From assembly GCA_963674735.2 (NCBI GenBank), contig CAXXQS010000002.1, forward strand, positions 1,056,001-1,120,000: a stretch of DNA of 64,000 bases. The letters run 5' to 3'. Below are positions 1 through 64,000 of this stretch, in pieces. Under the pieces are notes generated by a model, which was not told where the DNA came from, ran no database searches, and worked only from the letters and a program-made list of their open reading frames with translations. The position numbers and the translations under genes are program-made. Numbering within the stretch: position 1 is the stretch's first letter; each line of letters begins with the position of its first letter. The stretch comes from Myxococcota bacterium (GTDB taxonomy: Bacteria > Myxococcota_A > SURF-8).

Positions 1-852
1 TTCGATCGGAATTTGATCGCCGCTCTCAATCGTCAAATCGATCGTAGATGAAGGCAAGGCGGCGTAAAACGGAATCCCGTGATATTTCGCGAGGACAGCC
101 ACCCCATACGTCCCGATCTTGTTGGCCACATCGCCGTTGCGCACGGTCCGGTCGGAACCGACCACCACGGCTTGCACCTTGCCCGAGCGCATCAAAACCG
201 CCGCCATATTGTCGGTAAGCAGCGTAACCGGGATGCCTTCCTCGGCCATTTCATAAGCCGTCAGACGCGCACCTTGTAGCAGCGGACGGGTTTCGTCGGC
301 ATAAACGTGAATTTTTTTGCCTTGTTCCCAGGCGGCGCGGAAGACGCCCAAGGCGGTCCCGTAGCCGCCGGTGGCCAACGCTCCGGCATTGCAATGGGTG
401 AGAACGCCATCGCCGTCTTTGAGCAACTCGGCCCCGAAGCGCCCCATGGCGCGGTTCATGGCGATATCTTCCGCATGGATGGCCTGAGCCTCCGCGAGCA
501 TGCGCTCGATCAATTCGGGACTGTTCTTGTACTCGCTGTATACACCACGCATACGCTTCAGAGCCCAAAAGAGATTGACGGCGGTGGGGCGGGTGGCCGC
601 CAACGCCTGCTCCACGGCATCGTAATGGGCGTCGCTGAGCGCTTCACCCGTATCGGCTTTTTCTTTCAACCCGACCACCAGCCCGAAAGCGGTCGCGATT
701 CCGATGGCGGGAGCCCCGCGTACGCTCAAGCGGCGGATGGCTTCACAAACGATCTGATGATCGCGACAGTGGATATAGGTCACCTCTTTGGGAAGAAGCG
801 TCTGGTCGAGCAAATATAAACGATCGTCACGCCATACGATGGCATCCGCCAT
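1..852 (-). CDS. mtnA: S-methyl-5-thioribose-1-phosphate isomerase (partial, runs off left edge)
   Basis: Not in the ORF track. Manual minus-strand translation from ATG 852 gives MADAIVWRDDRLYLLDQTLLP...VRGAPAIG...LTHCNAGALATGGYGTALG...DETRPLLQGARLTAYE, hallmark MtnA motifs. Confidence 0.92.
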   Translation of the reverse strand, partial: MADAIVWRDDRLYLLDQTLLPKEVTYIHCRDHQIVCEAIRRLSVRGAPAIGIATAFGLVVGLKEKADTGEALSDAHYDAVEQALAATRPTAVNLFWALKRMRGVYSEYKNSPELIERMLAEAQAIHAEDIAMNRAMGRFGAELLKDGDGVLTHCNAGALATGGYGTALGVFRAAWEQGKKIHVYADETRPLLQGARLTAYEMAEEGIPVTLLTDNMAAVLMRSGKVQAVVVGSDRTVRNGDVANKIGTYGVAVLAKYHGIPFYAALPSSTIDLTIESGDQIPIE

Positions 853-1049
853 GAGAGCCTCCATTCAGGTCGTTTTCAGCGGTCCGAACATAGCGCCAAG
901 TATCCGATGATGCAAGTGAAAAGTACACCGAAACCTTTCGGATCGTGACCAGGCGGCAAGCGAGAATCAGAAATCGGGAATCGTCCGGCCGCCCGGATCG
1001 CTCTTGCAAACTAGGGTTTGGAATCGAATATTGTCAGGGTGGGGCATTG

Positions 1050-2564
1050 ATGAAAGCATGGGTGTTTTTATTTTTGGCGGGGTGGTTGGCCGCCTGCGGA
1101 AATGTCAACGGAAACGGCGACGACATCGAGGCCGGTTCCGAAACGGACGGCGACAACCTGAAAACCGACGGCGACCTCGATGCAACTCCGCCTCCCTTGC
1201 CGGACTTCAGCGACGAAACCGTCGAATTTCATGTGCAATTCGACTCGAACAACAGTGTTTTATCGGATTGGAGCGCCATCGATTTCGGAACGGCAGGCGG
1301 AACCGGGTCGGATTGGTCGGTAATGGGAGACGGCTTGACTCAGTGGAACCTGGTGGCCGGCAGCAGCGAAACCGATCCGATCCCCGAGCAAAGCGCCTTG
1401 CGATCATCGGAATTGCGTTATAAACGGCATGCTCCACGCGTGTGGGCTCTGCGCATACAGTTTACGTTGTATGGCGGGGCGGGCGGCATCGGCCTGACCC
1501 TGGGAAACGGCCGGCATGAATTGCTTTACTGTGCGGATGTCGACTTGTGCGGGGGCGTGTTTTTACGCTGGCGCAGCCAGGGCGAGACACGGGCCCTGGT
1601 CGCAATCGACCCCTTGGCCAAGGGCGAGCGGCAGGAATGGCGGATCGCGGTCGACCAGGGCTGGGCACGCTGGCTGGTCGGCGATACGCAGCAAATGGCC
1701 TTCCCCCTGGAAACCGAAATCGAGGGTGAAATCGGGATTCTAGCCTACGGCGCCCCGGATTTTCGCATTCACGAATTAGACCTGTGGGGGCAGTTGGGAT
1801 CTCCGCGCGACCCCCCCGGCCGCCACTGGAGTATTGTCGCCAACCACGGAGCCGGTTTGAGCAGCCCACGGAATCTCTTTCCCGAACACACCCTGGTTGC
1901 TTTCGCCCACGGACAAGCGGCCGGAGCCGACTTTATCGGCGTGGATGTGCGGCTCAGTCGCGATGGCGCGCCGGTTCTGTTGCACAACTCCCGTCTCGAC
2001 ATCACCACCGATTGTACGGGCAATGTCGCCGATCTCGATTGGGAAACGATCTCCGCCTGCCGAGCCGAAAAGGGATCTCCCTGGGAGGGATCCGAACAGT
2101 TCGTTTTGCGCTTGGAACAAGCGGTGGATGCTTTCCCAGCGGCCCGTTGGCTGATCGAACTCCAAGCAGGCAACAATGAGACGGCGGATGTCGAGAGCAT
2201 GAATACCGTGATCACCCTCATGGAAGAACGTGGGCTGTGTGGCGGAAGTTGGATCGGCTCACGCGACTTAAACGTGCTGATCGAGGCTCGTAAACGTAGC
2301 GACATCGCCAACTTGGCCTGGGTGCTGGAGACCGTAACCCTGGACGATGTCGACCGGGCGGTGCTTGAAGGCTTGGATGGCCTGGTGTTACCTCCCGGTG
2401 CAATGGACACCGCCACGCGCTTGCGCGCCTTGGAAGAAGGATTGCACCTGTTTATGGGACCGGTGGATACCCCGCAGAATCTGGATGAGTGGGTTGGCGA
2501 CGGCACGGAAGGCTTCATCACCAATCGTCCCGATCGACTGGCCGGATCGGCCTGGCCTTTGTAA
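1050..2564 (+). CDS. Lipoprotein with C-terminal glycerophosphodiester phosphodiesterase (GDPD) domain
   Basis: Lipobox LAAC; C-terminal IVANHGA..PEHTLVAF..GADFIGVDVRLSRDGAPVLLH..GFITNRP resembles GDPD, with canonical HRG/E-x-D residues degenerate. Start moved to ATG 1050. Confidence 0.7.
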   Translation: MKAWVFLFLAGWLAACGNVNGNGDDIEAGSETDGDNLKTDGDLDATPPPLPDFSDETVEFHVQFDSNNSVLSDWSAIDFGTAGGTGSDWSVMGDGLTQWNLVAGSSETDPIPEQSALRSSELRYKRHAPRVWALRIQFTLYGGAGGIGLTLGNGRHELLYCADVDLCGGVFLRWRSQGETRALVAIDPLAKGERQEWRIAVDQGWARWLVGDTQQMAFPLETEIEGEIGILAYGAPDFRIHELDLWGQLGSPRDPPGRHWSIVANHGAGLSSPRNLFPEHTLVAFAHGQAAGADFIGVDVRLSRDGAPVLLHNSRLDITTDCTGNVADLDWETISACRAEKGSPWEGSEQFVLRLEQAVDAFPAARWLIELQAGNNETADVESMNTVITLMEERGLCGGSWIGSRDLNVLIEARKRSDIANLAWVLETVTLDDVDRAVLEGLDGLVLPPGAMDTATRLRALEEGLHLFMGPVDTPQNLDEWVGDGTEGFITNRPDRLAGSAWPL

Positions 2565-2658
2565 ACTCGATTCACATCGCATACAGCACAACACGTAAAA
2601 CTATTTTCAGGATGAAACGGCTTGACTTGCCCAAATAGCCTGTGCTAAAAATGACGGG

Positions 2659-2678
2659 CTGAATGAATGGTCATTCAG
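2659..2678. promoter_or_regulatory. FadR(YsiA)-type TetR operator palindrome
   Basis: CTGAATGA-ATGG-TCATTCAG perfect 8-4-8 inverted repeat, downstream of TTGACT (2622-2627) and upstream of the TetR gene. Confidence 0.75.
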
Positions 2679-2704
2679 TATACTCAAAGCACCGATCTTG
2701 CTCA

Positions 2705-3322
2705 ATGAAGACAAAACTCATGAATGGATCGCGAAACAACGATAAACACAAACGGATTCTTGATGCTGCGGTTAAAGTTTTCGCCCGGAACGGCTTCTTC
2801 AACTCAAAAGTAGCTGAAATAGCGAAAGAAGCCAACGTCGCGGACGGCACCATCTACCTGTATTTCAAGAACAAGGACGACATCCTGATCTCCCTGTTCG
2901 AATACCGCATGAATCAAGTGATCTCGCTGTTGAATGATCGAATGAAGGGCGTGGACGACCCGATCGAGAAAGTACGCATCTTCATCAACGCCCATTTCGA
3001 ACTTCTGGAACAACACCCCAACTTGGCGGCCGTCATCACCCTGGAGTTGCGCCAGTCGACCAAATTCATGAAAGAATACGACAATCAGAAATTCATGGAT
3101 TATCTGGGTATCCTTTCCGACATCATTAAAGACGGGACAACGAAGGGGATATTCCGCAACGATCTATCCCCCGGCATCATCAAGCGCGCCTTTTTCGGCA
3201 TGATGGATGAGCTGGGCTTGTATTACGTGTTGTCATCACCCAACAGCCAGTACAGTTGCCGGATGATGGCCGACCAAATGACGAATTTCGTTCTGAGCGC
3301 GCTGTTGAAATTAAACGGATAA
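2705..3322 (+). CDS. TetR-family regulator, FadR/YsiA-like
   Basis: ILDAAVKVFARNGF..VAEIAKEANVADGTIYLYFKNKDDIL HTH; sits upstream of etfBA. Start uncertain (2705 or 2720). Confidence 0.88.
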   Translation: MKTKLMNGSRNNDKHKRILDAAVKVFARNGFFNSKVAEIAKEANVADGTIYLYFKNKDDILISLFEYRMNQVISLLNDRMKGVDDPIEKVRIFINAHFELLEQHPNLAAVITLELRQSTKFMKEYDNQKFMDYLGILSDIIKDGTTKGIFRNDLSPGIIKRAFFGMMDELGLYYVLSSPNSQYSCRMMADQMTNFVLSALLKLNG

Positions 3323-3341
3323 TACGGGACCTCCCGCCATA

Positions 3342-3359
3342 AAGGATTGACAAATCCTT
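3342..3359. promoter_or_regulatory. Palindrome overlapping TTGACA upstream of etfB
   Basis: AAGGATT-GACA-AATCCTT 7-4-7 inverted repeat containing a consensus -35 hexamer. Confidence 0.4.
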
Positions 3360-3421
3360 CGGGTTTGATAATAGTTCGATGCTATCGCTTTTTTAAAAAC
3401 GATTAGGAAGGAGGCACGCGC

Positions 3422-4177
3422 ATGAAAATTCTGGTGATGTGCAAACAAGTACCGGATCCCGACATTAAGGTGAAATTGAACGCCGACGGGACGGGCATCA
3501 ACACGGACGGCATGAAGTTCGTGGTGAACCCTTTCGATGAGATTGCCAACGAAGAAGCCCTGCGCATCCATGAGAAAAATGGCGGCGCCGAGGTTGTCGT
3601 TCTGGGTATCGGCCCGAAAGACATCACGACGCAGATTCGCAGTTGTCTGGCCATGGGCTCCAACCGCGGTATCCACGTGGTGACCGATGACGTAATCGAC
3701 CCCGATAACGTGGCTCGGATCATCCAGAAGGTGATGGACGACGAGAAACCCGACCTGGTTCTCATCGGCAAGCAAGCCGTCGACGACGACTCCGGCCAGG
3801 CCGGCCAGATTCTTTCCGCCCTCACCGGCTATCCGCAGGCCTGCTATGCCTCGGAAATCGTCCTTGACGACGGCAAGACCAAAGCCACGGTGACCCGCGA
3901 AATCGACGGTGGACTCGAAACCATCGACGTCAATTTCCCGGCCATCATCACCGCCGACCTGCGTCTCAACGAACCGCGCTACGCATCGTTGCCCAACATC
4001 ATGAAGGCCAAGCGCAAAGAAATCAAAGCACTCTCCCTGGATGACCTGGGCTTCACACCCAGCCCCAAGGTGAAATTGATCAGCTTGACCGCTCCGCCGG
4101 AGCGTCAGGCGGGCGTCATCGTCAAGACGGTTGACGAACTGGTCGACAAACTCATCAACGAGGCCAAGGTCATCTAA
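3422..4177 (+). CDS. etfB: Electron transfer flavoprotein beta subunit
   Basis: MKILVMCKQVPD..NPFDEIANEEALR..GKQAVDDD..RLNEPRYASLPNIMKAK. Confidence 0.96.
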   Translation: MKILVMCKQVPDPDIKVKLNADGTGINTDGMKFVVNPFDEIANEEALRIHEKNGGAEVVVLGIGPKDITTQIRSCLAMGSNRGIHVVTDDVIDPDNVARIIQKVMDDEKPDLVLIGKQAVDDDSGQAGQILSALTGYPQACYASEIVLDDGKTKATVTREIDGGLETIDVNFPAIITADLRLNEPRYASLPNIMKAKRKEIKALSLDDLGFTPSPKVKLISLTAPPERQAGVIVKTVDELVDKLINEAKVI

Positions 4178-4216
4178 CACAAGCTCCCACGGGAGTTGCA
4201 AAAATAGGAGAGACCC

Positions 4217-5182
4217 ATGTCGGTTTTGATCCTTGCGGAACAGAAAAAAGGGAAACTGGTTAAGGCGTCGCTGGGCGTCATGAACATCGGCGCCACCATC
4301 GCTTCCAAGATGGGCACCGATTACAACGTGCTGCTCATCGGCGAAGGCGCCAAAGACGCGGCCGCGGCCGCCGTCAACTCGGGTGCGGGCAAAGTGTTCG
4401 TGGCCGAGGGTGACAAAGTCGCCACTTATATGGACGAGCTTTGGGCGGACATCACGCTGGACGTGGCCAACACCGCGGGCGCGACGGTCGTGCTCGGCCT
4501 GGCCACCACCCAGGGTAAAGCGGTCATGCCGCGTGTCGCGGCCAAACTGGATGCCGGTATGGCTTCGGAAATCACCGGCGTCACCGACGATCTGCATTTC
4601 ATCCGCCCGGTGTATGCCGGTAACTTGAATGCCGAAGTCGAAATCACCACCGAGAAGAAGGTTGCCACCGTGCGCGGGACCGCCTTCGAACCCATCGCCG
4701 AAGGCGCTGCCGCCGCCATCGAAGACGTGGCCATCGCCGCCGATCCGGCCGGTTACAACAAAGCGTTCGTGAAACTCGAAGAAACCGTCTCCGACCGTCC
4801 TCCGCTGACCGAAGCGGCCGTGGTGGTCTCGGGTGGTCGCGGCCTGAAAGCCGCCGAGAATTACAAAATCGTCGAAGAGCTGGCCGACCTTCTGGGCGGC
4901 GCGGTCGGCGCAACCCGCGCCACCGTCGATGCGGGCTGGATCCACAATGATTACCAGGTGGGTCAGACCGGTAAAATCGTCGCTCCCGACCTGTACATCG
5001 CGGTCGGTCTTTCCGGTGCGATCCAGCATCTCGCCGGTATGAAAGACTCCAAAGTCATCGTGGCCATCAACAAGGACGAAGAGGCTCCGATTTTCTCGGT
5101 TGCCGATTACGGCCTGGTCGCCGATCTCTTCGAAGTCGTGCCCGATCTGGTTCAGAAAGTCAAAGCCGCCAAGCAAGGCTAA
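4217..5182 (+). CDS. etfA: Electron transfer flavoprotein alpha subunit
   Basis: [44 protein letters not shown]. Confidence 0.96.
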
Positions 5183-5203
5183 GCTTTCACCACCATTCAG
5201 ACT

Positions 5204-5236
5204 AAAAACGGTCGTCCGAAAGGGCGGCCGTTTTTT
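5204..5236 (+). terminator. Intrinsic terminator after etfA
   Basis: AAAAACGGTCGTCC-GAAA-GGGCGGCCGTTTTTT hairpin with T-tract. Confidence 0.8.
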
Positions 5237-5390
5237 GTGTGCATGAATGGGATGGATTCGCACAAACGGTCATCCAATGAGTCGTAAACATGGACAAATC
5301 TGTGGACATAATCATTGACAACATTGTTGTGGTAATATAATAATATTTAATATTATCATACAGATAATATGGACGCGATGGAGGACATTC

Positions 5391-6566
5391 ATGAGGACAT
5401 ACGAGCGGACACATCACTGGCTTAAATTTTCCCTCGATTTACGCCAGGCGTCCCCCGACCTGTGGATGAAATTGGGCGAAGCGCAATCGAAATGCGAGCA
5501 TATCGCCGGTGTGCCCCTGGACAAGGAAACGGAAAAACAGCTTCACCTACTCTATCTCACCAAAGGCGCGCTGGCCACGACTGCAATCGAGGGCAACACG
5601 CTAACGGAAGAAGAAGTCCGCGCTCGTATTGAAGGCCAGTTGGAACTACCGTTATCCAAGGAATATCTGGGGCAAGAGATCGACAATATCGTCAACGCCT
5701 GCAATGAAATTACCAAAAGTTTGATCGACAACCCATCCGCCGAGTTGTCCGTCGAGCGGATACGCCGTTTCAATCGCCAGATTCTCCATAAACTGCCGAT
5801 GAGCGAAGAAAAAAGCCCCGGGGAGATACGACAGGTTTCCGTTGGCGTTGGTCGCTATCGGGGCGCACCGGCCGAAGACTGCGACTATTTACTTGAACGC
5901 CTATGCCGGTGGATCAACGAACAAAAAGCTGAAGCAGGAAAAAAAAACCGTATCGCCAATGGCATTCTGAGAGCTATCATCGCACATATTTATCTTGTCT
6001 GGATTCATCCTTTCGCCGACGGCAACGGGCGCACGGCGCGTTTGATCGAGTTCATGATCTTGCTTGATGCGGGCGTTCCTTCACCGGCCGTTCATCTGCT
6101 GAGCAATCATTACAACCAAACCCGAATGGTTTATTATCAGGAACTGGATAAGGCTAGCCGTTCAGGCGGTGATTTGCAGCCGTTCATGGAATACGCCCTG
6201 CAAGGGTTGGTGGATGGTCTCAAAGAGCAGCTTATGCGCATTCGAGATTATCAGTGGGATGTTATCTGGCGAGATTACGTCTATAAAACGTTCAAAACAC
6301 ACAAAGCGAAATCGTCCAGCACGGTCAATGCCAGAAGGCGAGATCTCGTTCTGGCGTTACCGGCCAATGAAGCATTCACCCCCATTCGCCGGTTGAACAT
6401 GATCACCCCGGAGATTGCCAGAGCTTATGCCGAGAAGACAACAAAAACCATCTCTCGCGATTTGAATGTTCTTGAAGAAATGGGCTTGGTTCAAATTTCG
6501 AAGTCCGGCGTCCGCGCCAGACGAGACAGTATTCTCGCTTTCCTGCCGATGCAAAAACACGAGTGA
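5391..6566 (+). CDS. Fic-domain protein with C-terminal HTH
   Basis: Canonical HPFADGNGRTAR motif; TTAIEGN inhibitory-helix motif; C-terminal TISRDLNVLEEMGLV wHTH-like segment. Confidence 0.92.
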   Translation: MRTYERTHHWLKFSLDLRQASPDLWMKLGEAQSKCEHIAGVPLDKETEKQLHLLYLTKGALATTAIEGNTLTEEEVRARIEGQLELPLSKEYLGQEIDNIVNACNEITKSLIDNPSAELSVERIRRFNRQILHKLPMSEEKSPGEIRQVSVGVGRYRGAPAEDCDYLLERLCRWINEQKAEAGKKNRIANGILRAIIAHIYLVWIHPFADGNGRTARLIEFMILLDAGVPSPAVHLLSNHYNQTRMVYYQELDKASRSGGDLQPFMEYALQGLVDGLKEQLMRIRDYQWDVIWRDYVYKTFKTHKAKSSSTVNARRRDLVLALPANEAFTPIRRLNMITPEIARAYAEKTTKTISRDLNVLEEMGLVQISKSGVRARRDSILAFLPMQKHE

Positions 6567-6575
6567 CCCGATCGA

Positions 6576-7046
6576 TTAATTCGATTCCCCCAACCATTCC
6601 TGCACCGCTTGTTCGGCCATGTCGAAGCGTGCATCGCCTGCGGGTAGGACGGCCACCACGTCGCTCACCTCCGGTGGCGGAGGCTCCGCACCGACCCACA
6701 GTTTGGGCCAAGGGCTCCCTTTGTGCCCTTCCACGAGCACAAGATCCACGTCCACGGGCAGGCTTTGCAGAATCGCCTCCATGGCGTCGGGACCGTCGTC
6801 CGTCATGCGCCAGCGCATGAATCCCTGGGTCGGGTCATGGGCGAGCACCACCGCCGCCCCGGCATCGAAAAAACGCGCCGAATCTTTTCCGGGTGTGTCG
6901 ACGCTCAAACGATGGGCGTCGTGCTTGAGTACCGCCAAGCGCAAGCCGCGCGCCTGCAGGCGCAGAATCAACGCCTCGATCAGCGTCGTTTTACCCGATC
7001 CTGAATAGCCGCAGACAGCCAGAACCGGCAGAGCTTTTTTCGTCAT
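6576..7046 (-). CDS. mobB: Molybdopterin-guanine dinucleotide biosynthesis protein B
   Basis: GYSGSGKTTLIE..LKHDAH..DTPGKDSARF..AGA..DLVLVEGHK. Confidence 0.88.
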   Translation of the reverse strand: MTKKALPVLAVCGYSGSGKTTLIEALILRLQARGLRLAVLKHDAHRLSVDTPGKDSARFFDAGAAVVLAHDPTQGFMRWRMTDDGPDAMEAILQSLPVDVDLVLVEGHKGSPWPKLWVGAEPPPPEVSDVVAVLPAGDARFDMAEQAVQEWLGESN

Positions 7047-7256
7047 TCGAACCTCCTTCTCGCTGCTTCCGTTATAGGGTTTACCGATGGCGAGTGCAAG
7101 CCCAAATACCCCGTGATTCCTGCTCTTTCGCCTTGACGCGCCAGGGTTCGAGGAGTAGAACTAGCAACGGGTGTGCCGCCACGCCACCCGCCGACCATTG
7201 TCAACGGTGCAAACAATGAAAAATGGCCGGACCATCCTGGTGCAAGGAGGACGCAC

Positions 7257-8648
7257 ATGATCAAAACTCTGGAATTCACCTATGGGGACGGAAAACTCGC
7301 CCTCGACTTCCCCAATGCCTTTTTAGCCGGAGACCTGGTCGAGCCGAAGCCGTCCAGCGAAAAACTCACGGAACGCGAGCTGAAAAAGAAAATCGATGAG
7401 GCGCTGGCGCAGCCGGTGGGACGTCCCCGCCTGCGCGATATGGTGAACGGCAAATCGGTCGCCATCGTGATGTCCGACGAATTTCGCGCCGGACTCCAGC
7501 AGCTCATCATGGACCGCCTGCTGGTCGAAGCCAAGGCGGGAAACCCCACCCGCATTGCCGTATTCGTCGCGACCGGCAGCCACGATCCCAAATACTACGT
7601 CTCGAACATTCGCAAATGGTTCGACGCCAGCTGCAAATTTCACGGCATCGAAGCGGAGATGTTCGCCAACGAATGCGATGCCGAAGACAAAGCCATGCTC
7701 GGCCACACGTCGCTTGGGACGCCGGTCGAACTGATGAAAGAATTGCTTACCTTCGATGTGCGCGCCTACGGGCACGAATCGAAGCACCATTACATGAACG
7801 GCTATTCGGTCATCGACAAGCAGGTTCTGCCCGGCTTCGCCTCGCGCGCCACCATCGCGGGGGCGCATAAGTTCGCCCTGGATGCCGACCATTCCGCCGC
7901 AGGGCGCATTCCCTGGCATGCCGACCCGGAGCGTCGCACCAATCCCTTTGCCCAGGGCGCCGTCGATGGCCGCAAACTCTCCGAAGCCAAGCGCTGGCGC
8001 GACGGCCAGGTGGTGGACGATCCCATCGAGACCTTCGCGTTGGAGATGATCTCCACCAAAACCTCCATCGACTGGATCTTCGCCGGGGATCCCGACGAGG
8101 CCTGCCGCCGCATGACCGCCGCCGCCGATGAGCTGGCCGCCCATACCCTGCCGCGCACGAAATATGTCGTCATCTCCCCCGGTGGCCCACCCGCCTGCAA
8201 CGCCCTTTACGGCGTGCAGAACTGTTTCGATATGGCCCTCAAGTTCGCCATCGAAACCGGCGGTGAGGCCTTGGTGCTGGCGCCGTGTCTGGGACGTCCC
8301 GATCTGCCCGACGAAGTGAAAGGTTTGGCCCCGGATCTGAAAAGCAAGAAGCTTTTCTGGGATAATCTGTGCCGGTATCTCAAGATGCCGATCGACGAGG
8401 CGCTCAAGGATATCGACGATAACTTCGAGCTTTATCTCTGGAAAACCGACCGCGTGTTGAAACTTCTGCGCGTGGCCAACATCAACCTGCATCTGCATTC
8501 GGCCCTGCCGCCCGAACTGGTACGCAACGGCTGCATCGAACCCTGCGAAAACCCGCAAGCCTGGATCGACGAACGCGCCAATCGCGGCGACGGTCAGGTT
8601 CGGGCCATCGATGAGGGCAACAAACTGCTGGTTATCGCCGACGATTAA
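7257..8648 (+). CDS. LarA-like (lactate racemase/DUF2088 superfamily) protein
   Basis: ALAQPVGRPRLRD..VAIVMSD..VATGSH..HYMNGYS..KQVLPG..SPGGPP resembles the LarA fold; AGGAGG RBS before ATG 7257. Confidence 0.65.
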   Translation: MIKTLEFTYGDGKLALDFPNAFLAGDLVEPKPSSEKLTERELKKKIDEALAQPVGRPRLRDMVNGKSVAIVMSDEFRAGLQQLIMDRLLVEAKAGNPTRIAVFVATGSHDPKYYVSNIRKWFDASCKFHGIEAEMFANECDAEDKAMLGHTSLGTPVELMKELLTFDVRAYGHESKHHYMNGYSVIDKQVLPGFASRATIAGAHKFALDADHSAAGRIPWHADPERRTNPFAQGAVDGRKLSEAKRWRDGQVVDDPIETFALEMISTKTSIDWIFAGDPDEACRRMTAAADELAAHTLPRTKYVVISPGGPPACNALYGVQNCFDMALKFAIETGGEALVLAPCLGRPDLPDEVKGLAPDLKSKKLFWDNLCRYLKMPIDEALKDIDDNFELYLWKTDRVLKLLRVANINLHLHSALPPELVRNGCIEPCENPQAWIDERANRGDGQVRAIDEGNKLLVIADD

Positions 8649-8902
8649 CCGTCACGATCCTTTCTCGTTTTTCCGTGCGGGGCTTCTGGCCCCGCATTTT
8701 TTTGCGGATTGCGCGCTATCCAAAGCTTCGCACTCGCCAAGGCAAATAGGCACACAAACCCTGCAAATTCAGGTATTTATGGGAATATTCACCGCCTCCC
8801 AGCCTTCTTTACAGGTGCACGGGAACGGAAAGACTTTCATGGGTTGAAAACAGGTTTTGGGTCGCGCAAGCGGCCCAATTTCTTTTGGAATGCGAGGATA
8901 CC

Positions 8903-9217
8903 ATGGGACGACGTATCGTTCACGAATGCGACCTTTGCCACCACGCGATCGAAGACCCGTACCCCGATCTGATTCCGGGTAGCCAGGATCTCAAACGGTT
9001 ACTCGCACAACCGTCGATCGACTTGATCTGTCACGACTGCGTCTCGCGGGCTCGCGGCATTTTACAGGCCTTGGCCAGCGAGCCGGTGGAGCTGTCCTTG
9101 ACGCACGCATTGAGTCACTGGATCAAAGGACGCCGGGCGGCATCGAATACGCATCAAACACGGCGAGGCTGGCACACCAAATGGTCCTCTCACGCGGCGG
9201 ATGGACTGGCTAAGTAG
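8903..9217 (+). CDS. Small hypothetical protein with two CxxC pairs (possible Zn-binding)
   Basis: CDLC..CHDC; GAGGA RBS before ATG 8903. Confidence 0.5.
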   Translation: MGRRIVHECDLCHHAIEDPYPDLIPGSQDLKRLLAQPSIDLICHDCVSRARGILQALASEPVELSLTHALSHWIKGRRAASNTHQTRRGWHTKWSSHAADGLAK

Positions 9218-9309
9218 CGGGAGGGTCATCCGCAACCGCTCTTCAGACTTGTAATTTCACGCACTTCATGTCATGCTGAAGGCCACTAATCGACTCAAAG
9301 GGGAGCGCG

Positions 9310-9828
9310 ATGAAGGCGTATTGTATCCTGTTTGCCGTGGGGAAAGACAGGCCCGGGATCGTAAGCGATGTCTCGGGCTATTTGTTCGATAACGGGGCCA
9401 ATATCGTCGACAGCCGCATGGCGGTGATGGGCGGTCGCTTTGCCCTGACCACCCTGTTTTCCTGCGACGAACTCCACCTGGACGATATCAAGAGCCAAGT
9501 CACCGATCTCAACGCATTGGGACTCAGCGCCTCGTTCCACGATGCCGAAGCGCCCTCATCCGAAAAGGCGGCCGCCGAGCGGCTGGACCTGACCATCCAG
9601 GCCATGGACCACGCGGGGATCGTCAACCGGGTGGTGCGCCTTTTGCACAGCTACGACGTCAATATCGAGTCGCTGGACACCCAGGTTTCCCATGCGCCGT
9701 TTTCCGGCGATGCCCTTTTCAATATGCATCTGAAAGCCAGCATGCCCCCTGCGGTATCAGCCCGGGATCTCATCCACGAACTCAAAGATCTGGCCGAAGC
9801 CGAAGACCTCGACATGCTCTTCGGGTGA
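9310..9828 (+). CDS. GcvR-like double ACT-domain protein
   Basis: GKDRPGIV..GANIVDSRM and MDHAGIV..VNIESL tandem ACT motifs. Confidence 0.85.
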   Translation: MKAYCILFAVGKDRPGIVSDVSGYLFDNGANIVDSRMAVMGGRFALTTLFSCDELHLDDIKSQVTDLNALGLSASFHDAEAPSSEKAAAERLDLTIQAMDHAGIVNRVVRLLHSYDVNIESLDTQVSHAPFSGDALFNMHLKASMPPAVSARDLIHELKDLAEAEDLDMLFG

Positions 9829-9955
9829 GAAACACATCGTTGAAGCCGCCGGGAGCCCGTCGCAGACGCGCGCCAGCGAGGGGAATCGTTCTACAATCGT
9901 TTCGTTATTACACCCCCCGCTCAGCCTGAGTGATTTCGCGAAGCGAAATTTTATC

Positions 9956-10700
9956 GAAGGCTCCCTCGATACACCGTTTTCCAAACGGCTACTCGGGATA
10001 AGCGAGTTATCATTCATTTATTGGCCAAGGTTGCGCCATCCCCGAACGATGGGCAACAAGTTGCCCCTCCTACTATTCTTGAGAAAGTTTGCGTGATCGC
10101 CCCTCTTCCACCCCGTGTTCGCCGACGGGTCCGGGCGGCGGAGAGAGCGCGAGGACTGTCCGAGCCGGACGGCGTCCGGCGAGTTCCGCAGCGCCCGCCG
10201 CTTGGGCGCGGGGACGTTGGAAAACGGCCGAGGCGAACCCCGGGCGTCCTTTCTTTCGGTTCCCTTTCTTTGGACGCGCAAAGAAAGGGGACAAAAAAAC
10301 GATAAGCCGCACTAGCGCAAAGCCGGGAGCCCGTCGGGAGATGCGCGCCAGCTGGCGGAAGGCTCCCTCGATACACCGTTTTCCAAACGGCTACTCGGGA
10401 TAAGCGAGTTATCATTCATTTATTGGCCAAGGTTGCGCCATCCCCGAACGATGGGCAACAAGTTGCCCCTCCTACTATTCTTGAGAAAGTTTGCGTGATC
10501 GCCCCTCTTCCACCCCGTGTTCGCCGACGGGTCCGGGCGGCGGAGAGAGCGCGAGGACTGTCCGAGCCGGACGGCGTCCGGCGAGTTCCGCAGCGCCCGC
10601 CGCTTGGGCGCGGGGACGTTGGAAAACGGCCGAGGCGAACCCCGGGCGTCCTTTCTTTCGGTTCCCTTTCTTTGGACGCGCAAAGAAAGGGGACAAAAAA
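9956..10700. repeat. Direct duplication of a 343-bp composite palindromic unit (period 402 bp)
   Basis: 9956-10298 and 10358-10700 read as identical by eye; degenerate GCCGGGAGCCCGTC flank motifs near 9848, 10322 and 10725. Confidence 0.92.
10048..10073 (-). repeat. GTAG-type REP element (second copy at 10450-10475)
   Basis: Reverse complement is GTAG-GAGGGGCAACTTGTTGCCCATC, one base different from the REP at 18259-18284. Confidence 0.75.
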
Positions 10701-10802
10701 GGCGATGAGCGACACGCACGCAAAGCTGGGAGCCCGTTACAGACACGCTCCGACCTGCAAAAAGTGATAATTGCCGATTTATTTTCGAAGATTGGCGTAA
10801 AT

Positions 10803-13382
10803 CTACATCCGCCGGTATGGGTCGGGCAGGTCGAGCACCAGGCGAAAACCGATGTTGGGTTTGACGCGCTCGCGTCCCATACCCATCCGGCCCGCCACGC
10901 GACACAAGGGTTCGGGATCGAGCCACGAACCGCCTTTGGTCAGCTTTTCGTGGGCCTGCGGGTTGAACCAATCGGCGCACCACTCACGCACGCTGCCCGC
11001 CATGCCGAAAACACCGAAAGGACTGCGATCGCGCGGCATGCTGTGAGTGGGCAGCAGATGGCAGCGCCGTAACGAGTCGCGCATGTGACACAGCTCCGGT
11101 TCGAAGCCGTTCCCCCACGGAAACACGCGCCCATCCGCCCCACGTGCCGCTTTCTCCCACTGCTCATCGGTGGGCAGGGTATACTCTTGACCGGTCGTCC
11201 AGCTCAACCAGGCGGCGTAGGCCATGGCATCGTCCCAGCTGATTCCGAAGACCGGCCAGCCGGGGTCGGCTCTCCCACTGTCGCCGTATTGCCCGAAATA
11301 ATAGCCGTGGTCGGGGCGCATGCGCGGAGCTTTCGGCGGGCGGTTCTCGAACTGGAAACCGCTACGGCGCGATTCCCGCAGAAAAATCAAGTACTCCCCC
11401 AGAGTAACCGGCTGGCGCGCGATCAGATAGCCGTCCAGATCGGGGGCGCGGCTCTTTTCGTAGCCCACCGCGCCTTCGTCCCCGCCTTTCATAAAGGGAC
11501 CGGGAGGAATGTAGGCAAATCGCGGATCGAACGTCCCCTGCGCGATCATGGGCAGTTTCAATTCCAAATGTTCGCCGATTTCCAGCAAAACCGGATAATG
11601 GATATCCGGATAGCCATCCAGGCTAAGCATCAGATGCCAAGATCCGCGTTTGAGCGTGAGACCCTGAAGCGGTGTTTTTCCAAGTACTTGCAGATTATCC
11701 GCCAAAAGCAGGCCGTCCCGCTCCACCACCGTCGCAGCGGTTACCTGGGCACCCTCGGGCCAGCTTTGGATATCGAGGGTTGCCTCGCCATCGAGAATAT
11801 CCGAATAGCGCTGCGGGTCGTTGAGCTCCACCCGATGGCGGTTGTAAAGCATTTCCTTTTTGTTGCGGGTTTGAGCGGCGTCCTGATAGCGGGCATGGTA
11901 CAAATTCGCCAGCCAGCGCCGCGCCTCGACCTGAACGGGATCGAGTTGCAAGGCCTCGTTAAGACCCTTGATCGCGTCGGAAAACGTGCAATCGGCCGAC
12001 ACCTGCCCGGCGAGCACGATTTCCTCTTTGTCCCACAACAGGGTTTCACTGCGCTCCAGCGCCGCCGTCAATTCACCGCGCAGATCGTCCACGCGGGCCT
12101 TCTGCTCCATGTAACGGCGGGCCAGCAGAACCGCTTCGTCGGTCAAGGCCGCCGCTTTACGCCGTAACATGCGACGCTCGCGCGTACCTTCAAGATAGGC
12201 TTCCACTTCTTCGAACACCTGGCGGGCCGTCGTTTGTCGCTGACCGGGGCTTTTCGCCAACGCCTTCAAGCAGACCCGCTCGATTTCCTCGGGAACCTTG
12301 CGCCCGGAAACGCGTAAGGAAGGCGCCACCACCGGGTCGTTCTTGACGTGTTCGAGAATCTCTTCCGGCGTGCGACCGCTCTGCGGCGGAGAAAGGGTGA
12401 GGATTTCATACAAGATGGCTCCCAACCCGTAGATGTCGGTGCGTGCATCCCAATCCTCCGTACGTCCTTCGGCCTGCTCGGGAGCCATATAGGCGGGAGT
12501 CCCGGATACTTCCATCAAGGAGGTGGCCAAACGTCGCTCGGGATGCTCTTCGTCGAAGCGATGCGCCAAGCCCCAGTCGGTGACCAGCGTTTCGCCATAT
12601 TCGCCGATCATGATGTTATCGGGTTTCAAATCGCGGTGCAGAATGCCGAAGCCATGGGCGTATTCCACAGCCAGGCAAATTTGTTGGAAAATGGTCAGCA
12701 GACGCACAAAACCGAAACGTTCGGCCAAAGCCTCATCCCCGGTTGCCAAAGCGTTGAACACGTCCTTTAACGAACGGCCCCGCACCTGCCGCATGGAAAA
12801 GAACGCTTCGCCGCTGGGCAGGCGACCGGCATCGTAAGTGGGAACGATATTGGGATGTTCGAGTAAAGCCGCCGCATGGGCTTCCCGTTCGAAACGCCGC
12901 TCGGTGGCGGGGTCGGCCCCTGTTCCGGCCTTGAGTAGCTTGAGGGCGACGCGTCGATTCAGCAAACGATCGAACGCTTTCACCACCCGACCGGACCCGC
13001 CCGCCCCCAGTTCGCCTTCGATTCGATAGCGATCGGCGGCAAGTTCGGGCGACAGGGGAGCCCGCATCGATTCCGGAACCGAAGAAGTCTTTGTATATTG
13101 AGGAATACCGGGGTCTTGCAACGCGTCGCCCAGCGCCGTGAACAGCGTCTCACCGTCCGTCCCCATCTTGCCGGGTTGGAGCCGCACTTCGGCAAGCAAC
13201 ACCGCCGCCTGCTCGGCATCGAGCAGGTCCATTTCGACCAGACAAGCGGCCAGATCGGTCCCGCCTCTTTCACCCAAGCTGCGCCAGGCGTCCAGAAGGT
13301 CATCCAACCCCAGGATGCCGCGTTCAAGAAGCAGGCGCGACAGCTTGCGCGCCCATCGAATGTCCCCACCATGGCCCGTCAT
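10803..13382 (-). CDS. Ser/Thr protein kinase with PEGA-like and C-terminal FGE-sulfatase domains
   Basis: GAGGSG, VALK, HRDLKPDN, DWG, GTPAYMAPE; C-terminal LPTDEQWEKAARG..FPWG..SPFGVFGMAGSVREW..IGFR. Start at ATG 13382 with GAAGGAG RBS. Confidence 0.9.
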   Translation of the reverse strand: MTGHGGDIRWARKLSRLLLERGILGLDDLLDAWRSLGERGGTDLAACLVEMDLLDAEQAAVLLAEVRLQPGKMGTDGETLFTALGDALQDPGIPQYTKTSSVPESMRAPLSPELAADRYRIEGELGAGGSGRVVKAFDRLLNRRVALKLLKAGTGADPATERRFEREAHAAALLEHPNIVPTYDAGRLPSGEAFFSMRQVRGRSLKDVFNALATGDEALAERFGFVRLLTIFQQICLAVEYAHGFGILHRDLKPDNIMIGEYGETLVTDWGLAHRFDEEHPERRLATSLMEVSGTPAYMAPEQAEGRTEDWDARTDIYGLGAILYEILTLSPPQSGRTPEEILEHVKNDPVVAPSLRVSGRKVPEEIERVCLKALAKSPGQRQTTARQVFEEVEAYLEGTRERRMLRRKAAALTDEAVLLARRYMEQKARVDDLRGELTAALERSETLLWDKEEIVLAGQVSADCTFSDAIKGLNEALQLDPVQVEARRWLANLYHARYQDAAQTRNKKEMLYNRHRVELNDPQRYSDILDGEATLDIQSWPEGAQVTAATVVERDGLLLADNLQVLGKTPLQGLTLKRGSWHLMLSLDGYPDIHYPVLLEIGEHLELKLPMIAQGTFDPRFAYIPPGPFMKGGDEGAVGYEKSRAPDLDGYLIARQPVTLGEYLIFLRESRRSGFQFENRPPKAPRMRPDHGYYFGQYGDSGRADPGWPVFGISWDDAMAYAAWLSWTTGQEYTLPTDEQWEKAARGADGRVFPWGNGFEPELCHMRDSLRRCHLLPTHSMPRDRSPFGVFGMAGSVREWCADWFNPQAHEKLTKGGSWLDPEPLCRVAGRMGMGRERVKPNIGFRLVLDLPDPYRRM

Positions 13383-13548
13383 CGATTCTCCTTCTGATGG
13401 TTTCATGCTACACCGGGAAGCGACCGGGTGCAAGGCATGGCTCACACTTCCTGAAAAAGATCCGCTCCCGCGTCCTTGACCGCACCGGGAGCGACTGCTA
13501 CACTGCCGCGCGGAGTTGTACGGTACCTGTATTGAAAGGACACAAATC

Positions 13549-14814
13549 ATGAAAATCGCGATAATCGGAGGCGGTTCGACGTATAGTCCCGAATTGATCG
13601 AAGGCCTGATTCAGCGTGGCCAGGAAATCGACTTGTCCGAAGTCGTGCTGATGGATGTCGACGCCGAACGGCTGGAGGTCGTGGGAGGCTTCGCGAAGCG
13701 CATGGTGGAGCACGCCAAGGCGGCTTTTACCCTCCGCCACACGACCGATCGCAGCGACGCCATCGAGGGCGCGGATTTCGTCTTGACCCAAATTCGTGTG
13801 GGCCAGATGCCGGCGCGTCACAAAGACATCCTGCTCGGTCTGCGCCACGGCCTGATCGGCCAGGAAACCACCGGCGTCGGGGGTTTCGCCAAGGCGTTGC
13901 GCACGATTCCCGCCATGGTGGACATCGCCAACGATGTCAAGACGCGTGCGCCCGAAGCCTGGATCATCAATTTCACCAATCCCTCGGGGCTCATTACCGA
14001 AGCGCTTCATCGCGCCGGTATCTCGCGTTCCATCGGACTGTGCAACATTCCCATCGGCATGCTGATGGATCTGTCCCTGCACCTGGAATGCAGCCCCGAC
14101 CGCATCAAGATCGACTACGTGGGCCTCAACCACCTTTCCTGGGTGCGCAAGGTGTTTCTCGACGGCGAAGACATCAGTGCGCGCCTGATCGGCGAACTGG
14201 CCGGTCATGGCGGCCCGGCCAACATTCCGGAACTGGACTACGGGCCCGACTTCGTGCGCGCCCTGGGCTTCATGCCCGGTCCTTACCTGCGCTATTTCTA
14301 CGCCACCGACGAGATGTTCGACCGCATCAAAAACAAGCCCCAAACCCGCGCCGAAGAGGTGATGGAGGTCGAAAAAGCGCTCTTGGCGAAATATGCCGAC
14401 GAGTCGGTGGTCACCAAGCCGCCCGAACTGGAAAAACGCGGCGGGGCCTTCTACAGCACCATCGCCGTGGACCTGATCGATGCCATCTACAACGACCGCC
14501 GCAAGGAACACATCGTCAACGTCCCCAGCCGAGGCGCCGTTTCCGGTATCGGCGACGACCAGACGGTCGAAATCGCGGCGCTGATCGGCAAAGACGGCGC
14601 CGAGGTCTTGCCGGTCGACCCGGTGGAGCCGAAAATTCTCGGCCTGATGCAGCAGGTCAAGGCCTACGAAACCCTGGCCGCCGAAGCGGGCCTGGAAAAA
14701 AGCTACGACAAAGCCCTGATGGCCCTGGTGGCCCATCCGCTGTGTCCGGCGGAGAAAGCCAAGGCCGTGCTCGATGACATCATCGAGACACACGGAGTCG
14801 AGCTGCATAAATAA
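13549..14814 (+). CDS. Family 4 glycoside hydrolase, 6-phospho-beta-glucosidase-like
   Basis: KIAIIGGGSTY, GQETTGVGG, INFTNPSG, GLCN, GLNHL, RGGAFYS. Confidence 0.92.
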   Translation: MKIAIIGGGSTYSPELIEGLIQRGQEIDLSEVVLMDVDAERLEVVGGFAKRMVEHAKAAFTLRHTTDRSDAIEGADFVLTQIRVGQMPARHKDILLGLRHGLIGQETTGVGGFAKALRTIPAMVDIANDVKTRAPEAWIINFTNPSGLITEALHRAGISRSIGLCNIPIGMLMDLSLHLECSPDRIKIDYVGLNHLSWVRKVFLDGEDISARLIGELAGHGGPANIPELDYGPDFVRALGFMPGPYLRYFYATDEMFDRIKNKPQTRAEEVMEVEKALLAKYADESVVTKPPELEKRGGAFYSTIAVDLIDAIYNDRRKEHIVNVPSRGAVSGIGDDQTVEIAALIGKDGAEVLPVDPVEPKILGLMQQVKAYETLAAEAGLEKSYDKALMALVAHPLCPAEKAKAVLDDIIETHGVELHK

Positions 14815-14865
14815 CGCGTTCACGGGCCACCCCAAGGCGGGAACGTCCGCGCAAGGTAAACCGGC

Positions 14866-16869
14866 ATGGCCAATGAAACCTTCAAGCTGACCTCGCGCTA
14901 CCGACCGACCGGCGATCAGCCGCAGGCTATCGATGCGCTGACCGAAGGCATCGAGCGCGGCGACAAACACCAGGTGCTGTTGGGCGTGACCGGCTCGGGC
15001 AAAACCTTCACCATGGCCAACGTCATTGCCCGCCTCAACCGTCCGGCGCTTGTTCTGGCTCACAACAAAACGCTCGCGGGCCAGCTCTATGCCGAATTCA
15101 AAGAGCTGTTCCCTGAAAACGCGGTGGAGTACTTCGTCAGTTATTACGATTACTACCAGCCCGAAGCCTACCTTCCCAGCTCGGATACCCACATCGACAA
15201 AGAAGCCACCATCAACGACGAGATCGACAAAATGCGCCTGTCGGCCACCCGCTCGTTGTTGGAACGCAACGACGTGGTGATCGTCTCGTCGGTCTCCTGC
15301 ATCTACGGCTTGGGTTCCCCCGATGCCTTTGAAGGTCTGGTTGTCTTTTTAAACGAGGGGCAGGAGGTTTCCCGCGATGCGGTCATCCGCCAACTGGTGG
15401 AGATCCAGTACGAGCGCCACGACATGGATTTCCATCGCGGCACCTTTCGCGTGCGCGGCGACCGGCTGGATATCTTTCCGGCCTACGAAAACGAACGGGC
15501 CATCCGCGTCGAGTTCTGGGGAGACGAAGTGGCGGAGATCAGCGAAATCGAGCCCCTGCGCGGAACGACCCTGCGCAAACTGATCAAATGCGCCATCTAT
15601 CCGGCCAGCCACTATGTCACCACCCTGCAGCGCCGCCAGAACGCCATCCGCGCCATCCGCGACGAACTGCGCGAGACGATTCCGTTTTTCCGCAAACAGG
15701 AAAAATTAATCGAGGCCCAGCGCATCGAACAGCGCACCCAGTTCGACCTCGAAATGCTGCAGCAAATGGGCTATTGCAACGGCATCGAAAATTACTCGCG
15801 CCACCTCACCGGACGCGGGCCCGGCGATCCGCCCCCCACCCTGCTGGATTTCTTTCCCGAACCCTGGCTGCTGTTCGTGGATGAATCGCACGTGAGCATT
15901 CCGCAGGTGGGCGGCATGTATCGCGGCGACCGTTCGCGCAAGCAAAACCTGGTGGACTTCGGTTTCCGTCTGCCTTCGGCGCTCGACAATCGTCCGCTGA
16001 AATTCGAGGAGTTCGAGGCGCGCCTCAACCAGGTCGTCTATGTATCGGCCACCCCGGCCAACTACGAGTTGGAGAAAACCGAGGGCGTCTTCATCGAACA
16101 GGTCATCCGCCCCACCGGCCTGGTCGATCCGACATTGGAAATCCGCCCGGCCGGGCAGCAGGTGGACGACTTGCTGGAGGAAATCCGCCTGCGGGTGGAA
16201 CGCAAGGAGCGCGTGTTGGTCACCACGCTGACCAAGCGCATGGCCGAGGAATTGACCGACTACTACACCGACCTGAAGGTGCGCGTGAAGTATCTTCACT
16301 CCGACATCGACACCTTGGATCGCATGAAGATCATTCGCGATCTGCGGCTCGGCAAGTTTGACGTGCTGGTCGGCATCAACTTGCTGCGTGAAGGCCTCGA
16401 CATTCCCGAAGTGTCGCTGGTGGCCATTCTCGATGCCGACAAGGAAGGCTTTTTGCGTTCCGAGCGGTCGCTGATTCAGACCATCGGGCGGGCGGCGCGC
16501 CATGTAAGCGGAACGGCCATCCTATACGCCGACCGGATCACCGATTCGATGAAGCGCGCCATCGACGAAACCGACCGCCGCCGCAAAAAGCAGCTTGCGT
16601 ACAATCAGGCGCACGGCATCACGCCGCGCTCGATCGTCAAGGCGGTGTCGGAGGGCGGCATCTACGCCGAGGGCGATTACACCGTGGATCGGCGCTTGCC
16701 TAAAAATGTGGCCGCCAAAGAGATGGGGCCCGAAGAACGGCGTCAGAAGATCAAGAAACTCGAAAAAGACATGCTGCGCGCCGCCGAACGGCTGGACTTC
16801 GAAAAAGCCGCCGCCTTGCGCGATCAGCTTCTGGAACTCAAAAAACGCGACCTGCTGCCGGAGCGCTGA
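14866..16869 (+). CDS. uvrB: Excinuclease ABC subunit B
   Basis: [40 protein letters not shown]-terminal FEKAAALRD. Confidence 0.98.
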
Positions 16870-17058
16870 GGCGGCATCTCCGGCTCACACCATCCCGTTC
16901 CATTCCTTGATTTGTTGGCAGATTTCAGGTGAGTCGAAGTAATTTCTCAGCCGGCATTATTTCATATCAAACGGATGCCATCGTCTCACAAACCACGTTC
17001 GGGAGGCTGTGTAAACTCTTTGATACACACAGTCAGCCAGTAGCGACTGTTATCGGTG

Positions 17059-17994
17059 TCAAGCGAAATTCGGGTTCCAGGCTTCGTTTTTCCGCATCAT
17101 CGTGTTGAGAATGAGGACCAATTTTCGCATGCAGGCCACCACCGCCGTCATCTTCGGTTTGCCGCGTCCGACCAGCCGCTGGTAGTGTCCGCGAATCACC
17201 GGGTTGTGTTGAATCGCCACCAGCGTCGGCATGTAGAGCGCCGTGCGCAGGCGATGACGACCGCCGCCGGTCATGCGTTTACCCCGAAACGTTCCGCTGT
17301 CCCGATTCATGGGCGCCACGCCGATCAACGCCGCGATCTGCCGCCGGTTGTAGATCCCCAGCTCCGGCAGATCCGTCACCAGAAGATTCGCCGTGCACGC
17401 GCCGACGCCCGGCATCGTTTGGAGCCGCGCGGCCCGGTCGCTGCGCTCCCGATCCGATGCAATGGCCGCCGCGATGGCCCGATCCAGCCGCTCGATTTCC
17501 CGTTCGATCACCTCCAGAATGCGGTGCAGGCTTTGTCCGATCGTCCGATCGCCCACGTGTTCGGTGCGGTTTTTCTCCATCGTGCGCATGGCGACCAGCT
17601 GCCGCCTCCGTGAAGACAGGGCTTTTAACAGGAGGGCGGTTTCGCCGAGCGTTTCGTTCGGTGCGGGACGCATGGCGGCTGCGTAGCGTGCGATGATGCC
17701 CGCATCGAGTCGATCCGTTTTCGCCATCACGCCGACGGCGCGGGCATAATCCCGGATGCGCCGGGGATTGACCACCGCCACCGGCCAACCCGCTTTCTGA
17801 AGACGTTTGCACAGCTCCCGTTCGTAGCCGCCGGTGGCTTCCATCACGACGCCCTCCACCTCGATCCGCTTCAACGAACGGACGAAGCGTGTCATGCCGG
17901 CTTTGGTGTAAGCGTAGCGGACGCACGTGCTTTCGCCGTCGACGGCGACATCGAAAACGGCTTTGCTGACGTCGATCCCGATCCATTTCTTCAT
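17059..17994 (-). CDS. IS110-family DEDD recombinase/transposase
   Basis: GIDVSK, MEATGGY, KTDRLDA (DEDD); C-terminal PGVG..GVAP..DSG..GGR..LRTALYM..MRKL with the conserved SG serine. Confidence 0.96.
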   Translation of the reverse strand: MKKWIGIDVSKAVFDVAVDGESTCVRYAYTKAGMTRFVRSLKRIEVEGVVMEATGGYERELCKRLQKAGWPVAVVNPRRIRDYARAVGVMAKTDRLDAGIIARYAAAMRPAPNETLGETALLLKALSSRRRQLVAMRTMEKNRTEHVGDRTIGQSLHRILEVIEREIERLDRAIAAAIASDRERSDRAARLQTMPGVGACTANLLVTDLPELGIYNRRQIAALIGVAPMNRDSGTFRGKRMTGGGRHRLRTALYMPTLVAIQHNPVIRGHYQRLVGRGKPKMTAVVACMRKLVLILNTMMRKNEAWNPNFA

Positions 17995-17999
17995 GGCGC

Positions 18000-18203
18000 A
18001 CCCTTCCTTGCCAATACGGGCTCATTTCGATTACAATGGCCCCTGCGACTGTTCGGGTTTTCCCGGACGAAACGGACGGCGGATCCGGCTACAAAACGGG
18101 CTCATCAGGCCCCAGGATGGGACGATCTCGCCGCCCACCACGGCCTCCCGCTTGCTACGGGAGGTCGTTTCATCTTATCATCACAAACGATGACAGTCGC
18201 TTG
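18000..18203 (-). ncRNA. Predicted IS110 bridge RNA (ends approximate)
   Basis: Non-coding left end carries, in order, CCCATCCT, GTAG, ACAGTCGC and GCAAG, matching target-left, target-right, donor-left and donor-right of this insertion. Confidence 0.82.
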
Positions 18204-18219
18204 AAAGGGATAATACAAG

Positions 18220-18284
18220 GATGGGCAACTTGTTGCCCATCTTCTACACTTGAATCGCGATGGGCAACAAGTTGCCCATCCTAC
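18220..18284. repeat. Inverted REP doublet; first REP split by the IS110
   Basis: GATGGGCAACTTGTTGCCCATC (18220-18241, its GTAG left at 17040-17043), 17-nt spacer, then GATGGGCAACAAGTTGCCCATCCTAC (18259-18284). Confidence 0.85.
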
Positions 18285-18300
18285 TCCAGCTACTCCAGTT

Positions 18301-18981
18301 TTATTCCTGCAATGAATTGCTAAACGTATTGTAAGGCTCGTAAACGGTCCGGCAACCGGTGAAGACGGCCTCCATGGCGTCGTCGTCTTCGGGAAAGGCG
18401 AATTCGGGGAGGCAGTGCGTGATCGGCGGGATGAAGGCGCGGATACACGCGCGCAGATCGGTATGGGTGTCGCATGCTTGGTCCGTTACCTCGTGCGCCA
18501 GGGCATCGTCGATCGTCGCGGCGGTCCAGGTCGGGAAGGCGCTGGGTGGGTTGATCATATAACCGTAAGGCAACTCGGCCCATCCGGTAACGCGGGTGTA
18601 TTCGGAGTTCGCGTTGCCGTCGAACAGACCGTATTCGGGACCCAACCACGCATACTTGAAGGCGGCGGTAGGCTGAGAAGTCGATACATCAGCGCGGTGG
18701 CTTTCGCACTGCACGGCTTTTCCACCCGCTTCGCTGGGGGCGAATCGCACCCAGGCCGCCTGACAAAAAACGCCTTCGCAACCCGAGTCGGCGCTTTCAC
18801 AGGCTGCGATCCATCCGTCAAACTCGCTTTCCGAATCCGTCGCGACACCCGAACTCGCCTGCCAACAGCGCGGCTCGCAAGCGGCATCCCACCCCGAATC
18901 GTCGCGGCTCGATCCGCAAGCGCTGATCAAGGCGATCCAAAGGCCGATGACGACCGACAACCACAGCTGTTTGATGAACAT
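18301..18981 (-). CDS. Hypothetical Cys-containing lipoprotein
   Basis: Hydrophobic signal peptide with ISAC lipobox; AAGGAG RBS. Confidence 0.65.
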   Translation of the reverse strand: MFIKQLWLSVVIGLWIALISACGSSRDDSGWDAACEPRCWQASSGVATDSESEFDGWIAACESADSGCEGVFCQAAWVRFAPSEAGGKAVQCESHRADVSTSQPTAAFKYAWLGPEYGLFDGNANSEYTRVTGWAELPYGYMINPPSAFPTWTAATIDDALAHEVTDQACDTHTDLRACIRAFIPPITHCLPEFAFPEDDDAMEAVFTGCRTVYEPYNTFSNSLQE

Positions 18982-19839
18982 CAGCAGGCTCCTTTAATAT
19001 TCATCTCACTTTTTCCCAAAACAGGTCGGGTGGTTTTTTACCTGACCATGCACAATGAATTATTATCATACCATGTAACCTCAATTTATAAAACGATTGT
19101 ATACCGGTCTGGCGATTCCCGCCTGAAAACACTGCCCCTCACCTGCGCAACCTGCCGAGATTCCACACGATATTCCTGATTTTACCCTCCCTTTTCGGGC
19201 GCAGGTCGGCGTCATTCGGCCGGAATGGGAAAAGACGCCTGATATCATGAAGATAAGAGGGCATCCCTTGAATCGCATTAGTGTACTATATTCACAGTAT
19301 GACATCGGGCCTCTTTTTTCGCCGCCTCCGTCTTGCCGAAACGCCTGACTGCGGCTCTTTTCAATTCGACTCAAAACGCGCCAAGCCCCCTGTTGACGGG
19401 GTGAAATCGATTTGCGCATGCCCGACGACGCGGCAGGGAAACGCGCGCAGCGACTCTGCAAGCCGCCGTCTTCCGGCTCCACGTGTGACGTATTACGGCA
19501 ATCCCGGTTTTCCCATATGATTCGCTGCAGGACCCCCGATACGACGGCGAAAAACCCAATGATTTCGCGAAAGGCCTAAATATGGCGGCGCAAAACCGCG
19601 CAAGCGGCGCATCGGACGCATTCAACGCATCGAGCCGGATAGGCCCAGCCGAGAGGCGTTTCGGCTCTGCCGGGCGATTTGGGTCGTTTCGGCAGGTTTC
19701 GCTTGTCGCGGCAAGACGACCCATCGACGCATTCAGCGCAGGGGTGGCCTTGGCTCCCGCGAGTCGCTATTTGAGGGTTGATCGGTTTAAGCCGGTCGCG
19801 CGGACGGTCGCGCGCGGGAGTCTCGGCGAGTCGAGACGT

Positions 19840-22710
19840 TTATGCCCGCGCCTTTTTGCGCGGTTTGCGCGGTTTGCGCGGTTTCGATGTGCGATCTTTG
19901 AGCTTGGACTTCAGGAAGCTACCGGTGTAGCTGCGTTTGCAGGCCGCCACCTCTTCGGGCGTTCCGGCCGCCAGCACCGTCCCGCCGCCGTCGCCGCCCT
20001 CCGGTCCCAGGTCGATCAGGTAGTCCGCCGTTTTGATCACATCCAGGTTGTGCTCGATCACGATGACCGTATTGCCCGTTTCCACGAGTCGGTTCAACAC
20101 GTCGAGCAGCTTGTTGATGTCGTCGAAATGCAGGCCGGTGGTGGGTTCGTCCAGAATGTACACCGTGCGGCCGGTGCTGCGCTTGGACAACTCGCGCGCC
20201 AGCTTGATGCGCTGCGCCTCGCCGCCCGAAAGCGTCGTGGCCGCCTGCCCGACCGCGATGTAACCGAGCCCCACATCGCGCAGCAGCTTCAGCTTGTTGC
20301 GGATAATGGGCACGTTTTCGAAAAACTCGAAGGCCTGGTTGACCGTCATGCTCAAGACATCGCTGATGGTTTTGTTTTTGTAGCGCACTTCCAGAGTTTC
20401 GCGACTGTAGCGCTTGCCGCCGCACTGCTCGCAGGTGACGAACACATCCGGCAGAAAATGCATCTCGATGCGATTGACGCCCGCGCCTTCGCAAGCTTCG
20501 CAGCGCCCGCCCTTAACGTTGAAGGAAAAGCGTCCCGGCTTGTAACCGCGCGCCCGCGACTCGGGCAGTTGGGCGAACATTTCCCGGATGGGCGTAAACA
20601 CGTTGGTATAGGTGGCCGGATTGCTGCGCGGCGTGCGTCCGATGGGCGACTGATCGATGGCGATGACTTTATCCACATGCTCCACACCCACAAGCGAGGT
20701 GCAGTGGACCGTCCGTTTGCGGCGGCGCAGTTTTTGTTCCAGCGTCGGCTGCAGGGTATCCACCACCAGCGAACTTTTTCCCGATCCCGAAACCCCCGTG
20801 ACGCACACCAGCATGCCGAGCGGAAACTCGACCGCGATCTCCTTGAGGTTGTTGGCGTTGCAGCCTTTGAGCGCCAAGCGCCGGTTGTCGGGCTTGCGCC
20901 GCTTGGCGGGAAGAGGGATTTCCAGGTCGCCCGTCATGTAACGACCGGTCAGCGATTTTTTGCAGGCCTTGATTTCCTTGGGCGTTCCCTGCACCACCAC
21001 TTCGCCGCCCCGCACACCGGCCCCCGGACCCATGTCCACCACATGATCGGCGGCCAGAATCGTGTCTTCGTCGTGCTCCACCACGATGACCGTGTTTCCC
21101 AGATCACGCAGATTCAACAGGGTTTTCAGCAAACGATCGTTGTCGCGCTGATGCAGCCCGATGGAAGGTTCGTCCAGAATGTACAGCACCCCCACCAGCG
21201 AGGAGCCGATCTGGGTGGCCAGACGAATGCGCTGGCTTTCGCCGCCGGAGAGCGTGGCCGAGGCGCGGTCGAGGCTCAGGTAGTCGAGACCGACGTCGTT
21301 TAGAAAGCCCAGCCGCTCGCGAATTTCCTTCAAGAGCCGCTCGGCGATCACCAACTCGCGCGGGGTCAATTCAAGGCTACTGAAAAACGCCAGGCTGTCA
21401 CGCAGGGTATGGCGGGTCAACTCGATGATGTTTTTGCCCGCCATTTTCACGCTCAAGGCCTCGGGGCGCAGGCGATTGCCGTGGCAGGTCGGGCAGAGCT
21501 GGTAATTCATGTAGCGTTGCAGCTCTTCGCGCACGCCTTCCGACTGCGTTTCACGGTAGCGCCGCTCCAGGTTGGGAATCACTCCCTCGAAGGGACGCAT
21601 GTAGCTGTAGTGGGAATCCTCGCCCTCGTGGTCGAACAGAATTTCGCGGTCCTGGGTGCCGGTGAAAATCGCCGTCTGGACTTTCTTGGGCAGCTTTTTA
21701 AACGGCGTGTTCATCGACACCCCGAAATCGCGCGCCACCGATTCCAGCATGAACGCGTAGTAGTAACCGGTCCGTGAACTCCACGGAGACACCGCCCCCT
21801 GGTTCATGCTCAATTCGTCGTTGGGCACCACCAACTCGGGATCGAAGTACATCTTCATGCCCAAGCCGTGGCAGTCGGGACACGCGCCGGTGGGATTGTT
21901 GAAGGAAAACAGGCGCGGCGAGATTTCGGGATAGCTGATGCCGCAATCGGCGCAGCCGAAGCGTTCGGAAAAGGTGATCGATTCGCCCTCGGGCGTCTCC
22001 ACCGTCGCCACGCCGTCCGCCAGCGACAAAGCCAGCTCGAAGCTTTCGGCCATGCGCCCGGCGATGCCGTCGCGCACCACCAGACGATCCACCAGAATTT
22101 CGATCGTGTGCTTCTTTTTACGGTCGAGCTGGGGAATCTCCTCCGAGAGATCGTGGGCGACGCCATCCACCCGCGCGCGGATATAACCTTCGCGCAAAAA
22201 GCGCTCGAAATCCTTGCGGTATTCGCCCTTGCGCTCGCGCACCACCGGGGCGTAAAGCAGGATCTTGGAGCCTTCGGTCATGCGCAGCACCTGGTCGGCC
22301 ATCTGCTGCACCGTCATGCGTTCGATCGGCTTTCCGCAGTTATAGCAGAACGGTTGCCCCACACGGGCGAACAACAGGCGGAAGTGATCGTAAATCTCGG
22401 TCACGGTGGCCACCGTCGAACGCGGATTTTTGCTGGCGGTTTTCTGCTCGATGGAAATGGCCGGGCTCAAGCCCTCGATGCTGTCCACATCGGGTTTGTT
22501 CATCTGTTCGAGGAACTGCCGCGCATAGGCCGACAGGGATTCGACGTACCGCCGTTGCCCCTCGGCGTAAAGCGTATCGAAAGCCAGCGAACTTTTGCCC
22601 GACCCCGACAAGCCGGTGATGACGATGAAACGGTTGCGTGGCAAGGCCAGAGAAATATTCTTCAGGTTGTGCTCGCGCGCACCCTGTATGACGATCTGTT
22701 TATCCGACAT
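19840..22710 (-). CDS. uvrA: Excinuclease ABC subunit A
   Basis: [22 protein letters not shown], two LSGGE signatures, Zn fingers. Confidence 0.98.
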
Positions 22711-22746
22711 CCTGTCTGTACTCCGATTCGCGGGGATGGCTCAGCC

Positions 22747-23802
22747 TCAGGGGGTTTCGATAGCCGCGCGGCGCTGTTCGGCGGATTTGGCCAGGCGGTG
22801 CCTCCGTTTTACGGCCAAAGACGCGGCCAAGTCGATGGCTTTTATCATACTCTTTTCCGAGGCGCGGCCTCGCCCGGCGATATCGTAGGCGGTGCCGTGC
22901 TCGGGGGCGGTGCGGATGATGGGGAGACCCAGCGTGACGTTGACGCCGTAGCCGAAATCGATCAGGCGAAACGCGATCTGTCCCTGATCGTGGTACATGC
23001 ACACAACGGCGTCGAATTGGCCGTCGCGCGCGCGCGGGAAAACCGTGTCGGCGGGGTGCGGACCGGTGACGTGGATGCCTTCTTCCAGCGCGGCTTGTAT
23101 GGCCGGCGCGATGATGGCGCTTTCCTCTTCGCCGAACAGACCGCTTTCTCCGGCATGCGGATTCAACGCACAAACCGCCAAGTGGGGGGCGGAGATCTCG
23201 AAATCGCGACGCAAAGCCTGGTGGGTGATGCGAATGGCGTTGAGCACCCGTTCGACCGTCAACGTGGCCGCCACCTCGCGTAGCGGGATATGGCTGGTGA
23301 CGCGCACCAGGCGCAGGTGGTCACCCAGCATCATGGCGACGCTGTGATCGGCCAGCGTGTAGGCCTTGAGCATTTCGGTGTGGCTGGAATAATTGTAACC
23401 GGCCTGATTGAGCATGGCTTTGTTGATGGGACCGGTTACCAGCGCTTCCACGTGTCCGCCCACGGCATACTCGGCCGCCTTGACGATATAAAAGGTGCTG
23501 ATCAATCCCAGGTCGGTGCGGGAAACACCGAAATGGAAGGTATCGAGCTTGATGTTGGACAGCCCGATCAGGTTGGGGCGTCCGGCCTCGGCCTCGTGCG
23601 GCTCGTGAATCTGCTGGCAATGGCACGATAAGCCCAACTCCCGCCGCAACTTCTGCATCACGCCCGGATCGCCCAGCACGATGGGGATGCAACGTTCGTA
23701 TAAATCGGAATGCGAGAGGGCACGCAACACGATCTCCGGACCGATCCCGGCCGGATCTCCCATGGTAATCGCCAGTTTGGGAAGGGTGTCGGTCTCGCTC
23801 AT
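22747..23802 (-). CDS. pdxA: 4-hydroxythreonine-4-phosphate dehydrogenase
   Basis: ITMGDPAGIGPE, LNPHAGE, MYHDQG, VNVTLGLPIIRT, HGTAYDIAG. Confidence 0.95.
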   Translation of the reverse strand: MSETDTLPKLAITMGDPAGIGPEIVLRALSHSDLYERCIPIVLGDPGVMQKLRRELGLSCHCQQIHEPHEAEAGRPNLIGLSNIKLDTFHFGVSRTDLGLISTFYIVKAAEYAVGGHVEALVTGPINKAMLNQAGYNYSSHTEMLKAYTLADHSVAMMLGDHLRLVRVTSHIPLREVAATLTVERVLNAIRITHQALRRDFEISAPHLAVCALNPHAGESGLFGEEESAIIAPAIQAALEEGIHVTGPHPADTVFPRARDGQFDAVVCMYHDQGQIAFRLIDFGYGVNVTLGLPIIRTAPEHGTAYDIAGRGRASEKSMIKAIDLAASLAVKRRHRLAKSAEQRRAAIETP

Positions 23803-23811
23803 GGCTACTCC

Positions 23812-24840
23812 TTATTCAGGGGTGTCGGCTTCGACGGCAACCGGTTCCACTTCCTGCGGAGGCCGGTCGAACTTGATATCCACGTAAGCCTTGCCGCGCA
23901 GTTGCTTGAGCCAGACGGCCATCTCCCGTTGCATGGCTTCTTCGCGCAGCCGTTGGCGAATGTCGCTTTTCGCTTCGTCGACACCACCGCTGACCACTTC
24001 GCGCTTTTCGGTAAGGCGGATAATGTGATAGCCGAAAGGACTGCGCACCACACCGCTGGTTTCACCCTCCGAGAGAGCGAGCACGGTGTCTTCAAACGCT
24101 TTGACCATCACGCCTTCTCTGAAGAAACCCAGATCGCCGCCGAAACGCGCGGTCGGGCCTTCCGACAGTTCCTTTGCCAGTTGGGAAAACGCTTCTCCCG
24201 CCTTCAAACGCTCGAGGGTTTCCTCGGCGCGCGTCCGCTGGGCCGCGTCGCGCGCGGGGGAATCGTCGGCGGCCACACGAAACAGAATGTGGCTGGCGCG
24301 GTATTCGTACTCGCTTTCCTGGCTGTCCTTTTCCTTTTCGTAGGTCAGTTCCACTTCGGCATCGGAAATCTTGATGCGGTTGCCCACTTTCGCATTGATG
24401 AACTGCCATTTCTCCAGTTGCTTGCGGACTTCGCCCCGATACTTGGTCCACTCGATACCCTGCTGTTTAAGCGCCTCTTTGAGCGTGTCCTGGTCGGGGA
24501 TGTTGTTCTGTTTCATCACCCGCTCGATGGCGCCGTCCACCTCGCGCTCGGAAACGCTGAAGTTCAGCTCCTTCATCTGCTGCTGCAAAAGCTTGTCTTC
24601 GATGAGCGAATCCACCACTTTCGTGTGGATTTCCTTTTCCTTGGCGGTGCGCCGGTCGGGATCCCGGATCCCCACCAGCATGCTGCGGTAGCTGCGCGCC
24701 ACCTCCTCCACCTCGGAGAGCAGAATGATGTCGTCGTTGACGATCGCCGCAATACGCTCCACCACCTCGGCAGAGGCGGGAGCGGATAAAAAGCCCAGCC
24801 CGATAATCAGGCAGGCAATCAGACAAAAGATACGTGTCAT
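23812..24840 (-). CDS. surA: SurA-like chaperone / parvulin PPIase
   Basis: VERIAAIVNDDIIL SurA N-domain; ASHIL..GGDLG..SPFGYHII rotamase. Confidence 0.8.
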   Translation of the reverse strand: MTRIFCLIACLIIGLGFLSAPASAEVVERIAAIVNDDIILLSEVEEVARSYRSMLVGIRDPDRRTAKEKEIHTKVVDSLIEDKLLQQQMKELNFSVSEREVDGAIERVMKQNNIPDQDTLKEALKQQGIEWTKYRGEVRKQLEKWQFINAKVGNRIKISDAEVELTYEKEKDSQESEYEYRASHILFRVAADDSPARDAAQRTRAEETLERLKAGEAFSQLAKELSEGPTARFGGDLGFFREGVMVKAFEDTVLALSEGETSGVVRSPFGYHIIRLTEKREVVSGGVDEAKSDIRQRLREEAMQREMAVWLKQLRGKAYVDIKFDRPPQEVEPVAVEADTPE

Positions 24841-25808
24841 GGGGCGAAAGTCTCCTTGCTTTGGAAAGCCGGATTGAGTTTGATGGTCGTTCGACGGCGC
24901 AGGCTCTCGATCAGGTTCCGCTCGGCCTCTTGCTTCTTGAGAGCGAAAAGATCGCGTCTGGCCAGCCGCCGCATGCTATCCGCATCGGGCAAGCGGGCGG
25001 GCCGATGGTCGGTAATGAGAAAGACATGATACCCATAGCTGCTCTTGATCGGTTTGGAAATCACGCCGCGCGGCAGTTCGAACACAAGCTCACCGAACGG
25101 ATCGGGCAGGCTGCCGCGATGGACATGCCCCAGATCACCGCCGCGGTCCCGCTCGGGCATGATCGACAGCTCACTGGCCACTTTATGGAAGGGTTCGCCG
25201 CGATAGATGCGCCGCCGAGCCGCATCGGCTTCATCTTCGGTGGCAACCACGATCTGCCGCACCCAGACGGTCTCGGGCTGCTTATAGCGCTCGCCCTGCG
25301 TTTCCAGAAAGTTCGTAAGCTCATCATCCTTGATCAGGATACGCGGGTAAACGTCGTGGGAGAACAGGTTTTCCACGCGCAGCAGGTTTTCCATGCGCGG
25401 GGTCAGCACGGCCGGATCGACGATGGTTTCGGCAGCCGCCCCATCCGGCTCGTCGCGCTTCAAACCGCTCAGCAGGTCGGCCACTCGCTCTTGTACCTCT
25501 TCAGGCGCCACGACGATATGGCGGCGACGCGCTTCGGCGAGCAGGACGGCCCGGTCGACCAGATCGTCCAGCACCGATCGTTCCATACGCACGCGCTCGG
25601 GGGTTCCGGCTTCGGGTTGTAATGTGTCGCCGCTGAGCAGGCGTATTTCCAGATCGAGATCCTGCCGGGTGAGGGTCGTGTCGTCGACCCGCGCCAGCCA
25701 GTCCTCCGGAATATCCGCCGAACCCGTTTCGCAGGCAACCAGGCATAAAACCCAGCCACCCATCAGGCTCAGGCCGATCCCCCGCATCAAGCGGCGATAA
25801 ATAGTCAT
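24837..25808 (-). CDS. Parvulin-type peptidyl-prolyl isomerase, lipoprotein
   Basis: LVAC lipobox; RQIVV..GGDLG..SSYGYHVF. Confidence 0.85.
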   Translation of the reverse strand: MTIYRRLMRGIGLSLMGGWVLCLVACETGSADIPEDWLARVDDTTLTRQDLDLEIRLLSGDTLQPEAGTPERVRMERSVLDDLVDRAVLLAEARRRHIVVAPEEVQERVADLLSGLKRDEPDGAAAETIVDPAVLTPRMENLLRVENLFSHDVYPRILIKDDELTNFLETQGERYKQPETVWVRQIVVATEDEADAARRRIYRGEPFHKVASELSIMPERDRGGDLGHVHRGSLPDPFGELVFELPRGVISKPIKSSYGYHVFLITDHRPARLPDADSMRRLARRDLFALKKQEAERNLIESLRRRTTIKLNPAFQSKETFAP

Positions 25809-25881
25809 CGTTCCCTAAATATCAAGGGCCCGTCGCAATCGACGGGCCCGAATGTGTGAAATCATCGGACCGCGTCAGCCA

Positions 25882-26943
25882 TCAGTTGCCTTTCGCGGGA
25901 ACTGCGTCGGCCTCTTCGGCTTCCTCTTCACCCGGTCGGGCGGGCTTGCTGCCGGGAACGACATACGCATCCAGAGTAGCTTCTTTGACATCGATCGCGG
26001 CTTTTTCCTTCAAGCCATCGATGAAATCGTCGAACATCTTCGTGCGTTTGTCCTTGAACAGACGGTGCTGAATTTGTCCCTTCACCTGCTCGAAGCTGCG
26101 CTCGATCTTATCGCGTTTGCCGGTAAGGCGAATGATGTGGAAACCGAACTTGGATCTTACCGGACCGGTCAGATCGTTGATTTTTCCCATTTTGAACACG
26201 GCCTCGGAAAATTCTTTGACCATGGGACCGCCATCTTCCGTAGACGCGAAATAGCCCAGGTCGCCGCCGCGATTTTTGTTGCTGTCGTCGTTGCTGTATT
26301 TGGCCGCCAGCTTACGGAAGGAGTTGGGCTCCTTTTCCTTGCCTTTGGCTTCCTTCAGGATTTTCAGCGCTTTTTGGCGGGCTTCTTTTTCCGCCTTGGG
26401 TCCGGCGGCCTCATCCACCTTCACCAGAATGTGACTCGCGCGCCGCATGGCCGGTTTGTTGTATTCCGATTGGTGTTCCTCGTAGTACTTGCGCATTTCG
26501 TCGTCGGTGATATCTTCCCGGCGCACCTTGTTCTCGAACTCTTCGCGCATCAGTTTTTGAGTCATCACCTGCTTGGCCGAGCGGATCACTTCCGGGTCGT
26601 TGGCATAGCCACGCGCGGCCGCGGCCTGGGCCAGCAGTTCGAAACGCACCATGTTATCGAGGAATTCTTTTTTCTTTTCCAGGTCGGCATAGCGGGCACG
26701 AATGTAGGGAGATTGCTTCTCCATACGGTCTTTGTAATCATCCAGGTAAATCGGCGAGCCGTTCACCGTGGCCAGCACCTCACCGCTGCCACCGGTCAAC
26801 ATCCAGTCGGGAAGCCCGGAGGCACCGGTTTGGGGCTTCGAGGGCGAATCACCGCTACCGGATTGCTGCGAGCAGGCCGCCGTCAGACCGACAATCAACA
26901 TCAGTCCCATTGCCACCAGAAGCGCCTTTTTCAACATCCTCAT
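25882..26943 (-). CDS. Parvulin-type peptidyl-prolyl isomerase (PrsA-like), lipoprotein
   Basis: TAAC lipobox; RASHILVK..GGDLGYF..SKFGFHII. Confidence 0.88.
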   Translation of the reverse strand: MRMLKKALLVAMGLMLIVGLTAACSQQSGSGDSPSKPQTGASGLPDWMLTGGSGEVLATVNGSPIYLDDYKDRMEKQSPYIRARYADLEKKKEFLDNMVRFELLAQAAAARGYANDPEVIRSAKQVMTQKLMREEFENKVRREDITDDEMRKYYEEHQSEYNKPAMRRASHILVKVDEAAGPKAEKEARQKALKILKEAKGKEKEPNSFRKLAAKYSNDDSNKNRGGDLGYFASTEDGGPMVKEFSEAVFKMGKINDLTGPVRSKFGFHIIRLTGKRDKIERSFEQVKGQIQHRLFKDKRTKMFDDFIDGLKEKAAIDVKEATLDAYVVPGSKPARPGEEEAEEADAVPAKGN

Positions 26944-26987
26944 CTCCTTCCGATTGATCGTCATACGGGGGCTTGAGTTTTCCCCAA

Positions 26988-29900
26988 TTAGTTAAAATCA
27001 TGGGGGTTTTTGTTAGCATAACCCGCCAGCTCTTGCAAGATGTTTTTTGCCGCCATAATGGGCTCGGCCAACTCCGGCCCCGCGAAGCGACACGCCAGTT
27101 TCATGTCCGGCGTCAGACGGAAGCGCCGAGGGTCGCGCGTAACCATTCCCACCGCCACATCGGGGTCGAGAACACAAGCTTCGCCCAGATTGACCGACAT
27201 GCGCGCAGGCGTCAAGTCGATTCCCTCGGCGTTGATCTGTCGCAGCAGAATTTTCAACTCGATGGCCCGCACGAGGTGCTGGGCCTCGACGGGCGGACGC
27301 CCGAAGCGGTCTTCCATTTCCTCGCGGATCTCCAAGAGCGCTTCCTCGGAAGCGGAAGACGATAAACGCTTGTAAAAATGCAGCCTTTGGGCGGTATCGG
27401 GGATGTAGGTATTGGGCAGAAAGGCCGCCAGGTGCAGGTTGATCTGGGGTTCCACCTGGTTTCTGGCTGCCTCACCCTTGAGTTCGCGTACCGCCTCCTC
27501 GATCAATTCCAGGTACAAATCGATCCCCACGGCGGTAATCTGCCCGGATTGCTGTTTGCCCAGAATGTTGCCCGCACCCCGGATTTCCAGGTCGTGCGTA
27601 GCGATACGGAACCCCGATCCCAGTTCGGTATGACGCATCAGAGCCGCCAGCCGCTTCTGGGCATCCTTGGTGAGATTATCCGGGGACGGCACCAGCAGAT
27701 AGGCGTAGGCTCGCTCCTTGCCGCGTCCGACGCGGCCGCGTAGCTGATAGAGCTGGGCCAGACCGAAGGTATCGGCACGGTTGACGATCATGGTGTTGAC
27801 GCTCGGGATATCGATCCCCGACTCGATGATGGTGGTGCTCACGAGCACGTTGGTGCGGCGCTGGATGAAGTCGAGCATCACGCTTTCGAGCTGGTGCTCG
27901 CTCATCTGACCATGGGCGACCGAGACGCGCGCCTGGGGCACGAGCCGCTTGATCAGCGTGGCCATGGCCCCGATCGAACCGATGCGATTGTGGATGAAAT
28001 AAACCTGCCCGCCGCGCCTCAATTCGGCGGCCACCGCCTCGCCGATGACTTCCTCGTCGAATTTCGAGATGAAGGTGCGGATGGACAGGCGGTCGTTGGG
28101 CGGGGTTTTGATGACGGAAATATCCCGCACCCCCGAAAACGCCATATTGAGCGTTCTGGGAATGGGAGTGGCCGTGAGCGTGAGGACATCCACGTTCTTG
28201 CGCATGGCCTTGATGCGCTCCTTGTGGGCGACGCCGAAACGCTGCTCCTCGTCCACCACCAGCAGGCCCAGATCGGCGAATTCCATATCCTTGGACAAAA
28301 TCCGGTGAGTCCCGATGATGATGTCGATCTTGCCCTCTTTGAGCTTTTTCAACGACTCGCGCTGTTGCTTGGCCGTTTTGAAGCGCGAAATGGAATCGAT
28401 AACGACCGGGTAGTCCTTGAAGCGTTCGGTGAAGGTTTCGGCATGCTGAAGGGCCAAAACGGTGGTGGGGACCAATACCGCCACCTGCTTGTTGTCGAGC
28501 GCGGCTTTCATGGCGGCGCGGATGGCGACTTCGGTCTTGCCGAAGCCCACGTCGCCGCAGACCAGCCGGTCCATCGCCTTGGGCTTCTGCATGTCGCGCA
28601 AAACCTCTTTGATGGCGCGTTCCTGGTCCGGGGTTTCCTCGTAGGGGAAAGTGGCTTCGAACTCGTGAAAATAGCTGTCGGGGGACGAAAAGGCGTGGCC
28701 CATGGTGATCTTACGGGCCGCGTAAAGCTTGAGCAACTCTTCGGCCATTTCGCGAATCGCGGCTTTGACACGCGCTTTAAGTTTGAGCCAGCGCGTACCG
28801 CCCATGCGGTCGAGTTGCGGAATCGCCCCTTCGGCGGAGGAATACTTCTGGACCTTGTCAAGCCGGGTGACGGGCAGGTAAAGCTTGTCGCCGGCCAGGT
28901 ATTCGATGTACAGGTAATCGTTGACCGCGCCCCCCGCTTCCAGTTGCTCAAGCCCGCGATAAACACCCACCCCGAACTCGATATGGACGATGAAATCGCC
29001 CTCGTTGATATCGTCCAGGCTGGTGAGAAAGGCCTCTTTGTCCAGGGAAACGGTTTTGGCGCGCCGTCGTTTGCGTTCACCGAAGATCTCTTCTTCGCAC
29101 AGGAAAACGGCTTTTTCAGCGGGCCATATTTGTCCGCGCCGCAGGGGACCGACCACCAGGTTGACCTGGTCGTTGTGGACATCCGAGACGTCGCGCCAGA
29201 CTTCGGGAAAGGGCTTGTCCCAGCGCAGCAGGCGTAACCGATGGGGTTCGAGCAGATCGCGCAGACGATCGGCCTGGGGCTCGGTATTGGCGACCAGAAA
29301 GACTTTGTAACCCTGCTCGACCCAGTTTTGGAAACGCCGGATCAACGGCTCCAGCACTTCGGCCCGACCCCGCCGCAAGGAGAGTTCCTGCTTGAGTTCT
29401 TCGTGGTTGTCCCAGGCAAACTGCACCGCCGGTTCCCCGCCCCCCACACCGAAACGCAAATGGTACGACTCGACCCGTCCCATGTGCATGCGCCGGGCGG
29501 CCACATCCTCGGGCGGCAGGGTATACGCTTCCGGCGGCAGAAGCAGGTCGTCGTCCCGGTCCCGTTCTTCCCACTGAACCCGCAGGCGGTCGAAGTGCTG
29601 GACGAGAGCCGCGTCCACGGCCGCCGGGTTGTCGATCACCAAACGCGTATCGGCGGACAGATACGCAAACAGCGGGGCCATTTCCTCATAGAACAGGGGT
29701 AGATACGGATCGAGCTCGTGCGTGTAAAGCCCTTCGCGCAGATCGGTCAGCGCGTTCATCAGACGACGATCGAGACTGCCCTGGTCGCGGGCCAGTTTTT
29801 CGATCTTTTCGGCGCCACGCCGACGGATGCTTTCTTCCAGTACCACTTCGCGCACCGGCGGAATATAAGCCTCTTCCAGGTGTCGCCGCGATTTCTGGGT

Positions 29901-30566
29901 GGCGGGATCGAACAGGCGCAGCGATTCGAGGGTGTCGCCCAAGAACTCCAAGCGCAACGGATGGCTGTAAAGCGGTGAAAAGACATCGATAATGCCGCCG
30001 CGCGCCGAAAAAGTCCCCGGATCCTCCACGATGGGCGAAGTCACATAACCGCCCGCCGCCAGGTTGCGCAAGAGGTCATGCCGGTCGATATCGGCCCCCG
30101 CCAGAATGTACTCGGTGGCGGTTGTGAGAACCCGCTTGGGCAGGGTGCGGCGCATCAGGCCCCAGGCCGTGGTAATGACGATCGGGGGGCGGAAGGGTTG
30201 CGACAAACTATAGAGGGTGGCCAATCGCTCCATCAAACGCGCCCGCGAGGGCGTCAGTTTGCGGCTTTCATAGGGGCTCAATTCGTCGGGAAGCAAGGGG
30301 GCGACCAGACGTTCGCCCAGGAAATCCGGGTCGTCATCCTCACGGCCCAGAAAGAAACGTAAACTGCGCTGAAGCTCTCGGGCGTCCTCTTCTTCCGCCA
30401 CCACGACCAGCAGAGGATGGCCGGTCTGACGACGCAGGTCCGCCACGAGCGCCGCACGGGCGGGCCCCATCACCCCCTCCAACTCGATCGCCTGATCGAG
30501 CCAGCGTACCGGCAGAGCTTCTGTCACGGAAGACAGAAACGCCGGGCCGGTTTTGCGCGTATTCAT
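26988..30566 (-). CDS. mfd: Transcription-repair coupling factor
   Basis: GDVGFGKTEVA, DEEQRFGV, TATPIPRTL, QLRGRVGR, DLEIRGAGN. Confidence 0.97.
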   Translation of the reverse strand: MNTRKTGPAFLSSVTEALPVRWLDQAIELEGVMGPARAALVADLRRQTGHPLLVVVAEEEDARELQRSLRFFLGREDDDPDFLGERLVAPLLPDELSPYESRKLTPSRARLMERLATLYSLSQPFRPPIVITTAWGLMRRTLPKRVLTTATEYILAGADIDRHDLLRNLAAGGYVTSPIVEDPGTFSARGGIIDVFSPLYSHPLRLEFLGDTLESLRLFDPATQKSRRHLEEAYIPPVREVVLEESIRRRGAEKIEKLARDQGSLDRRLMNALTDLREGLYTHELDPYLPLFYEEMAPLFAYLSADTRLVIDNPAAVDAALVQHFDRLRVQWEERDRDDDLLLPPEAYTLPPEDVAARRMHMGRVESYHLRFGVGGGEPAVQFAWDNHEELKQELSLRRGRAEVLEPLIRRFQNWVEQGYKVFLVANTEPQADRLRDLLEPHRLRLLRWDKPFPEVWRDVSDVHNDQVNLVVGPLRRGQIWPAEKAVFLCEEEIFGERKRRRAKTVSLDKEAFLTSLDDINEGDFIVHIEFGVGVYRGLEQLEAGGAVNDYLYIEYLAGDKLYLPVTRLDKVQKYSSAEGAIPQLDRMGGTRWLKLKARVKAAIREMAEELLKLYAARKITMGHAFSSPDSYFHEFEATFPYEETPDQERAIKEVLRDMQKPKAMDRLVCGDVGFGKTEVAIRAAMKAALDNKQVAVLVPTTVLALQHAETFTERFKDYPVVIDSISRFKTAKQQRESLKKLKEGKIDIIIGTHRILSKDMEFADLGLLVVDEEQRFGVAHKERIKAMRKNVDVLTLTATPIPRTLNMAFSGVRDISVIKTPPNDRLSIRTFISKFDEEVIGEAVAAELRRGGQVYFIHNRIGSIGAMATLIKRLVPQARVSVAHGQMSEHQLESVMLDFIQRRTNVLVSTTIIESGIDIPSVNTMIVNRADTFGLAQLYQLRGRVGRGKERAYAYLLVPSPDNLTKDAQKRLAALMRHTELGSGFRIATHDLEIRGAGNILGKQQSGQITAVGIDLYLELIEEAVRELKGEAARNQVEPQINLHLAAFLPNTYIPDTAQRLHFYKRLSSSASEEALLEIREEMEDRFGRPPVEAQHLVRAIELKILLRQINAEGIDLTPARMSVNLGEACVLDPDVAVGMVTRDPRRFRLTPDMKLACRFAGPELAEPIMAAKNILQELAGYANKNPHDFN

Positions 30567-31038
30567 GGAAACTCCCTTGTCGATTTCGCGCAAATAGCCC
30601 TCCGGTTATAGAAAAGCACGGCGATGGTGTCAAGGTTGTTAGGGAAAGGCAGGGCGTTTCAATTCTGATTGAGTCTCGAATAATCTTCGATAGATGATGG
30701 GTGGCACGGGCTAAACCGTCAGGTTTGCCCGTGAAAACAGCATGGGCAAGCCAAAGGCTTGGCCCATGGCACCCCGTAAACCGAAGTATCGTGGGTGGAA
30801 AACGGTGAAAAGCTTAGAAGTGAAACGCCGTGGGGAAAAGAAGACGGGTTCGTGGATTCGCGGGGCTCCTGCGTGTTTTTTCCCTCTGCCTTTGCTGGAA
30901 CTGTTTTCATTTCAAGTATGACAACCATGTCGCAATTTTTCCAGGGCCACCTTGTTTTCCTTTACTTTTTTACCTAAGTCGGATAACGTTTGAGTCGTTG
31001 GTAGGACAATTATTTCATAAATATGAAGCGCGGGCAAA

Positions 31039-32895
31039 ATGATCGGCCAACGCGTAGAGAAATATACGATTCGCGAAGAAATCGGCCAGGGCGGGATGGC
31101 CGTGGTCTATCGGGCGGAAGACAGCGTCTTGAAACGCGATGTGGCGATCAAGATCCTGCACCCGCATCTCATGCGCCAGGAGGCCGCCGTCGAACGTTTC
31201 CGCCGAGAAGCGGTGACCGTCGCCCGCCTGCAACACCCGAACATTATCGAAATCTACGATTACTCCGGCGAAAATTCGGCCCAGCTCTTCATCGTTACCG
31301 AGCTGATCGACGGCGTTACGCTGGCGGAATTCATGGCTTCGCGCGATCCGCTGCCCTGCGAGTTGGTGGCCTGCCTGGGCTTGGAGCTGTGCCAGGCACT
31401 CGACCACGCGCATAAACAAGGCATCGTGCATCGCGACCTCAAACCCGAAAACGTCATGATCCGACGCGACGGGAAGGTCAAGCTGATGGATTTCGGCATC
31501 GCCCGTGCCCTCGAAGGCGCGTCGATGACCATGACCGGATCGATCCTGGGATCGCCCGCCTTCATGTCGCCGGAGCACATTGCCGGAAAGGACGTAGACG
31601 CCCGCTCCGATCTCTTTTCGCTAGGCAGCATCTTATATTACATGGCAACCGGTGTTCTGCCGTTCTCCGGACGCAACCCGGCAGAAACATTAAAGAAAGT
31701 TTCAGAAAGTCGGGTGGCGCCGGCCCAGGCCGTCAATCCCACCATCAGCAATCGTTTCGGACGCATCCTGGATCGCCTGTTGCAAGTCGATCCAACCCAG
31801 CGCTATGCCTCGGCCTCCGATCTTTGCTGCGATCTGGAAGAATTGACGCGCCAGTCCGGTATCGTCCGGCCCGCCGAAGAAGTCCATCACCTGTTTGCCG
31901 ATCCCGACCACTATCCGGCGGTTTTCATTACCCGCATCATGGCCGATCTGGAAAAACAGGCCGAGGCTTCCCTGCGCAAAGCTCCGGCACTCGCCATGCA
32001 GCTTTACAACCGCTTGCTGGCTTTCGACCCCGAGAATACACTGGCCCAACGGCAACTCGACCGGCTGCTCAGTCGTCAACGCTGGCGCACGCGCGGTTCG
32101 CGGGCTCTGATCGCAACGGTGCTGCTGGCCGGACTGGCCGTGACCGTCTGGCTCCTGTTTCATCGCCTGGCGGATATGCCCAGCTCGGCACCGGAAACGG
32201 ATAACGAAGGAAAAGTCTCGGCGTCGTTCCCATCCGACTCCCCCGCACCGGAGGATCCTTCCGCAGCGGCAATCGATCCCACTCCAGCGGCCCGGAACCT
32301 CGCCCAGCGCACGCCACCCAAACCCAAGCCGGTCGTTTCCAAACGAATCGATCGCAAGCCGGCGACGGTGGTGAAACGCGAGGACAAACCCGGACTGCCT
32401 TCCACGTCCCCGGAGGCGCCGGTGGGTGATTTCACCGGCACCTTGAAAGTGGTGACGTCCCCCTGGGCCGATATTTACGTCGATGATCGCAAGGTGGGCA
32501 ACTCGCAGCTCGATGCCAACAAGCGCTACGAGCTGTCGGCCGGGCAGCATCGTATCCGGCTGATCAACCCGGCTTGCGAACCCGTAACGGAAACCGTCAC
32601 GGTCGAGCGAGCCGGCCAGATGGTGGAAATCCGGCGGCGGCTCAGTTTGCGTCCCGCCCTGCTGGACCTGAAAAACAGCCAATCCGCCATGGTGTTCATC
32701 GATGGTGAATTTCGCGGCCGTACGCCGCTGGCGGCCCCCTTGACGGTGCGTTGGGAGGAGCAGGTTTCCAGTCGACGTGTGATGGTCAGCTTGACCAAGG
32801 CCGGATTTCAACCCGTCAACCAAACCTTGACCATGACGGCCGGAAACACCACCCAGGTTGAACTTGAGCTGACACCGCAGGAGGGCGCACCATGA
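31039..32895 (+). CDS. Membrane Ser/Thr kinase with C-terminal PEGA-like domains
   Basis: IGQGGMAVVY, HRDLKPEN, DFG, GSPAFMSPE; TM helix; Pro-rich linker; PWADIYVD and FIDGEFRGRTP. Confidence 0.92.
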   Translation: MIGQRVEKYTIREEIGQGGMAVVYRAEDSVLKRDVAIKILHPHLMRQEAAVERFRREAVTVARLQHPNIIEIYDYSGENSAQLFIVTELIDGVTLAEFMASRDPLPCELVACLGLELCQALDHAHKQGIVHRDLKPENVMIRRDGKVKLMDFGIARALEGASMTMTGSILGSPAFMSPEHIAGKDVDARSDLFSLGSILYYMATGVLPFSGRNPAETLKKVSESRVAPAQAVNPTISNRFGRILDRLLQVDPTQRYASASDLCCDLEELTRQSGIVRPAEEVHHLFADPDHYPAVFITRIMADLEKQAEASLRKAPALAMQLYNRLLAFDPENTLAQRQLDRLLSRQRWRTRGSRALIATVLLAGLAVTVWLLFHRLADMPSSAPETDNEGKVSASFPSDSPAPEDPSAAAIDPTPAARNLAQRTPPKPKPVVSKRIDRKPATVVKREDKPGLPSTSPEAPVGDFTGTLKVVTSPWADIYVDDRKVGNSQLDANKRYELSAGQHRIRLINPACEPVTETVTVERAGQMVEIRRRLSLRPALLDLKNSQSAMVFIDGEFRGRTPLAAPLTVRWEEQVSSRRVMVSLTKAGFQPVNQTLTMTAGNTTQVELELTPQEGAP

Positions 32896-33872
32896 GCCGT
32901 GTCGTCCTGCTGGTTTGTTTGTGGGGGATACTGGTTGTCTCGACCGATACCGCGTTTGCGCAGACACCGGCGGAGACAAGCGCCGAGGCCGCTCCTCAGC
33001 CGGAAAACCCCACAGCCGAAACACGGCCCGCGCCGCCTCCCTCTGCCGAGGACCAGCCCGTTCCATCCGATACGACGGGACGCGATTTGGTCGAGCGCGG
33101 GCGTAACCTGTTCGAATACGGCGATTATCCTTCCGTAATCAAAGTTCTGCGTTACGGCTTGGAAAACAACCGCTTCAACGACGAAGAGCTGCTGGAAGCG
33201 CATCGGCTGCTGGGCGTGGTCTATCTGATCCTGCAAAAGCGCGACCAGGCACGCGAACACTTTCTCATCCTGCTCACCCGCGAACCGGATTACGAACTCG
33301 ACCCGCTATACGTGCCTCCCATCATTATCGATTTCTTCGAGACAACGCGCGAGGAAAATAAAGACCTGCTCGATGCCATCCGCGCCCGCCGTCTGGGTGA
33401 AGGGGAAGCCCGCAAACCGTTGGAAACGACGACGGTCGTTCACAATGTCAATCCCTACTACATCAATTTCATTCCCTTCGGCGCGGGGCAGTTCCAAAAC
33501 GGCGAGCCGGTCAAGGGCACGCTGTTTCTGGTGGGTCAGACGGTGGCGTTGGCCCTCAACGTAAGCGGCTATTTCATGTCGATCAGCCTGGAGGGGTCGG
33601 ACGGCCTCTATTCCAAAGGAGATTCCAATACGGCGCGCAACTGGCGCATCGTGCAGTACAGCGCCTTGGGTGCGCTCTCGGCCCTGGTGATCGGTGGCGT
33701 GGTGGACGCCCTCGTCAACTATGAACCGTATACCGTGGAGGAACCGGAGACATCCGAAGAACCGGAGGTGACGAGTACACAACCGGCCGAACCGACCGCC
33801 GATACCGAACCCTTGGGCGAGACTCCCAAACCAGACGCCTCCGATCGTGACGGCGCTCTCGATAACGACTGA
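32892..33872 (+). CDS. Exported TPR-like protein with C-terminal membrane segments
   Basis: Signal peptide; AHRLLGVVY..AREHF..PDYELDP TPR-like; FIPFGAGQFQNG plus TMs; ATGA overlap with the kinase. Confidence 0.65.
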   Translation: MSRVVLLVCLWGILVVSTDTAFAQTPAETSAEAAPQPENPTAETRPAPPPSAEDQPVPSDTTGRDLVERGRNLFEYGDYPSVIKVLRYGLENNRFNDEELLEAHRLLGVVYLILQKRDQAREHFLILLTREPDYELDPLYVPPIIIDFFETTREENKDLLDAIRARRLGEGEARKPLETTTVVHNVNPYYINFIPFGAGQFQNGEPVKGTLFLVGQTVALALNVSGYFMSISLEGSDGLYSKGDSNTARNWRIVQYSALGALSALVIGGVVDALVNYEPYTVEEPETSEEPEVTSTQPAEPTADTEPLGETPKPDASDRDGALDND

Positions 33873-33887
33873 AAGCGAAGGATTGTC

Positions 33888-35672
33888 ATGGCTAGCCTGC
33901 ATTTCATATCGAACCTGCCCAACAGCCCCCAACAGGTGCGGCTGTTCAAAAAGGTGACCACCCTCGGACGTGACAACACCAACGACATCCCCGTTGATGA
34001 TGCCACGGTGGACGACAACCACGCCTATATCGTGTTCGACGGCAAACACTACACGTTGTCCGGGGTGGGCAAGAAAAACGTGGTCATCATCAACGGCCGC
34101 CGCGAGAAAAACTACTCGCTCACCCATAAAGACGTGGTGACGTTAGGCGAGATTTCCTTCACCTTCGATCTGTTCGATGAAATCGGCGGCACCGAGCAAG
34201 ACACCCTGCAAGTCGAACTGGCCGCTCTGCGCAAGCTGTATCAGTTTACCGAAAAGTTGATTATCGGAACGACTATCGAGGATCTGCTCAACAGCTTGAT
34301 CGATGCCGTCATCGACGTAACCGGAGCCGATAGCGGGTTTTTGATTTTGCGCCGGGAAGACCACGCATTGGATGTAACCGTGGCGCGCAACCTCAACCAG
34401 CAAACCATCGAAAACGCCATCAGCTATGTCTCCGATTCCATCATTTCGCGGGTCATTCAATCGCGCAAATCGGTGATCGTCTCCGATGCTCTCAACGACG
34501 AAGCCTTCAAAAATTCCGCCTCGGTCATGAATCTGAAGCTGTCGTCGGTCATGTGCGTGCCGCTGATTGCGCGCGGCAACCTGCTGGGCATTCTGTATGT
34601 CGGCAACAACAACGTCATCAGCCTGTTCACCCCCGACAAGCTGCAATTGCTGGAGATATTCGCCGCTCAGGCCTCGCTCTTGATACAAAACGCCCTGCTC
34701 ATCAGCGAACTCAAATTGGACCGCGAAGAATTGATGGAGACCATCGATAAATTGCGCTTCGGTTCCATGATCGGGTCATCGACGCTCATGCGGGATATCT
34801 TCCGCAAGATCGAGAAGGTGGCACATGTGGATATCCCGGTGTTGATTCAAGGTGAAACCGGCACCGGCAAGGAACTGGTGGCGCGCGAGCTGCACAATAA
34901 ATCGCCGCGCAAAGACGGCCCCTTCGTCGTCATCAATTGTGGAGCCATCCCGCGCGAACTCCTGGAAAGCGAGTTGTTCGGACATGTCAAAGGTGCGTTT
35001 ACCGGTGCCGTGACCAACAATCCGGGCAAATTTCGCGCGGCCAGCGGCGGCACGTTGTTTCTCGATGAAATCGGCGACATGCCCGTCGATCTGCAAGTGA
35101 AACTTCTACGCGCATTGGAAGACCGCAAAGTGGTTTCGGTCGGAGCCACTCACCCCGACGAAGTCGACATCCGTATCATTGCCGCCACCAACAAGCCGCT
35201 CGAAAAAGCCATTCAGGATGGCCAATTCCGCGAAGATTTGTTTTACCGGCTCAACGTCATCACACTCTGGCTGCCGCCGCTGCGTGATCGTGAAGGCGAT
35301 GTGGTATTGATCGCCAAGTATTTCCTGAATCGTTATACGGCGGAATACGGACGCAAAATCAAAGGGCTGTCATCACGCGCGCTCGATCTGGTCAGACGCC
35401 ACAGCTGGCCGGGAAACGTGCGCGAGCTGGAAAACCGCATTAAAAAGGCGGTGGTCATGGCCGATCACAACTTGATTGAAGCCGAAGACCTCGATTTGGA
35501 CGCCAATGAGTTGACGCCCATCAAGCCGCTGGCGGTCGCGCGCGAAGAATTCCAGATGCAGTATATCCTGGAGGCGCTCAAGCGCAACAACGGCAACCGC
35601 ACCAAAACGGCCCAGATGTTGGATGTAGACCCGCGCACCATCTTCCGATATTTAGAAAAAATGGGGGATTAG
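33888..35672 (+). CDS. Sigma54-dependent activator (FHA-GAF-AAA-Fis HTH)
   Basis: N-terminal LGRD FHA-like; GAF SVMCVPL; GETGTGKE, GAFTGA, WPGNVRELEN, HTH. Confidence 0.95.
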   Translation: MASLHFISNLPNSPQQVRLFKKVTTLGRDNTNDIPVDDATVDDNHAYIVFDGKHYTLSGVGKKNVVIINGRREKNYSLTHKDVVTLGEISFTFDLFDEIGGTEQDTLQVELAALRKLYQFTEKLIIGTTIEDLLNSLIDAVIDVTGADSGFLILRREDHALDVTVARNLNQQTIENAISYVSDSIISRVIQSRKSVIVSDALNDEAFKNSASVMNLKLSSVMCVPLIARGNLLGILYVGNNNVISLFTPDKLQLLEIFAAQASLLIQNALLISELKLDREELMETIDKLRFGSMIGSSTLMRDIFRKIEKVAHVDIPVLIQGETGTGKELVARELHNKSPRKDGPFVVINCGAIPRELLESELFGHVKGAFTGAVTNNPGKFRAASGGTLFLDEIGDMPVDLQVKLLRALEDRKVVSVGATHPDEVDIRIIAATNKPLEKAIQDGQFREDLFYRLNVITLWLPPLRDREGDVVLIAKYFLNRYTAEYGRKIKGLSSRALDLVRRHSWPGNVRELENRIKKAVVMADHNLIEAEDLDLDANELTPIKPLAVAREEFQMQYILEALKRNNGNRTKTAQMLDVDPRTIFRYLEKMGD

Positions 35673-35673
35673 C

Positions 35674-35689
35674 CCGACATTAATGTCGG
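35674..35689. promoter_or_regulatory. Perfect 16-bp palindrome, candidate enhancer site
   Basis: CCGACATTAATGTCGG, about 85 bp upstream of a -24/-12 motif. Confidence 0.45.
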
Positions 35690-35772
35690 TTTTCGATTGG
35701 AGTTTATCGTAAAGATGCAAAAACGGGTGGTCAAAACAATTGAAATGCCAACACTTTCCTTAGGGAAAGCGT

Positions 35773-35789
35773 TTGGCACCGTTTTTGCT
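35773..35789 (+). promoter_or_regulatory. Sigma54 -24/-12 promoter candidate
   Basis: TTGGCACCGTTTTTGCT = GG-N10-GC with near-consensus flanks. Confidence 0.6.
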
Positions 35790-36365
35790 ATGTTCAAGAA
35801 GCAGGTCTTTGGTATCTGTGTCGCTTTTGCCATGCTCGTTCCGGGACTTATCGCTTGTGTGGTTCCGGCTGACATCGATGAGCGTCCCCCGGCCGATCAG
35901 GACATCGTGGAAACCGAAGAAGACGGTTTCGATTATGTCCTGAAAATTGCCAGCGCGGGACCGTCGCCGGGACGCGTGATCCTGCCTGCCGCCTGTCCCT
36001 CATGGAGTTTCTGGGTGCAATTGCAGGAAGAAGTGGACCCCGACGACATCGCCCGACGCATCGGATTGACGGCTCGCTGGTTCCTCGATTACACCGAGGA
36101 AGATCCGAACATCATCGAAGACAGCAAGGCCTCCAGCTATCACGATGCCGTGATCAATCCCAGCGCCTTGTGGGAAGAAAGCGGCCAGGATGACGAGCGT
36201 GTGTATGTGTTGGAAGTTTTGGTGAGCGATTTGGGCTTCGGTTCGATCGAAGATACGCCGCGTGGTAAAAAACTGCGCGAGAGCGCACAGACGGATTCGC
36301 GTTTATGGGTGATTCAGATCACCGACAAAATCCCGGTGGACAATCCGGACGAGCAATGTCAATGA
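35790..36365 (+). CDS. Hypothetical acidic lipoprotein
   Basis: MFKKQVFGICVAFAMLVPGLIAC signal/lipobox; start uncertain. Confidence 0.65.
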   Translation: MFKKQVFGICVAFAMLVPGLIACVVPADIDERPPADQDIVETEEDGFDYVLKIASAGPSPGRVILPAACPSWSFWVQLQEEVDPDDIARRIGLTARWFLDYTEEDPNIIEDSKASSYHDAVINPSALWEESGQDDERVYVLEVLVSDLGFGSIEDTPRGKKLRESAQTDSRLWVIQITDKIPVDNPDEQCQ

Positions 36366-37996
36366 AACAGACTGTGAACACCATCATCGATTTCCGCAAT
36401 AGCTTGGCCCTATGGGTCATGCTGGTTCTGTTTATCCCGCTTTGGGCGGGTTGCCTGGGCGATAGTGCGCAAAGCGAAGCAATGAACGACTCCTCCGCCG
36501 ACGGCGATACCCCCGCCGACGGCGATACAATGGCCGATGGCGATCTCAATGGCGTCGTGTCGATCGAAGTGGTGCCCAACCCCGAATCGGGTTTACCGAC
36601 CCAACAGTTTCTGGATATCGACCTGGATACCTTCGACGGCCGCTTGACGCTGGTTCCGGCCGTGCGTTTTTCGGGTGAAGTGCGCGACCCCGACAATCTC
36701 CCGGCCGGAGCGACGGTAACCTTGATCCCGGCCGAATCCACCGAAATGATCATCGGTCATCCGCTTCCCAGCCTCTCCGCCACTACGACCGAAGGCGAAA
36801 TGCGGAGACTGGCTCAGGCCGACAGTCCGGCTCAGGCCTTCACCTTATCGGGAACGCCGGCTCTTTACTCTCTCTATATTTTCCCCAGCGACGAAACCAG
36901 TTGGCCACCCGTCATCCGCCATGATCTGATCGATCTGACGGACGGAACGGCGGTCAACGATGTGTTCTCTTTTGAACGGGGACTGAGTGTGCAAGGGCGG
37001 GTGGTGAACGCCGACGGCGAAGGGCTGTCCGAGGTGCGTGTCACCGCATACGATGTGGATGTCTGGAAACGTGCGAACGTGGTATATAGCGATGGCAACG
37101 GGTATTTCACGCTACGCCTGAGCACCGACGATGGCAACTACCTGTTGGAATACGGCGGGGAACAATATCCGAAAATTCAACTCGAAAACGCCGTAACCGT
37201 ATCCGGCAAAGCAATCGAACAACTATCGCCGAACAACGGTCACAACGAATGGGAAGTCGCCTTCACACCGTTTCACGGCGGGATCTGTCGAAGCTCCGGC
37301 CAAGTGGTGGGTGGTGACGACGCGGGGGTGGCGAAGGCCAAACTCAACTTCTCGGCCCTCATCGGCGGTGGCGAATTCGAAACGGGAACAACGGCGGATG
37401 ATGAGGGCCGCTTTACCCTCGACCTGTTGCGAACCTGGACGGACATCACCACCGATACCTACCGCGTAACCGTGGTTCCACCGACGGACAATGCCTTCGG
37501 AATCGCCGAGTTCACCTTGGATTGCGACTCGGAATCCGTAACGGATGTCGAATACAAGCTTGGAAACCGTTTGCTGCTTTCAGGAGTGGTGAAAGACGGT
37601 AGCGGACGACCGGTCGCCGATACGGTCGTGGACGTTCAGAAAAAACCGACCGTCGACGATTCCATCGCCTATGTGAAATCCACCACCAGCGATTCCAACG
37701 GCCGTTATGAAGTAGCGGTAGACCCGGGCATTTACGATCTCGTCTTCAAGCCGCCCATGGAATCCGGCCTGGCACGCTCGGAATTACGGGGCCTGCAAAC
37801 CTCCACCGATGCCACCATCGATCAGGTCTTGGCGCAGGGACAACGATTGACGGGCCAGGTGGTGGACATCGAGGGCGAAGCGGCTCCCTGGTCCTTGATA
37901 CAGGTCTATCGCGAACGCCCCACCTCAGGCTTGTCCGAATTGATCGGTTCCGGCTCATGCGACGCAACGGGCAACTACGAACTCATCCTGCCGTAA
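36362..37996 (+). CDS. Lipoprotein with repeated carboxypeptidase-regulatory-like beta-sandwich domains
   Basis: WAGC lipobox; repeated G-x-V..G.P..V..SD.NG.Y/F motifs. Confidence 0.75.
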   Translation: MKQTVNTIIDFRNSLALWVMLVLFIPLWAGCLGDSAQSEAMNDSSADGDTPADGDTMADGDLNGVVSIEVVPNPESGLPTQQFLDIDLDTFDGRLTLVPAVRFSGEVRDPDNLPAGATVTLIPAESTEMIIGHPLPSLSATTTEGEMRRLAQADSPAQAFTLSGTPALYSLYIFPSDETSWPPVIRHDLIDLTDGTAVNDVFSFERGLSVQGRVVNADGEGLSEVRVTAYDVDVWKRANVVYSDGNGYFTLRLSTDDGNYLLEYGGEQYPKIQLENAVTVSGKAIEQLSPNNGHNEWEVAFTPFHGGICRSSGQVVGGDDAGVAKAKLNFSALIGGGEFETGTTADDEGRFTLDLLRTWTDITTDTYRVTVVPPTDNAFGIAEFTLDCDSESVTDVEYKLGNRLLLSGVVKDGSGRPVADTVVDVQKKPTVDDSIAYVKSTTSDSNGRYEVAVDPGIYDLVFKPPMESGLARSELRGLQTSTDATIDQVLAQGQRLTGQVVDIEGEAAPWSLIQVYRERPTSGLSELIGSGSCDATGNYELILP

Positions 37997-38002
37997 TCGC
38001 TT

Positions 38003-38227
38003 TCACGGCTTCTGAAGCAAGCGTTTCACATCTTCTCGGATGATCCGCAAATCCTCGCGAATGTCACTCATCTGGCGGCATAAATCGGATTGCAGATCGG
38101 CGACGCGCACGTCGGTATAAAGTTGCATATCTCGGTAAAGTCCGAAACCGGCGGCCGTGAGGCTCATCATCAGTGTAACGGCGATCCAGATCCACCCGCG
38201 CCACTCAGCCAGCTCTTTTAAAGTCAT
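38003..38227 (-). CDS. Small single-TM coiled-coil protein, possible holin-like
   Basis: One hydrophobic helix then an amphipathic tail; last gene of the cluster; function inferred from position only. Confidence 0.4.
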   Translation of the reverse strand: MTLKELAEWRGWIWIAVTLMMSLTAAGFGLYRDMQLYTDVRVADLQSDLCRQMSDIREDLRIIREDVKRLLQKP

Positions 38228-38262
38228 CGCGCTTCCTTTCGCGTCGAAGGCCATGGGCATCA

Positions 38263-38985
38263 CTAAACGCTACTGATAGCCAGGCAGGGACCGGTCAACT
38301 CGCCATCTTGAATTTCGATAACCGTCTCCGGCGGTGCCCACAAACGCAATCCCCAATACCAAGGCGTTGACGGCAGAGCGCCACGGATATAAGGGACTTC
38401 TTGCAGACCCATCACAAGCTCCACCACCGTCCACGTGGGTTGGTCCACCCATTGATCGGTTCCACGCCCGATCATATGTGCGCCTTCGGCATCGGCATAC
38501 ACCGCCGCATAAAGCCGCGCGGGGTCGGATCCCGCCGTTTGGCGCACCTGCACGCGCGTGCGTAAAAACACGGCATAATCATGTGGGACGAAAGGCTGTG
38601 CAATCGCTTTGCGCCAGTTCCATCCGGCATCCGCTTCAATGGCGGTACCCGTATGGAAGTCGTTGACCACCGCCGGAACCGGCACGTCTTTTCCGTCCCC
38701 CGCGACAATGATCGGCGAACCGAAGTCGGGAGCGCTTTGGAATACACCCCGATTCTGGTTGACGATCACCGGAAGCCTTCTCCCGCGCCCCTTACCGGTG
38801 TGGTCGAACTGGCAGCGATTGGTTCGCATATTCGCGCCGGGAACCGGGCGGGCCATGTACCCTTCATAGAGCCAGGCACCATTTCCAACGAAGGCCTGGG
38901 CCAGATCGGCCGTAACGGCTTTGCCGTTTTTCAACGTCTCTTCGGGTAAGCTGCGAAAGGCGGGAGGAACGATCATCTGCGACAT
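38263..38985 (-). CDS. Putative tail fibre/tip-associated protein
   Basis: AAGGAGG RBS; position after hub; N-terminus similar to the two upstream ORFs. Confidence 0.5.
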   Translation of the reverse strand: MSQMIVPPAFRSLPEETLKNGKAVTADLAQAFVGNGAWLYEGYMARPVPGANMRTNRCQFDHTGKGRGRRLPVIVNQNRGVFQSAPDFGSPIIVAGDGKDVPVPAVVNDFHTGTAIEADAGWNWRKAIAQPFVPHDYAVFLRTRVQVRQTAGSDPARLYAAVYADAEGAHMIGRGTDQWVDQPTWTVVELVMGLQEVPYIRGALPSTPWYWGLRLWAPPETVIEIQDGELTGPCLAISSV

Positions 38986-38997
38986 TCTGTGCCTCCT

Positions 38998-39981
38998 TTA
39001 CAGATGTGAGAAATAGGCGATGGTTACCGGTCGCGGTGTTTTCTTTTCACGTTTGAACCACAAACAGGCATCCTCCGGCCCCAAGGTAACCGGCAACAGC
39101 TGCAACAGATCGCCATTGAAAGTCAGATCGACCTTGAAAGAGTGAACGCCTTCCTCGAACGTGCGCAGGTCCAGGCTCAATGCATACCAGATCGGCTGCC
39201 GACTCCCGGTGGGATAGAGTGTTTGCCAATCACCGTTGAGATCGCCACTCGAAAGCCGTATTTTAAAGGCCCAAACCGCATCGTTGTCGGTGGGTAAGGA
39301 TAGCAGTCGCTCTCCGTCCGCCATGGAAGCAGACAAACTGCAGGCGGCGGGAATCAGTAATGTGAGACGGCGCGCCCAAGCGGGAACGAAAAGGTTTAGT
39401 GCTTTTTCGCCACGGACGCCGTACGCCCGCACAACCGTTCCACCGCCCGGAACGAGCGGCAGCGGATCCCAGAGGCTGACCATCGTAGCCTCGACATCCG
39501 AATTGTAACACGCATTTTTATAGAGAAAACGTCCGTTGATGGCCGTATCGTTAAGCGTAAGATACTGGCCATCCTGAAAATAGGCGGCGACGTTGCCGTC
39601 AAGCCATAAACGATAGCGACTATCGGTGAGAGAGCCGTTCACCACCGGATGAGGAGCCACACCGACCTGCAAATAAATGCTGGTATCGCTACTGGAAAAG
39701 AAACGTGAGAACGGCACGGCGTTGGCAGCGCCGTTGACGAAATGCCGCGCCGGTTGACCGGCAATCTGGGCCGTCCACAGCGGAATGGTCGGGCCTCCAT
39801 GCGCACCGTGATCGTGGCTCACGACCGCATTCGCGCCACCCGGCAGATCGTCTCCCGTGGCGAGCTTGAAAAGGTAGTTCAAATTTTCGGCCGCCGCGCT
39901 GAAATCCTGCGCTAAAATCGGCCGGTCGGTTTGCAAGGCCAACGGATCGACCGTATTGAAGGTATGGTCATGAATCGTCAT
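38998..39981 (-). CDS. Putative tail fibre/tip-associated protein
   Basis: HDHG motif; beta-rich; ATGA coupling to the upstream ORF. Confidence 0.5.
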   Translation of the reverse strand: MTIHDHTFNTVDPLALQTDRPILAQDFSAAAENLNYLFKLATGDDLPGGANAVVSHDHGAHGGPTIPLWTAQIAGQPARHFVNGAANAVPFSRFFSSSDTSIYLQVGVAPHPVVNGSLTDSRYRLWLDGNVAAYFQDGQYLTLNDTAINGRFLYKNACYNSDVEATMVSLWDPLPLVPGGGTVVRAYGVRGEKALNLFVPAWARRLTLLIPAACSLSASMADGERLLSLPTDNDAVWAFKIRLSSGDLNGDWQTLYPTGSRQPIWYALSLDLRTFEEGVHSFKVDLTFNGDLLQLLPVTLGPEDACLWFKREKKTPRPVTIAYFSHL

Positions 39982-40691
39982 ACTGTTTCTCCGATCAATA
40001 AACCCGAGCCATCAAGCACGTGGCCCGAAACCGGTTTGAAAACCGATTCGGCGTCCGCGATCTGTGCGACCTGCCCTGCCGTGTCGCTGCGCAACCACAA
40101 TTTGAGTGAACACCAGCCGCTGAAGGCCGCCAGATTGGCGATGGGCAGGTTGAAAGTCACCGCCGTCCAGCCGGTAGCGGACGTGCTTTGCTCATCCGCA
40201 ACCAATTCCGCTCCGTCGCGCCACACCGAGAGACGAGCAATCGCCGACGCTCCCCCTTCCGCTTTCAGAAGGACCGGGAATACGAGTTCGGTGTATTGGC
40301 GGTCGAGATAAATTTCCTGAATAGCGCGCGCCAGCTTCAAGCCCGCCGATTCTTCGCCCGTCGCACCGGGTCCACCCGTGTTGGCCATCTCCCACAACAC
40401 GGGCATATAAGAGATGCTCGACGAGGACTGAGCATAGAGATGGCCCAAACGAAAGCTGCCGTGACGAGAGAGATACACGCCATCCAGGGCGTCACGCCCA
40501 TGGGCGTGACCGGATTGCGTCGCCGTAGCGTTTCCCGAAACCGGCCGATCCGTAAGATGTTCGTAAAAAGCGGCCCCGGTTTGGGCGAACCAATACGCCA
40601 CATCGGCGCTGAGGGGCGCATTGTCAGCCACTTCCTCGGTGTGCATTCCGCGCAGCGTATCGCATGGCGCACACAAAATCGGATTGCTCAT
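39978..40691 (-). CDS. Putative tail fibre/tip-associated protein
   Basis: GHAHG motif; position directly after the large tail protein. Confidence 0.5.
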   Translation of the reverse strand: MSNPILCAPCDTLRGMHTEEVADNAPLSADVAYWFAQTGAAFYEHLTDRPVSGNATATQSGHAHGRDALDGVYLSRHGSFRLGHLYAQSSSSISYMPVLWEMANTGGPGATGEESAGLKLARAIQEIYLDRQYTELVFPVLLKAEGGASAIARLSVWRDGAELVADEQSTSATGWTAVTFNLPIANLAAFSGWCSLKLWLRSDTAGQVAQIADAESVFKPVSGHVLDGSGLLIGETV

Positions 40692-40722
40692 GTTCTATCC
40701 TGTTTTGATCGGTTGAAAGGTA

Positions 40723-43700
40723 TTAGAAAGCGAATTCATAAGCCGGTTCGGTGGTGTCGAGCCGGGCATTCGTATCCGCAAGGTAAACAAACGCCGCCAA
40801 TCGACTCAAAGCGGGATCGTGATCGCCATAAGCGGCCGGAATCAGAATATCGCCCGGTTGTGGCAATAGGGTCGGAAGCACATCCAAGCTGAGCGTAAAG
40901 CACCCGGTTGTCTCCCAAGCAGCCACGTCAACTCCCCCGGGCACAATCACCAATTGCTCGGAAACGACCCAGCTTCCGGCCGCCAATGAAGGCGCGTATT
41001 TGATACGCAGTTGTTCGTTCGCCGCATAAACCTGTTCAGGATGGAGATCGCTCGGCCAATAGCGATCAGCCGTTAGCGTAAGTGTACGGCTGGCGGTTTC
41101 CCACCCGATGATTTCGGCGGCCGGAGCGAAACCGCCATAGCGCCCTTGACCGCGCTCCAACGCTCCCAGGCGTACTCGTTCTCCCTCCAAGTCGCGTTCG
41201 ATTTCCACCACGTCGTACATGCATTTTTCAATGCCCCGGTCCCCCGCACCGCCACATACCAAAGGACTGCTCAACTCGATACGTGACAACAACTCCAGAC
41301 CTTCCGCCACCGAAGGCAACAAGATCAAATCGGTTTGCGTCAAAAAGCGATTGTAGCGGCGCAGAAATCCCCAAGCCATATTGTACAGCCAGCTTTCACC
41401 GGCGGCATCCGCCGTCAGCCGCCCGCTCCGTAAGGCGCGAGATTCCAAGGTGAGGGTATGATCGTGAGCGCTCCCGATAGGCAAACCGGTCTCATCGCTG
41501 ACAATAACGCATGTATCGAATCGCTCGTCCACCGGACTGTAGTCGAGTGTGGCTTCCACCCGATCGATACGCAAATCCTCGCGCCAGGTCAGGTGCGGCG
41601 GATCAAGCAGCACGGTATGATCCACTTCCGCGTCGGAGGTTTCGTGGGCCAGCCGCGGACGAAAGCGGCCGAGTTTGAGGCGTCCGGTAGAATCACTGAC
41701 CAAATAGACACCGAGTGAGCGGCAGATATCGGCCGCGACATCGCGATAAATTTCATCGGGTAGGATCATGCGCCGAAACGAGTGGTCGTAGTTCACGCTT
41801 AAACCAGCCAAGGTGTCCGCAAAGCTGGCGGTGTCCACCAAGCCGGGAGGAAGACGAAGGCCGTGGCGCGACAAAGGCCGATCCGCATCGAGAAGATCCA
41901 GCAGGAATTCTTCCGGAGTGCTCGGAATGATCAACGGCTCCCCGTTGCCCGGATTGATGATTCGATCGGAGCACCACCATTCCTGTACGGTGCTCCCGGC
42001 CGCGTGCGAGACCGGACGCGTACCGTAAAGACCCCGCAGACAATCGACCAAGCACGGCCACTCGATCATTGAAACCGTCGCGCCGGGTGCGTGGACCGCC
42101 GCTTCGCTGCCCCAGGCTCCGCGATAACAATCGAGCAGCAGATTCGAATTCGCGGGGCGACTTCCATAAACAATCACCTCTTCCTCGATTTGAATCCATC
42201 CGCCGCTCTCGGGAAAACCGTCGGGAATCGCCAGGCGCAAAACGGTGCTATCCACTCCAACGGCAAAGGCCAAAACGGTTTCAGGGGCGGTGTCATCCAA
42301 TCCTTGAATCGAGGTATAAGCCACCAGCTCATCATCGATCGATACGAGTTGACCGGATTCGAAATAACGCAAATCGGGTTCCAGCGACGAAGGCGAAGCC
42401 AGGTAGATGCGAGTATTGTACGATCCGACACCACCCGCCAAGACGTGTTTAGCCGCCACTTCCACCCATGACAGTTCCAAGCCGGGCGAGCTGGTCGCAC
42501 CGGCCGGGTTCTGATAGATCTCCCCGGTTTCCCCTTCGAAACCAAGGGTGCCCAAGATGGAATCGTGGTCGCTCGAAACCGGTGCTTGATCGACCAACTG
42601 CAGCATATAATCGACCCGAAAACGCAGATGCAAACGCCCATCGGCGTCGATATCGAAATCGCCCGCCACTCCCGGCACAACCCTATCGATGGCCAATTTC
42701 AAGGCCGTGGCGAGATTGCGCGGATGTCCCAGCGATCGGGCATCGGCCAGATACGGTCCCGGAGCCAATCGTGCCGTGATCGTCTCCCACCCCAACGACG
42801 GATGAACGGAGCGACGCAGGTAGAGAGTGTCGTTGCCACGGCGGCCGGCTTGGGTTTTCTCGGCCTGGATCATGACCTGGTCGATCAGGCGGCCGCTTCC
42901 CATTTGCGTGCCCACCCGATTGTCCAGGTTCCCCAGCGGGTCGGTCAAACTCAGGCTGAATCCGGCCAGGTTGTCGGCGGCGGGTGACAAGCTGTCGATG
43001 ATCCCGGCAAACAACACCGGATCATCAGGCCGACGGGTGGAACCGGTGGGACGGCGCAGCCAGGCAAATCGACCGCGCCAGTAGGGATTGGCCGCCATGA
43101 CAGCTTCCCCGGCCAAGTGTTCGTTTGCGCGGGTACGGTGTGCACCACGGGTGATTCCCGTCAACAAGGCCGCTCCCGCTTTTGTTTCGTAAACGACCGC
43201 TTCCTGACCGATATAGGCTACACCGCTTTCGGGAAACCCATCCGCATTTTCCAAGACGATGACGGCATCATCCTTATCGATCGCAACGGTCAGGCTCGTG
43301 CGGGTTTCTTCGGCATGCCGAGGATTGAAAGCCGCCGTCAGATCGCCATCCAGATCGACCAGCCGAATGTCCATGCCACCCGAGACCGCCACTCCGGTCG
43401 CCATGTCGAGCGTTTGCGACAAGCTGGCCGGCAGACGCGACTGATCGATGTAAGCGGCCGGAATGACATTCATCCCGTTTAGATGCAGGCCTTCGATTTC
43501 GAGGTAGAACGGATCCTGGTCTTTCGCATCCAGACGAAACACCACCACCGCGTAATCGGGATCCACCGCCGCATGTGTCGTGCGCAGACGATAGGTTCCG
43601 GAAAGCGCGGTCAATCCGAAACACAGGCTTTCAACGACATCATCGATCAGGCTGGCGGTAATCGTGAGCAAACGTTCGTTTTGCGCAGCAGGAACGAAAC

Positions 43701-43839
43701 CGAGCAGACCCTCGTCACGTTCGAGGATCCAGGTGGCGGGGTCGAAAAGCGGATCGGGAACCGACTGAGGCGGACTCAAACACGCCGATATGCGATTCGG
43801 TCCGATCCGGTCTCCTAAACGTTGCAAGCGGATGGACAT
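40723..43839 (-). CDS. Large tail-tip/baseplate hub-like protein (~1038 aa)
   Basis: Largest tail gene; repeated RG..GT/S...H..G..V modules seen in phage tail proteins; start moved to ATG 43839. Confidence 0.65.
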   Translation of the reverse strand: MSIRLQRLGDRIGPNRISACLSPPQSVPDPLFDPATWILERDEGLLGFVPAAQNERLLTITASLIDDVVESLCFGLTALSGTYRLRTTHAAVDPDYAVVVFRLDAKDQDPFYLEIEGLHLNGMNVIPAAYIDQSRLPASLSQTLDMATGVAVSGGMDIRLVDLDGDLTAAFNPRHAEETRTSLTVAIDKDDAVIVLENADGFPESGVAYIGQEAVVYETKAGAALLTGITRGAHRTRANEHLAGEAVMAANPYWRGRFAWLRRPTGSTRRPDDPVLFAGIIDSLSPAADNLAGFSLSLTDPLGNLDNRVGTQMGSGRLIDQVMIQAEKTQAGRRGNDTLYLRRSVHPSLGWETITARLAPGPYLADARSLGHPRNLATALKLAIDRVVPGVAGDFDIDADGRLHLRFRVDYMLQLVDQAPVSSDHDSILGTLGFEGETGEIYQNPAGATSSPGLELSWVEVAAKHVLAGGVGSYNTRIYLASPSSLEPDLRYFESGQLVSIDDELVAYTSIQGLDDTAPETVLAFAVGVDSTVLRLAIPDGFPESGGWIQIEEEVIVYGSRPANSNLLLDCYRGAWGSEAAVHAPGATVSMIEWPCLVDCLRGLYGTRPVSHAAGSTVQEWWCSDRIINPGNGEPLIIPSTPEEFLLDLLDADRPLSRHGLRLPPGLVDTASFADTLAGLSVNYDHSFRRMILPDEIYRDVAADICRSLGVYLVSDSTGRLKLGRFRPRLAHETSDAEVDHTVLLDPPHLTWREDLRIDRVEATLDYSPVDERFDTCVIVSDETGLPIGSAHDHTLTLESRALRSGRLTADAAGESWLYNMAWGFLRRYNRFLTQTDLILLPSVAEGLELLSRIELSSPLVCGGAGDRGIEKCMYDVVEIERDLEGERVRLGALERGQGRYGGFAPAAEIIGWETASRTLTLTADRYWPSDLHPEQVYAANEQLRIKYAPSLAAGSWVVSEQLVIVPGGVDVAAWETTGCFTLSLDVLPTLLPQPGDILIPAAYGDHDPALSRLAAFVYLADTNARLDTTEPAYEFAF

Positions 43840-43852
43840 GATTTTTCTTCCT

Positions 43853-44569
43853 TCACTGTTGGTCGAACAGAAGATCGGCATCGTAGCGAGCGGGCCGAGG
43901 CGCCGGCCAGGTTCGGCTGGGAGACCATTCACTTTGGCCCGTGAGGTCGGGCCGCAAAACCGTCCAGCGCTGCCGCATGGGAGCCTCCAAGCACGCATCG
44001 AAAGCCGCGTCCCACAACAAAGGCGTCTCATTTTGCGCGGCGTCCAACCAGAGTTGCTTGAGCCGTTCGGTTTGCGCCACATCGAGCGCGGTGAACCGCA
44101 GCTGCCGCGGGTACCGTGTACTCAGGCTCCGCCCGTCCGTTCGGCCGCTCAACGACGTCGCCACCGCACTCGCAACAACGGTCGCCGGGCCACTGTCGTC
44201 CCGCAGGCCTTCGACAACAAAGCAGCCGGAAGGAGACAGTGGCGATGTCCAGGACGAACCGGGTGGCGAGTAGGTTTGTGCTTGAAAACCGAGCCAGGCG
44301 TGGCATCCCTCCTCGGGAAATTCGAGTTCGAACGGCAACGAATGGGAGAGCGTGACTCGACATCCGGCGGCATTGTCGGCACGCGACAAACGCAGCTCGA
44401 ACCCGGTGGGGGCCAGCGCCTCGGCGAGGGCCGCCAAAAACAGCGGCCAGGCATCGAACGACGCGACGGCAAGAGATACGGAAGTCCACTCGCTTTCGCC
44501 GTCGAACCGTCGGCGCAATATCGTACTAGGGCGCGCAAGCGTAATCGGGGTATACAAGGCTACCGGCAT
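43853..44569 (-). CDS. Putative distal tail protein
   Basis: ATG overlaps upstream stop; position between tape measure and hub; similar to 44569-45282. Confidence 0.5.
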   Translation of the reverse strand: MPVALYTPITLARPSTILRRRFDGESEWTSVSLAVASFDAWPLFLAALAEALAPTGFELRLSRADNAAGCRVTLSHSLPFELEFPEEGCHAWLGFQAQTYSPPGSSWTSPLSPSGCFVVEGLRDDSGPATVVASAVATSLSGRTDGRSLSTRYPRQLRFTALDVAQTERLKQLWLDAAQNETPLLWDAAFDACLEAPMRQRWTVLRPDLTGQSEWSPSRTWPAPRPARYDADLLFDQQ

Positions 44570-45282
44570 CAGTCCTCCAAAACAAACGTCAGGGTGGCGG
44601 TCCAATAAGGCGCGTATCGGCTTTTTCGTGTAAGCCAGCTGTGCTTCCCGGCCATCTGATCCGGGTCGAGGCGAGCGGATTCGTAATTCGACATGGCGTC
44701 GTAAAGACGCAGAGCACGGCCCTCCGCCGCCCGCTCGACCCAACGGCGCACATGGTCGGCTTCGCGCTGGGAAAGAAACGGAACCCGCAGCGTTCGACGG
44801 CGGGTGACGCCGCATAGAACCTGTTTCTTACGGCCATCCAGGCCGCATGCCGCCTCCGCCAATACGTGCAGCGCATCGACGTCCCGATTGACGGGTCGTT
44901 CGAACACCAGCACATTCAACGGCGTTCGCGCCGCTTGCTGCGATAAGGCAAGCGGGGGAGGATCGGTGCTCGTGAAGCCGAGTATTTCCAGCAGCGGACA
45001 CAGCCGCGCCTGTCCGTCGGCCGTCGACGGTATCCCATAGGTGAATGGGGTCGCAGCGGACAAAACCATACGGTGGTCGGAATCCAATCCGGCCGTGCCA
45101 CCCGGCAAGATGGCCGACATGGCCGTGGCCACGGCATCGGTCAAGGCATGAGCGTCGGCATACACGCCTGAAGGAATGACGAGTTCCACCTCTTCGGATG
45201 TCCCCCAGCACAGCCTCAGCACGCATTCGCTGTAGTTCACCCCGGTCGCCAACGTCAGTTCATGATGAAAAGCGCCCATCAA
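44569..45282 (-). CDS. Putative distal tail protein
   Basis: Directly after tape measure; ends in WTATLTFVLE beta strand. Confidence 0.5.
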   Translation of the reverse strand: MMGAFHHELTLATGVNYSECVLRLCWGTSEEVELVIPSGVYADAHALTDAVATAMSAILPGGTAGLDSDHRMVLSAATPFTYGIPSTADGQARLCPLLEILGFTSTDPPPLALSQQAARTPLNVLVFERPVNRDVDALHVLAEAACGLDGRKKQVLCGVTRRRTLRVPFLSQREADHVRRWVERAAEGRALRLYDAMSNYESARLDPDQMAGKHSWLTRKSRYAPYWTATLTFVLED

Positions 45283-46001
45283 ACTGCCTCCAACGCACGC
45301 CGCCGAATGCGGGGAGCCGTACGCCCGGCGTGGTCGTTAAGAGCCTTGGCGGTCAAGCGGGCCAACCCGCGCTCATCATAGAAGCCGCCTTCGAAATGGT
45401 AGTAGTACACCACCTGGCCCGCATCGCCATTCCCCTCGGCGGGCATGGGTGACAGGCTGCTCGACCCGGTTCCCGCGCCTCCACCCAACGGCAGCGATCC
45501 GGCCGTACCCGCTCCGGAGCCCAGCGAGCCGCCCGAGCTTTTCAGTTCGGATGCAAAGGCTTTCACCACCCCGCCCAATGCAATGAGCGCCAATCCGCCC
45601 GCGAACAGCGCCACCGGGTTTCCGGAAAAGAGCGCCGTCAACACCTGGGAGGCCGCCACCGCCACCGAACCGAGCATGACGGCAAACTGGCCCAGCAAAT
45701 CGAGAAAACCGGCGAAGAAGTTCTTTCCCGAAAATTCGGCTCCGCTGATCAGCGTGCCGACCATGAAACCGACCATTTCCGCCGTCTGCATCACCATGCG
45801 TTCCAGGGCACGCGTCATAACGGCGGTCGCCTGCTGCTGGGCACGGGTTTGCGCTTTGATGAGGGTTTGAATGTGGCGCGTGGTTTCGCTGTAGAGTTGC
45901 CGAACACGCTGATGGTAGCGCGACTCCTCGGCCAGTCTGCGGTTGGTCGATGGTGTCGCCGACACACTCACCTGTTTGTTGGTTTGATGGATGGTAAACA
46001 T
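45279..46001 (-). CDS. Short tape measure protein (240 aa)
   Basis: Follows chaperone pair; helical N-terminus, Ala/Gly-rich hydrophobic segments, C-terminal VVYYYHFEG strand. Confidence 0.6.
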   Translation of the reverse strand: MFTIHQTNKQVSVSATPSTNRRLAEESRYHQRVRQLYSETTRHIQTLIKAQTRAQQQATAVMTRALERMVMQTAEMVGFMVGTLISGAEFSGKNFFAGFLDLLGQFAVMLGSVAVAASQVLTALFSGNPVALFAGGLALIALGGVVKAFASELKSSGGSLGSGAGTAGSLPLGGGAGTGSSSLSPMPAEGNGDAGQVVYYYHFEGGFYDERGLARLTAKALNDHAGRTAPRIRRRALEAV

Positions 46002-46017
46002 CCTTTTCTCCTCTTGC

Positions 46018-46386
46018 TTATAAGTCTCGGTCGCGATCGTGATTCAGATGCGCGGCGGCTTCGTCCTGACGGCGTTTGTGCCGCCTGCGTGTTTCAGCCA
46101 TGAGCCGCTCGATAACCGCCATTGTTTCCGTAAACAGATTGGGCTGGTCGAGCCAGCCACCGGGCTCCGGCAATATCCCTCGTTCGATCCGCGCCGCCCA
46201 GGCGAACGGATCGCCCAGAGGTAACGTTCCGATTTGAAGCACGTAGCGGGGACAGCCGGTCACGGCCAGGGGCGTTCCGTCGAGATCGTCGAATTGCGCC
46301 GGACCGATCGCGGGATCATTGCAACGCCCACCGAATGGGCAAGCCGAGCAATCGAGGCGTTCGTCCTCGCGCTCCACGTCGTCCAA
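46018..46386 (-). CDS. Tail assembly chaperone extension (gpT-like, likely made via -1 frameshift)
   Basis: In the -1 frame of the upstream ORF; LPEPGGWLDQP motif. Confidence 0.65.
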   Translation of the reverse strand: MDDVEREDERLDCSACPFGGRCNDPAIGPAQFDDLDGTPLAVTGCPRYVLQIGTLPLGDPFAWAARIERGILPEPGGWLDQPNLFTETMAVIERLMAETRRRHKRRQDEAAAHLNHDRDRDL

Positions 46387-46400
46387 ACGATAGGCGATGA

Positions 46401-46865
46401 TCAGTTTTTTCTTTGCCCCTCGCCCAGCCGCGCGCGCGCCAGAATCACCGCCCCGATTTCCACCACCACTTCAACCGGTAAAGGTGACGTGTCGAGCCAG
46501 GACTCTTTGATCACGGGAGGATTTCCACGTTGCACGTGCCGCGCCGGATCGAAGCCGGACAAATTGCGGATGTCAGCGACGCCGTAGCGAAAAGCCATGA
46601 GCGCCGCTTCGTGAACCGCCACATCCACTTCGCCCTGCGGCGTGCCGTGCATCATCACATCCAGAAGTCGAGCAACCAGCCGATGTGAAAGAGGACGGCA
46701 AACGAATTGCGTCGGCTGCTGGCCCGCGTGAAAGACCAACCGGGTCGGGTTGTAGGAATAGTCGCGCTCGTAGGATTCCATGTCGCTACGCTCGCGGTCG
46801 ATGGCCGGATCGTGTACGGAAACCAAGGTGAATTCGGTCAGGCCGGTTTGGGGAATGAACGCCAT
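46401..46865 (-). CDS. Tail assembly chaperone (gpG-like)
   Basis: Between tail tube and tape measure; ends in slippery A-AAA-AAC then TGA. Confidence 0.7.
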   Translation of the reverse strand: MAFIPQTGLTEFTLVSVHDPAIDRERSDMESYERDYSYNPTRLVFHAGQQPTQFVCRPLSHRLVARLLDVMMHGTPQGEVDVAVHEAALMAFRYGVADIRNLSGFDPARHVQRGNPPVIKESWLDTSPLPVEVVVEIGAVILARARLGEGQRKN

Positions 46866-46907
46866 GATCGCTCCTTATATTGGGGTTGTGTTTCCGAGTC
46901 GGGGGGA

Positions 46908-48152
46908 TCAACTTTCCGGGGCCTCAACAGGCGTCCCGGCAAAAGCCCAGGTCCAATCGGGAATCCCCGGTAATCCACTCGGTAAAACCACAAACGCCAG
47001 TTCCATCGCCAAGAGGCCGTTGATGGTCGTTTCCTTGACGGCGGTCAGTTCGCACACCGGCGCATGAAAACCCACCCCGTCCGCGGGGCCGCCGACCACC
47101 CAAGAGAAATCGACCCTTTCGCCTCCGCTCAGTGTTTCGGTGTAGGCCGGATCCCAGTAGACCACCGCTTTGCCACCCGTGGCGATGCGCGTCAGGGCGA
47201 AGCCCGCGCGTCCGTTGGCGGCGTTACCGTCGGGAATGGCTTCCCACTGGTTACCTAGATCGAGCGACAAACTCTGATAGGCCAGACGCTGTCCGTTCAG
47301 GCGAAATTCCGCATTCAGGGTTTTGAGATCCGCCGGTTTGACGGGCCAGCTTCCCGCTCCGGCCGAATGGCTGATCACCGGGGTGCCGGCCGCGATTTCG
47401 TAGCTGTCGCCCTGCAGCGCAAACGCAATCATGAGACGTTTGCCCGCCTGAGCGTCGTCGATCTTGGCCGTCCCGTACATGCCGGTGTAACGCCAGACCG
47501 GCGCCGACTCTCCGATGGCGATGCCGCTCACTTCCAAACAGGCGCTTTGCTGACCGGTCGCACCGGGCATGGCTTGGACGGCCGCATAAAGTTGGCCGGT
47601 CGCAGCAGGTGCAGTGGATAAGTTCCAGGCCGCGCCGCCCTTCCAGGGTCCGGCCAAGGTGACGGCATGGCTCGTATCATCCAAGGCCGCGATCCAACGC
47701 GCTTCGAAATTCCCGGAGCCCAGCGGATCGACAAACACCAGCCCACCGGGAGTGAAACACTCGGACGGGACGCCGTCGAGAATCACGGAGTCCAAACCGC
47801 CCCCCGTAACGGCCGCGCCCGTATCGGCGTGCCGTGCAGCGCAACAAGTAGCCAGTAGCGAAGCCAACTCGGGATTGAGCCGCGCTTCGATATCCGGTCC
47901 CGCCGCGTACCCGCCTCCGCGAGCCGGTAGCGACAGCTTGACTTCGCAGGATTTGGCTCCGGGTAATCCCGGCGAATTACCCAGATCGGCGCGGATATAA
48001 TCACGTTCGAGGCGTTCCGTTTTTCCCACCTGTGAAAAACCCTCGGTATCGGGGCGAATTTCACCATGGTCGGCGGGGTCGGCGTTGAAAACGCCGTATG
48101 CCGTCTCGGAAGCGGCGAACAATCTATAACGTTGCGCGATGTAGCGTGACAT
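46908..48152 (-). CDS. Major tail tube protein
   Basis: N-terminal ETAYG motif; SLSLDLGN strand; strong GAGGAGG RBS; position. Confidence 0.7.
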   Translation of the reverse strand: MSRYIAQRYRLFAASETAYGVFNADPADHGEIRPDTEGFSQVGKTERLERDYIRADLGNSPGLPGAKSCEVKLSLPARGGGYAAGPDIEARLNPELASLLATCCAARHADTGAAVTGGGLDSVILDGVPSECFTPGGLVFVDPLGSGNFEARWIAALDDTSHAVTLAGPWKGGAAWNLSTAPAATGQLYAAVQAMPGATGQQSACLEVSGIAIGESAPVWRYTGMYGTAKIDDAQAGKRLMIAFALQGDSYEIAAGTPVISHSAGAGSWPVKPADLKTLNAEFRLNGQRLAYQSLSLDLGNQWEAIPDGNAANGRAGFALTRIATGGKAVVYWDPAYTETLSGGERVDFSWVVGGPADGVGFHAPVCELTAVKETTINGLLAMELAFVVLPSGLPGIPDWTWAFAGTPVEAPES

Positions 48153-48178
48153 CGGTCCTCCTCTATAATGAGCCGCAC

Positions 48179-48634
48179 TTAAGCGGTGGGTTCGTCCACG
48201 ATCAACGTGAAACGATGATCGAACCGCAACCGTTCGTCATCCAACGGCAGCAGGCTGCTTTGTTCGTAGGCTAAAAAACGCGCGTTCGTTTCAGCCGAAC
48301 GGGCCTCGGCTTCGAACAGGTTCCGTATCTGCTTCGTTTCGGCGGCGAAGTAGGTATCCGCGAGTTCGGCACGATGACGCAAAGGATATAAAACCGCCAG
48401 TTCGAGAACGGCGGATTGGCTTGTCCAATCGAGTCCGGCCACATCCTCCGGGCCGATCTCGTTGAGGCGCAATGCGAAACGACGCCAGGCTTTTTCGTCA
48501 CGCTCGCGATCCAAATCGCGCCAGGCGGCGCGCCGATAGCGATCCGTGAACGGCGCCCGGTCGACATGCGCGAAGGGTGTAACCGATTCGAGCAAGGTCA
48601 CGAAGCGTTCGACTTGATTCGCGAGACGCGTCAT
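48179..48634 (-). CDS. Putative tail completion/terminator protein
   Basis: 151 aa, directly upstream of the tail tube; positional inference. Confidence 0.45.
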   Translation of the reverse strand: MTRLANQVERFVTLLESVTPFAHVDRAPFTDRYRRAAWRDLDRERDEKAWRRFALRLNEIGPEDVAGLDWTSQSAVLELAVLYPLRHRAELADTYFAAETKQIRNLFEAEARSAETNARFLAYEQSSLLPLDDERLRFDHRFTLIVDEPTA

Positions 48635-49335
48635 GGCGACAACCTCGCGCCGCTATGGTTGGCGCATACCTGGGTTTGAGAATATTGCGCATCCGGGCGC
48701 AGCCTCAGCGCGGCCAGGAAACGACTCAAGCTGCGGGCATAACGCCGCCGCCAGATGTGATATTTTTCCATCCGGTCGCCATCGCCATCGCCGGAGGCAC
48801 GCAGATACCACAAGCTTAGGGTCAAAAGCCGATGCAGGCGATCGAGCGCGGCCTTGTCCGCCACCCACCCCGGAGCCAATCCGCGTGCGCGCAACGCCAA
48901 ACGGATCTGTTCCTCCGCTTCGCCCATCACGCTTAAAACGACGCCCTCCCGTTCGGCGCGGTCGAAAGCAAGCGACGGTGCCAGGGCCGCCAGATCGGCA
49001 AGGGTGGAGGCGGGTCGCCAGGGATCGGCCACGAGGTCGACATACACCAGCCGATGGTGGGTATGACCGGCGTTGGTGAAGCTGATATCGAAACGGTAGT
49101 TGGCCGCCGCCTTCCAGATCCGGTCGTCTCGGGTATCGAGGTCGAGCTCGAATCGCAGGGCCGCCGCGTTCCAATTCATCGCCGCTTCGAAAAGCACCGG
49201 GTTCGACCCCGCGGGAGGAAAGACGTTCAGTAGCGCCGTCGGTGTTCCGTCGAGTTCATTCCCCGCAAGACCGGGGCGATAGTCGAAGCGTTCGGCCTCC
49301 ACACCCAGGCGACATTCATCGCTGTAATGAAGCAT
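48631..49335 (-). CDS. Putative head-tail adaptor
   Basis: Helical C-terminal half; neck position; inference. Confidence 0.45.
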   Translation of the reverse strand: MLHYSDECRLGVEAERFDYRPGLAGNELDGTPTALLNVFPPAGSNPVLFEAAMNWNAAALRFELDLDTRDDRIWKAAANYRFDISFTNAGHTHHRLVYVDLVADPWRPASTLADLAALAPSLAFDRAEREGVVLSVMGEAEEQIRLALRARGLAPGWVADKAALDRLHRLLTLSLWYLRASGDGDGDRMEKYHIWRRRYARSLSRFLAALRLRPDAQYSQTQVCANHSGARLSP

Positions 49336-49380
49336 ATCGAATTCCTTTCTTTCCGGCTTCGGGCCGGACCCGGTACGGAC

Positions 49381-49794
49381 TTACTCCACGAATTCGAGGG
49401 TCAAGCGGCTGGAGCAGTCCAGCATGTGAGACGATCCGGTCGGACCGGCCAGAATCATGAACGTACCGGGTTCGTTGGCCGTAACCTGTAAATCGAAGGC
49501 TCCGGCGCTGTCGGTGAGAACCACCAGGTCGCTCGTTTCATCGTTCACCATCACCATTCCTTGACCCAGTTCCGTATTCGTCAGAGTCGGACCCGGCGGA
49601 TTGCTGAAAACGTTGATGGCGACAACGTCCTCGAACGGGGCACCAGTCAGATCGGTGACTTGCAAACGTACGGTCTTAACCGCGTTCGTTACGGGTAGCG
49701 GCTCGGCCCAGGTAACCACGCCGAAGCGGTGAAGCAATTCCGGCGACAGGTCGGCGGGCGCAATTTTGTGGGGGGGATATTGTTGCAGATTCAT
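49381..49794 (-). CDS. Hypothetical virion protein (Ig-like beta sandwich)
   Basis: VRLQVTDLTGAP..LTDSAGAFDL pattern. Confidence 0.5.
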   Translation of the reverse strand: MNLQQYPPHKIAPADLSPELLHRFGVVTWAEPLPVTNAVKTVRLQVTDLTGAPFEDVVAINVFSNPPGPTLTNTELGQGMVMVNDETSDLVVLTDSAGAFDLQVTANEPGTFMILAGPTGSSHMLDCSSRLTLEFVE

Positions 49795-49797
49795 CGT

Positions 49798-50076
49798 CTA
49801 TCTCCAACTCAAAAGGGCCGCCACCGAACCGCCGTCGAGGTCACTGGCCACGGCGCGCAGTTCATGCCAGCCGAAATTGTCGAGGTTGAGTTCCCCGGAA
49901 ACGGTGAACGTCGCCAACGCGCGCCAGGAGCCATCGACCAAACGACCTTGGACTTGGCACGTGGCCGTTCCGGAGAGCGTCGCCACGACCAGCAGGCGGT
50001 CGAGGTGCGCCACGCCCACCGCATCACCGGTGGCGTCGACGGTGGTTTCGAGCAGGGTGTGGGTGTGATAACCCAT
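49798..50076 (-). CDS. Hypothetical virion protein (candidate capsid decoration)
   Basis: AAGGAGG RBS before ATG 50076; beta-rich. Confidence 0.5.
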   Translation of the reverse strand: MGYHTHTLLETTVDATGDAVGVAHLDRLLVVATLSGTATCQVQGRLVDGSWRALATFTVSGELNLDNFGWHELRAVASDLDGGSVAALLSWR

Positions 50077-50138
50077 TTTTTCCTCCTTAAGTGAAACGGC
50101 GGACCGAATCGAACTCCGGTCCGCCGTCCGGTTCGCGC

Positions 50139-50492
50139 CTAGATCGACAACACGACGCTGTAAGTGAAAACGGGCGTGTCGCCGCCCAGGGTGGAGCGAT
50201 AGCGATAGGTACGATAGGACTGAGGCCCAACCGGTACGAATTGCCGACCGCTCGCCGTCGCTTGCGCGAAACACGCCACTTCGGTCCAGCTTTCGCCGTC
50301 GTGGGATCCGTCGATCGCAACATCCAACGTGGGCGCATCGCCCGTCGCCGCCGAGACGGACAGCCATGCCAAGGACGCTTCGGGCAGGCTGCCGATATCG
50401 TTGGCGCTGCCGTTGGTACTCGTACTTTCGGCCGTTTCAGCTTTGAGAACGAGCCGTGCGTCGAAACGTTCACGGGTCCGGGGGTCGTTCAT
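50139..50492 (-). CDS. Hypothetical virion protein (candidate capsid decoration)
   Basis: AGGAGG RBS; PTLDVAIDGSHDGESW..YRYR jelly-roll-like pattern; follows the capsid gene. Confidence 0.55.
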   Translation of the reverse strand: MNDPRTRERFDARLVLKAETAESTSTNGSANDIGSLPEASLAWLSVSAATGDAPTLDVAIDGSHDGESWTEVACFAQATASGRQFVPVGPQSYRTYRYRSTLGGDTPVFTYSVVLSI

Positions 50493-50501
50493 GAACACCT
50501 C

Positions 50502-51413
50502 CTAGCTTTCGGATTTGGTCACGCCCATCAGACGGGCGGCCGATTTGGGATGCAGGATGACGAACGACGCCAGCCATTCGATGACGGTGAGATACTTCAG
50601 GTCGCTCTGCAACCCCATGTCGAGCACGTCCATCGGCTGGTTCTGGACGCCGCTGAGGTATTCATCCGCACCGAAGCGCAGGGCGTAGATCGATCCGGAC
50701 ACATCGCTTTCACCCATGTCTTCGTCGAAGCCCAGAATCGCGCCGCCCTGGTGGTCTTCTTCGATGATGCGGATCGGAACCCCGCCGTACGTGGCGATCT
50801 GGCGACCGAAGGCGTCTTGCCCGTAGGACACGCGCGCGTCGTCACGCAACAGCTTAGTGACTTCGCGGCGCATGGATTTGGACATCAGCAACATATCGGG
50901 CGCACCCGCCACCGCGTCGATCAGGTCGTCGAGCATGTCGGCGGTCAACGGCGCACCGTCGTCTCCGGCGCTCAACACCTGCGAGCCGGTCAGACGCGCG
51001 TTCAGGCCGTCGAACTGGCGCGGGTCGTCCCCCGAATCGCCGTCGAAAAACATCTTGGTGAAAAACAACGCCGCCGCTTTGGCTTTCAAGCGGTCGTGGA
51101 CGGCGCGAATTTCGCCCACCCCCTCGCCGCGTTCGCTCACCAGGGCGCGATCGACCTGGGATTTTCCGCCGAAGATTTTGGTGGTTTCCACGTTTTGCTG
51201 CAGAACGCCGGTCGACTCGGCGTAGTCCTCGTTGATGCCACGAAAGGCGATGCCGGGCAGGATTTCCTCCCGGTTGTACTTGAACACGCCGCCCGGGACA
51301 TTGATAAACGGCATGCTTTCGAGAATCGGCGACACCAGCGGAAACACCTCGATCACGTTTTTCTTGATCACATCGGTTTCCAGCTTGGCCGCTTCGAGCA
51401 GGGTCAGAGCCAT
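50502..51413 (-). CDS. Major capsid protein
   Basis: MALTLLEAAKL..SPILESMPF..FRGINE..FFDGD..FDGL..YGGVPI..SIYALRFG..AARLMGV; AAGGAGG RBS. Confidence 0.85.
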   Translation of the reverse strand: MALTLLEAAKLETDVIKKNVIEVFPLVSPILESMPFINVPGGVFKYNREEILPGIAFRGINEDYAESTGVLQQNVETTKIFGGKSQVDRALVSERGEGVGEIRAVHDRLKAKAAALFFTKMFFDGDSGDDPRQFDGLNARLTGSQVLSAGDDGAPLTADMLDDLIDAVAGAPDMLLMSKSMRREVTKLLRDDARVSYGQDAFGRQIATYGGVPIRIIEEDHQGGAILGFDEDMGESDVSGSIYALRFGADEYLSGVQNQPMDVLDMGLQSDLKYLTVIEWLASFVILHPKSAARLMGVTKSES

Positions 51414-51440
51414 GTTCGGTCCTCCTTGATTGCGGCGGCC

Positions 51441-51917
51441 TCAGCGGGCGCGATAGGCCCCGGCCGCCTGTTGTAAAGTCGTTTGCGGGTGGGTTCGACG
51501 ACCGGCCGCCACAAGCGGCGCAGTCGGTTTCGTTGCGACCTCGCCCTCCGGCAAGGCATTCGCAAACAGGTAGGCCCAGCGCGTCCGGGCGGTATCGATA
51601 AAGGTATCCAACACCGCGTCGTCCGTATCGGTTTCGGCCAATACGTCGCCGGATAGCGTGAGCAACGCATCGATGTCCACACAACCGGCATCACGCGCGG
51701 CCTCGGCCATTTTTTGACGAGCCTTCGTTTGGGCAAGGTCGCGCGTCAAACGGTCGGCGCGCGCCTCGCTGGCCTCGCGGGCGGCGGCGGCTCGGCGCAT
51801 ATCGGCTTTGAGGCGCTCCACGTACTGACGATCGTCCTCGGGCAGGCGGTTTTCCTCCATCATCGCAAGCCGGTCTTCCAGTTCCTGAATGTGCGCAAGG
51901 GCCTGATTCGGGTCCAT
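51441..51917 (-). CDS. Capsid scaffolding protein
   Basis: GGAGGAG RBS before ATG 51917; coiled coil; YLF motif; directly upstream of the capsid gene. Confidence 0.65.
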   Translation of the reverse strand: MDPNQALAHIQELEDRLAMMEENRLPEDDRQYVERLKADMRRAAAAREASEARADRLTRDLAQTKARQKMAEAARDAGCVDIDALLTLSGDVLAETDTDDAVLDTFIDTARTRWAYLFANALPEGEVATKPTAPLVAAGRRTHPQTTLQQAAGAYRAR

Positions 51918-51975
51918 GTTCTCCTCCAAGACGCATGGGATTGACCGCGCGGCCTCCGCCGACGCGGTATCTGCA

Positions 51976-52006
51976 TAAAGAAAAGGGGCGTCGCATCGGA
52001 CGCCCC
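51976..52006 (-). terminator. Intrinsic terminator between portal and scaffold genes
   Basis: Minus strand GGGGCGTC-CGATGC-GACGCCCC-TTTTCTTT. Confidence 0.65.
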
Positions 52007-52030
52007 AAGGGGTTCGAAAGCGGGTGACGT

Positions 52031-53482
52031 TTAACTTCCGCCGGTCGTTTCGGCACTCGTGCTCAAACGCAGGTTTTCGGTAACCCGGCGGCGGGCCTCC
52101 TCCGGCTCGATGCCGTAGCGGTCGACCAATTCGTCGGCGGCGGAGCGCAGCCCCAAGCCGATTTCGCGGGCGAGGTTTTTCAGTTCCTCCTCGCGTGAAA
52201 GCGGAATTACCTGCTGCGGAAAATCGACGCTTAGGCGACACGACTCCAACAGATCCGCGCCGGGGAATCCGGCCAGGCGCGCCAGCTGCCGCATCATGGG
52301 CCAGACGGCATCCTCTTCTACCGGGGTCAATTGGTCGATGAGGTCTTCGCGATACTCGATTTCCGGTTGCTTGTCGTGGAACTTGGCCGTGCCGGAAAGA
52401 AGCTCCACATCGAAGGTGAACGCCGATGGGGACAGATCGTTCATCTGGGCGAACAGCTTGAGCATGAACAGCAGGTTCTGGTTGCGCTCTTTTTCGCGCG
52501 GGTCCACCGCCAGGCTTTCCAGATGTTTCTCTTCGTCGTTCAAACAGATCACCGCCCCCGCTCCGGTCGCCGGATTGGCGGCGCCCAATTCCTCGGCACT
52601 GCCGTTGAAAACGTAGGCCGGGAAATCGGTCTGGCGCGAGTTGAGCGCCCCGCGCGTCAATTCGTGGTCGAGCCACTGAGCCATAAGTAGCAGCGATCGC
52701 GGGACATCCGGAAACAGTTCCGAGCCGAAGGTTTCGCCTTTGCGGAACAACACGAACGGATACTCGGGCAGTCCGGCATAGACGCCCAGTTCCGGCGGTT
52801 GTTCCGGCCAGGGGACGAAATCGGCGTCGAGCCGTTCGACCACCAGGCGTCTCGGTCCTTGAGCATCGGAGGTGAAACGATAGCGCACATAGCCGACCGC
52901 CTCGGCGGCGGACAACGGCGAATCGGCCGCCCCTCCTACCGGCACGGCGATGCTCACGGCATCGGCCAGCGAACCGGGATAATCGGGGTGCTGTTCCACC
53001 ACCAGTTGATGCGGCGGCAGCACGGTCAAGACGGGGACTCGGCGGCGGCCGTCGATTTGCCCCCACAGGACAGCCGCCCCCAGCAGTTCACGCGTGCGCA
53101 ACAGCCATTTCATGCGTGTATTGAGGCGCGTGGCGCGTACCAGATCGGCGAAGATGCGGTGCCCGCCGTGGTCGGGAGGTAAAGCGGCGGCCTCGGCGTC
53201 GAGCAACCAGCGGCGCGGGGGCCGCCGATAAAGCTTGGCCTTGGTGTCGACCACTTTGCGCACCACGTTGAGCGTCAACAGATTTTCGACCATCTGGTCG
53301 GCGTTGTTGGGATACAGCCGTCGCAAACGCTCCTTCAGCGTTTGTTCATACTCCCCGTTGTCGAAGTAGCGGTCCAACAGCGCTTCGCAACGCCCGGCCC
53401 AGGCCGTGTGAACGGCGCGGCGCGCGCGACGCTGCCCTTCCGCCCAAGCGGCGGCGCTTTGACCGATGAAAATGGGGTCCAT
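52031..53482 (-). CDS. Portal protein (SPP1 gp6-like)
   Basis: LNVVRKVVDTKAKLY..PPRR, PFVLF, SGTA; 483 aa directly after the terminase. Confidence 0.75.
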   Translation of the reverse strand: MDPIFIGQSAAAWAEGQRRARRAVHTAWAGRCEALLDRYFDNGEYEQTLKERLRRLYPNNADQMVENLLTLNVVRKVVDTKAKLYRRPPRRWLLDAEAAALPPDHGGHRIFADLVRATRLNTRMKWLLRTRELLGAAVLWGQIDGRRRVPVLTVLPPHQLVVEQHPDYPGSLADAVSIAVPVGGAADSPLSAAEAVGYVRYRFTSDAQGPRRLVVERLDADFVPWPEQPPELGVYAGLPEYPFVLFRKGETFGSELFPDVPRSLLLMAQWLDHELTRGALNSRQTDFPAYVFNGSAEELGAANPATGAGAVICLNDEEKHLESLAVDPREKERNQNLLFMLKLFAQMNDLSPSAFTFDVELLSGTAKFHDKQPEIEYREDLIDQLTPVEEDAVWPMMRQLARLAGFPGADLLESCRLSVDFPQQVIPLSREEELKNLAREIGLGLRSAADELVDRYGIEPEEARRRVTENLRLSTSAETTGGS

Positions 53483-53491
53483 GGAACCTCC

Positions 53492-54817
53492 TTAGCGATA
53501 GGACACGACGCCGAGTTTTTCCCGCTTGAAGGGGTATTCGTCGCCGATGAAATAATCGAGCGCGTCGCCGGGATGGTCGATGACGAAACGCGGGTCTTTG
53601 GGATCGCGCACCTTTTCTTTCTCGAAGCGGCCGGGCACGAACTTGGTGTGCTCCAGACTGCGAATCAGGTAACGACAGTGGGGCGCGACGAACAGCCGTT
53701 TCTTTCCCGCACTGTTTTGCAGGCGAAAATTGACGGCATTGGTGCGTTCGCGCACCAGCGGATTGGAGCGACGCCGTTTGATGGACAGCTTCACCCCCGG
53801 CAGCGTTTTCAGCCGCTCGCGGATGATGGCGTAGTCGCTGCGTCCGCCGCGATGGTCGCGCGCGTGGCCCGAGGCGTCGCCGTGCACCACAATGCTGGCG
53901 CGTTGCCCGGCGAAACGTTCGAGAATCGCCACACACAGGGCATCGGTGTCGCTGCCGTGACGGATGACCACTTCATCCACGACCCAGGTCACATCGTCGG
54001 GTCGTTTTTGAATGGCCAGCGCCACCATGAAATCCACATTGAAATCGAAGCTCAAATGCAAGCTGCGATCGGGATCGTACTGCACCTGCTTGTCCACATG
54101 CTGGGCGCGGTCGAAATTGCGATACACCCGGCCCTCGGCCCCGCCGCCGGTTTCGCCCTCGACGAAAATCCGGTAGTACTCATCGTCCACCGTCTGGCGA
54201 ATCAAGTCCACGTAGTCGGGCTTGTGCGCCATCAGAAACCGATTTTCGGTGGTCGGGGCGCGAATGTAGCGCCAATTGGCACGCGCAGTCTCGGGCGCAA
54301 TGAAGGCCTTGTGCAGGTAACCGTAACTTTCCTCCGGGTTCGACGTGATGAACAGCCGATAGCGGCGCGCCAGACCGGGAGGCGATTGGAAACGGTTGTA
54401 GCGCAAACGCGCCAAAAGCGCCCGGAATACGCGTTCCGACACCTGCGAGCCTTCCTCCACGTGAATCCAGCTGAACTCCATCGAGGCCAGCCGTTCGGGA
54501 CTCGACAGGTGGCGAAACCATACCTGCGAACCGTTGCGCAAAACCAGGTTGTCGGGATCGGCGGTCCAACGCGCGATATCGCGACGTGGAACGATTTCGG
54601 CCCAGCGAGCACGGGTCGTATCGCGCAACAGGGTATGCGTGGCCGCTCCCACCAACCCACGACTGCCGGGATAAAGCGTCGCAAGCGTATACCCCAAGAG
54701 CACCCCGGCAGTGGTTTTTCCCGAGCCGACGCCGCCCTGGTACAAAGCCAGGTCGGTAGGCTCGTCGTGCGGGACTTCGAACAGCTCACGTTGCGTGGGC
54801 AGCAGTTCAAAACGCAT
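53492..54817 (-). CDS. Terminase large subunit
   Basis: Q motif, Walker A GGVGSGKT, Walker B WIHVEE, TSNP, nuclease DFN..DE..GDASG..HPGDALDY. Confidence 0.92.
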   Translation of the reverse strand: MRFELLPTQRELFEVPHDEPTDLALYQGGVGSGKTTAGVLLGYTLATLYPGSRGLVGAATHTLLRDTTRARWAEIVPRRDIARWTADPDNLVLRNGSQVWFRHLSSPERLASMEFSWIHVEEGSQVSERVFRALLARLRYNRFQSPPGLARRYRLFITSNPEESYGYLHKAFIAPETARANWRYIRAPTTENRFLMAHKPDYVDLIRQTVDDEYYRIFVEGETGGGAEGRVYRNFDRAQHVDKQVQYDPDRSLHLSFDFNVDFMVALAIQKRPDDVTWVVDEVVIRHGSDTDALCVAILERFAGQRASIVVHGDASGHARDHRGGRSDYAIIRERLKTLPGVKLSIKRRRSNPLVRERTNAVNFRLQNSAGKKRLFVAPHCRYLIRSLEHTKFVPGRFEKEKVRDPKDPRFVIDHPGDALDYFIGDEYPFKREKLGVVSYR

Positions 54818-55256
54818 CGGCGTTTACCCCCTCGATACTCAGCGACAGCGGCGCGTCGGTTTCGTCGAGCGGCAACAGCCCCGCGAGTCCGGCATGGGCG
54901 GTTTTAAGTACCCCGGCGGCGGCGGCCAGATTTTTCAGGTCATCCTGCGCTTCCAGTCCGCCGCTCACGCATTCGCCCAGTCGCAAGGACAATTCCCACC
55001 ACATCGACAACAGCGCGGTGCGGGCCACCGGCGCGTCCGGCAGCGAGCGGTGTCCGAGACGCAACCGGCGTCGGCGCATCTCCCAGCCTTGCGCCACACG
55101 GCGCAACGCGACCGGGTTCATTCCGTGGCGTTTGGCGAAGGTCGCCAGCGAGGGACAGCTCGAACGCATGAAGCGCAATTCCAGTTTATCGCGTTCGGCC
55201 TGGGTGGTCGGCAAAGCGAAACGCGTCCTCGACGATCGATCGGATGAATTCGACAT
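54807..55256 (-). CDS. Terminase small subunit candidate
   Basis: Overlaps terL start; HTH-like SLATFAKRHGMNPVALRRVAQGW; AGGAG RBS before ATG 55256. Confidence 0.6.
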   Translation of the reverse strand: MSNSSDRSSRTRFALPTTQAERDKLELRFMRSSCPSLATFAKRHGMNPVALRRVAQGWEMRRRRLRLGHRSLPDAPVARTALLSMWWELSLRLGECVSGGLEAQDDLKNLAAAAGVLKTAHAGLAGLLPLDETDAPLSLSIEGVNADAF

Positions 55257-55271
55257 GGGGTCTCCTGCATG

Positions 55272-55300
55272 AAAAAACCCGGCCGAATCGGTCGGCCGGG
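55272..55300 (-). terminator. Intrinsic terminator 15 nt upstream of the first cluster gene
   Basis: Minus strand CCCGGCCGA-CCGAT-TCGGCCGGG-TTTTTT. Confidence 0.75.
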
Positions 55301-55356
55301 CTTTAAGCGCACGTGGGCTTGACTCGAATTCAAACACAATCTTCCCCCCTTTTCAA

Positions 55357-55432
55357 GGAGCGTTTCGGAGCATCGTAGAGCTTGCGGGAACCCGCAGGAG
55401 CGTGGGGGAGCGCCAAGGAGCGCAACGGAGCG
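55357..55432. repeat. Eight 10-bp-phased GGAGC motifs
   Basis: GGAGC at 55357, 55367, 55397, 55407, 55417, 55427; variants AGAGC at 55377 and GGAAC at 55387. Confidence 0.85.
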
Positions 55433-55475
55433 GAGAGGCTTGATATAAGGGAAAGGAACGGCGGAAGGAGGTGGC

Positions 55476-56177
55476 CTAGCGCTCGCCGATCAGCGCATGC
55501 ATGGCGTCGCCGACGCGGCTCATCAGCTCGTCGATCGTCGTATCGGGATCGATGGGAATGGGGCGACCGAAACGCACCGTGACCGCCTTGGGCTTGATGT
55601 GCTTCGAATGCTTGGGTAAAACGCGTTCCGTACCGAGCAGCACCACCGGCTGGATCGGCACCCCCGCCGCCAGCGCCAGATGGAAACCGCCCTTTTTCAG
55701 CGGCCCCAGCTGGCCACGCTTCGAACTGCGCGTTCCTTCGGGAAACATCACCACGTGGCGGCCCTCGCGAATCAGACGACCCGCCTCTTTCAGCGACGCT
55801 CGGGCGGCGCTGCGATTTTTGCGGTTGAGAAAAATCATCCCCACCGCCGCCATCGACCAACCCAGAAAGGGAATCGCGCGCAGTTCCTGCTTGGCCACGA
55901 AATACGGCCGCGTCGGCATCGCGGCAATCAAAACGGGGGTATCGAAATGCGAGCGATGGTTGGTCATGACCAGACACGGTCCGGCAAACGCGGCCTGCTC
56001 CAGGCCTTCAATCGTCAGCCGAACTCCGCAGACACGCACCAAAAGGCGGCCCCAGGTTCGAATGCACCAAGTGGGAATCGGTCCGCTGGGATCGATCAGG
56101 CTTCCCGCCATCGCCACCACGGAGAAAAAGAAGGTCAGCACTCCGACTTTGGCCAGATTGATCGCCGCCAATATCAT
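55476..56177 (-). CDS. plsC: 1-acyl-sn-glycerol-3-phosphate acyltransferase
   Basis: NHRSHFD (HX4D), FVAKQEL, FPEGTRS, KKGGF. Confidence 0.9.
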   Translation of the reverse strand: MILAAINLAKVGVLTFFFSVVAMAGSLIDPSGPIPTWCIRTWGRLLVRVCGVRLTIEGLEQAAFAGPCLVMTNHRSHFDTPVLIAAMPTRPYFVAKQELRAIPFLGWSMAAVGMIFLNRKNRSAARASLKEAGRLIREGRHVVMFPEGTRSSKRGQLGPLKKGGFHLALAAGVPIQPVVLLGTERVLPKHSKHIKPKAVTVRFGRPIPIDPDTTIDELMSRVGDAMHALIGER

Positions 56178-56929
56178 TCAAGAACCTCCGCCGCCAGTTG
56201 CGCCTGCAACCACAACATGCCCGAAAAACGCAAGCCGACGGTCACGGGTCGAGTTAGAAGCGATGCCGGAACGATCACGGGCAATTCGAGTTCCGAGGTT
56301 TCCACTCCCAAAGCCAGCAATTTCGCACCGGTGTGAAAGTTCACCACGTCGCGTACCTGCACAACGCGTCCCATCACGGTGTAGTGGTGATCGCGGTCCA
56401 CCGGCATCAGGTAGCTGTCCAACTGCCGCAGATGGCCGTCTTCGTCTTCCACCTGTGTAACCGCCGCATCCGCCGCTGCGGGATCTTCGAGCCGCGCCTC
56501 CAGCGCCAGACCCGCCACATGCACCGGCAGATCGGCCCCGGAAGCGGGCAGACGATCCGCCTGGGCCAGGTTCAATAAGGCCAGTTCCAATTCCGCTCCC
56601 GACGCCAGCCGTCCGCGCAGACGGATTTCGCCTTCGCTTTGAGCGTTGCGCGCCATTCGGTAAGCCCGAAAGCGCAGGCAATCCTCGGTTTTGAATCCGG
56701 GCCAGCACGCCACGATTTCAGCCTCATCGAGATCCGCCTCGTCTTTGGGAATCCGCGCCGCCACCCAGACTTGCAAACCGCGCCCCAGATCCCACAGGAA
56801 CAAACCTTCGGGCAGTCCTTGGCGCTGCGCGTGAAACGCCTCTCCCTGACTGACCGCCTGGTGGGCCAGACACTTCAACGCCTCCGCATCGTCGAGCGTA
56901 AACCCGATCGCGGAAAAATGTTTCGGCAT
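56174..56929 (-). CDS. Hypothetical protein, DUF3881-like
   Basis: N-terminal HFSAIGF; C-terminal YTVMGRV..NFHTG..VGLRFSGMLWLQ; recognised from memory, not searched. Confidence 0.55.
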   Translation of the reverse strand: MPKHFSAIGFTLDDAEALKCLAHQAVSQGEAFHAQRQGLPEGLFLWDLGRGLQVWVAARIPKDEADLDEAEIVACWPGFKTEDCLRFRAYRMARNAQSEGEIRLRGRLASGAELELALLNLAQADRLPASGADLPVHVAGLALEARLEDPAAADAAVTQVEDEDGHLRQLDSYLMPVDRDHHYTVMGRVVQVRDVVNFHTGAKLLALGVETSELELPVIVPASLLTRPVTVGLRFSGMLWLQAQLAAEVLE

Positions 56930-57086
56930 GTTCTCTCCTCGGTTAAAGCTCCACCGAAGGCGTTCATTATACGCAGGATAGACCGTTTCGCCAAGCCCAC
57001 CCCGCATTTTCGTTCCTGATTCCCACATTGCGCCGCCGCTTTGGATGTGGTACAAACGCGGCGAACCTCGCAAAAGGGAGACTGCC

Positions 57087-57746
57087 ATGCCCGAATACCT
57101 GATTGCGCCGTCGATTCTCTCGGCCGACTTTGCCGAGCTGGGCGCGGATGTCCGCGCGGTGGACGCCGCCGGAGCCGACTGGATTCATGTGGACGTAATG
57201 GACGGTCATTTCGTGCCCAATATCACCATCGGTCCGCCGGTGGTCAAGGCCCTGCGGCCGCACAGCGAAAAGCCCTTCGACGTGCATCTGATGATCGAAA
57301 ATCCCGACCGCTACGTGCCCGAGTTCGCCGCCGCCGGGGCCGATATCATTGCCGTGCACGCCGAAGCCTGCCCGCATCTGCATCGCAGTCTGCAGGTCAT
57401 TCGTGCCGCCGGGGCGTGCCCGGCCGTGGCGCTCAACCCGCACACGCCGCTCGACGTGCTCGACGTCGTTTTACCGGATTGCGCCATGGTGCTGCTGATG
57501 ACGGTCAACCCGGGCTTCGGCGGGCAATCGTTCATTCCGGGTGTGCTCGACAAAATCCGCCGTCTGCGCCGTCGCATCGATGAGCGCGGCTTGGAGTGCC
57601 ACATCCAGGTGGACGGCGGAATCGCCCCCGACACCATCGGCGAAGCCGCACGCGCCGGAGCCGATGTCTTCGTTGCGGGTTCGGCCATCTTCGGCCGCGG
57701 CGACCTCCGAAAAGCCATCGGCGATCTACGCGCCAACTTGCCCTGA
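57087..57746 (+). CDS. rpe: Ribulose-phosphate 3-epimerase
   Basis: [46 protein letters not shown]. Confidence 0.97.
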
Positions 57747-57941
57747 AATGACTGGAGAAACCAATTTATTCAGCGAATCGACCATCTTAACGCGGTTCGA
57801 TGAGTTGATTTATCTGTGTAATCATGCTATACAGGCGCGACATTTTTGTGAGATGCGTCGAAGTCGGCTCTCGCGAAAGATGCGGAAGCACGTTTTCTGT
57901 CGGCCGCCTGTCATGCGGCGTCCCCAAAAAGGAGATACATC

Positions 57942-59261
57942 ATGACTTTTTCCCCGTTCCGTTTGTTGTCGCTGCTCTTGACCTTGTGTCTCGTTTTGCT
58001 GCTTGGCACGGCTTGCCTCGATGAAGAAGCAAGTTCGAACGACGACGATGACGAAGACAAATATACCGCCAAGATCGCCTGTAAAAACATCCGCGATCTG
58101 TGCACCGAAGCCGATGGCTGGTATACCGACGCCACCTACGACCAATGCAAAGACGACCTGGACAACGACGAGCGCTGCCAGTTCAAATGCGCGGTAAAGG
58201 CCGACGATTGCGCCACCGCTTACAACTGCATCGAAAACACGACCTCGGCCGATTATCTCGAATACTGCGGCGATGATCCGGCCGATGGCGATGCGCCAGA
58301 CGGCGACCAGCCGGATGGCGATACGCCCCAGTGCAGCGGTGCGTGCAATGCCGCAACCGACGTGTCTTATTGCATTGCGGCGAATGTGTGTATCTGCGAA
58401 GGCGGACAATGGAAGCCTTACTCCTGCTCGGAAATCTGCTCCATGACCGGCACCTATTCCGCCGGTTGCGGCATGCAGGATCAGGGCTACAACTACTGCT
58501 TCTGCCAGGATGAACCGGTTGACGGCGACGTTCCCGACGGCGACGTTCCCGACGGCGACGTTCCCGATGGTGACGTTCCCGATGGTGACGACCCCGACGG
58601 TGACGACCCCGATGGCGACGATCCCGATGGCGACGATCCCGACGGCGACGATCCTTTGTCTTGCGAAGGTGCCTGCACTAACGGCGTAGATATGCCGTTC
58701 TGCTCCGACGACACCAACCTGTGCTGGTGCGACGAGACCAGCAACACCTACGGCATCGTCGACTGCAACCAGATCTGCCAGTCCGAATACGGCGAAGACG
58801 GCGTCTGCGATTATGACAGCAGCGTCCAATACGAACGTTGCCTCTGCGGTGGCGGCTCCACGGAGGTAGAATGCCAAAGCGATGCCGATTGCGAAGCCTT
58901 GGGCAGCGATTACTGCATAGGCGATTACGACGATCAGGGCAACCAGATCACGATCTGCATGGACGCCTGCGACATCGTTTCCTGCGATCCCGGCACCGAC
59001 GCGATCCCCTGCATCGATTACGGCGAGTCGGGCAACCCCTTCGGTATCTGCTTCGACGAAGAAGGCCCCGATTGCCCCACCCCGAACGACTTCTGCGGCG
59101 GCGATGAAAACCACATCTGCATGGCCTTCCAGAGCGGCGACCAGATCTGCATGGAACTGTGCAATCCGGCTCCGAACGCCTGCGGCGCTAATGCCCTGTG
59201 CATCCCGCTGACCGACAGCTCCACCGGCGAACTGGTCGGCGGCGGCTGCCTCGAACTGTAA
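57942..59261 (+). CDS. Cys-rich, Asp-rich lipoprotein with DGD(V/D)P repeats
   Basis: GTAC lipobox; many Cys modules; acidic linkers. Confidence 0.85.
   Translation: MTFSPFRLLSLLLTLCLVLLLGTACLDEEASSNDDDDEDKYTAKIACKNIRDLCTEADGWYTDATYDQCKDDLDNDERCQFKCAVKADDCATAYNCIENTTSADYLEYCGDDPADGDAPDGDQPDGDTPQCSGACNAATDVSYCIAANVCICEGGQWKPYSCSEICSMTGTYSAGCGMQDQGYNYCFCQDEPVDGDVPDGDVPDGDVPDGDVPDGDDPDGDDPDGDDPDGDDPDGDDPLSCEGACTNGVDMPFCSDDTNLCWCDETSNTYGIVDCNQICQSEYGEDGVCDYDSSVQYERCLCGGGSTEVECQSDADCEALGSDYCIGDYDDQGNQITICMDACDIVSCDPGTDAIPCIDYGESGNPFGICFDEEGPDCPTPNDFCGGDENHICMAFQSGDQICMELCNPAPNACGANALCIPLTDSSTGELVGGGCLEL
58521..58655 (+). repeat. Coding 15-bp tandem repeat x9 (DGDVP x4, DGDDP x5)
   Basis: GAYGGYGACGWYCCY units. 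Confidence 0.92.
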
Positions 59262-59277
59262 TCGCAACTCGACTGAT

Positions 59278-59305
59278 AAAAGGGAGGCCTCGGCCTCCCT
59301 TTTTT
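59278..59305 (+). terminator. Intrinsic terminator (possibly bidirectional)
   Basis: AAAAGGGAGGCC-TC-GGCCTCCCTTTTTT. Confidence 0.8.
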
Positions 59306-59430
59306 GCGTTTATACTACTCGCGCCGTCTCGCCTTTCTTCCTTCAACGTTCGCCTCGCTTCGGGAATTTCTTTACCTGACCCGTCAATCTTGTTATTCTT
59401 GCGCTCCCTGAAACCGTCAATGGACCGATC

Positions 59431-61029
59431 ATGCTTGAGGAAACACGCCCAAACACCGAGGTTTCCACTCCGGTTACGCGGATCTTCCGTTACGGACCGG
59501 AGCTGCTTTTAGCGCTGGCGGCCTGCTTTCTGCTTCTGTTCAACCTGGCCGATCGCCCCCTGTGGACCGACGAAGCCGAGTCGGCGCTTTTGGCGCAAAG
59601 TATCGTCGAACATGGGCTGCCCTACGTCGCTGTCGGAAATAACATCGTCAAGATCGCGCGCGATATCGACGCCAACGCCGACGGCTTGTGGGTCTGGACG
59701 CCTTGGCTGGATGAATACCTCTGCACCGCCTCCTTTGCCCTCTTCGGGACGAGCACCTGGGCGGCGCGCTTTCCGTTCGCGCTGATCGGTCTCTTGTGTG
59801 TGTGGATCATTTATCGACTTGGGTGGCGCTTGTGGCGAAACCGTGCCGTGGCATTGACGGCCGCGTTTCTGCTCACCAGCAACCTCGCGTTTCTGTTATT
59901 CGCGCGCCAGTGCCGCTATTACGCCGTGGTGATGGCGGCGCAGCTTGTTCTGACGGCCGGTTTCGCGCAGCTGGCCCAGGCCGATAACCGCCGCGGAACC
60001 TGGCTGGTGGCGCTGGCGCTGGTCGTCCAGTTCTACTGCAATTACATGATGCTGCCCGGCAACCTGCTGGCGTTGGCGGCGGCAATGTTGCATGGCCGAA
60101 GCGGCCGTCTCGCCTGGCGGCGTCTGATCATTTCCGGCGTCCTTTTCACCCTGGCGGTTCTACCTTGGCTGGCCTACGCCAAACCCTTCGGTCAGGCCGG
60201 AAGCCTCGGCCCCGATCACGCCTGGACGCACCTGGTTTTTTACAGCGACCGCTTGCATTTCCACGTGGTTCCGCTCGTGCTGCTCCTGTTGCCCTTGGCC
60301 GGGCATTTTCTCAAGCGACCGATCACCGCGCCCTTCGAGAACGACGTAACCCGCGCCGCCGAGCGTTTTCTGCTGTGGTGTTTTCCGGCTCACTTTTTCG
60401 TTCTGAGTTTCCAGGGGCTCAATTTCTTCCGCTACATGTTGCCGTTGTTGCCGGCGGCCATCCTGCTTGCGGCGATCTGGCTGGTGCGGGTTTTGCCCGC
60501 GCGCCGCTGGCTGGTTCTGGCGGTGGCGCTTTTAGGACTGACCAACGTCGTGGCGGTCGGCACCGGCGCGGCGGTCGGCGTGCAGCGCCCGTTGGGATCG
60601 CCGCTTGTGGAACAGATCGTTTCCCTCACCACGCCCTACGCCAGCCGACAGACGCGGGTCACGCAGTTCCTACGCGCAAATACCGCGCCCGGCGACCGAG
60701 TGCTGTGCGTCGATTCGGCTCTGCCGCTCATCTTCGATACCGGCTTGACGGTCATCAACGCCTCGCTGACGGACGGCCGCCTGCCGAGCCCGGCCCCCGA
60801 TTGGATTCTCAGCGAAAGCCTGACGGGGGTGTCGCCGCGACGCCTCGATGCTCTGCCCGCCGCCTTGGCTTCGCAATACGAGCGCCTCAGCTTCGACGTT
60901 CCCGACTCCGCCCGCCTCGGCGCCATGCCCGACCCGGTCATGCATGAAGCCTTCACCGCCCCCAAAAAGCGGGCCTTCGTTTTGTATCGTAAAAAGAAAA
61001 ACACGGAGAAATCAGGCGGGAGAAATTGA
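59431..61029 (+). CDS. ArnT/PMT-like (GT-C fold) membrane glycosyltransferase
   Basis: LWTDEAESA, WAARFPFAL, ARQCRYY, RYMLPLLP; multiple TMs. Confidence 0.8.
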   Translation: MLEETRPNTEVSTPVTRIFRYGPELLLALAACFLLLFNLADRPLWTDEAESALLAQSIVEHGLPYVAVGNNIVKIARDIDANADGLWVWTPWLDEYLCTASFALFGTSTWAARFPFALIGLLCVWIIYRLGWRLWRNRAVALTAAFLLTSNLAFLLFARQCRYYAVVMAAQLVLTAGFAQLAQADNRRGTWLVALALVVQFYCNYMMLPGNLLALAAAMLHGRSGRLAWRRLIISGVLFTLAVLPWLAYAKPFGQAGSLGPDHAWTHLVFYSDRLHFHVVPLVLLLLPLAGHFLKRPITAPFENDVTRAAERFLLWCFPAHFFVLSFQGLNFFRYMLPLLPAAILLAAIWLVRVLPARRWLVLAVALLGLTNVVAVGTGAAVGVQRPLGSPLVEQIVSLTTPYASRQTRVTQFLRANTAPGDRVLCVDSALPLIFDTGLTVINASLTDGRLPSPAPDWILSESLTGVSPRRLDALPAALASQYERLSFDVPDSARLGAMPDPVMHEAFTAPKKRAFVLYRKKKNTEKSGGRN

Positions 61030-61046
61030 TCGTCGTTCGCCCTCCC

Positions 61047-61634
61047 CTAGCTGCCGTACCACTTGACCTGCGTAACGGCGCTAAAGCATCGCGCGCCTCG
61101 GCTCAACTCGTCGAAATAAAGGAGGGCCGCCTCGATCAGGGCCTGGACTTGCAGCTCGGTCGCGCTTTGTTTCTCGGAAAGTCGCATCCGTTTGGCGTCC
61201 TGCAGCCCTTCGCCGTCGAGCGCCCGGCGCAGGTGGTGGATGCGCAGAGCCAGGACGGATAGCCGGTCGATCACCATGGCGGGCGATTCGGTGTGCAGGG
61301 GCGCATCGGGTTGGGGAGGAGTCGCGCAGCTGTCGAGCAGGTCGAGCGCCGCCCGGTCGAGCGCTTCGATGGCGTCGTGGCGGCGCAGGTTTTCGCGGTC
61401 GATGCCGCGCTTGACACTCACGATCTCGGCGTCGGTCAGCTCGCTGCGACGCACCCGGTCTTCCAGTTCCCACAAATTCAGATTGCAACCGTGCAGCCGC
61501 ACCACCGCCGCCAGAAAGCCCGGATCGTTCGTCTCCGGCATCGGTGGCGGATCGGCGGCCATGGACAACAAGCCCACCCACAGCTCGCGCGGGTCGGGCA
61601 ACGGCGCACAGGGGCGTGTCGGACCTTTCGTCAC
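61047..61634 (-). CDS. DUF4254-like protein
   Basis: LWELEDRVR..KRGIDRENLRRHDAIEALD..TESPAMVIDRLSVLALRIHH; GTG start overlapping upstream TGA. Confidence 0.7.
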   Translation of the reverse strand: MTKGPTRPCAPLPDPRELWVGLLSMAADPPPMPETNDPGFLAAVVRLHGCNLNLWELEDRVRRSELTDAEIVSVKRGIDRENLRRHDAIEALDRAALDLLDSCATPPQPDAPLHTESPAMVIDRLSVLALRIHHLRRALDGEGLQDAKRMRLSEKQSATELQVQALIEAALLYFDELSRGARCFSAVTQVKWYGS

Positions 61635-62521
61635 TGCAACACCCCCAGCCAGTCGCGCAGCAGAAACTCCAACCGCCCGACCAGAAGCGACATACGCGCC
61701 ATGATGGTATAGCCGAAGGACGCCCCGAAGCTGACCATCAGGAAGTTGACGCCCAGCTTGCTCGCGGTGGCCACCGGCCCTTTTTGTTCGACCGAGAAGA
61801 AAAAGTAAACCAAGACCGTCAAAACCCCGAACAACACCACCACGGAACTCACGCCCGGAATATGCCAGAAGATACCGATGAAAAGCAGCACCGCCGCCGG
61901 TAAGAGCGCCAGCGCGTTCAGCCAGGGTTTGTTGATCAACGACAGCCACAGCCAATCGAGAATCATATAACCCAACACCGCCGCCAGAAATGCGCCTTCC
62001 AACCACAGGTGGACGGGGTCGGCCGACACGAACAGCGGGCCGACGGTGAAGTGCAGCTGCTCGATCATGTAGGTTTCGATGTAATTGGGAATCGCGATAC
62101 CGGAATAAAAGCCCATGATAAACGCGAACGAGATGCGGCTCATCCAACCGAAACGGCGCGACACACGGAAAAGCAGCGCAATCCCCATGAGAAGCGGCAC
62201 CAGCCGCAGCCAGCGACGCGGCACGCCCGGATCGGGAAAGAACAGCGGCTTGATCAGATCGGGCCAGAAAATGTTGAACCAGTAAACGGTGGTCACATAA
62301 CCGGCCGCCACTCCGATATACAGATGCTCCACCAGCTTGAACAACACGTTGTCTTTGTACAAAAAGCTATACATCGAAAGCGTGATGGCCGCCGCCAGCA
62401 TAATGCCGAAGCCCGTCCAGTCGGCGGGCAATCGGCCGCTGATCAGCAGCCAGGCATTGGAGCCGAGAATCAATGTGGCCAGTGCGGCGAAGAGGATGCG
62501 ATCGCGCAGATGTTCGTTCAT
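61631..62521 (-). CDS. Polytopic membrane protein of unknown function
   Basis: SFLYKDNVLFKLVEHLYIGVAAGY..FLMVSFGASFGYTIMARMSLL; many TMs. Confidence 0.8.
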   Translation of the reverse strand: MNEHLRDRILFAALATLILGSNAWLLISGRLPADWTGFGIMLAAAITLSMYSFLYKDNVLFKLVEHLYIGVAAGYVTTVYWFNIFWPDLIKPLFFPDPGVPRRWLRLVPLLMGIALLFRVSRRFGWMSRISFAFIMGFYSGIAIPNYIETYMIEQLHFTVGPLFVSADPVHLWLEGAFLAAVLGYMILDWLWLSLINKPWLNALALLPAAVLLFIGIFWHIPGVSSVVVLFGVLTVLVYFFFSVEQKGPVATASKLGVNFLMVSFGASFGYTIMARMSLLVGRLEFLLRDWLGVLQ

Positions 62522-62530
62522 GATGCCCCC

Positions 62531-63373
62531 CTATGCCCGGCCGGAACGTCGCGCGCGACGCTCCAGGAAAAAGATCACGTTGCCGAACAACACCAGAAGA
62601 ACCAGCAGCACGTGGATGGCCGATTGCGGCCGCATGCCCACCGCCGCCCGGTCGGGCCGGTCGATCAGCGTTTCATATTCGGCGGCGCCCACCAAGCCTC
62701 CCAGCAGGCCTTTGATCTGGCCCGTTTGCAAGAAGGGGTAAACGTCGGGCGCCATCACGCCGGTCGCGCCCACCCCATATTTGAAGCGGTATTTCTCGCT
62801 GCCGAAGACCATCCAAACTTCCCAGGCGGCCGTGGAGGCCACCGAGAACACATAGCCGAAGTCCGACAACGACCCGATGTCCTTGGTGATGGGATAGCTT
62901 TTGAGATCCACCCCTTTGAAGTCCAGAGGAAAGGCGTCGTAGAAATCCTGGCCCATGTTGATCACCAGCGTGGCGAAACCCGCCTTGTAACCGAGATAGA
63001 CGTAATCCTCGCCGTACTTGCTGCCGAATTCGGCGGCGGTTTCTTCGAGCACCGTCTGACCCAGATTCTGACCGTGCGGGTTGTGGGTCATGCCCACCAC
63101 TTTGACATCGCGCATGAAGGCGTGACGCAACACCGCGCGGCTCATCGGCTCCAGTTCGGGTTTGCCTGCGGGATCGTAATCCATCGAAAGCAACAGCACC
63201 TCGCCGCTTTCGTGCAGAAGCTCGATCTGGTCGTAGACGTCTTTCACGATCCGCTTGGGTCGGCTGGGTAAATCGAAGTCCACCAGACGTGCGAAAATCG
63301 CCGCCACCAGGACAAACAAAAAGATCCAGCGGCGGTCGAGATCCAGCAGCCGGTTGAGCGTCTGCCGCTTCAT
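62531..63373 (-). CDS. Membrane-anchored protein of unknown function
   Basis: DRRWIF..DYDP..ELEP..YGEDYVYLGY..GLLGGLVGAAEYE; TAATG overlap with upstream gene. Confidence 0.8.
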   Translation of the reverse strand: MKRQTLNRLLDLDRRWIFLFVLVAAIFARLVDFDLPSRPKRIVKDVYDQIELLHESGEVLLLSMDYDPAGKPELEPMSRAVLRHAFMRDVKVVGMTHNPHGQNLGQTVLEETAAEFGSKYGEDYVYLGYKAGFATLVINMGQDFYDAFPLDFKGVDLKSYPITKDIGSLSDFGYVFSVASTAAWEVWMVFGSEKYRFKYGVGATGVMAPDVYPFLQTGQIKGLLGGLVGAAEYETLIDRPDRAAVGMRPQSAIHVLLVLLVLFGNVIFFLERRARRSGRA

Positions 63374-64000
63374 TACTCGCCTCCTAAATAGGCGCGCTCG
63401 ACGCCGAAGATGATGCGCAGCGAGGTCGCCACCACGCCCAGGGCGACACCGAGAAAGATGCCGCGCTTGACCGCCGCATTGGGAATTTCCATCAGCCAGG
63501 TCGATAACTCGGGGAGCTTGGGCGAGATCATGTCGCCGATGGGCACCTGCCCCACCATGACCACCAGCGCCGCCACCAGAAGCAGCGCCGCCGAACCGGT
63601 CCGGGCGCGGAACGTGCGGTAGGCGGCCGAGGCGATGAAAAAGGCCAACACCGAAAACATGGTCGCTCCGGCGGGCTTGAAGATGTAATCGTAAATCCAG
63701 TTCAGCATACCGTGGCTGGCACGCTGGGCGAAAATCCAATCGCCTTCATTGTAAATACCCACCAGAAACGTGATCAGGAAGCCGGTCCACAACACGATGG
63801 AATAACCGAAGCCCGAGTCGCGCCGTTCGATGCGTTTGAAGTGCATGCGCAACAGCGAATACATCCCCAGGAGCAGCGCGAACGCGGCCAGCAGGCGGTC
63901 CCAGCCCACCAATTCGGTGTACATGTCCTCCATCGACTGATGCGGCACATAGCCGATCATAATGCCGATCATGCCGAACACGAAGGCGATCATCAGCGGG
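63373..64000 (-). CDS. Polytopic membrane protein of unknown function (start likely beyond right edge)
   Basis: TMFSVLAFFIASAAYRTFR..PNAAVKRGI..LRIIFGVER. Confidence 0.8.
   Translation of the reverse strand, partial: PLMIAFVFGMIGIMIGYVPHQSMEDMYTELVGWDRLLAAFALLLGMYSLLRMHFKRIERRDSGFGYSIVLWTGFLITFLVGIYNEGDWIFAQRASHGMLNWIYDYIFKPAGATMFSVLAFFIASAAYRTFRARTGSAALLLVAALVVMVGQVPIGDMISPKLPELSTWLMEIPNAAVKRGIFLGVALGVVATSLRIIFGVERAYLGGE

Follow-up and report, generated by a model that had tools for sequence, protein, structure and literature searches.

An IS110-group element with IS621-like anatomy in the REP tails of a Myxococcota genome

The closest described system to the locus considered here is IS621, for which the available account reports a CT core, the target ATCAGGCCTAC, the order of the guides and the targeting of REP sequences (PMC11208160), while a structural description implies ..ATCTTGTAT at donor positions 6–14 (PMC11208158). 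REP-targeting members of the IS110 family also include ISPpu10 and ISPpu9 of Pseudomonas putida (10.64898/2026.03.19.712850; PMC12288879), and in IS1111 elements the RNA is placed in the long right end (PMC11208160).

The window (the whole stretch of Myxococcota DNA that was analysed, 64,000 nucleotides) contains a locus that a preliminary description, made from the letters alone, had read as a natural bridge recombinase with the IS621 architecture programmed for a different REP family. Its protein domains, the covariation of its RNA and the match between its guides and the flanking DNA support that reading. We regard the element as a complete, very probably active IS110-group insertion sequence with an IS621-like way of working, at a probability of about 0.9.

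Element limits, recombinase and occupied REP units

The element lies on the minus strand at 17044–18217 (1174 bp) and is made up of a left end of 223 nt (18217–17995), the recombinase reading frame and a right end of 15 nt (17058–17044). Its ends were set by the identity of its genomic copies: BLAST of the 1174-bp stretch returned eight, each 100% identical over 1174/1174 bases, and in 8/8 the junctions are the exact limit of identity, with unrelated sequence outside apart from the target REP (four copies) or one shared flank (two pairs). Written on the minus strand with a slash at the element boundary, the left junction is GCCCATC-CT/TGTATTATCC, where CT occupies 18219–18218 and 18217 is the first element base, and the right junction is ACAGTCG/CT-ACTGG, where the last element base is 17044, CT occupies 17043–17042 and AC 17041–17040. 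The core dinucleotide CT is found at both junctions in 8/8 copies and is common to target and donor; all eight have the left flank ...GATGGGCAACAAGTTGCCCATC-CT and the right flank CT-AC. Long terminal inverted repeats are lacking, the same short core stands at both junctions and insertion is site-specific, into the same 10-bp target in 8/8 copies. The preliminary description had given these ends and the guide positions correctly on the minus strand, and its expectation that other copies would share the same ends and target, rather than show different ends or unrelated targets, agrees with all eight.

The gene at 17059–17994 (minus strand) encodes a recombinase of 311 aa with an N-terminal DEDD RuvC-like domain (PF01548; 3e-22, 79.5 bits, cut-off 29) and a C-terminal Tnp domain (PF02371; about 8e-19 (8.3e-19), 68.2 bits, cut-off 21.3). 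Over residues 4–300 it matches PDB sequences, namely ISCro4 (3.2e-37) and IS621 (1.3e-34). In the alignment to 8wt6, residues D8, E52, D94, D97, S233 and G234 correspond to IS621 columns D11, E60, D102, D105, S241 and G242, the columns being counted by hand with a chain numbering offset of +2 assumed from chain length and residue names taken from the relevant part of PMC11208158. These residues are invariant in 25 relatives. Within the genome, a profile search places PF01548 at the eight copies only; the covariance model of the RNA described below also matches these eight places only, so that this search of the genome yielded no orphan RNA copies separate from a recombinase. Among public contigs, a high-depth unitig of 1202 nt covers 17040–18241; of the sequencing runs listed, none is recorded as RNA.

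It is very improbable that the copies are inactive remnants that owe their spread to gene conversion, or to the duplication of larger segments that include a REP, instead of to recent transposition. Such a history would account for the right flank common to the copies at C1:316357 and C1:2102450 for at least 50 nt and for the left flank common to those at C2:305930 and C1:2611656 for at least 50 nt, and three contig runs of one study yielded no circle junction, empty-site joint or variant, joints of a kind that contigs rarely show. However, the other flank is unrelated within both pairs, the remaining four copies share only the REP, identity stops exactly at the CT cores in 8/8 copies, and the reading frame is open with all catalytic residues kept. 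The zero differences in 8 x 1174 bp furthermore argue for recent spread.

All eight copies occupy a REP tail, at CCCATC-CT-AC. The unit occupied here, GATGGGCAAC-AA-GTTGCCCATC (18220–18241, minus strand), forms a hairpin with 10-bp arms, and its final six bases are the left target CCCATC (18225–18220); the right target at 17040–17041 (minus strand) is AC in 8/8 copies and is followed by T in 7/8. In its written-out forms the target is GCCCATCCTAC, CCCATCCTAC and GTTGCCCATCCTAC. A partner REP unit in inverted orientation (18259–18284, plus strand) has a perfect target 10-mer with no insertion (C2:1074259, 0 substitutions). The genome has 37 REP units, eight of them occupied, and five empty units carry the tail CCCCTCCTAC. 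The host offers a built-in read-out of specificity, since 8/25 REP units with a perfect 10-mer are occupied versus 0/12 with an imperfect tail (p = 0.028, on small numbers).

A covarying predicted bridge RNA whose guides follow the flanks

The left end encodes a predicted RNA whose structure is supported by covariation. A 5' stem-loop is predicted at 18140–18168 by single-sequence folds, with a hairpin of other sequence at the same place in relatives. The target-binding loop module (18074–18136) comprises an outer stem of 8+4 bp, the left target guide CCCAUCCU (DNA CCCATCCT, 18121–18114), an inner hairpin, the right target guide GUAG (DNA GTAG, 18092–18089) and the handshake bases CC after it (18088–18087). 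The donor-binding loop module (18000–18058) has the stem ACCC/GGGU, the left donor guide ACAGUCGC (DNA ACAGTCGC, 18052–18045), an inner hairpin and the right donor guide region CCGTATTGGCAAG (18019–18007), which holds the split right donor guide AU-[UG]-GCAAG (18015–18007, in a register set against the IS621 structure as described in part of PMC11208158) followed by the handshake bases GA (18006–18005). All of these features are on the minus strand.

In an RNAalifold consensus of 30 orthologues there are two stem-loops, and 18/23 predicted pairs show compensatory changes. As the preliminary description had expected, all four guides lie inside internal loops and not in stems, the target guides in both the single-sequence fold and the consensus and the donor guides in the consensus. 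In a larger alignment of 86 distinct rows, 96.4% of cells are paired versus 64.6% after shuffling, the covariation score is 0.823 versus 0.231 (0/500 shuffles as high), changes on both sides occur in 24/24 pairs, and sliding the partners leaves at most 54.1% of cells paired. Of the checks it had proposed, the covariance-model test came out in its favour with a model built from the clade, which finds the same RNA 5' of the recombinase gene in 89/99 related loci, including an IS621-like metagenome locus (L120) whose recombinase matches IS621 at 8.8e-76; in the present element the match spans 18139–17998, directly upstream of the reading frame. By itself the 177-nt RNA folds no better than shuffles (z = -0.76; 46/200 shuffles equal), and its single-sequence fold has four left donor guide bases paired to the right donor guide region; the argument for the structure accordingly comes from covariation and not from energy.

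A scan of 16500–19000 against Rfam 15 with E up to 10 gave nothing above any gathering score and matched no bridge-RNA family. In the same scan microRNA models matched the REP hairpins, and the sole recurring sub-threshold match was a weak one to sX15 on the opposite strand, an antisense relation that might repay a small study.

The target guides match the target in 8/8 bases for CCCAUCCU and 4/4 for GUAG, which reads the right target together with the core as CTAC. Across relatives, the left target guide agrees with the left flank at a mean of 6.85 of 9 positions versus 4.64 +/- 0.14 after permutation (66 distinct pairs) and the right target guide with the right flank at 5.26 of 6 versus 3.66 +/- 0.10 (72 pairs); in either case 0/2000 permutations reach the observed value, counts that are not true probabilities because the relatives are not independent. 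A motif rule placed the left-end boundary in single-copy metagenome contigs and erred in some rows (e.g., L086), which lowers the cognate score and does not raise it. The match of guide to flank goes beyond chance, holding across relatives and being lost on permutation. One relative with eight copies and a protein 62% identical (G008) has the loop CCCGACCU and GCCCGAC-CT-AC in 3/4 copies with flanks read, and another (L077) combines the loop CCUGCCCU plus UCAG with the target CCTGCCCT plus CTGA. Counted as 9 nt in the IS621 manner, the left target guide begins with a conserved U that mismatches the target in 19/20 rows of the close clade, so that the effective guide is the 8 nt originally listed. 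An extended right target guide was rejected, as UUUU stands 5' of GUAG, yet the target continues with T in 7/8 copies.

On the donor side, the left donor guide ACAGUCGC equals the right-end tip plus C, and AU..GCAAG can pair with CTTG.AT in the left end. With a two-base skip and a G:T wobble, as in the part of the IS621 description consulted (PMC11208158), the right donor guide AUUGGCAAG fits CTTGTAT. Across relatives, the handshake base that follows the right target guide forms a pair with donor position 7 in 74/77 distinct cases, with three pair types, and the one that follows the right donor guide does so with target position 7 in 56/66.

These relations bear on the possibility that the target is chosen mainly by the protein recognising REP hairpin structure, with the RNA match being secondary or a matter of shared ancestry, which we consider improbable. 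The 3' arm of a perfect hairpin of 10 bp does serve as the left target, 23/68 distinct left flanks have a perfect 7-nt inverted repeat that ends at most 2 nt from the core (versus 0.18% when shuffled), and a stem-loop in the ISPpu10 target has been reported as a second specificity determinant in the portion of 10.64898/2026.03.19.712850 drawn on. Nevertheless, the loop tracks the flank base for base across relatives with different hairpins, 45/68 flanks are without a perfect hairpin, and a one-base change in the 10-mer leaves the hairpin of a REP unit in place, yet 0/12 such units are occupied. Recognition of a hairpin and guidance by RNA are moreover not mutually exclusive.

In the bridge-RNA reading, the 311-aa recombinase, combining a RuvC-like DEDD domain with a serine Tnp domain, would act with a bridge RNA of approximately 200 nt derived from the left end. 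[quoted passage not shown] Recombination at the CT core would then put the circle into the REP tail. Analogy with IS621 supplies the chemistry, the circular intermediate, the ends of the transcript and the assumption that the system is active today, and the element is presumably both expressed and recombined.

Junction promoter, leader and ribosome-binding site

A putative promoter is divided between the two ends. The right end carries the -35 box TTGACA (17057–17062, minus strand), which overlaps the TGA stop codon, and the left end the -10 box TATTAT (18210–18215, minus strand), 17 nt away once the element is circularised. In relatives, TTGA(C/T)(A/T) stands at a fixed position in the right end, each of its first four letters being kept in 46–50/59 junctions, and TAT..T is conserved in 44–59/59; the ATA/TAT sub-terminal repeats are also conserved across relatives. 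Judged by its sequence, TTGACA-17-TATTAT would be a sigma-70-type promoter completed by the joining of right end to left end upon excision, from which the bridge RNA would be driven.

Between this promoter and the RNA modules, the leader segment GCGACTGT (18193–18200, minus strand) is the reverse complement of the left donor guide and the right-end tip. In a fold of the 223-nt stretch it pairs with the left donor guide and sequesters it, and much of the folding score of that stretch (z = -4.1) comes from this pairing. The anti-guide match is 8/8 here and in one relative (G004) and 7/8 in another (G001); across the family its conservation is not above shuffles, being confined to the nearest relatives. 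At the other side of the modules, AAGGAAGGG (18001–18009, minus strand), 6 nt before the ATG, is Shine-Dalgarno-like and at the same time forms the 3' strand of the donor-binding loop, in that the tail of the right donor guide, the handshake bases and the closing stem all fall within it. The median distance from the end of the RNA model to the start codon is 3 nt in 26 close relatives.

Both features would suit a left end that serves chiefly as a translational leader of the recombinase gene, with the guide matches as a by-product of sub-terminal repeats: the Shine-Dalgarno-like sequence just before the ATG is one strand of the loop, and the leader contains the reverse complement of a guide. 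This is exceedingly improbable, as it leaves unexplained both the covariation of target loop and flank and the handshake pairings, and a translational role is in any case compatible with the guide role and not an alternative to it.

A tentative extension of the bridge-RNA reading, and to our mind an unlikely one, is that in the clade of 311-aa recombinases bridge RNA and recombinase message form a single transcript that works as a feedback switch. Folding of the donor-binding loop, or binding of the recombinase to it, might shut off translation and load the protein in cis, and in the closest relatives pairing with the leader might mask the donor guide until then. A limited search of the literature, covering parts of the papers concerned, found no description of a coupling between guide RNA and translation for IS621. 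That the donor-binding loop overlaps the ribosome-binding site might merit a small study.

Comparison with known systems

The element, whose host is not E. coli, is a natural and internally consistent example of a bridge recombinase system; its protein is one of a large clade of short (311-aa) recombinases. The preliminary description had spoken of a distant host, which stands in the sense of not being E. coli, as no DNA similarity to the element was found among 5,426 E. coli genomes. Its suggestion of a possible new orthologue is true, though weak as a claim, since thousands are already catalogued (PMC11208160; 10.64898/2026.10.21.760802, in the parts drawn on), and the supplementary orthologue lists of PMC11208160 (Supplementary Data 2, Table 5) may already include the clade or the element. 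Because target, donor, four guides and both handshake positions can be read straight from the genome, the element is a reasonable candidate for orthologue screens and a useful teaching case for annotating such elements.

The best match to a solved structure, by sequence, is the ISCro4 transposase (PDB 9t56, identified by its title), at the value and over the residues given above. With IS1111 elements the locus shares a DEDD recombinase and sub-terminal inverted repeats, here in the form of a 9-nt stretch at left-end positions 17–25 that repeats the right-end tip in inverted orientation and is not conserved across the family. Membership of the IS1111 group, marked by a long right end with the RNA and sub-terminal repeats of 7–17 bp, was rejected, given that the right end is 15 nt long and the RNA lies in the left end. 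ISPpu10 and ISPpu9, compared through partial published descriptions, are likewise multi-copy IS110 elements in REPs or stem-loop-bearing intergenic repeats; orphan RNA copies are reported for ISPpu9, in contrast to this genome.

What the preliminary description had said of the IS621 core, guide order and REP targeting is borne out by the text of PMC11208160 consulted, and its statement that the IS621 donor is similar holds for positions 6–14 (PMC11208158, in part), bases 1–5 lying outside the comparison. The proteins have the same two domains with five catalytic residues aligned. For the RNA, compared through published descriptions and IS621-like metagenome loci such as L120, the likeness extends to its position in the left end and to the order of 5' stem-loop, target-binding loop and donor-binding loop. 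Also shared are the CT core, the 4-nt right target guide GUAG reading CTAC, a donor of the form ..CT-TGTAT, the 9-nt split guide that skips two bases and includes a G:T wobble, the handshake bases, the putative promoter completed at the circle junction, the ATA/TAT sub-terminal repeat and a target that is the ..CCTAC tail of a REP hairpin (in E. coli REPs for IS621; PMC11208160, in part).

The protein is approximately one third identical to that of IS621 (about 100/297 aligned residues, counted by eye) and has 311 aa versus 326. The left target is CCCATC instead of ATCAGGC, with 8 matching guide bases instead of 9, and the left donor is ACAGTCG, whereas IS621 has ..AT at positions 6–7, the handshake base being changed to match. 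Here the leader is longer, and 3 nt separate the RNA module from the ATG. Taken together, the element leaves existing knowledge unchanged, bridge RNAs having been catalogued by the thousands since 2024, when this RNA-guided system was described; it is a new example of a bridge recombinase, clean but ordinary.

Element copies and occupied REP units

The IS110-group element of 1174 bp runs on the minus strand from 18217 (TGTATTATCC...) to 17044 (...GATAACAGTCG), with CT on either side, and is present in eight copies in the host genome (5.26 Mb, 3 contigs), each 100% identical over 1174/1174 bases by BLAST. The left flank reads ...GATGGGCAACAAGTTGCCCATC-CT and the right flank CT-AC in 8/8 copies, with unrelated DNA beyond. 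Since eight identical copies break at the same junctions, the ends and the target are set by copy comparison and not by eye, and those proposed in the preliminary description recur at every copy. In Logan contigs of three public runs, all belonging to one study, the breaks fall at these junctions too, and a 1202-nt unitig spanning 17040–18241 has a word depth of 79–91, with 6–13 in the flanking contigs, word depth not being equivalent to copy number. In one of the three runs, X3, the element unitig is split at 17425–17454 and an additional 60-nt contig of lower depth is found, possibly reflecting a variant copy in that sample. Two convergent genes, 14866–16869 (plus) and 18301–18981 (minus), have their 3' ends on either side of the element; by eye, one of these flanking ORFs is UvrB-like (667 aa) and the other (226 aa) carries a lipoprotein-like signal sequence.

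The left flank of the element forms a hairpin with 10-bp arms and an asymmetric tail, CCTAC. With as many as four substitutions tolerated and overlaps collapsed, the genome has 37 such REP units: eight are occupied, 17 are empty with an intact 10-mer CCCATCCTAC, and 12 have an imperfect tail, five of them CCCCTCCTAC, and are empty without exception. The probability of all eight occupied units falling within the 25 perfect ones by chance is 0.028. Genome-wide, the unoccupied 10-mer occurs 17 times (about 12 expected from composition), 16 of them in a 13-nt REP context (0.2 expected). An element copy is absent from all 162 10-mers with one substitution. An empty inverted partner REP with an intact 10-mer lies about 40–50 bp away at 5/8 insertion sites (C1:44575, C1:316282, C1:2611581 and C2:305980 on two host contigs, and 18259–18284, plus strand, in the window, where the perfect but empty target is about 40 bp from the occupied REP); REP doublets with both units occupied are absent from the genome. 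Two further REPs of this family in the window, at about 10048 and 10450 on the plus strand (C2:1066048 and C2:1066450), are empty; their tail, CCCCTCCTAC, differs from the target at one base.

Bridge RNA structure and recombinase

All four guide segments were found in the minus-strand sequence at the positions named in the preliminary description. In single-sequence folds of the 223-nt left end (z = -4.1) and of its last 177 nt (z = -0.76, not significant), CCCAUCCU and GUAG face each other across one internal loop, the target-binding loop, whose closing stem is GGGCGGCG-GAUC / GAUC-CGCCGUCC and whose cap is a short hairpin. On the donor side the loop forms less cleanly, as the leader pairs with ACAGUCGC in the 223-nt fold and four bases of ACAGUCGC pair across the loop with its opposite side in the 177-nt fold. 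Decisive for the predicted structure is the comparative evidence, drawn from host relatives (6/61 genomes match, the host itself included, among them G008 with eight copies at 62% identity, G001, G004 and G009), from 10 loci in named genome records and from 80 metagenome loci retained from 489 relatives. The RNAalifold consensus of 30 orthologues consists of just two stem-loops, each with an internal loop; 18/23 pairs show compensatory changes, and all four guides are unpaired in it, in keeping with their proposed place in internal loops.

The left end had also been put forward for comparison with covariance models, and R1, a model built here from the orthologues, finds the same RNA in 89/99 loci. 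Its 91 matches are all on the recombinase strand, the full-length ones directly upstream of the recombinase gene except in the partial locus L040; L046 and L087 each have a truncated second hit further downstream. In the R1 alignment 96.4% of cells pair (64.6% when shuffled; sliding pair partners at most 54.1%) and the covariation score is 0.823 versus 0.231, with 0/500 shuffles as high; this alignment is model-fitted, which favours pairing, and the independent MAFFT/RNAalifold result agrees. Because R1 also matches the left end of L120 (41 bits), whose recombinase matches IS621 at 8.8e-76, the clade RNA and IS621-like RNAs form one family by this model. At three related loci (L031:1300–2600, L087:1482–1529 and L046:3802–3918) the element is trailed by a second, partial copy of its left end or of the RNA, which suggests tandem or nested insertions.

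The recombinase ORF (17994–17059, minus strand, 311 aa) contains PF01548 and PF02371, and no further PF01548 match exists in the host genome beyond the element copies. Over residues 4–300 it matches the solved structures of ISCro4 (3.2e-37) and IS621 (1.3e-34), the latter with about 100/297 identical aligned residues counted by eye. D8, E52, D94, D97, S233 and G234 align with IS621 D11, E60, D102, D105, S241 and G242 in a hand count that assumes the 328-residue chain to be offset by +2 from native numbering; the IS621 residues are catalytic or loop-stabilising (excerpts of PMC11208158). An alignment of 25 relatives shows no change at any of the six positions. Relatives of about 311 aa number in the thousands (E <= 0.001 for 7955 of 8000 scored candidates), a populous clade apparently uncharacterised in the literature covered. 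Among 5.8 billion clusters, the closest protein outside the host genome is 64% identical, and the element is therefore a distinct insertion sequence.

Guide, flank and handshake covariation

Guides were compared with flanks in 87 usable rows, and the choice of element boundaries did not draw on the target loop: on the left the C[TC]TGT motif closest to the RNA was taken, on the right a 7-mer from the donor loop located after the ORF. The left flank (7 nt plus core) matches the 5' side of the first loop at a cognate mean of 6.85/9 versus 4.64 +/- 0.14 permuted (66 distinct pairs), and the reverse-complemented right flank (core plus 4 nt) matches its 3' side at 5.26/6 versus 3.66 +/- 0.10 (72 pairs). 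In each test 0/2000 permutations reach the cognate mean, counts that are not probabilities because the relatives are not independent; some low cognate scores stem from wrong boundary picks (L086). For example, G008 has the loop CCCGACCU and the target GCCCGAC-CT-AC in three of the four copies, out of eight, whose flanks were read, L077 pairs the loop CCUGCCCU and UCAG with CCTGCCCT and CTGA, and right guides of 6–7 nt match the right flanks in L101, L105, L098 and L106. An IS621-style 9-nt guide would begin, throughout the close clade, with a fixed U that mismatches the target in 19/20 rows, so that the left guide effectively spans 8 nt and a 10-mer is the target specified. A perfect hairpin holds the target in its 3' arm in one third of family targets.

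In IS621, nine bases of the right donor guide pair discontiguously with seven donor bases, with two bases flipped out and one G:T wobble, and, once strands have been exchanged, the handshake bases that come after the right guides pair with position 7 of the other DNA (excerpts of PMC11208158). Like IS621, the element has a segment, AUUGGCAAG (18015–18007), whose register on CT-TGTAT is the same: CAAG base-pairs with CTTG, G with T and AU with AT, with UG skipped. The base after GUAG is C, donor position 7 being G, and CAAG is followed by GA, target positions 7 and 6 being C and T. Across the family, the base after the right target guide pairs with donor position 7 in 74/77 distinct cases (C:G 54, A:T 15, T:A 4, T:G 1), and that after the right donor guide with target position 7 in 56/66.

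The proposal of a bridge recombinase of IS621 architecture programmed for the host REP is thus supported by the copies, the RNA covariation and the guide-to-flank match. Anatomy, copy number, target identity, RNA structure and the covariation of guides with flanks and of handshake bases are shown by the sequence comparisons, and we put at about 0.9 the probability of a functional-type IS110 bridge-recombinase element with the host REP tail as its programmed target. By analogy with IS621, the RNA would bridge target and donor inside a tetrameric complex, serine 233 would cleave beside the CT cores, the donor would be the circular form, and a junction promoter would raise RNA output upon excision. 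The predicted circle junction reads TTGACA, 17 nt, TATTAT, with the -35 box overlapping the stop codon; both boxes hold their positions in relatives, as do the ATA...TAT triplets around the donor, a short sub-terminal repeat (part of PMC11208160). For IS621 itself, the excision route and the strandedness of the circle (double or single) are still debated (parts of PMC13626964 and 10.64898/2026.08.31.748434).

Leader, possible antisense transcript and known systems

In 26 close relatives the R1 match ends a median of 3 nt ahead of the start codon. Within the donor-binding loop, AAGGAAGGG (18001–18009, minus) comprises the tail of the right donor guide, the handshake bases and the closing stem; it lies 6 nt before the ATG, is conserved in the L041–L146 relatives and, judged from its sequence, likely doubles as ribosome-binding site. 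The left donor guide and the right-end tip both have their reverse complement in the leader segment GCGACTGT (18193–18200, minus); the resulting 9-nt sub-terminal inverted repeat recalls IS1111 elements. At the same position the segment matches 8/8 in G004 and 7/8 in G001; across the family such complementarity is not above chance, only the nearest relatives keeping it. The ribosome-binding-site overlap, the leader anti-guide and the hairpin targets extend a little past the standard account of such elements and motivate a feedback switch, doubtful in our estimation, in which loop folding or protein binding would shut off translation of a single transcript.

The Rfam model sX15 (RF02234, a Xanthomonas sRNA) matches 18008–18140 (plus) and 4/20 related loci below threshold (23–40 bits, gathering score 55), always on the strand opposite to the bridge RNA; the related loci are L032, L105, L045 and L068, and L148:1896–2025 (minus) goes with the same observation. 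On the plasmid pXCV183 record, R1 matches 116395–116524 on the minus strand at full length (57.5 bits, E = 2.5e-15), antisense to the published sX15 (116378–116536, plus) and sense to asX7 (coordinates from PMC3300014). sX15 thus looks like an antisense transcript of an IS110-type bridge RNA. As no IS110 recombinase gene was found downstream of this match, the plasmid copy is an orphan, and a literature search found no paper linking sX15 with IS110.

Membership of the IS1111 group was considered and rejected, the features of that group being absent from the element, and every defining feature of the IS110 group that can be tested in sequence is present. REP targeting by IS110 members has long been known (Tobes & Pareja 2006 and Choi et al. 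2003, both cited in PMC11208160). Most IS110 elements in the catalogues have a predicted bridge RNA (PMC11208160), and 181,180 intergenic sequences next to recombinase genes have been mined for such RNAs (preprint 10.64898/2026.10.21.760802). Since both REP targeting and bulk bridge-RNA predictions precede it, the element adds one more example of a known system.

Follow-up and report, generated by a model that had tools for sequence, protein, structure and literature searches.

Gene content and boundaries of the cluster

A run of 21 minus-strand genes for a virion head and tail lies within a 64,000-nucleotide stretch of Myxococcota DNA, the whole of which is called the window below. All genomes compared are MAGs; G000 is the genome of the window, and L labels denote metagenome contigs.

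38003-55256, minus strand: virion-gene cluster, 21 collinear head and tail genes, the tail short and non-contractile

The cluster measures 17 kb, and the ORF run as called spans 38003-55337 on the minus strand. A terS start at the GTG at 55337 was set aside, the ATG at 55256 with its AGGAG ribosome-binding site (RBS) being the probable true start. This ATG lies 219 nt downstream of the plsC stop (55476). At the other end, 6 bp separate the end of the last cluster gene (38003) from that of a convergently transcribed CarboxypepD_reg gene of 563 aa (37996). Both distances match those of the first-pass annotation (about 220 bp past plsC, and 6 bp to a convergent host gene). The boundary beside plsC is as tight as was claimed there, but the intergenic stretch is not empty, as it contains a structured leader. 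Neighbouring genes overlap, by 1-11 nt, at six of the 20 junctions.

The packaging and head genes are as follows.

54807..55256, minus strand: terS candidate, 149 aa from the ATG (position, size and 11-nt overlap with terL)
53492..54817, minus strand: TerL, 441 aa (PF04466, 2.8e-13; phrog_2, 1.3e-34)
52031..53482, minus strand: portal, 483 aa (30 of 30 named ESM-Atlas matches are SPP1_portal clusters, score 0.98)
51985..52006, minus strand: terminator-like hairpin 3′ of the portal gene (counterpart in only two of seven clusters examined, G000 and G006)
51441..51863, minus strand: scaffolding protein, 140 aa (PF06810, 24.1 bits in the window, under the 35-bit cut-off)
50502..51413, minus strand: major capsid protein, 303 aa (phrog_212, 5.5e-66; PF20911, 8.6e-10)
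50139..50498, minus strand: head-associated protein, 119 aa (phrog_9522, C-terminal part, 1.5e-9)
49798..50076, minus strand: conserved small protein, 92 aa (orthologues in G003, G004, G002 and G009; no family match)
49381..49794, minus strand: 137-aa gene of a variable cassette (no orthologue in any relative)
48631..49335, minus strand: head-completion/connector-position protein, 234 aa (kept in all relatives; no family match; role from position)
48179..48634, minus strand: connector/terminator-position protein, 151 aa (conserved; no family match; role from position)

The terS candidate has orthologues in G003, G004, L162 and L163. It matched no family and no fold significantly (best fold E-value 1.6). 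Its AF2 model (mean pLDDT 62) consists of a short-helix N-terminal domain followed by two long helices; residues 11-60, at pLDDT 71-87, form four short helices with an HTH-like look. On this model the N-terminal domain could bind DNA. The portal had no Pfam match, and two of its four orthologues matched phrog_533 weakly. The scaffold orthologue in G002 scored 52.6 bits against PF06810, over the cut-off. The 119-aa head protein is kept in G003, G004, L163 and L165. At the position of the variable cassette, two other genes stand in G003 and G004 and a gene of 769 aa in G006, whereas L163 has no gene there.

The tail genes follow on the same strand.

46908..48152, minus strand: major tail tube protein, 414 aa (phrog_290, 1.4e-11)
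46401..46865, minus strand: tail-assembly chaperone-position gene, 154 aa (between the tube and tape-measure genes; no family match)
46018..46386, minus strand: second chaperone-position gene, 122 aa (position; conserved; no family match)
45279..46001, minus strand: tape-measure candidate, 240 aa (position and Gly/Ala-rich hydrophobic central segments; no family match)
44569..45282, minus strand: distal-tail candidate, 237 aa (position; Atlas leads of at most 0.81, including tube-fold families)
43853..44569, minus strand: distal-tail/tail-tip candidate, 238 aa (AF2 pLDDT 73, pTM 0.71)
40723..43839, minus strand: central tail-tip/hub protein, 1038 aa (two copies of a domain of about 60 aa)
39978..40691, minus strand: fibre-position protein, 237 aa (kept in G003, G004, G006 and G009; no family match)
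38998..39981, minus strand: fibre-position protein, 327 aa (conserved; no family match)
38263..38985, minus strand: fibre-position protein, 240 aa (conserved, also in the deletion copy L163; no family match)
38003..38263, minus strand: 86-aa protein (one hydrophobic segment and a charged helical tail)

The 414-aa protein is the tail tube, and an assignment as a neck protein was rejected; two of its four database homologues (P0002 and P0004) scored above the cut-off for the tube family PF18906 (Phage_tube_2). Lengths were held within narrow limits in five orthologues each of the 154-aa chaperone-position gene (152-154 aa), the tape-measure candidate (240-253 aa) and the hub (1018-1042 aa). The two domain copies in the hub matched PHROGs of tail, baseplate and fibre proteins, at 1.3e-10 at best. 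The model of the 238-aa protein aligned with tail-tip chains (T5 pb9, lambda gpM and an RcGTA virion chain) at Z 5.0-5.5, and with a jelly-roll insert at Z 8.6-10.6 (VIA-align); its role as a tail-tip component is a lead only. In G006, the N-terminus of the 327-aa protein cross-matched the preceding gene. Orthologues of the 86-aa protein measure 80-91 aa in G003, G004 and G006, and a lysis or membrane role for it is conjecture.

Each of the 21 ORFs is either a packaging or structural gene or an unknown placed where a structural gene would be expected, and the intact virion-gene run described in the first-pass annotation is upheld by family matches for TerL, the capsid protein and others. Also in keeping with that annotation, searches of the 21 proteins against Pfam and PHROGs matched no integrase, repressor, replication, lysin or prohead protease family, and no bracketing direct repeat was seen among the 20 largest repeat families. 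No tRNA was found within the window. A search of the genome placed the nearest PF00589 recombinase more than 400 kb from the cluster and gave no further TerL_ATPase, Terminase_6N or Phage_capsid match elsewhere.

A structured leader upstream of terS

A conserved leader of about 180 nt precedes terS, with three elements.

55357..55437, minus strand: about eight phased 10-bp repeats of CGCTCC type, abutting a -35-like hexamer
55328..55356, minus strand: sigma-70-like promoter (TTGAAA, 17-nt spacer, TTGAAT; gapless alignment of six leader copies)
55272..55304, minus strand: hairpin and T-run resembling an intrinsic terminator, directly 5′ of the terS RBS

Analysis of the repeat array gave a lag-10 autocorrelation of 0.51, which was reached by 0.0005 of shuffles, and the 10-bp periodicity was the top or second lag in all six leader copies, from five lineages. 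The core of the promoter spacer is G-rich/TGTGT and conserved, and we infer that 55328..55356 acts as a promoter. The hairpin folds at -29.1 kcal/mol (z -4.1). Hairpins with other stem sequences occur at the same position in G003 (two copies) and G004, all of which were folded, and also in L162 and L163, judged there by sequence reading alone. Searching the 5.26-Mb genome with a leader profile returned this site as the sole significant match (E 1.1e-11; next best 0.13).

The combination of repeats, promoter with conserved spacer, and terminator suggests that the cluster is controlled by activation plus anti-termination. Conservation of the leader implies trans-acting factors. No candidate regulator was found among the Q and AlpA families in 11 genomes of the order, Q being present in none and AlpA in no consistent form (two of 11). 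The layout resembles those of lambda PR′-tR′/Q and Pseudomonas AlpA, in which an intrinsic terminator closely follows a promoter, and the anti-termination factors load at a conserved element located between its -35 and -10 hexamers. We know of no counterpart in either system to the upstream array of phased 10-bp repeats. PMC11150451 draws the same late-gene analogy for GTA control, and describes the Caulobacter GTA (CcGTA) as governed by activation and by GafZ, an anti-terminator that works through an element lying inside the promoter, between -35 and -10. The present cluster would share activation and anti-termination at a promoter-embedded element, as far as the leader sequence indicates. 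The terminator differs in placement, lying here in the leader before terS and in CcGTA and RcGTA after the first gene.

Distribution and chromosomal context

Besides G000, the collinear cluster was found in four metagenome contigs and in five species-level genomes, which belong to two families within a single order of Myxococcota. The conservation in relatives that the first-pass annotation had proposed as a check is therefore seen. Across 61 related genomes, G000 counted, TerL was detected in 11 and the capsid protein in seven; all capsid matches fell inside the order, as did those of TerL except for two weak ones. Twenty of the 21 proteins were collinear in G003 and likewise in G004, and 12-13 of 21 were detectable in G006, G009 and G002. 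Gene lengths were near-fixed across orthologues of the two families, and the capsid protein kept 70-82% identity in relatives.

The cluster, leader included, occupies the plsC locus in four further lineages, five in all. G003 shares both flanks with G000; the plsC junction recurs in L162 and in L163, the second of which also has the far flank. The plsC linkage expected from the first-pass annotation holds for these lineages but not throughout: other relatives carry the cluster elsewhere, and G001, a family member that is 94% complete, yielded no cluster. At least five chromosomal contexts were counted: plsC, the G004 site, a site in the neighbourhood of rplU in G005, a place beside a PBP1A gene in L165, and a site shared by G006 and G009, whose collinearity extends through the cluster into the flanks on either side. 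Visible flanks are ordinary host genes at both ends (G000, G004, G006 and L165).

Some copies are altered. The L163 copy has a deletion running from the tape-measure C-terminus through the 327-aa gene. A 240-aa gene is split across two frames in G004, and the TerL and capsid genes are frameshifted in G009. The G009 frameshifts are likely assembly errors, because two of four flanking host genes compared are frameshifted as well. The shared genes are open in 20 of 20 cases in G003 and 19 of 20 in G004. From genus to genus the cassette flanked by the 92-aa and 234-aa genes changes, and the N-terminal half of TerL from genus g3 fails to align; these two features suggest exchange with phages.

Selection and co-divergence with the host

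For the congeneric pair G006 and G009, which share a locus, dN/dS was 0.046-0.302 over 12 cluster genes and 0.030-0.208 over six host genes, values that are rough because dS is at least 1 even in this closest pair. They indicate purifying selection on the cluster, on a par with that on host genes, as the first-pass annotation would have it. Between genera dS was saturated in cluster and host genes alike; the ORFs nonetheless remain open.

Cluster GC tracked host GC in six genomes over a range of 52-61%. A tree of nine cluster genes agreed at all supported nodes with a host tree built from two to six genes, several of them cluster neighbours, in which the G000/G001/G003/G004 radiation is not resolved. 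For the one clade that differed, the host data did not reject the cluster arrangement (p-AU 0.28). The comparison with the host tree that had been called for is therefore favourable within the reach of those two to six genes. Long-term maintenance of the cluster by its hosts is well supported.

Relation to phages and to known particle-producing systems

At most, phages, IMG/VR contigs and outside genomes share the capsid protein (up to 55% identity) and TerL (up to 29%) with the cluster; beyond these two, what is shared comes down to weak, local similarity in two more genes of the head region. Maximum identities for the capsid protein and TerL were 46% and 28% in the phage collection, and 50% and 29% in IMG/VR, where the 80 loci kept shared no other cluster gene. 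In the 20 outside genomes where the capsid protein has a relative (up to 55%), no tail gene was shared. The nearest capsid relatives, at 45-46% over 95% of the length, belong to the phrog_212-type siphophages Bacillus phage PK2 and Paenibacillus Unity and Halcyone, complete phages of 50-59 kb that were compared here by capsid protein and TerL. The first-pass annotation would have been contradicted by close homologues confined to complete prophages; no close relative appeared in the collections searched.

Several element classes can be set aside on gene content. An intact temperate prophage was rejected, as no integrase, att repeats, immunity or replication modules lie beside the structural genes. 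PICI satellites carry an integrase and a replication/primase module and normally no tail genes; a phage satellite, capsid-forming PICI included, was rejected because no integrase, replication or primase module is present and the tail module is complete. Tailocins consist of tail genes only, without capsid, portal or terminase, and were rejected because genes for TerL, the portal, the scaffold and the capsid protein all occur here and are kept in relatives.

What the cluster does share with the GTA class is a content of virion and packaging genes only, clade-wide vertical conservation and purifying selection, although in several chromosomal contexts. The trait that defines GTAs is that their particles package random host DNA and transfer genes, the packaged pieces being too short for the entire locus and not enriched in it. 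The public sequencing runs in which the present locus occurs consist of contigs only and stem from a single study. RcGTA is a head-tail cluster of about 15 kb with a short tape measure, inherited vertically in its host clade and with lysis and regulation encoded outside. The present cluster resembles RcGTA and CcGTA in size (about 15-17 kb), in gene order from terS to tail tip, in the short tape measure, in vertical inheritance within a host clade and in holding no lysis or regulator family. It has no detectable homology to RcGTA, however: its capsid is of PF20911/phrog_212 type with a scaffold, whereas that of RcGTA is HK97-type with a prohead protease. PF05065 was not matched in the genome, while control genomes did match, and RcGTA-related signals were sub-threshold (Rcc01698_C, E 0.046; RcGTA virion chain, Z 5.0). 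Membership of the RcGTA-like family by homology was rejected on the PF20911 capsid, the PF06810 scaffold and the lack of PF05065. The scaffold-type head without a prohead protease, named in the first-pass annotation as a departure from RcGTA, is supported, the scaffold by the G002 orthologue and the lack of a protease by the family searches. TerS may be another difference, as the model suggests a retained HTH-like domain; known GTA TerS proteins are said, in PMC11841831, to have no domain for specific DNA binding.

Outside Alphaproteobacteria, PBSX of Bacillus subtilis and FpGTA of Faecalibacterium are proposed as GTA-like on genomics and packaging patterns in PMC12946183, where FpGTA is a 10.5-kb podovirus-like operon with experimental packaging evidence. 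The likeness is that of an independently domesticated structural cluster conserved within a host group. The differences from FpGTA are the siphovirus-type tail with a tube protein, the other phylum, and that the present element is known from its genes alone. From sequence comparison, the cluster probably represents a new GTA-like family unrelated to RcGTA.

Interpretation

The cluster is probably a phage-derived, virion-only gene set that a Myxococcota order has kept as a GTA-like particle producer. The host-domesticated producer put forward in the first-pass annotation is favoured by virion-only content, conservation and purifying selection, and weakened by the spread over at least five chromosomal contexts, the absence from G001, the deletion in L163 and the HTH-like look of the TerS N-terminus. 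An uncultured Myxococcota order would have retained the cluster as a chromosomal gene set since before two families split. It encodes a packaging motor (TerS, TerL and portal), a capsid assembled on a scaffold, and a short tail of the non-contractile type. Alone, the cluster cannot replicate, integrate or, apparently, lyse the cell. Host factors encoded at other loci probably control its expression through the leader; a regulator would bind the phased repeats next to the sigma-70-like promoter, and the terminator would have to be read through. Particles, if made, would be filled with host DNA by the headful mechanism and would pass it on to related cells. A particle might have room for its own 17-kb locus, which would run counter to the GTA reading. 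A more specific form of the proposal, that this is an independently evolved GTA from a siphovirus with nothing but a capsid-protein family and a distant TerL in common with known phages, in which the phased-repeat regulator array is coupled to Q/GafZ-like processive anti-termination of the leader terminator, is plausible but tentative.

A domesticated particle could also serve a purpose other than transfer, as a PBSX-like killer or a device for competition or predation, with DNA packaging incidental. The same conservation and selection would be expected of it, an arms race over cell-surface targets would account for the rapid change of the cassette and for the divergence of the fibre-position genes (25-45% identity, where the capsid keeps 70-82%), and PBSX itself is treated as GTA-like in PMC12946183. 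A full packaging motor under purifying selection is not obviously needed for killing, however, and no toxin or lysin domain was matched in the 21 proteins; we consider this unlikely. The deletion in L163, the absence from G001, the split gene in G004 and the TerL and capsid frameshifts in G009 could alternatively mark a decaying defective prophage with no present function. Against such decay, the G009 frameshifts are likely assembly error, genes stay open in G003 and G004 despite saturated dS, dN/dS is 0.05-0.30 in the closest pair, and lengths are conserved across two families. A remnant is disfavoured, and very unlikely.

Several chromosomal contexts, a mosaic TerL N-terminus and cassette, and an HTH-like TerS N-terminus that might recognise a pac site are what could be expected of the virion module of a still-mobile element (a satellite or split phage), entering repeatedly and drawing its other functions from elsewhere or from a helper. 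Yet no recombinase lies within 400 kb, no repeats bracket the cluster, host genes stand at both ends in every genome seen, and one insertion point and leader are common to five lineages. GC follows the host, the cluster tree is compatible with the host tree, scans of phages, IMG/VR and plasmid-free genomes gave no close relative, and the genome holds no other head or terminase genes to act as helper. This is the least probable of the explanations weighed.

Significance

To our knowledge, GTA gene clusters are known almost only from Alphaproteobacteria; the exceptions are Brachyspira and a small number of recent cases, FpGTA among them. A full-text literature search, with subscription journals and supplements outside its scope, found no published description of an element like the present one. 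According to a 2026 paper (PMC12946183), the clusters responsible for GTA-like packaging in other phyla still await identification. The 21 genes and the leader of about 180 nt provide targets for particle-DNA sequencing in the habitats of the MAGs. If the GTA reading is true, this would be the first GTA gene cluster identified in Myxococcota and an independent, order-wide origin of GTAs in that phylum. Its activation and anti-termination logic would be convergent with that of the Caulobacter GTA, making it possible to test whether GTAs converge on compact head-tail clusters, on a short tape measure and on control by anti-termination.

Gene content and boundaries of the cluster

The window carries a cluster of virion and packaging genes running from terS to a gene for an 86-aa protein. 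Overlaps of 1–11 nt occur at 6 of the 20 junctions, and the widest gap, 167 nt, lies 3′ of the portal gene.

Cluster and assigned proteins
38003–55337, minus strand: 21 closely packed ORFs
Large terminase (TerL): PF04466 at 2.8e-13 and phrog_2 at 1.3e-34 in family searches
Portal protein, 483 aa, in the TerL–scaffold interval: all 30 named ESM-Atlas neighbours in SPP1_portal-type clusters (0.98)
Scaffolding protein, weak: PF06810 scores, against a cut-off of 35 bits, of 24.1 for the window protein and 52.6 for its G002 orthologue
Major capsid protein: phrog_212 at 5.5e-66, and PF20911, in family searches
Tail tube protein, 414 aa: phrog_290 match; two of four homologues above the Phage_tube_2 cut-off, these four being the only ones in a collection of 5.8 billion proteins
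Hub, the central tail-tip protein, 1038 aa: two copies of a ~60-aa domain common to tail, baseplate and fibre PHROGs

The 483-aa gene had no Pfam match, and two of its four orthologues touched phrog_533. The phrog_290 match and the Phage_tube_2 matches of its homologues identify the 414-aa protein as the tail tube rather than a neck component. The 154- and 122-aa genes therefore fall in the chaperone position, and the 240-aa gene, whose product is Gly/Ala-rich, in the tape-measure position. At roughly 0.15 nm of tail per residue, a tape measure of 240 aa would predict a tail of about 35–40 nm. Family matches were lacking for the two ~237-aa genes 3′ of the tape measure, for the fibre-position trio (237, 327 and 240 aa) and for the gene of the 86-aa membrane-type protein. 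When modelled (pLDDT 73), the 238-aa protein matched siphophage tail-tip chains, among them T5 pb9, lambda gpM and a chain of the RcGTA virion, at Z 5.0–5.5 only, which gives no more than a lead towards a tail-tip protein. Foldseek searches with the TerS and 238-aa models returned nothing at E ≤ 0.001, and PDB-sequence profile searches with the tube, 154-aa, portal and hub families returned nothing below E 0.15.

By eye, the three fibre-position proteins (window 38263–40691) have a common N-terminal motif, a conserved aromatic/Leu stretch and, after it, a segment of H-D/x-H-G type, and in G006, a genome of a second family, the N-terminus of one cross-matches the adjoining gene. These three proteins may be paralogues.

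Family searches of the 21 proteins matched no protease, integrase, repressor, replication or lysin family, which agrees with the virion-only content first proposed. The boundaries also stand as annotated: plsC (PF01553) ends at 55476, with the terS ATG at 55256 preceded by an AGGAG RBS, and 6 bp separate the end of the last cluster gene from the CarboxypepD_reg gene convergent with it. The window contains no tRNA, and none of its 20 largest repeat families provides a bracketing direct repeat, as expected from the reported absence of att-like repeats. No further TerL_ATPase, Terminase_6N or Phage_capsid match occurs elsewhere in the genome.

The adjoining conserved host block (window 31039–37996) encodes a PEGA-domain Ser/Thr kinase, a 326-aa protein, an FHA-GAF sigma-54 activator, a 222-aa protein and a 563-aa CarboxypepD_reg protein. 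It adjoins the cluster in the window genome, G003 and the metagenome contig L163; in G004 and G006 the two are not linked. No link between this block and control of the cluster was found.

Distance from known phages

Searches of 50,697 phage records gave capsid identities of ≤46% (201 records matched) and TerL identities of ≤28% (870 records matched), all below 60%. IMG/VR contained capsid relatives of up to 50% identity and no close TerL; in the 80 capsid-relative loci kept, no other cluster gene was found save TerL at ≤29%. A scan of 185,579 species genomes produced 20 loci outside the lineage. All 20 had a capsid match of ≤55%, five a weak portal match and one the head-associated 119-aa gene; none contained tail genes of the cluster.

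The cluster in related genomes

Among 61 related genomes, including that of the window, TerL was matched in 11 and the capsid protein in seven. The capsid matches all fell within the window's order, as did those of TerL save two weak ones in family f12 (E 7.5e-6 and 5.4e-4). The matching genomes are Myxococcota or Myxococcales MAGs.

Occurrence of the cluster in related genomes and metagenome contigs
G003 (different genus): 20 of 21 proteins, order kept; both flanks as in the window, plsC on one side and CarboxypepD_reg, 222-aa, FHA-GAF sigma-54 activator, 326-aa and Ser/Thr kinase genes on the other
G004 (different genus): 20 of 21 proteins; another chromosomal site, between proC/acylphosphatase-side genes and a TPR gene
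G006 and G009 (one genus, second family): in each genome, 12 of 21 proteins detected; flanked by aminotransferase and MFS-spermine-synthase genes
G002: 13 of 21 proteins, on a 20-kb contig ending at the hub
L162 (metagenome): terS to scaffold; plsC–terS junction as in the window
L163 (metagenome): deleted from mid tape measure through the whole 327-aa gene; both window-locus flanks kept
L165 (metagenome): terL to hub; PBP1A and other host genes 5′ of the cluster
G001 (same family, 94% complete): plsC and CarboxypepD_reg genes near contig ends; no TerL, capsid gene or remnant found

The expectation that relatives would carry the cluster at the plsC-linked locus was thus borne out in part: it does so in G003, L162 and L163, lies elsewhere in G004, G006/G009 and L165, and is missing from G001. 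In three public contig-only runs with the locus, from one study, only one-piece contigs and short-sided spurious joints were found; the public runs listed with the locus included none of RNA.

G006 and G009 are collinear over the cluster and both flanks, at 70–76% nucleotide identity. Lengths are nearly fixed in five orthologous clusters, with tape measures of 240, 245, 242, 240 and 253 aa, tubes of 407–422 aa and hubs of 1018–1042 aa. The 92-aa and 234-aa genes enclose a cassette whose content changes from genus to genus; this complicates the GTA reading, as does the failure of the N-terminal half of TerL to align in genus g3. The cassette holds one 137-aa gene in the window (49381–49794), a 769-aa gene in G006 and pairs of unrelated genes in G003 (142 and 390 aa) and G004 (189 and ~480–558 aa), and is empty in L163 (loci in other genomes L144:5845–7455 and L145:11347–13378). 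The two small cassette genes of G003 and G004 have a C-terminal motif in common.

L163 is a natural deletion variant (L163:10090–10900). Its tape-measure ORF ends at 187 aa. About 250 bp of AT-rich sequence follows, apparently left over from the 3′ end of the 327-aa gene, and then come the 240-aa gene and host flank. The deletion has removed both distal-tail genes, the hub and two of the fibre-position genes.

In G004, 12 co-oriented small ORFs (88–397 aa; L060:3422–11854), without Pfam or PHROG match, lie 6–13 kb past the tail end of the cluster, with opposite-strand TPR and 440-aa genes in between. In two other families of the order, G007 (L031/L032) and G008 (L008) have TerL at 28–31% identity, and G007 a capsid gene at 29%. 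These probably belong to unrelated phage elements, since they have diverged far beyond the host Mfd (45–54%).

Divergence, composition and phylogeny

Between genera, dS was saturated in cluster and host genes alike, and dN covered the same range in the two sets (0.13–1.04 in cluster genes, 0.18–0.69 in host genes). Between-genus dN/dS ratios were discarded, dS being saturated or undefined. For the closest pair, G006 and G009, NG86 dN/dS was 0.046–0.302 in 12 cluster genes and 0.030–0.208 in six host genes, and the two gene sets were alike in dS; the selection check proposed at first pass thus indicates purifying selection. Cluster GC tracks that of the host pieces compared in six genomes.

GC fraction of cluster and host pieces
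G000 (window genome): cluster 0.606, host 0.590
G003: cluster 0.588, host 0.598
G004: cluster 0.541, host 0.535
G006: cluster 0.564, host 0.561
G002: cluster 0.521, host 0.521
G009: cluster 0.534, host 0.499

A tree of nine cluster genes was recovered with full support as ((G006,G009),(G002,(G000,(G003,G004)))). A host tree (Mfd and the sigma-54 activator) gave the same deep groups, the sole difference lying within the G000/G003/G004 trio, which six host genes left unresolved without rejecting the cluster's grouping (p-AU 0.28). The phylogenies are thus compatible, as far as host trees from few genes show; four of these genes lie in the cluster's neighbourhood, and every alignment was anchored on the window's proteins.

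The leader upstream of terS

Between plsC and terS lies a leader whose four-part anatomy is kept in G000, G003, G004, L162 and L163, with the upstream gene divergent in G004.

Parts of the leader, in order
Part 1: about eight phased 10-bp repeats, whose letters vary by lineage (CGCTCC-type in the window, ATGTA-type in L163)
Part 2, abutting the repeats: sigma-70-like predicted promoter, with a −35-like hexamer, 17-nt spacer and −10-like hexamer
Part 3, ~35–45 nt past the promoter: GC hairpin of 9–13 pairs with a T-run; stem sequence lineage-specific
Part 4, immediately 3′ of the hairpin: terS RBS and ATG

Autocorrelation was used for the repeats in place of Tandem Repeats Finder, which found only 2.6–2.8 units of the arrays. 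A lag of 10 or 20 ranked top in all six copies, with shuffle fractions of 0.0005, 0.21, 0.015, 0.0375, <0.0005 and <0.0005. The six copies of the predicted promoter align without gaps and have a conserved G-rich/TGTG core in the spacer. Hairpins were folded singly, RNAalifold having misaligned them, and gave −21 to −29 kcal/mol (z −2.3 to −4.1) in the four copies folded; the leader hairpin was not among the calls of the terminator scan. A terminator-like hairpin 3′ of the portal gene occurs in only two of seven clusters. The promoter-part profile found one site in the genome, this leader (E 1.1e-11; next best 0.13). No second copy was found with a 12-nt box search allowing two mismatches or with the leader profile, and therefore no regulon could be drawn. 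Rfam provided no family, the sole match being unrelated and sub-threshold (E 0.57).

In G003, the entire unit of repeats, promoter box and hairpin is in tandem duplicate (L024:8395–8790, ~190 bp per copy), so that a transcript started at the first promoter would run into two terminators. In the clusters of genus g3 and of L165 the conserved box upstream is a different one, GCTTAGTTTG, with GGCAG-type repeats 5′ of it (L028:14700–15445, L063:1700–2010 and L165:8026–8310); this arrangement may be a second version of the regulatory layout. G002 has a hairpin and T-run 5′ of terS. A sigma-54 promoter judged by eye upstream of the G006 cluster was dropped, its spacing being one base short.

A promoter running directly into a terminator, with a conserved −35/−10 element, is described as the arrangement used in processive anti-termination of the Q and AlpA types, and the Caulobacter GTA as controlled by GafY/IHF activation and by GafZ anti-termination via the −35/−10 element (PMC11150451). 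Expression of the cluster would, by analogy, be controlled by processive anti-termination at the leader terminator. Among 11 genomes of the order, the Q family (PF03589) was found in none and AlpA (PF05930) in two, with a distribution unlike that of the cluster.

Discussion

GTAs are defined by packaging near-random host DNA in sub-genomic pieces. The feature set of the cluster is the comparative-genomic signature applied to GTAs, and the cluster is probably a host-maintained GTA-like particle producer. A domesticated particle serving another use is unlikely. In the TerS model, short helices form a confidently predicted bundle at the N-terminus; it gave no fold match but could be a DNA-binding HTH, which complicates the GTA reading, since a review describes known GTA TerS proteins as being without such a domain (PMC11841831).

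Other observations also complicate the reading as a GTA-like producer. The cluster occurs in at least five chromosomal contexts and is absent from one family member (G001). A module that is still mobile would be the least probable reading, the nearest tyrosine recombinase in the 5.26-Mb genome lying >400 kb off. One copy (L163) lacks the tail tip, and the 240-aa gene is split in G004. G009 has frameshifts in its TerL and capsid genes, which probably reflect assembly quality since two of the four flanking host genes compared are frameshifted too. With purifying selection in the G006/G009 pair set beside these losses, a dead remnant is only marginally less improbable than a mobile module. The cluster is none of an intact prophage, a satellite or a tailocin.

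The cluster would work like an RcGTA/CcGTA-type element but lies outside that family. It differs from RcGTA in having another capsid family and a scaffold in place of the protease, and RcGTA-related signals were all below threshold. In full-text literature searches, the text retrieved gave no account of an element of this kind from Myxococcota.

We argue that the host, rather than a phage, would have kept the cluster from a time before the split of the two families. The grounds are its virion-only content, the host genes that bound it on both sides wherever flanks were seen, an insertion point common to five lineages in total, a composition like that of the host, a compatible phylogeny, purifying selection where synonymous divergence has reached saturation and the lack of close phage relatives.
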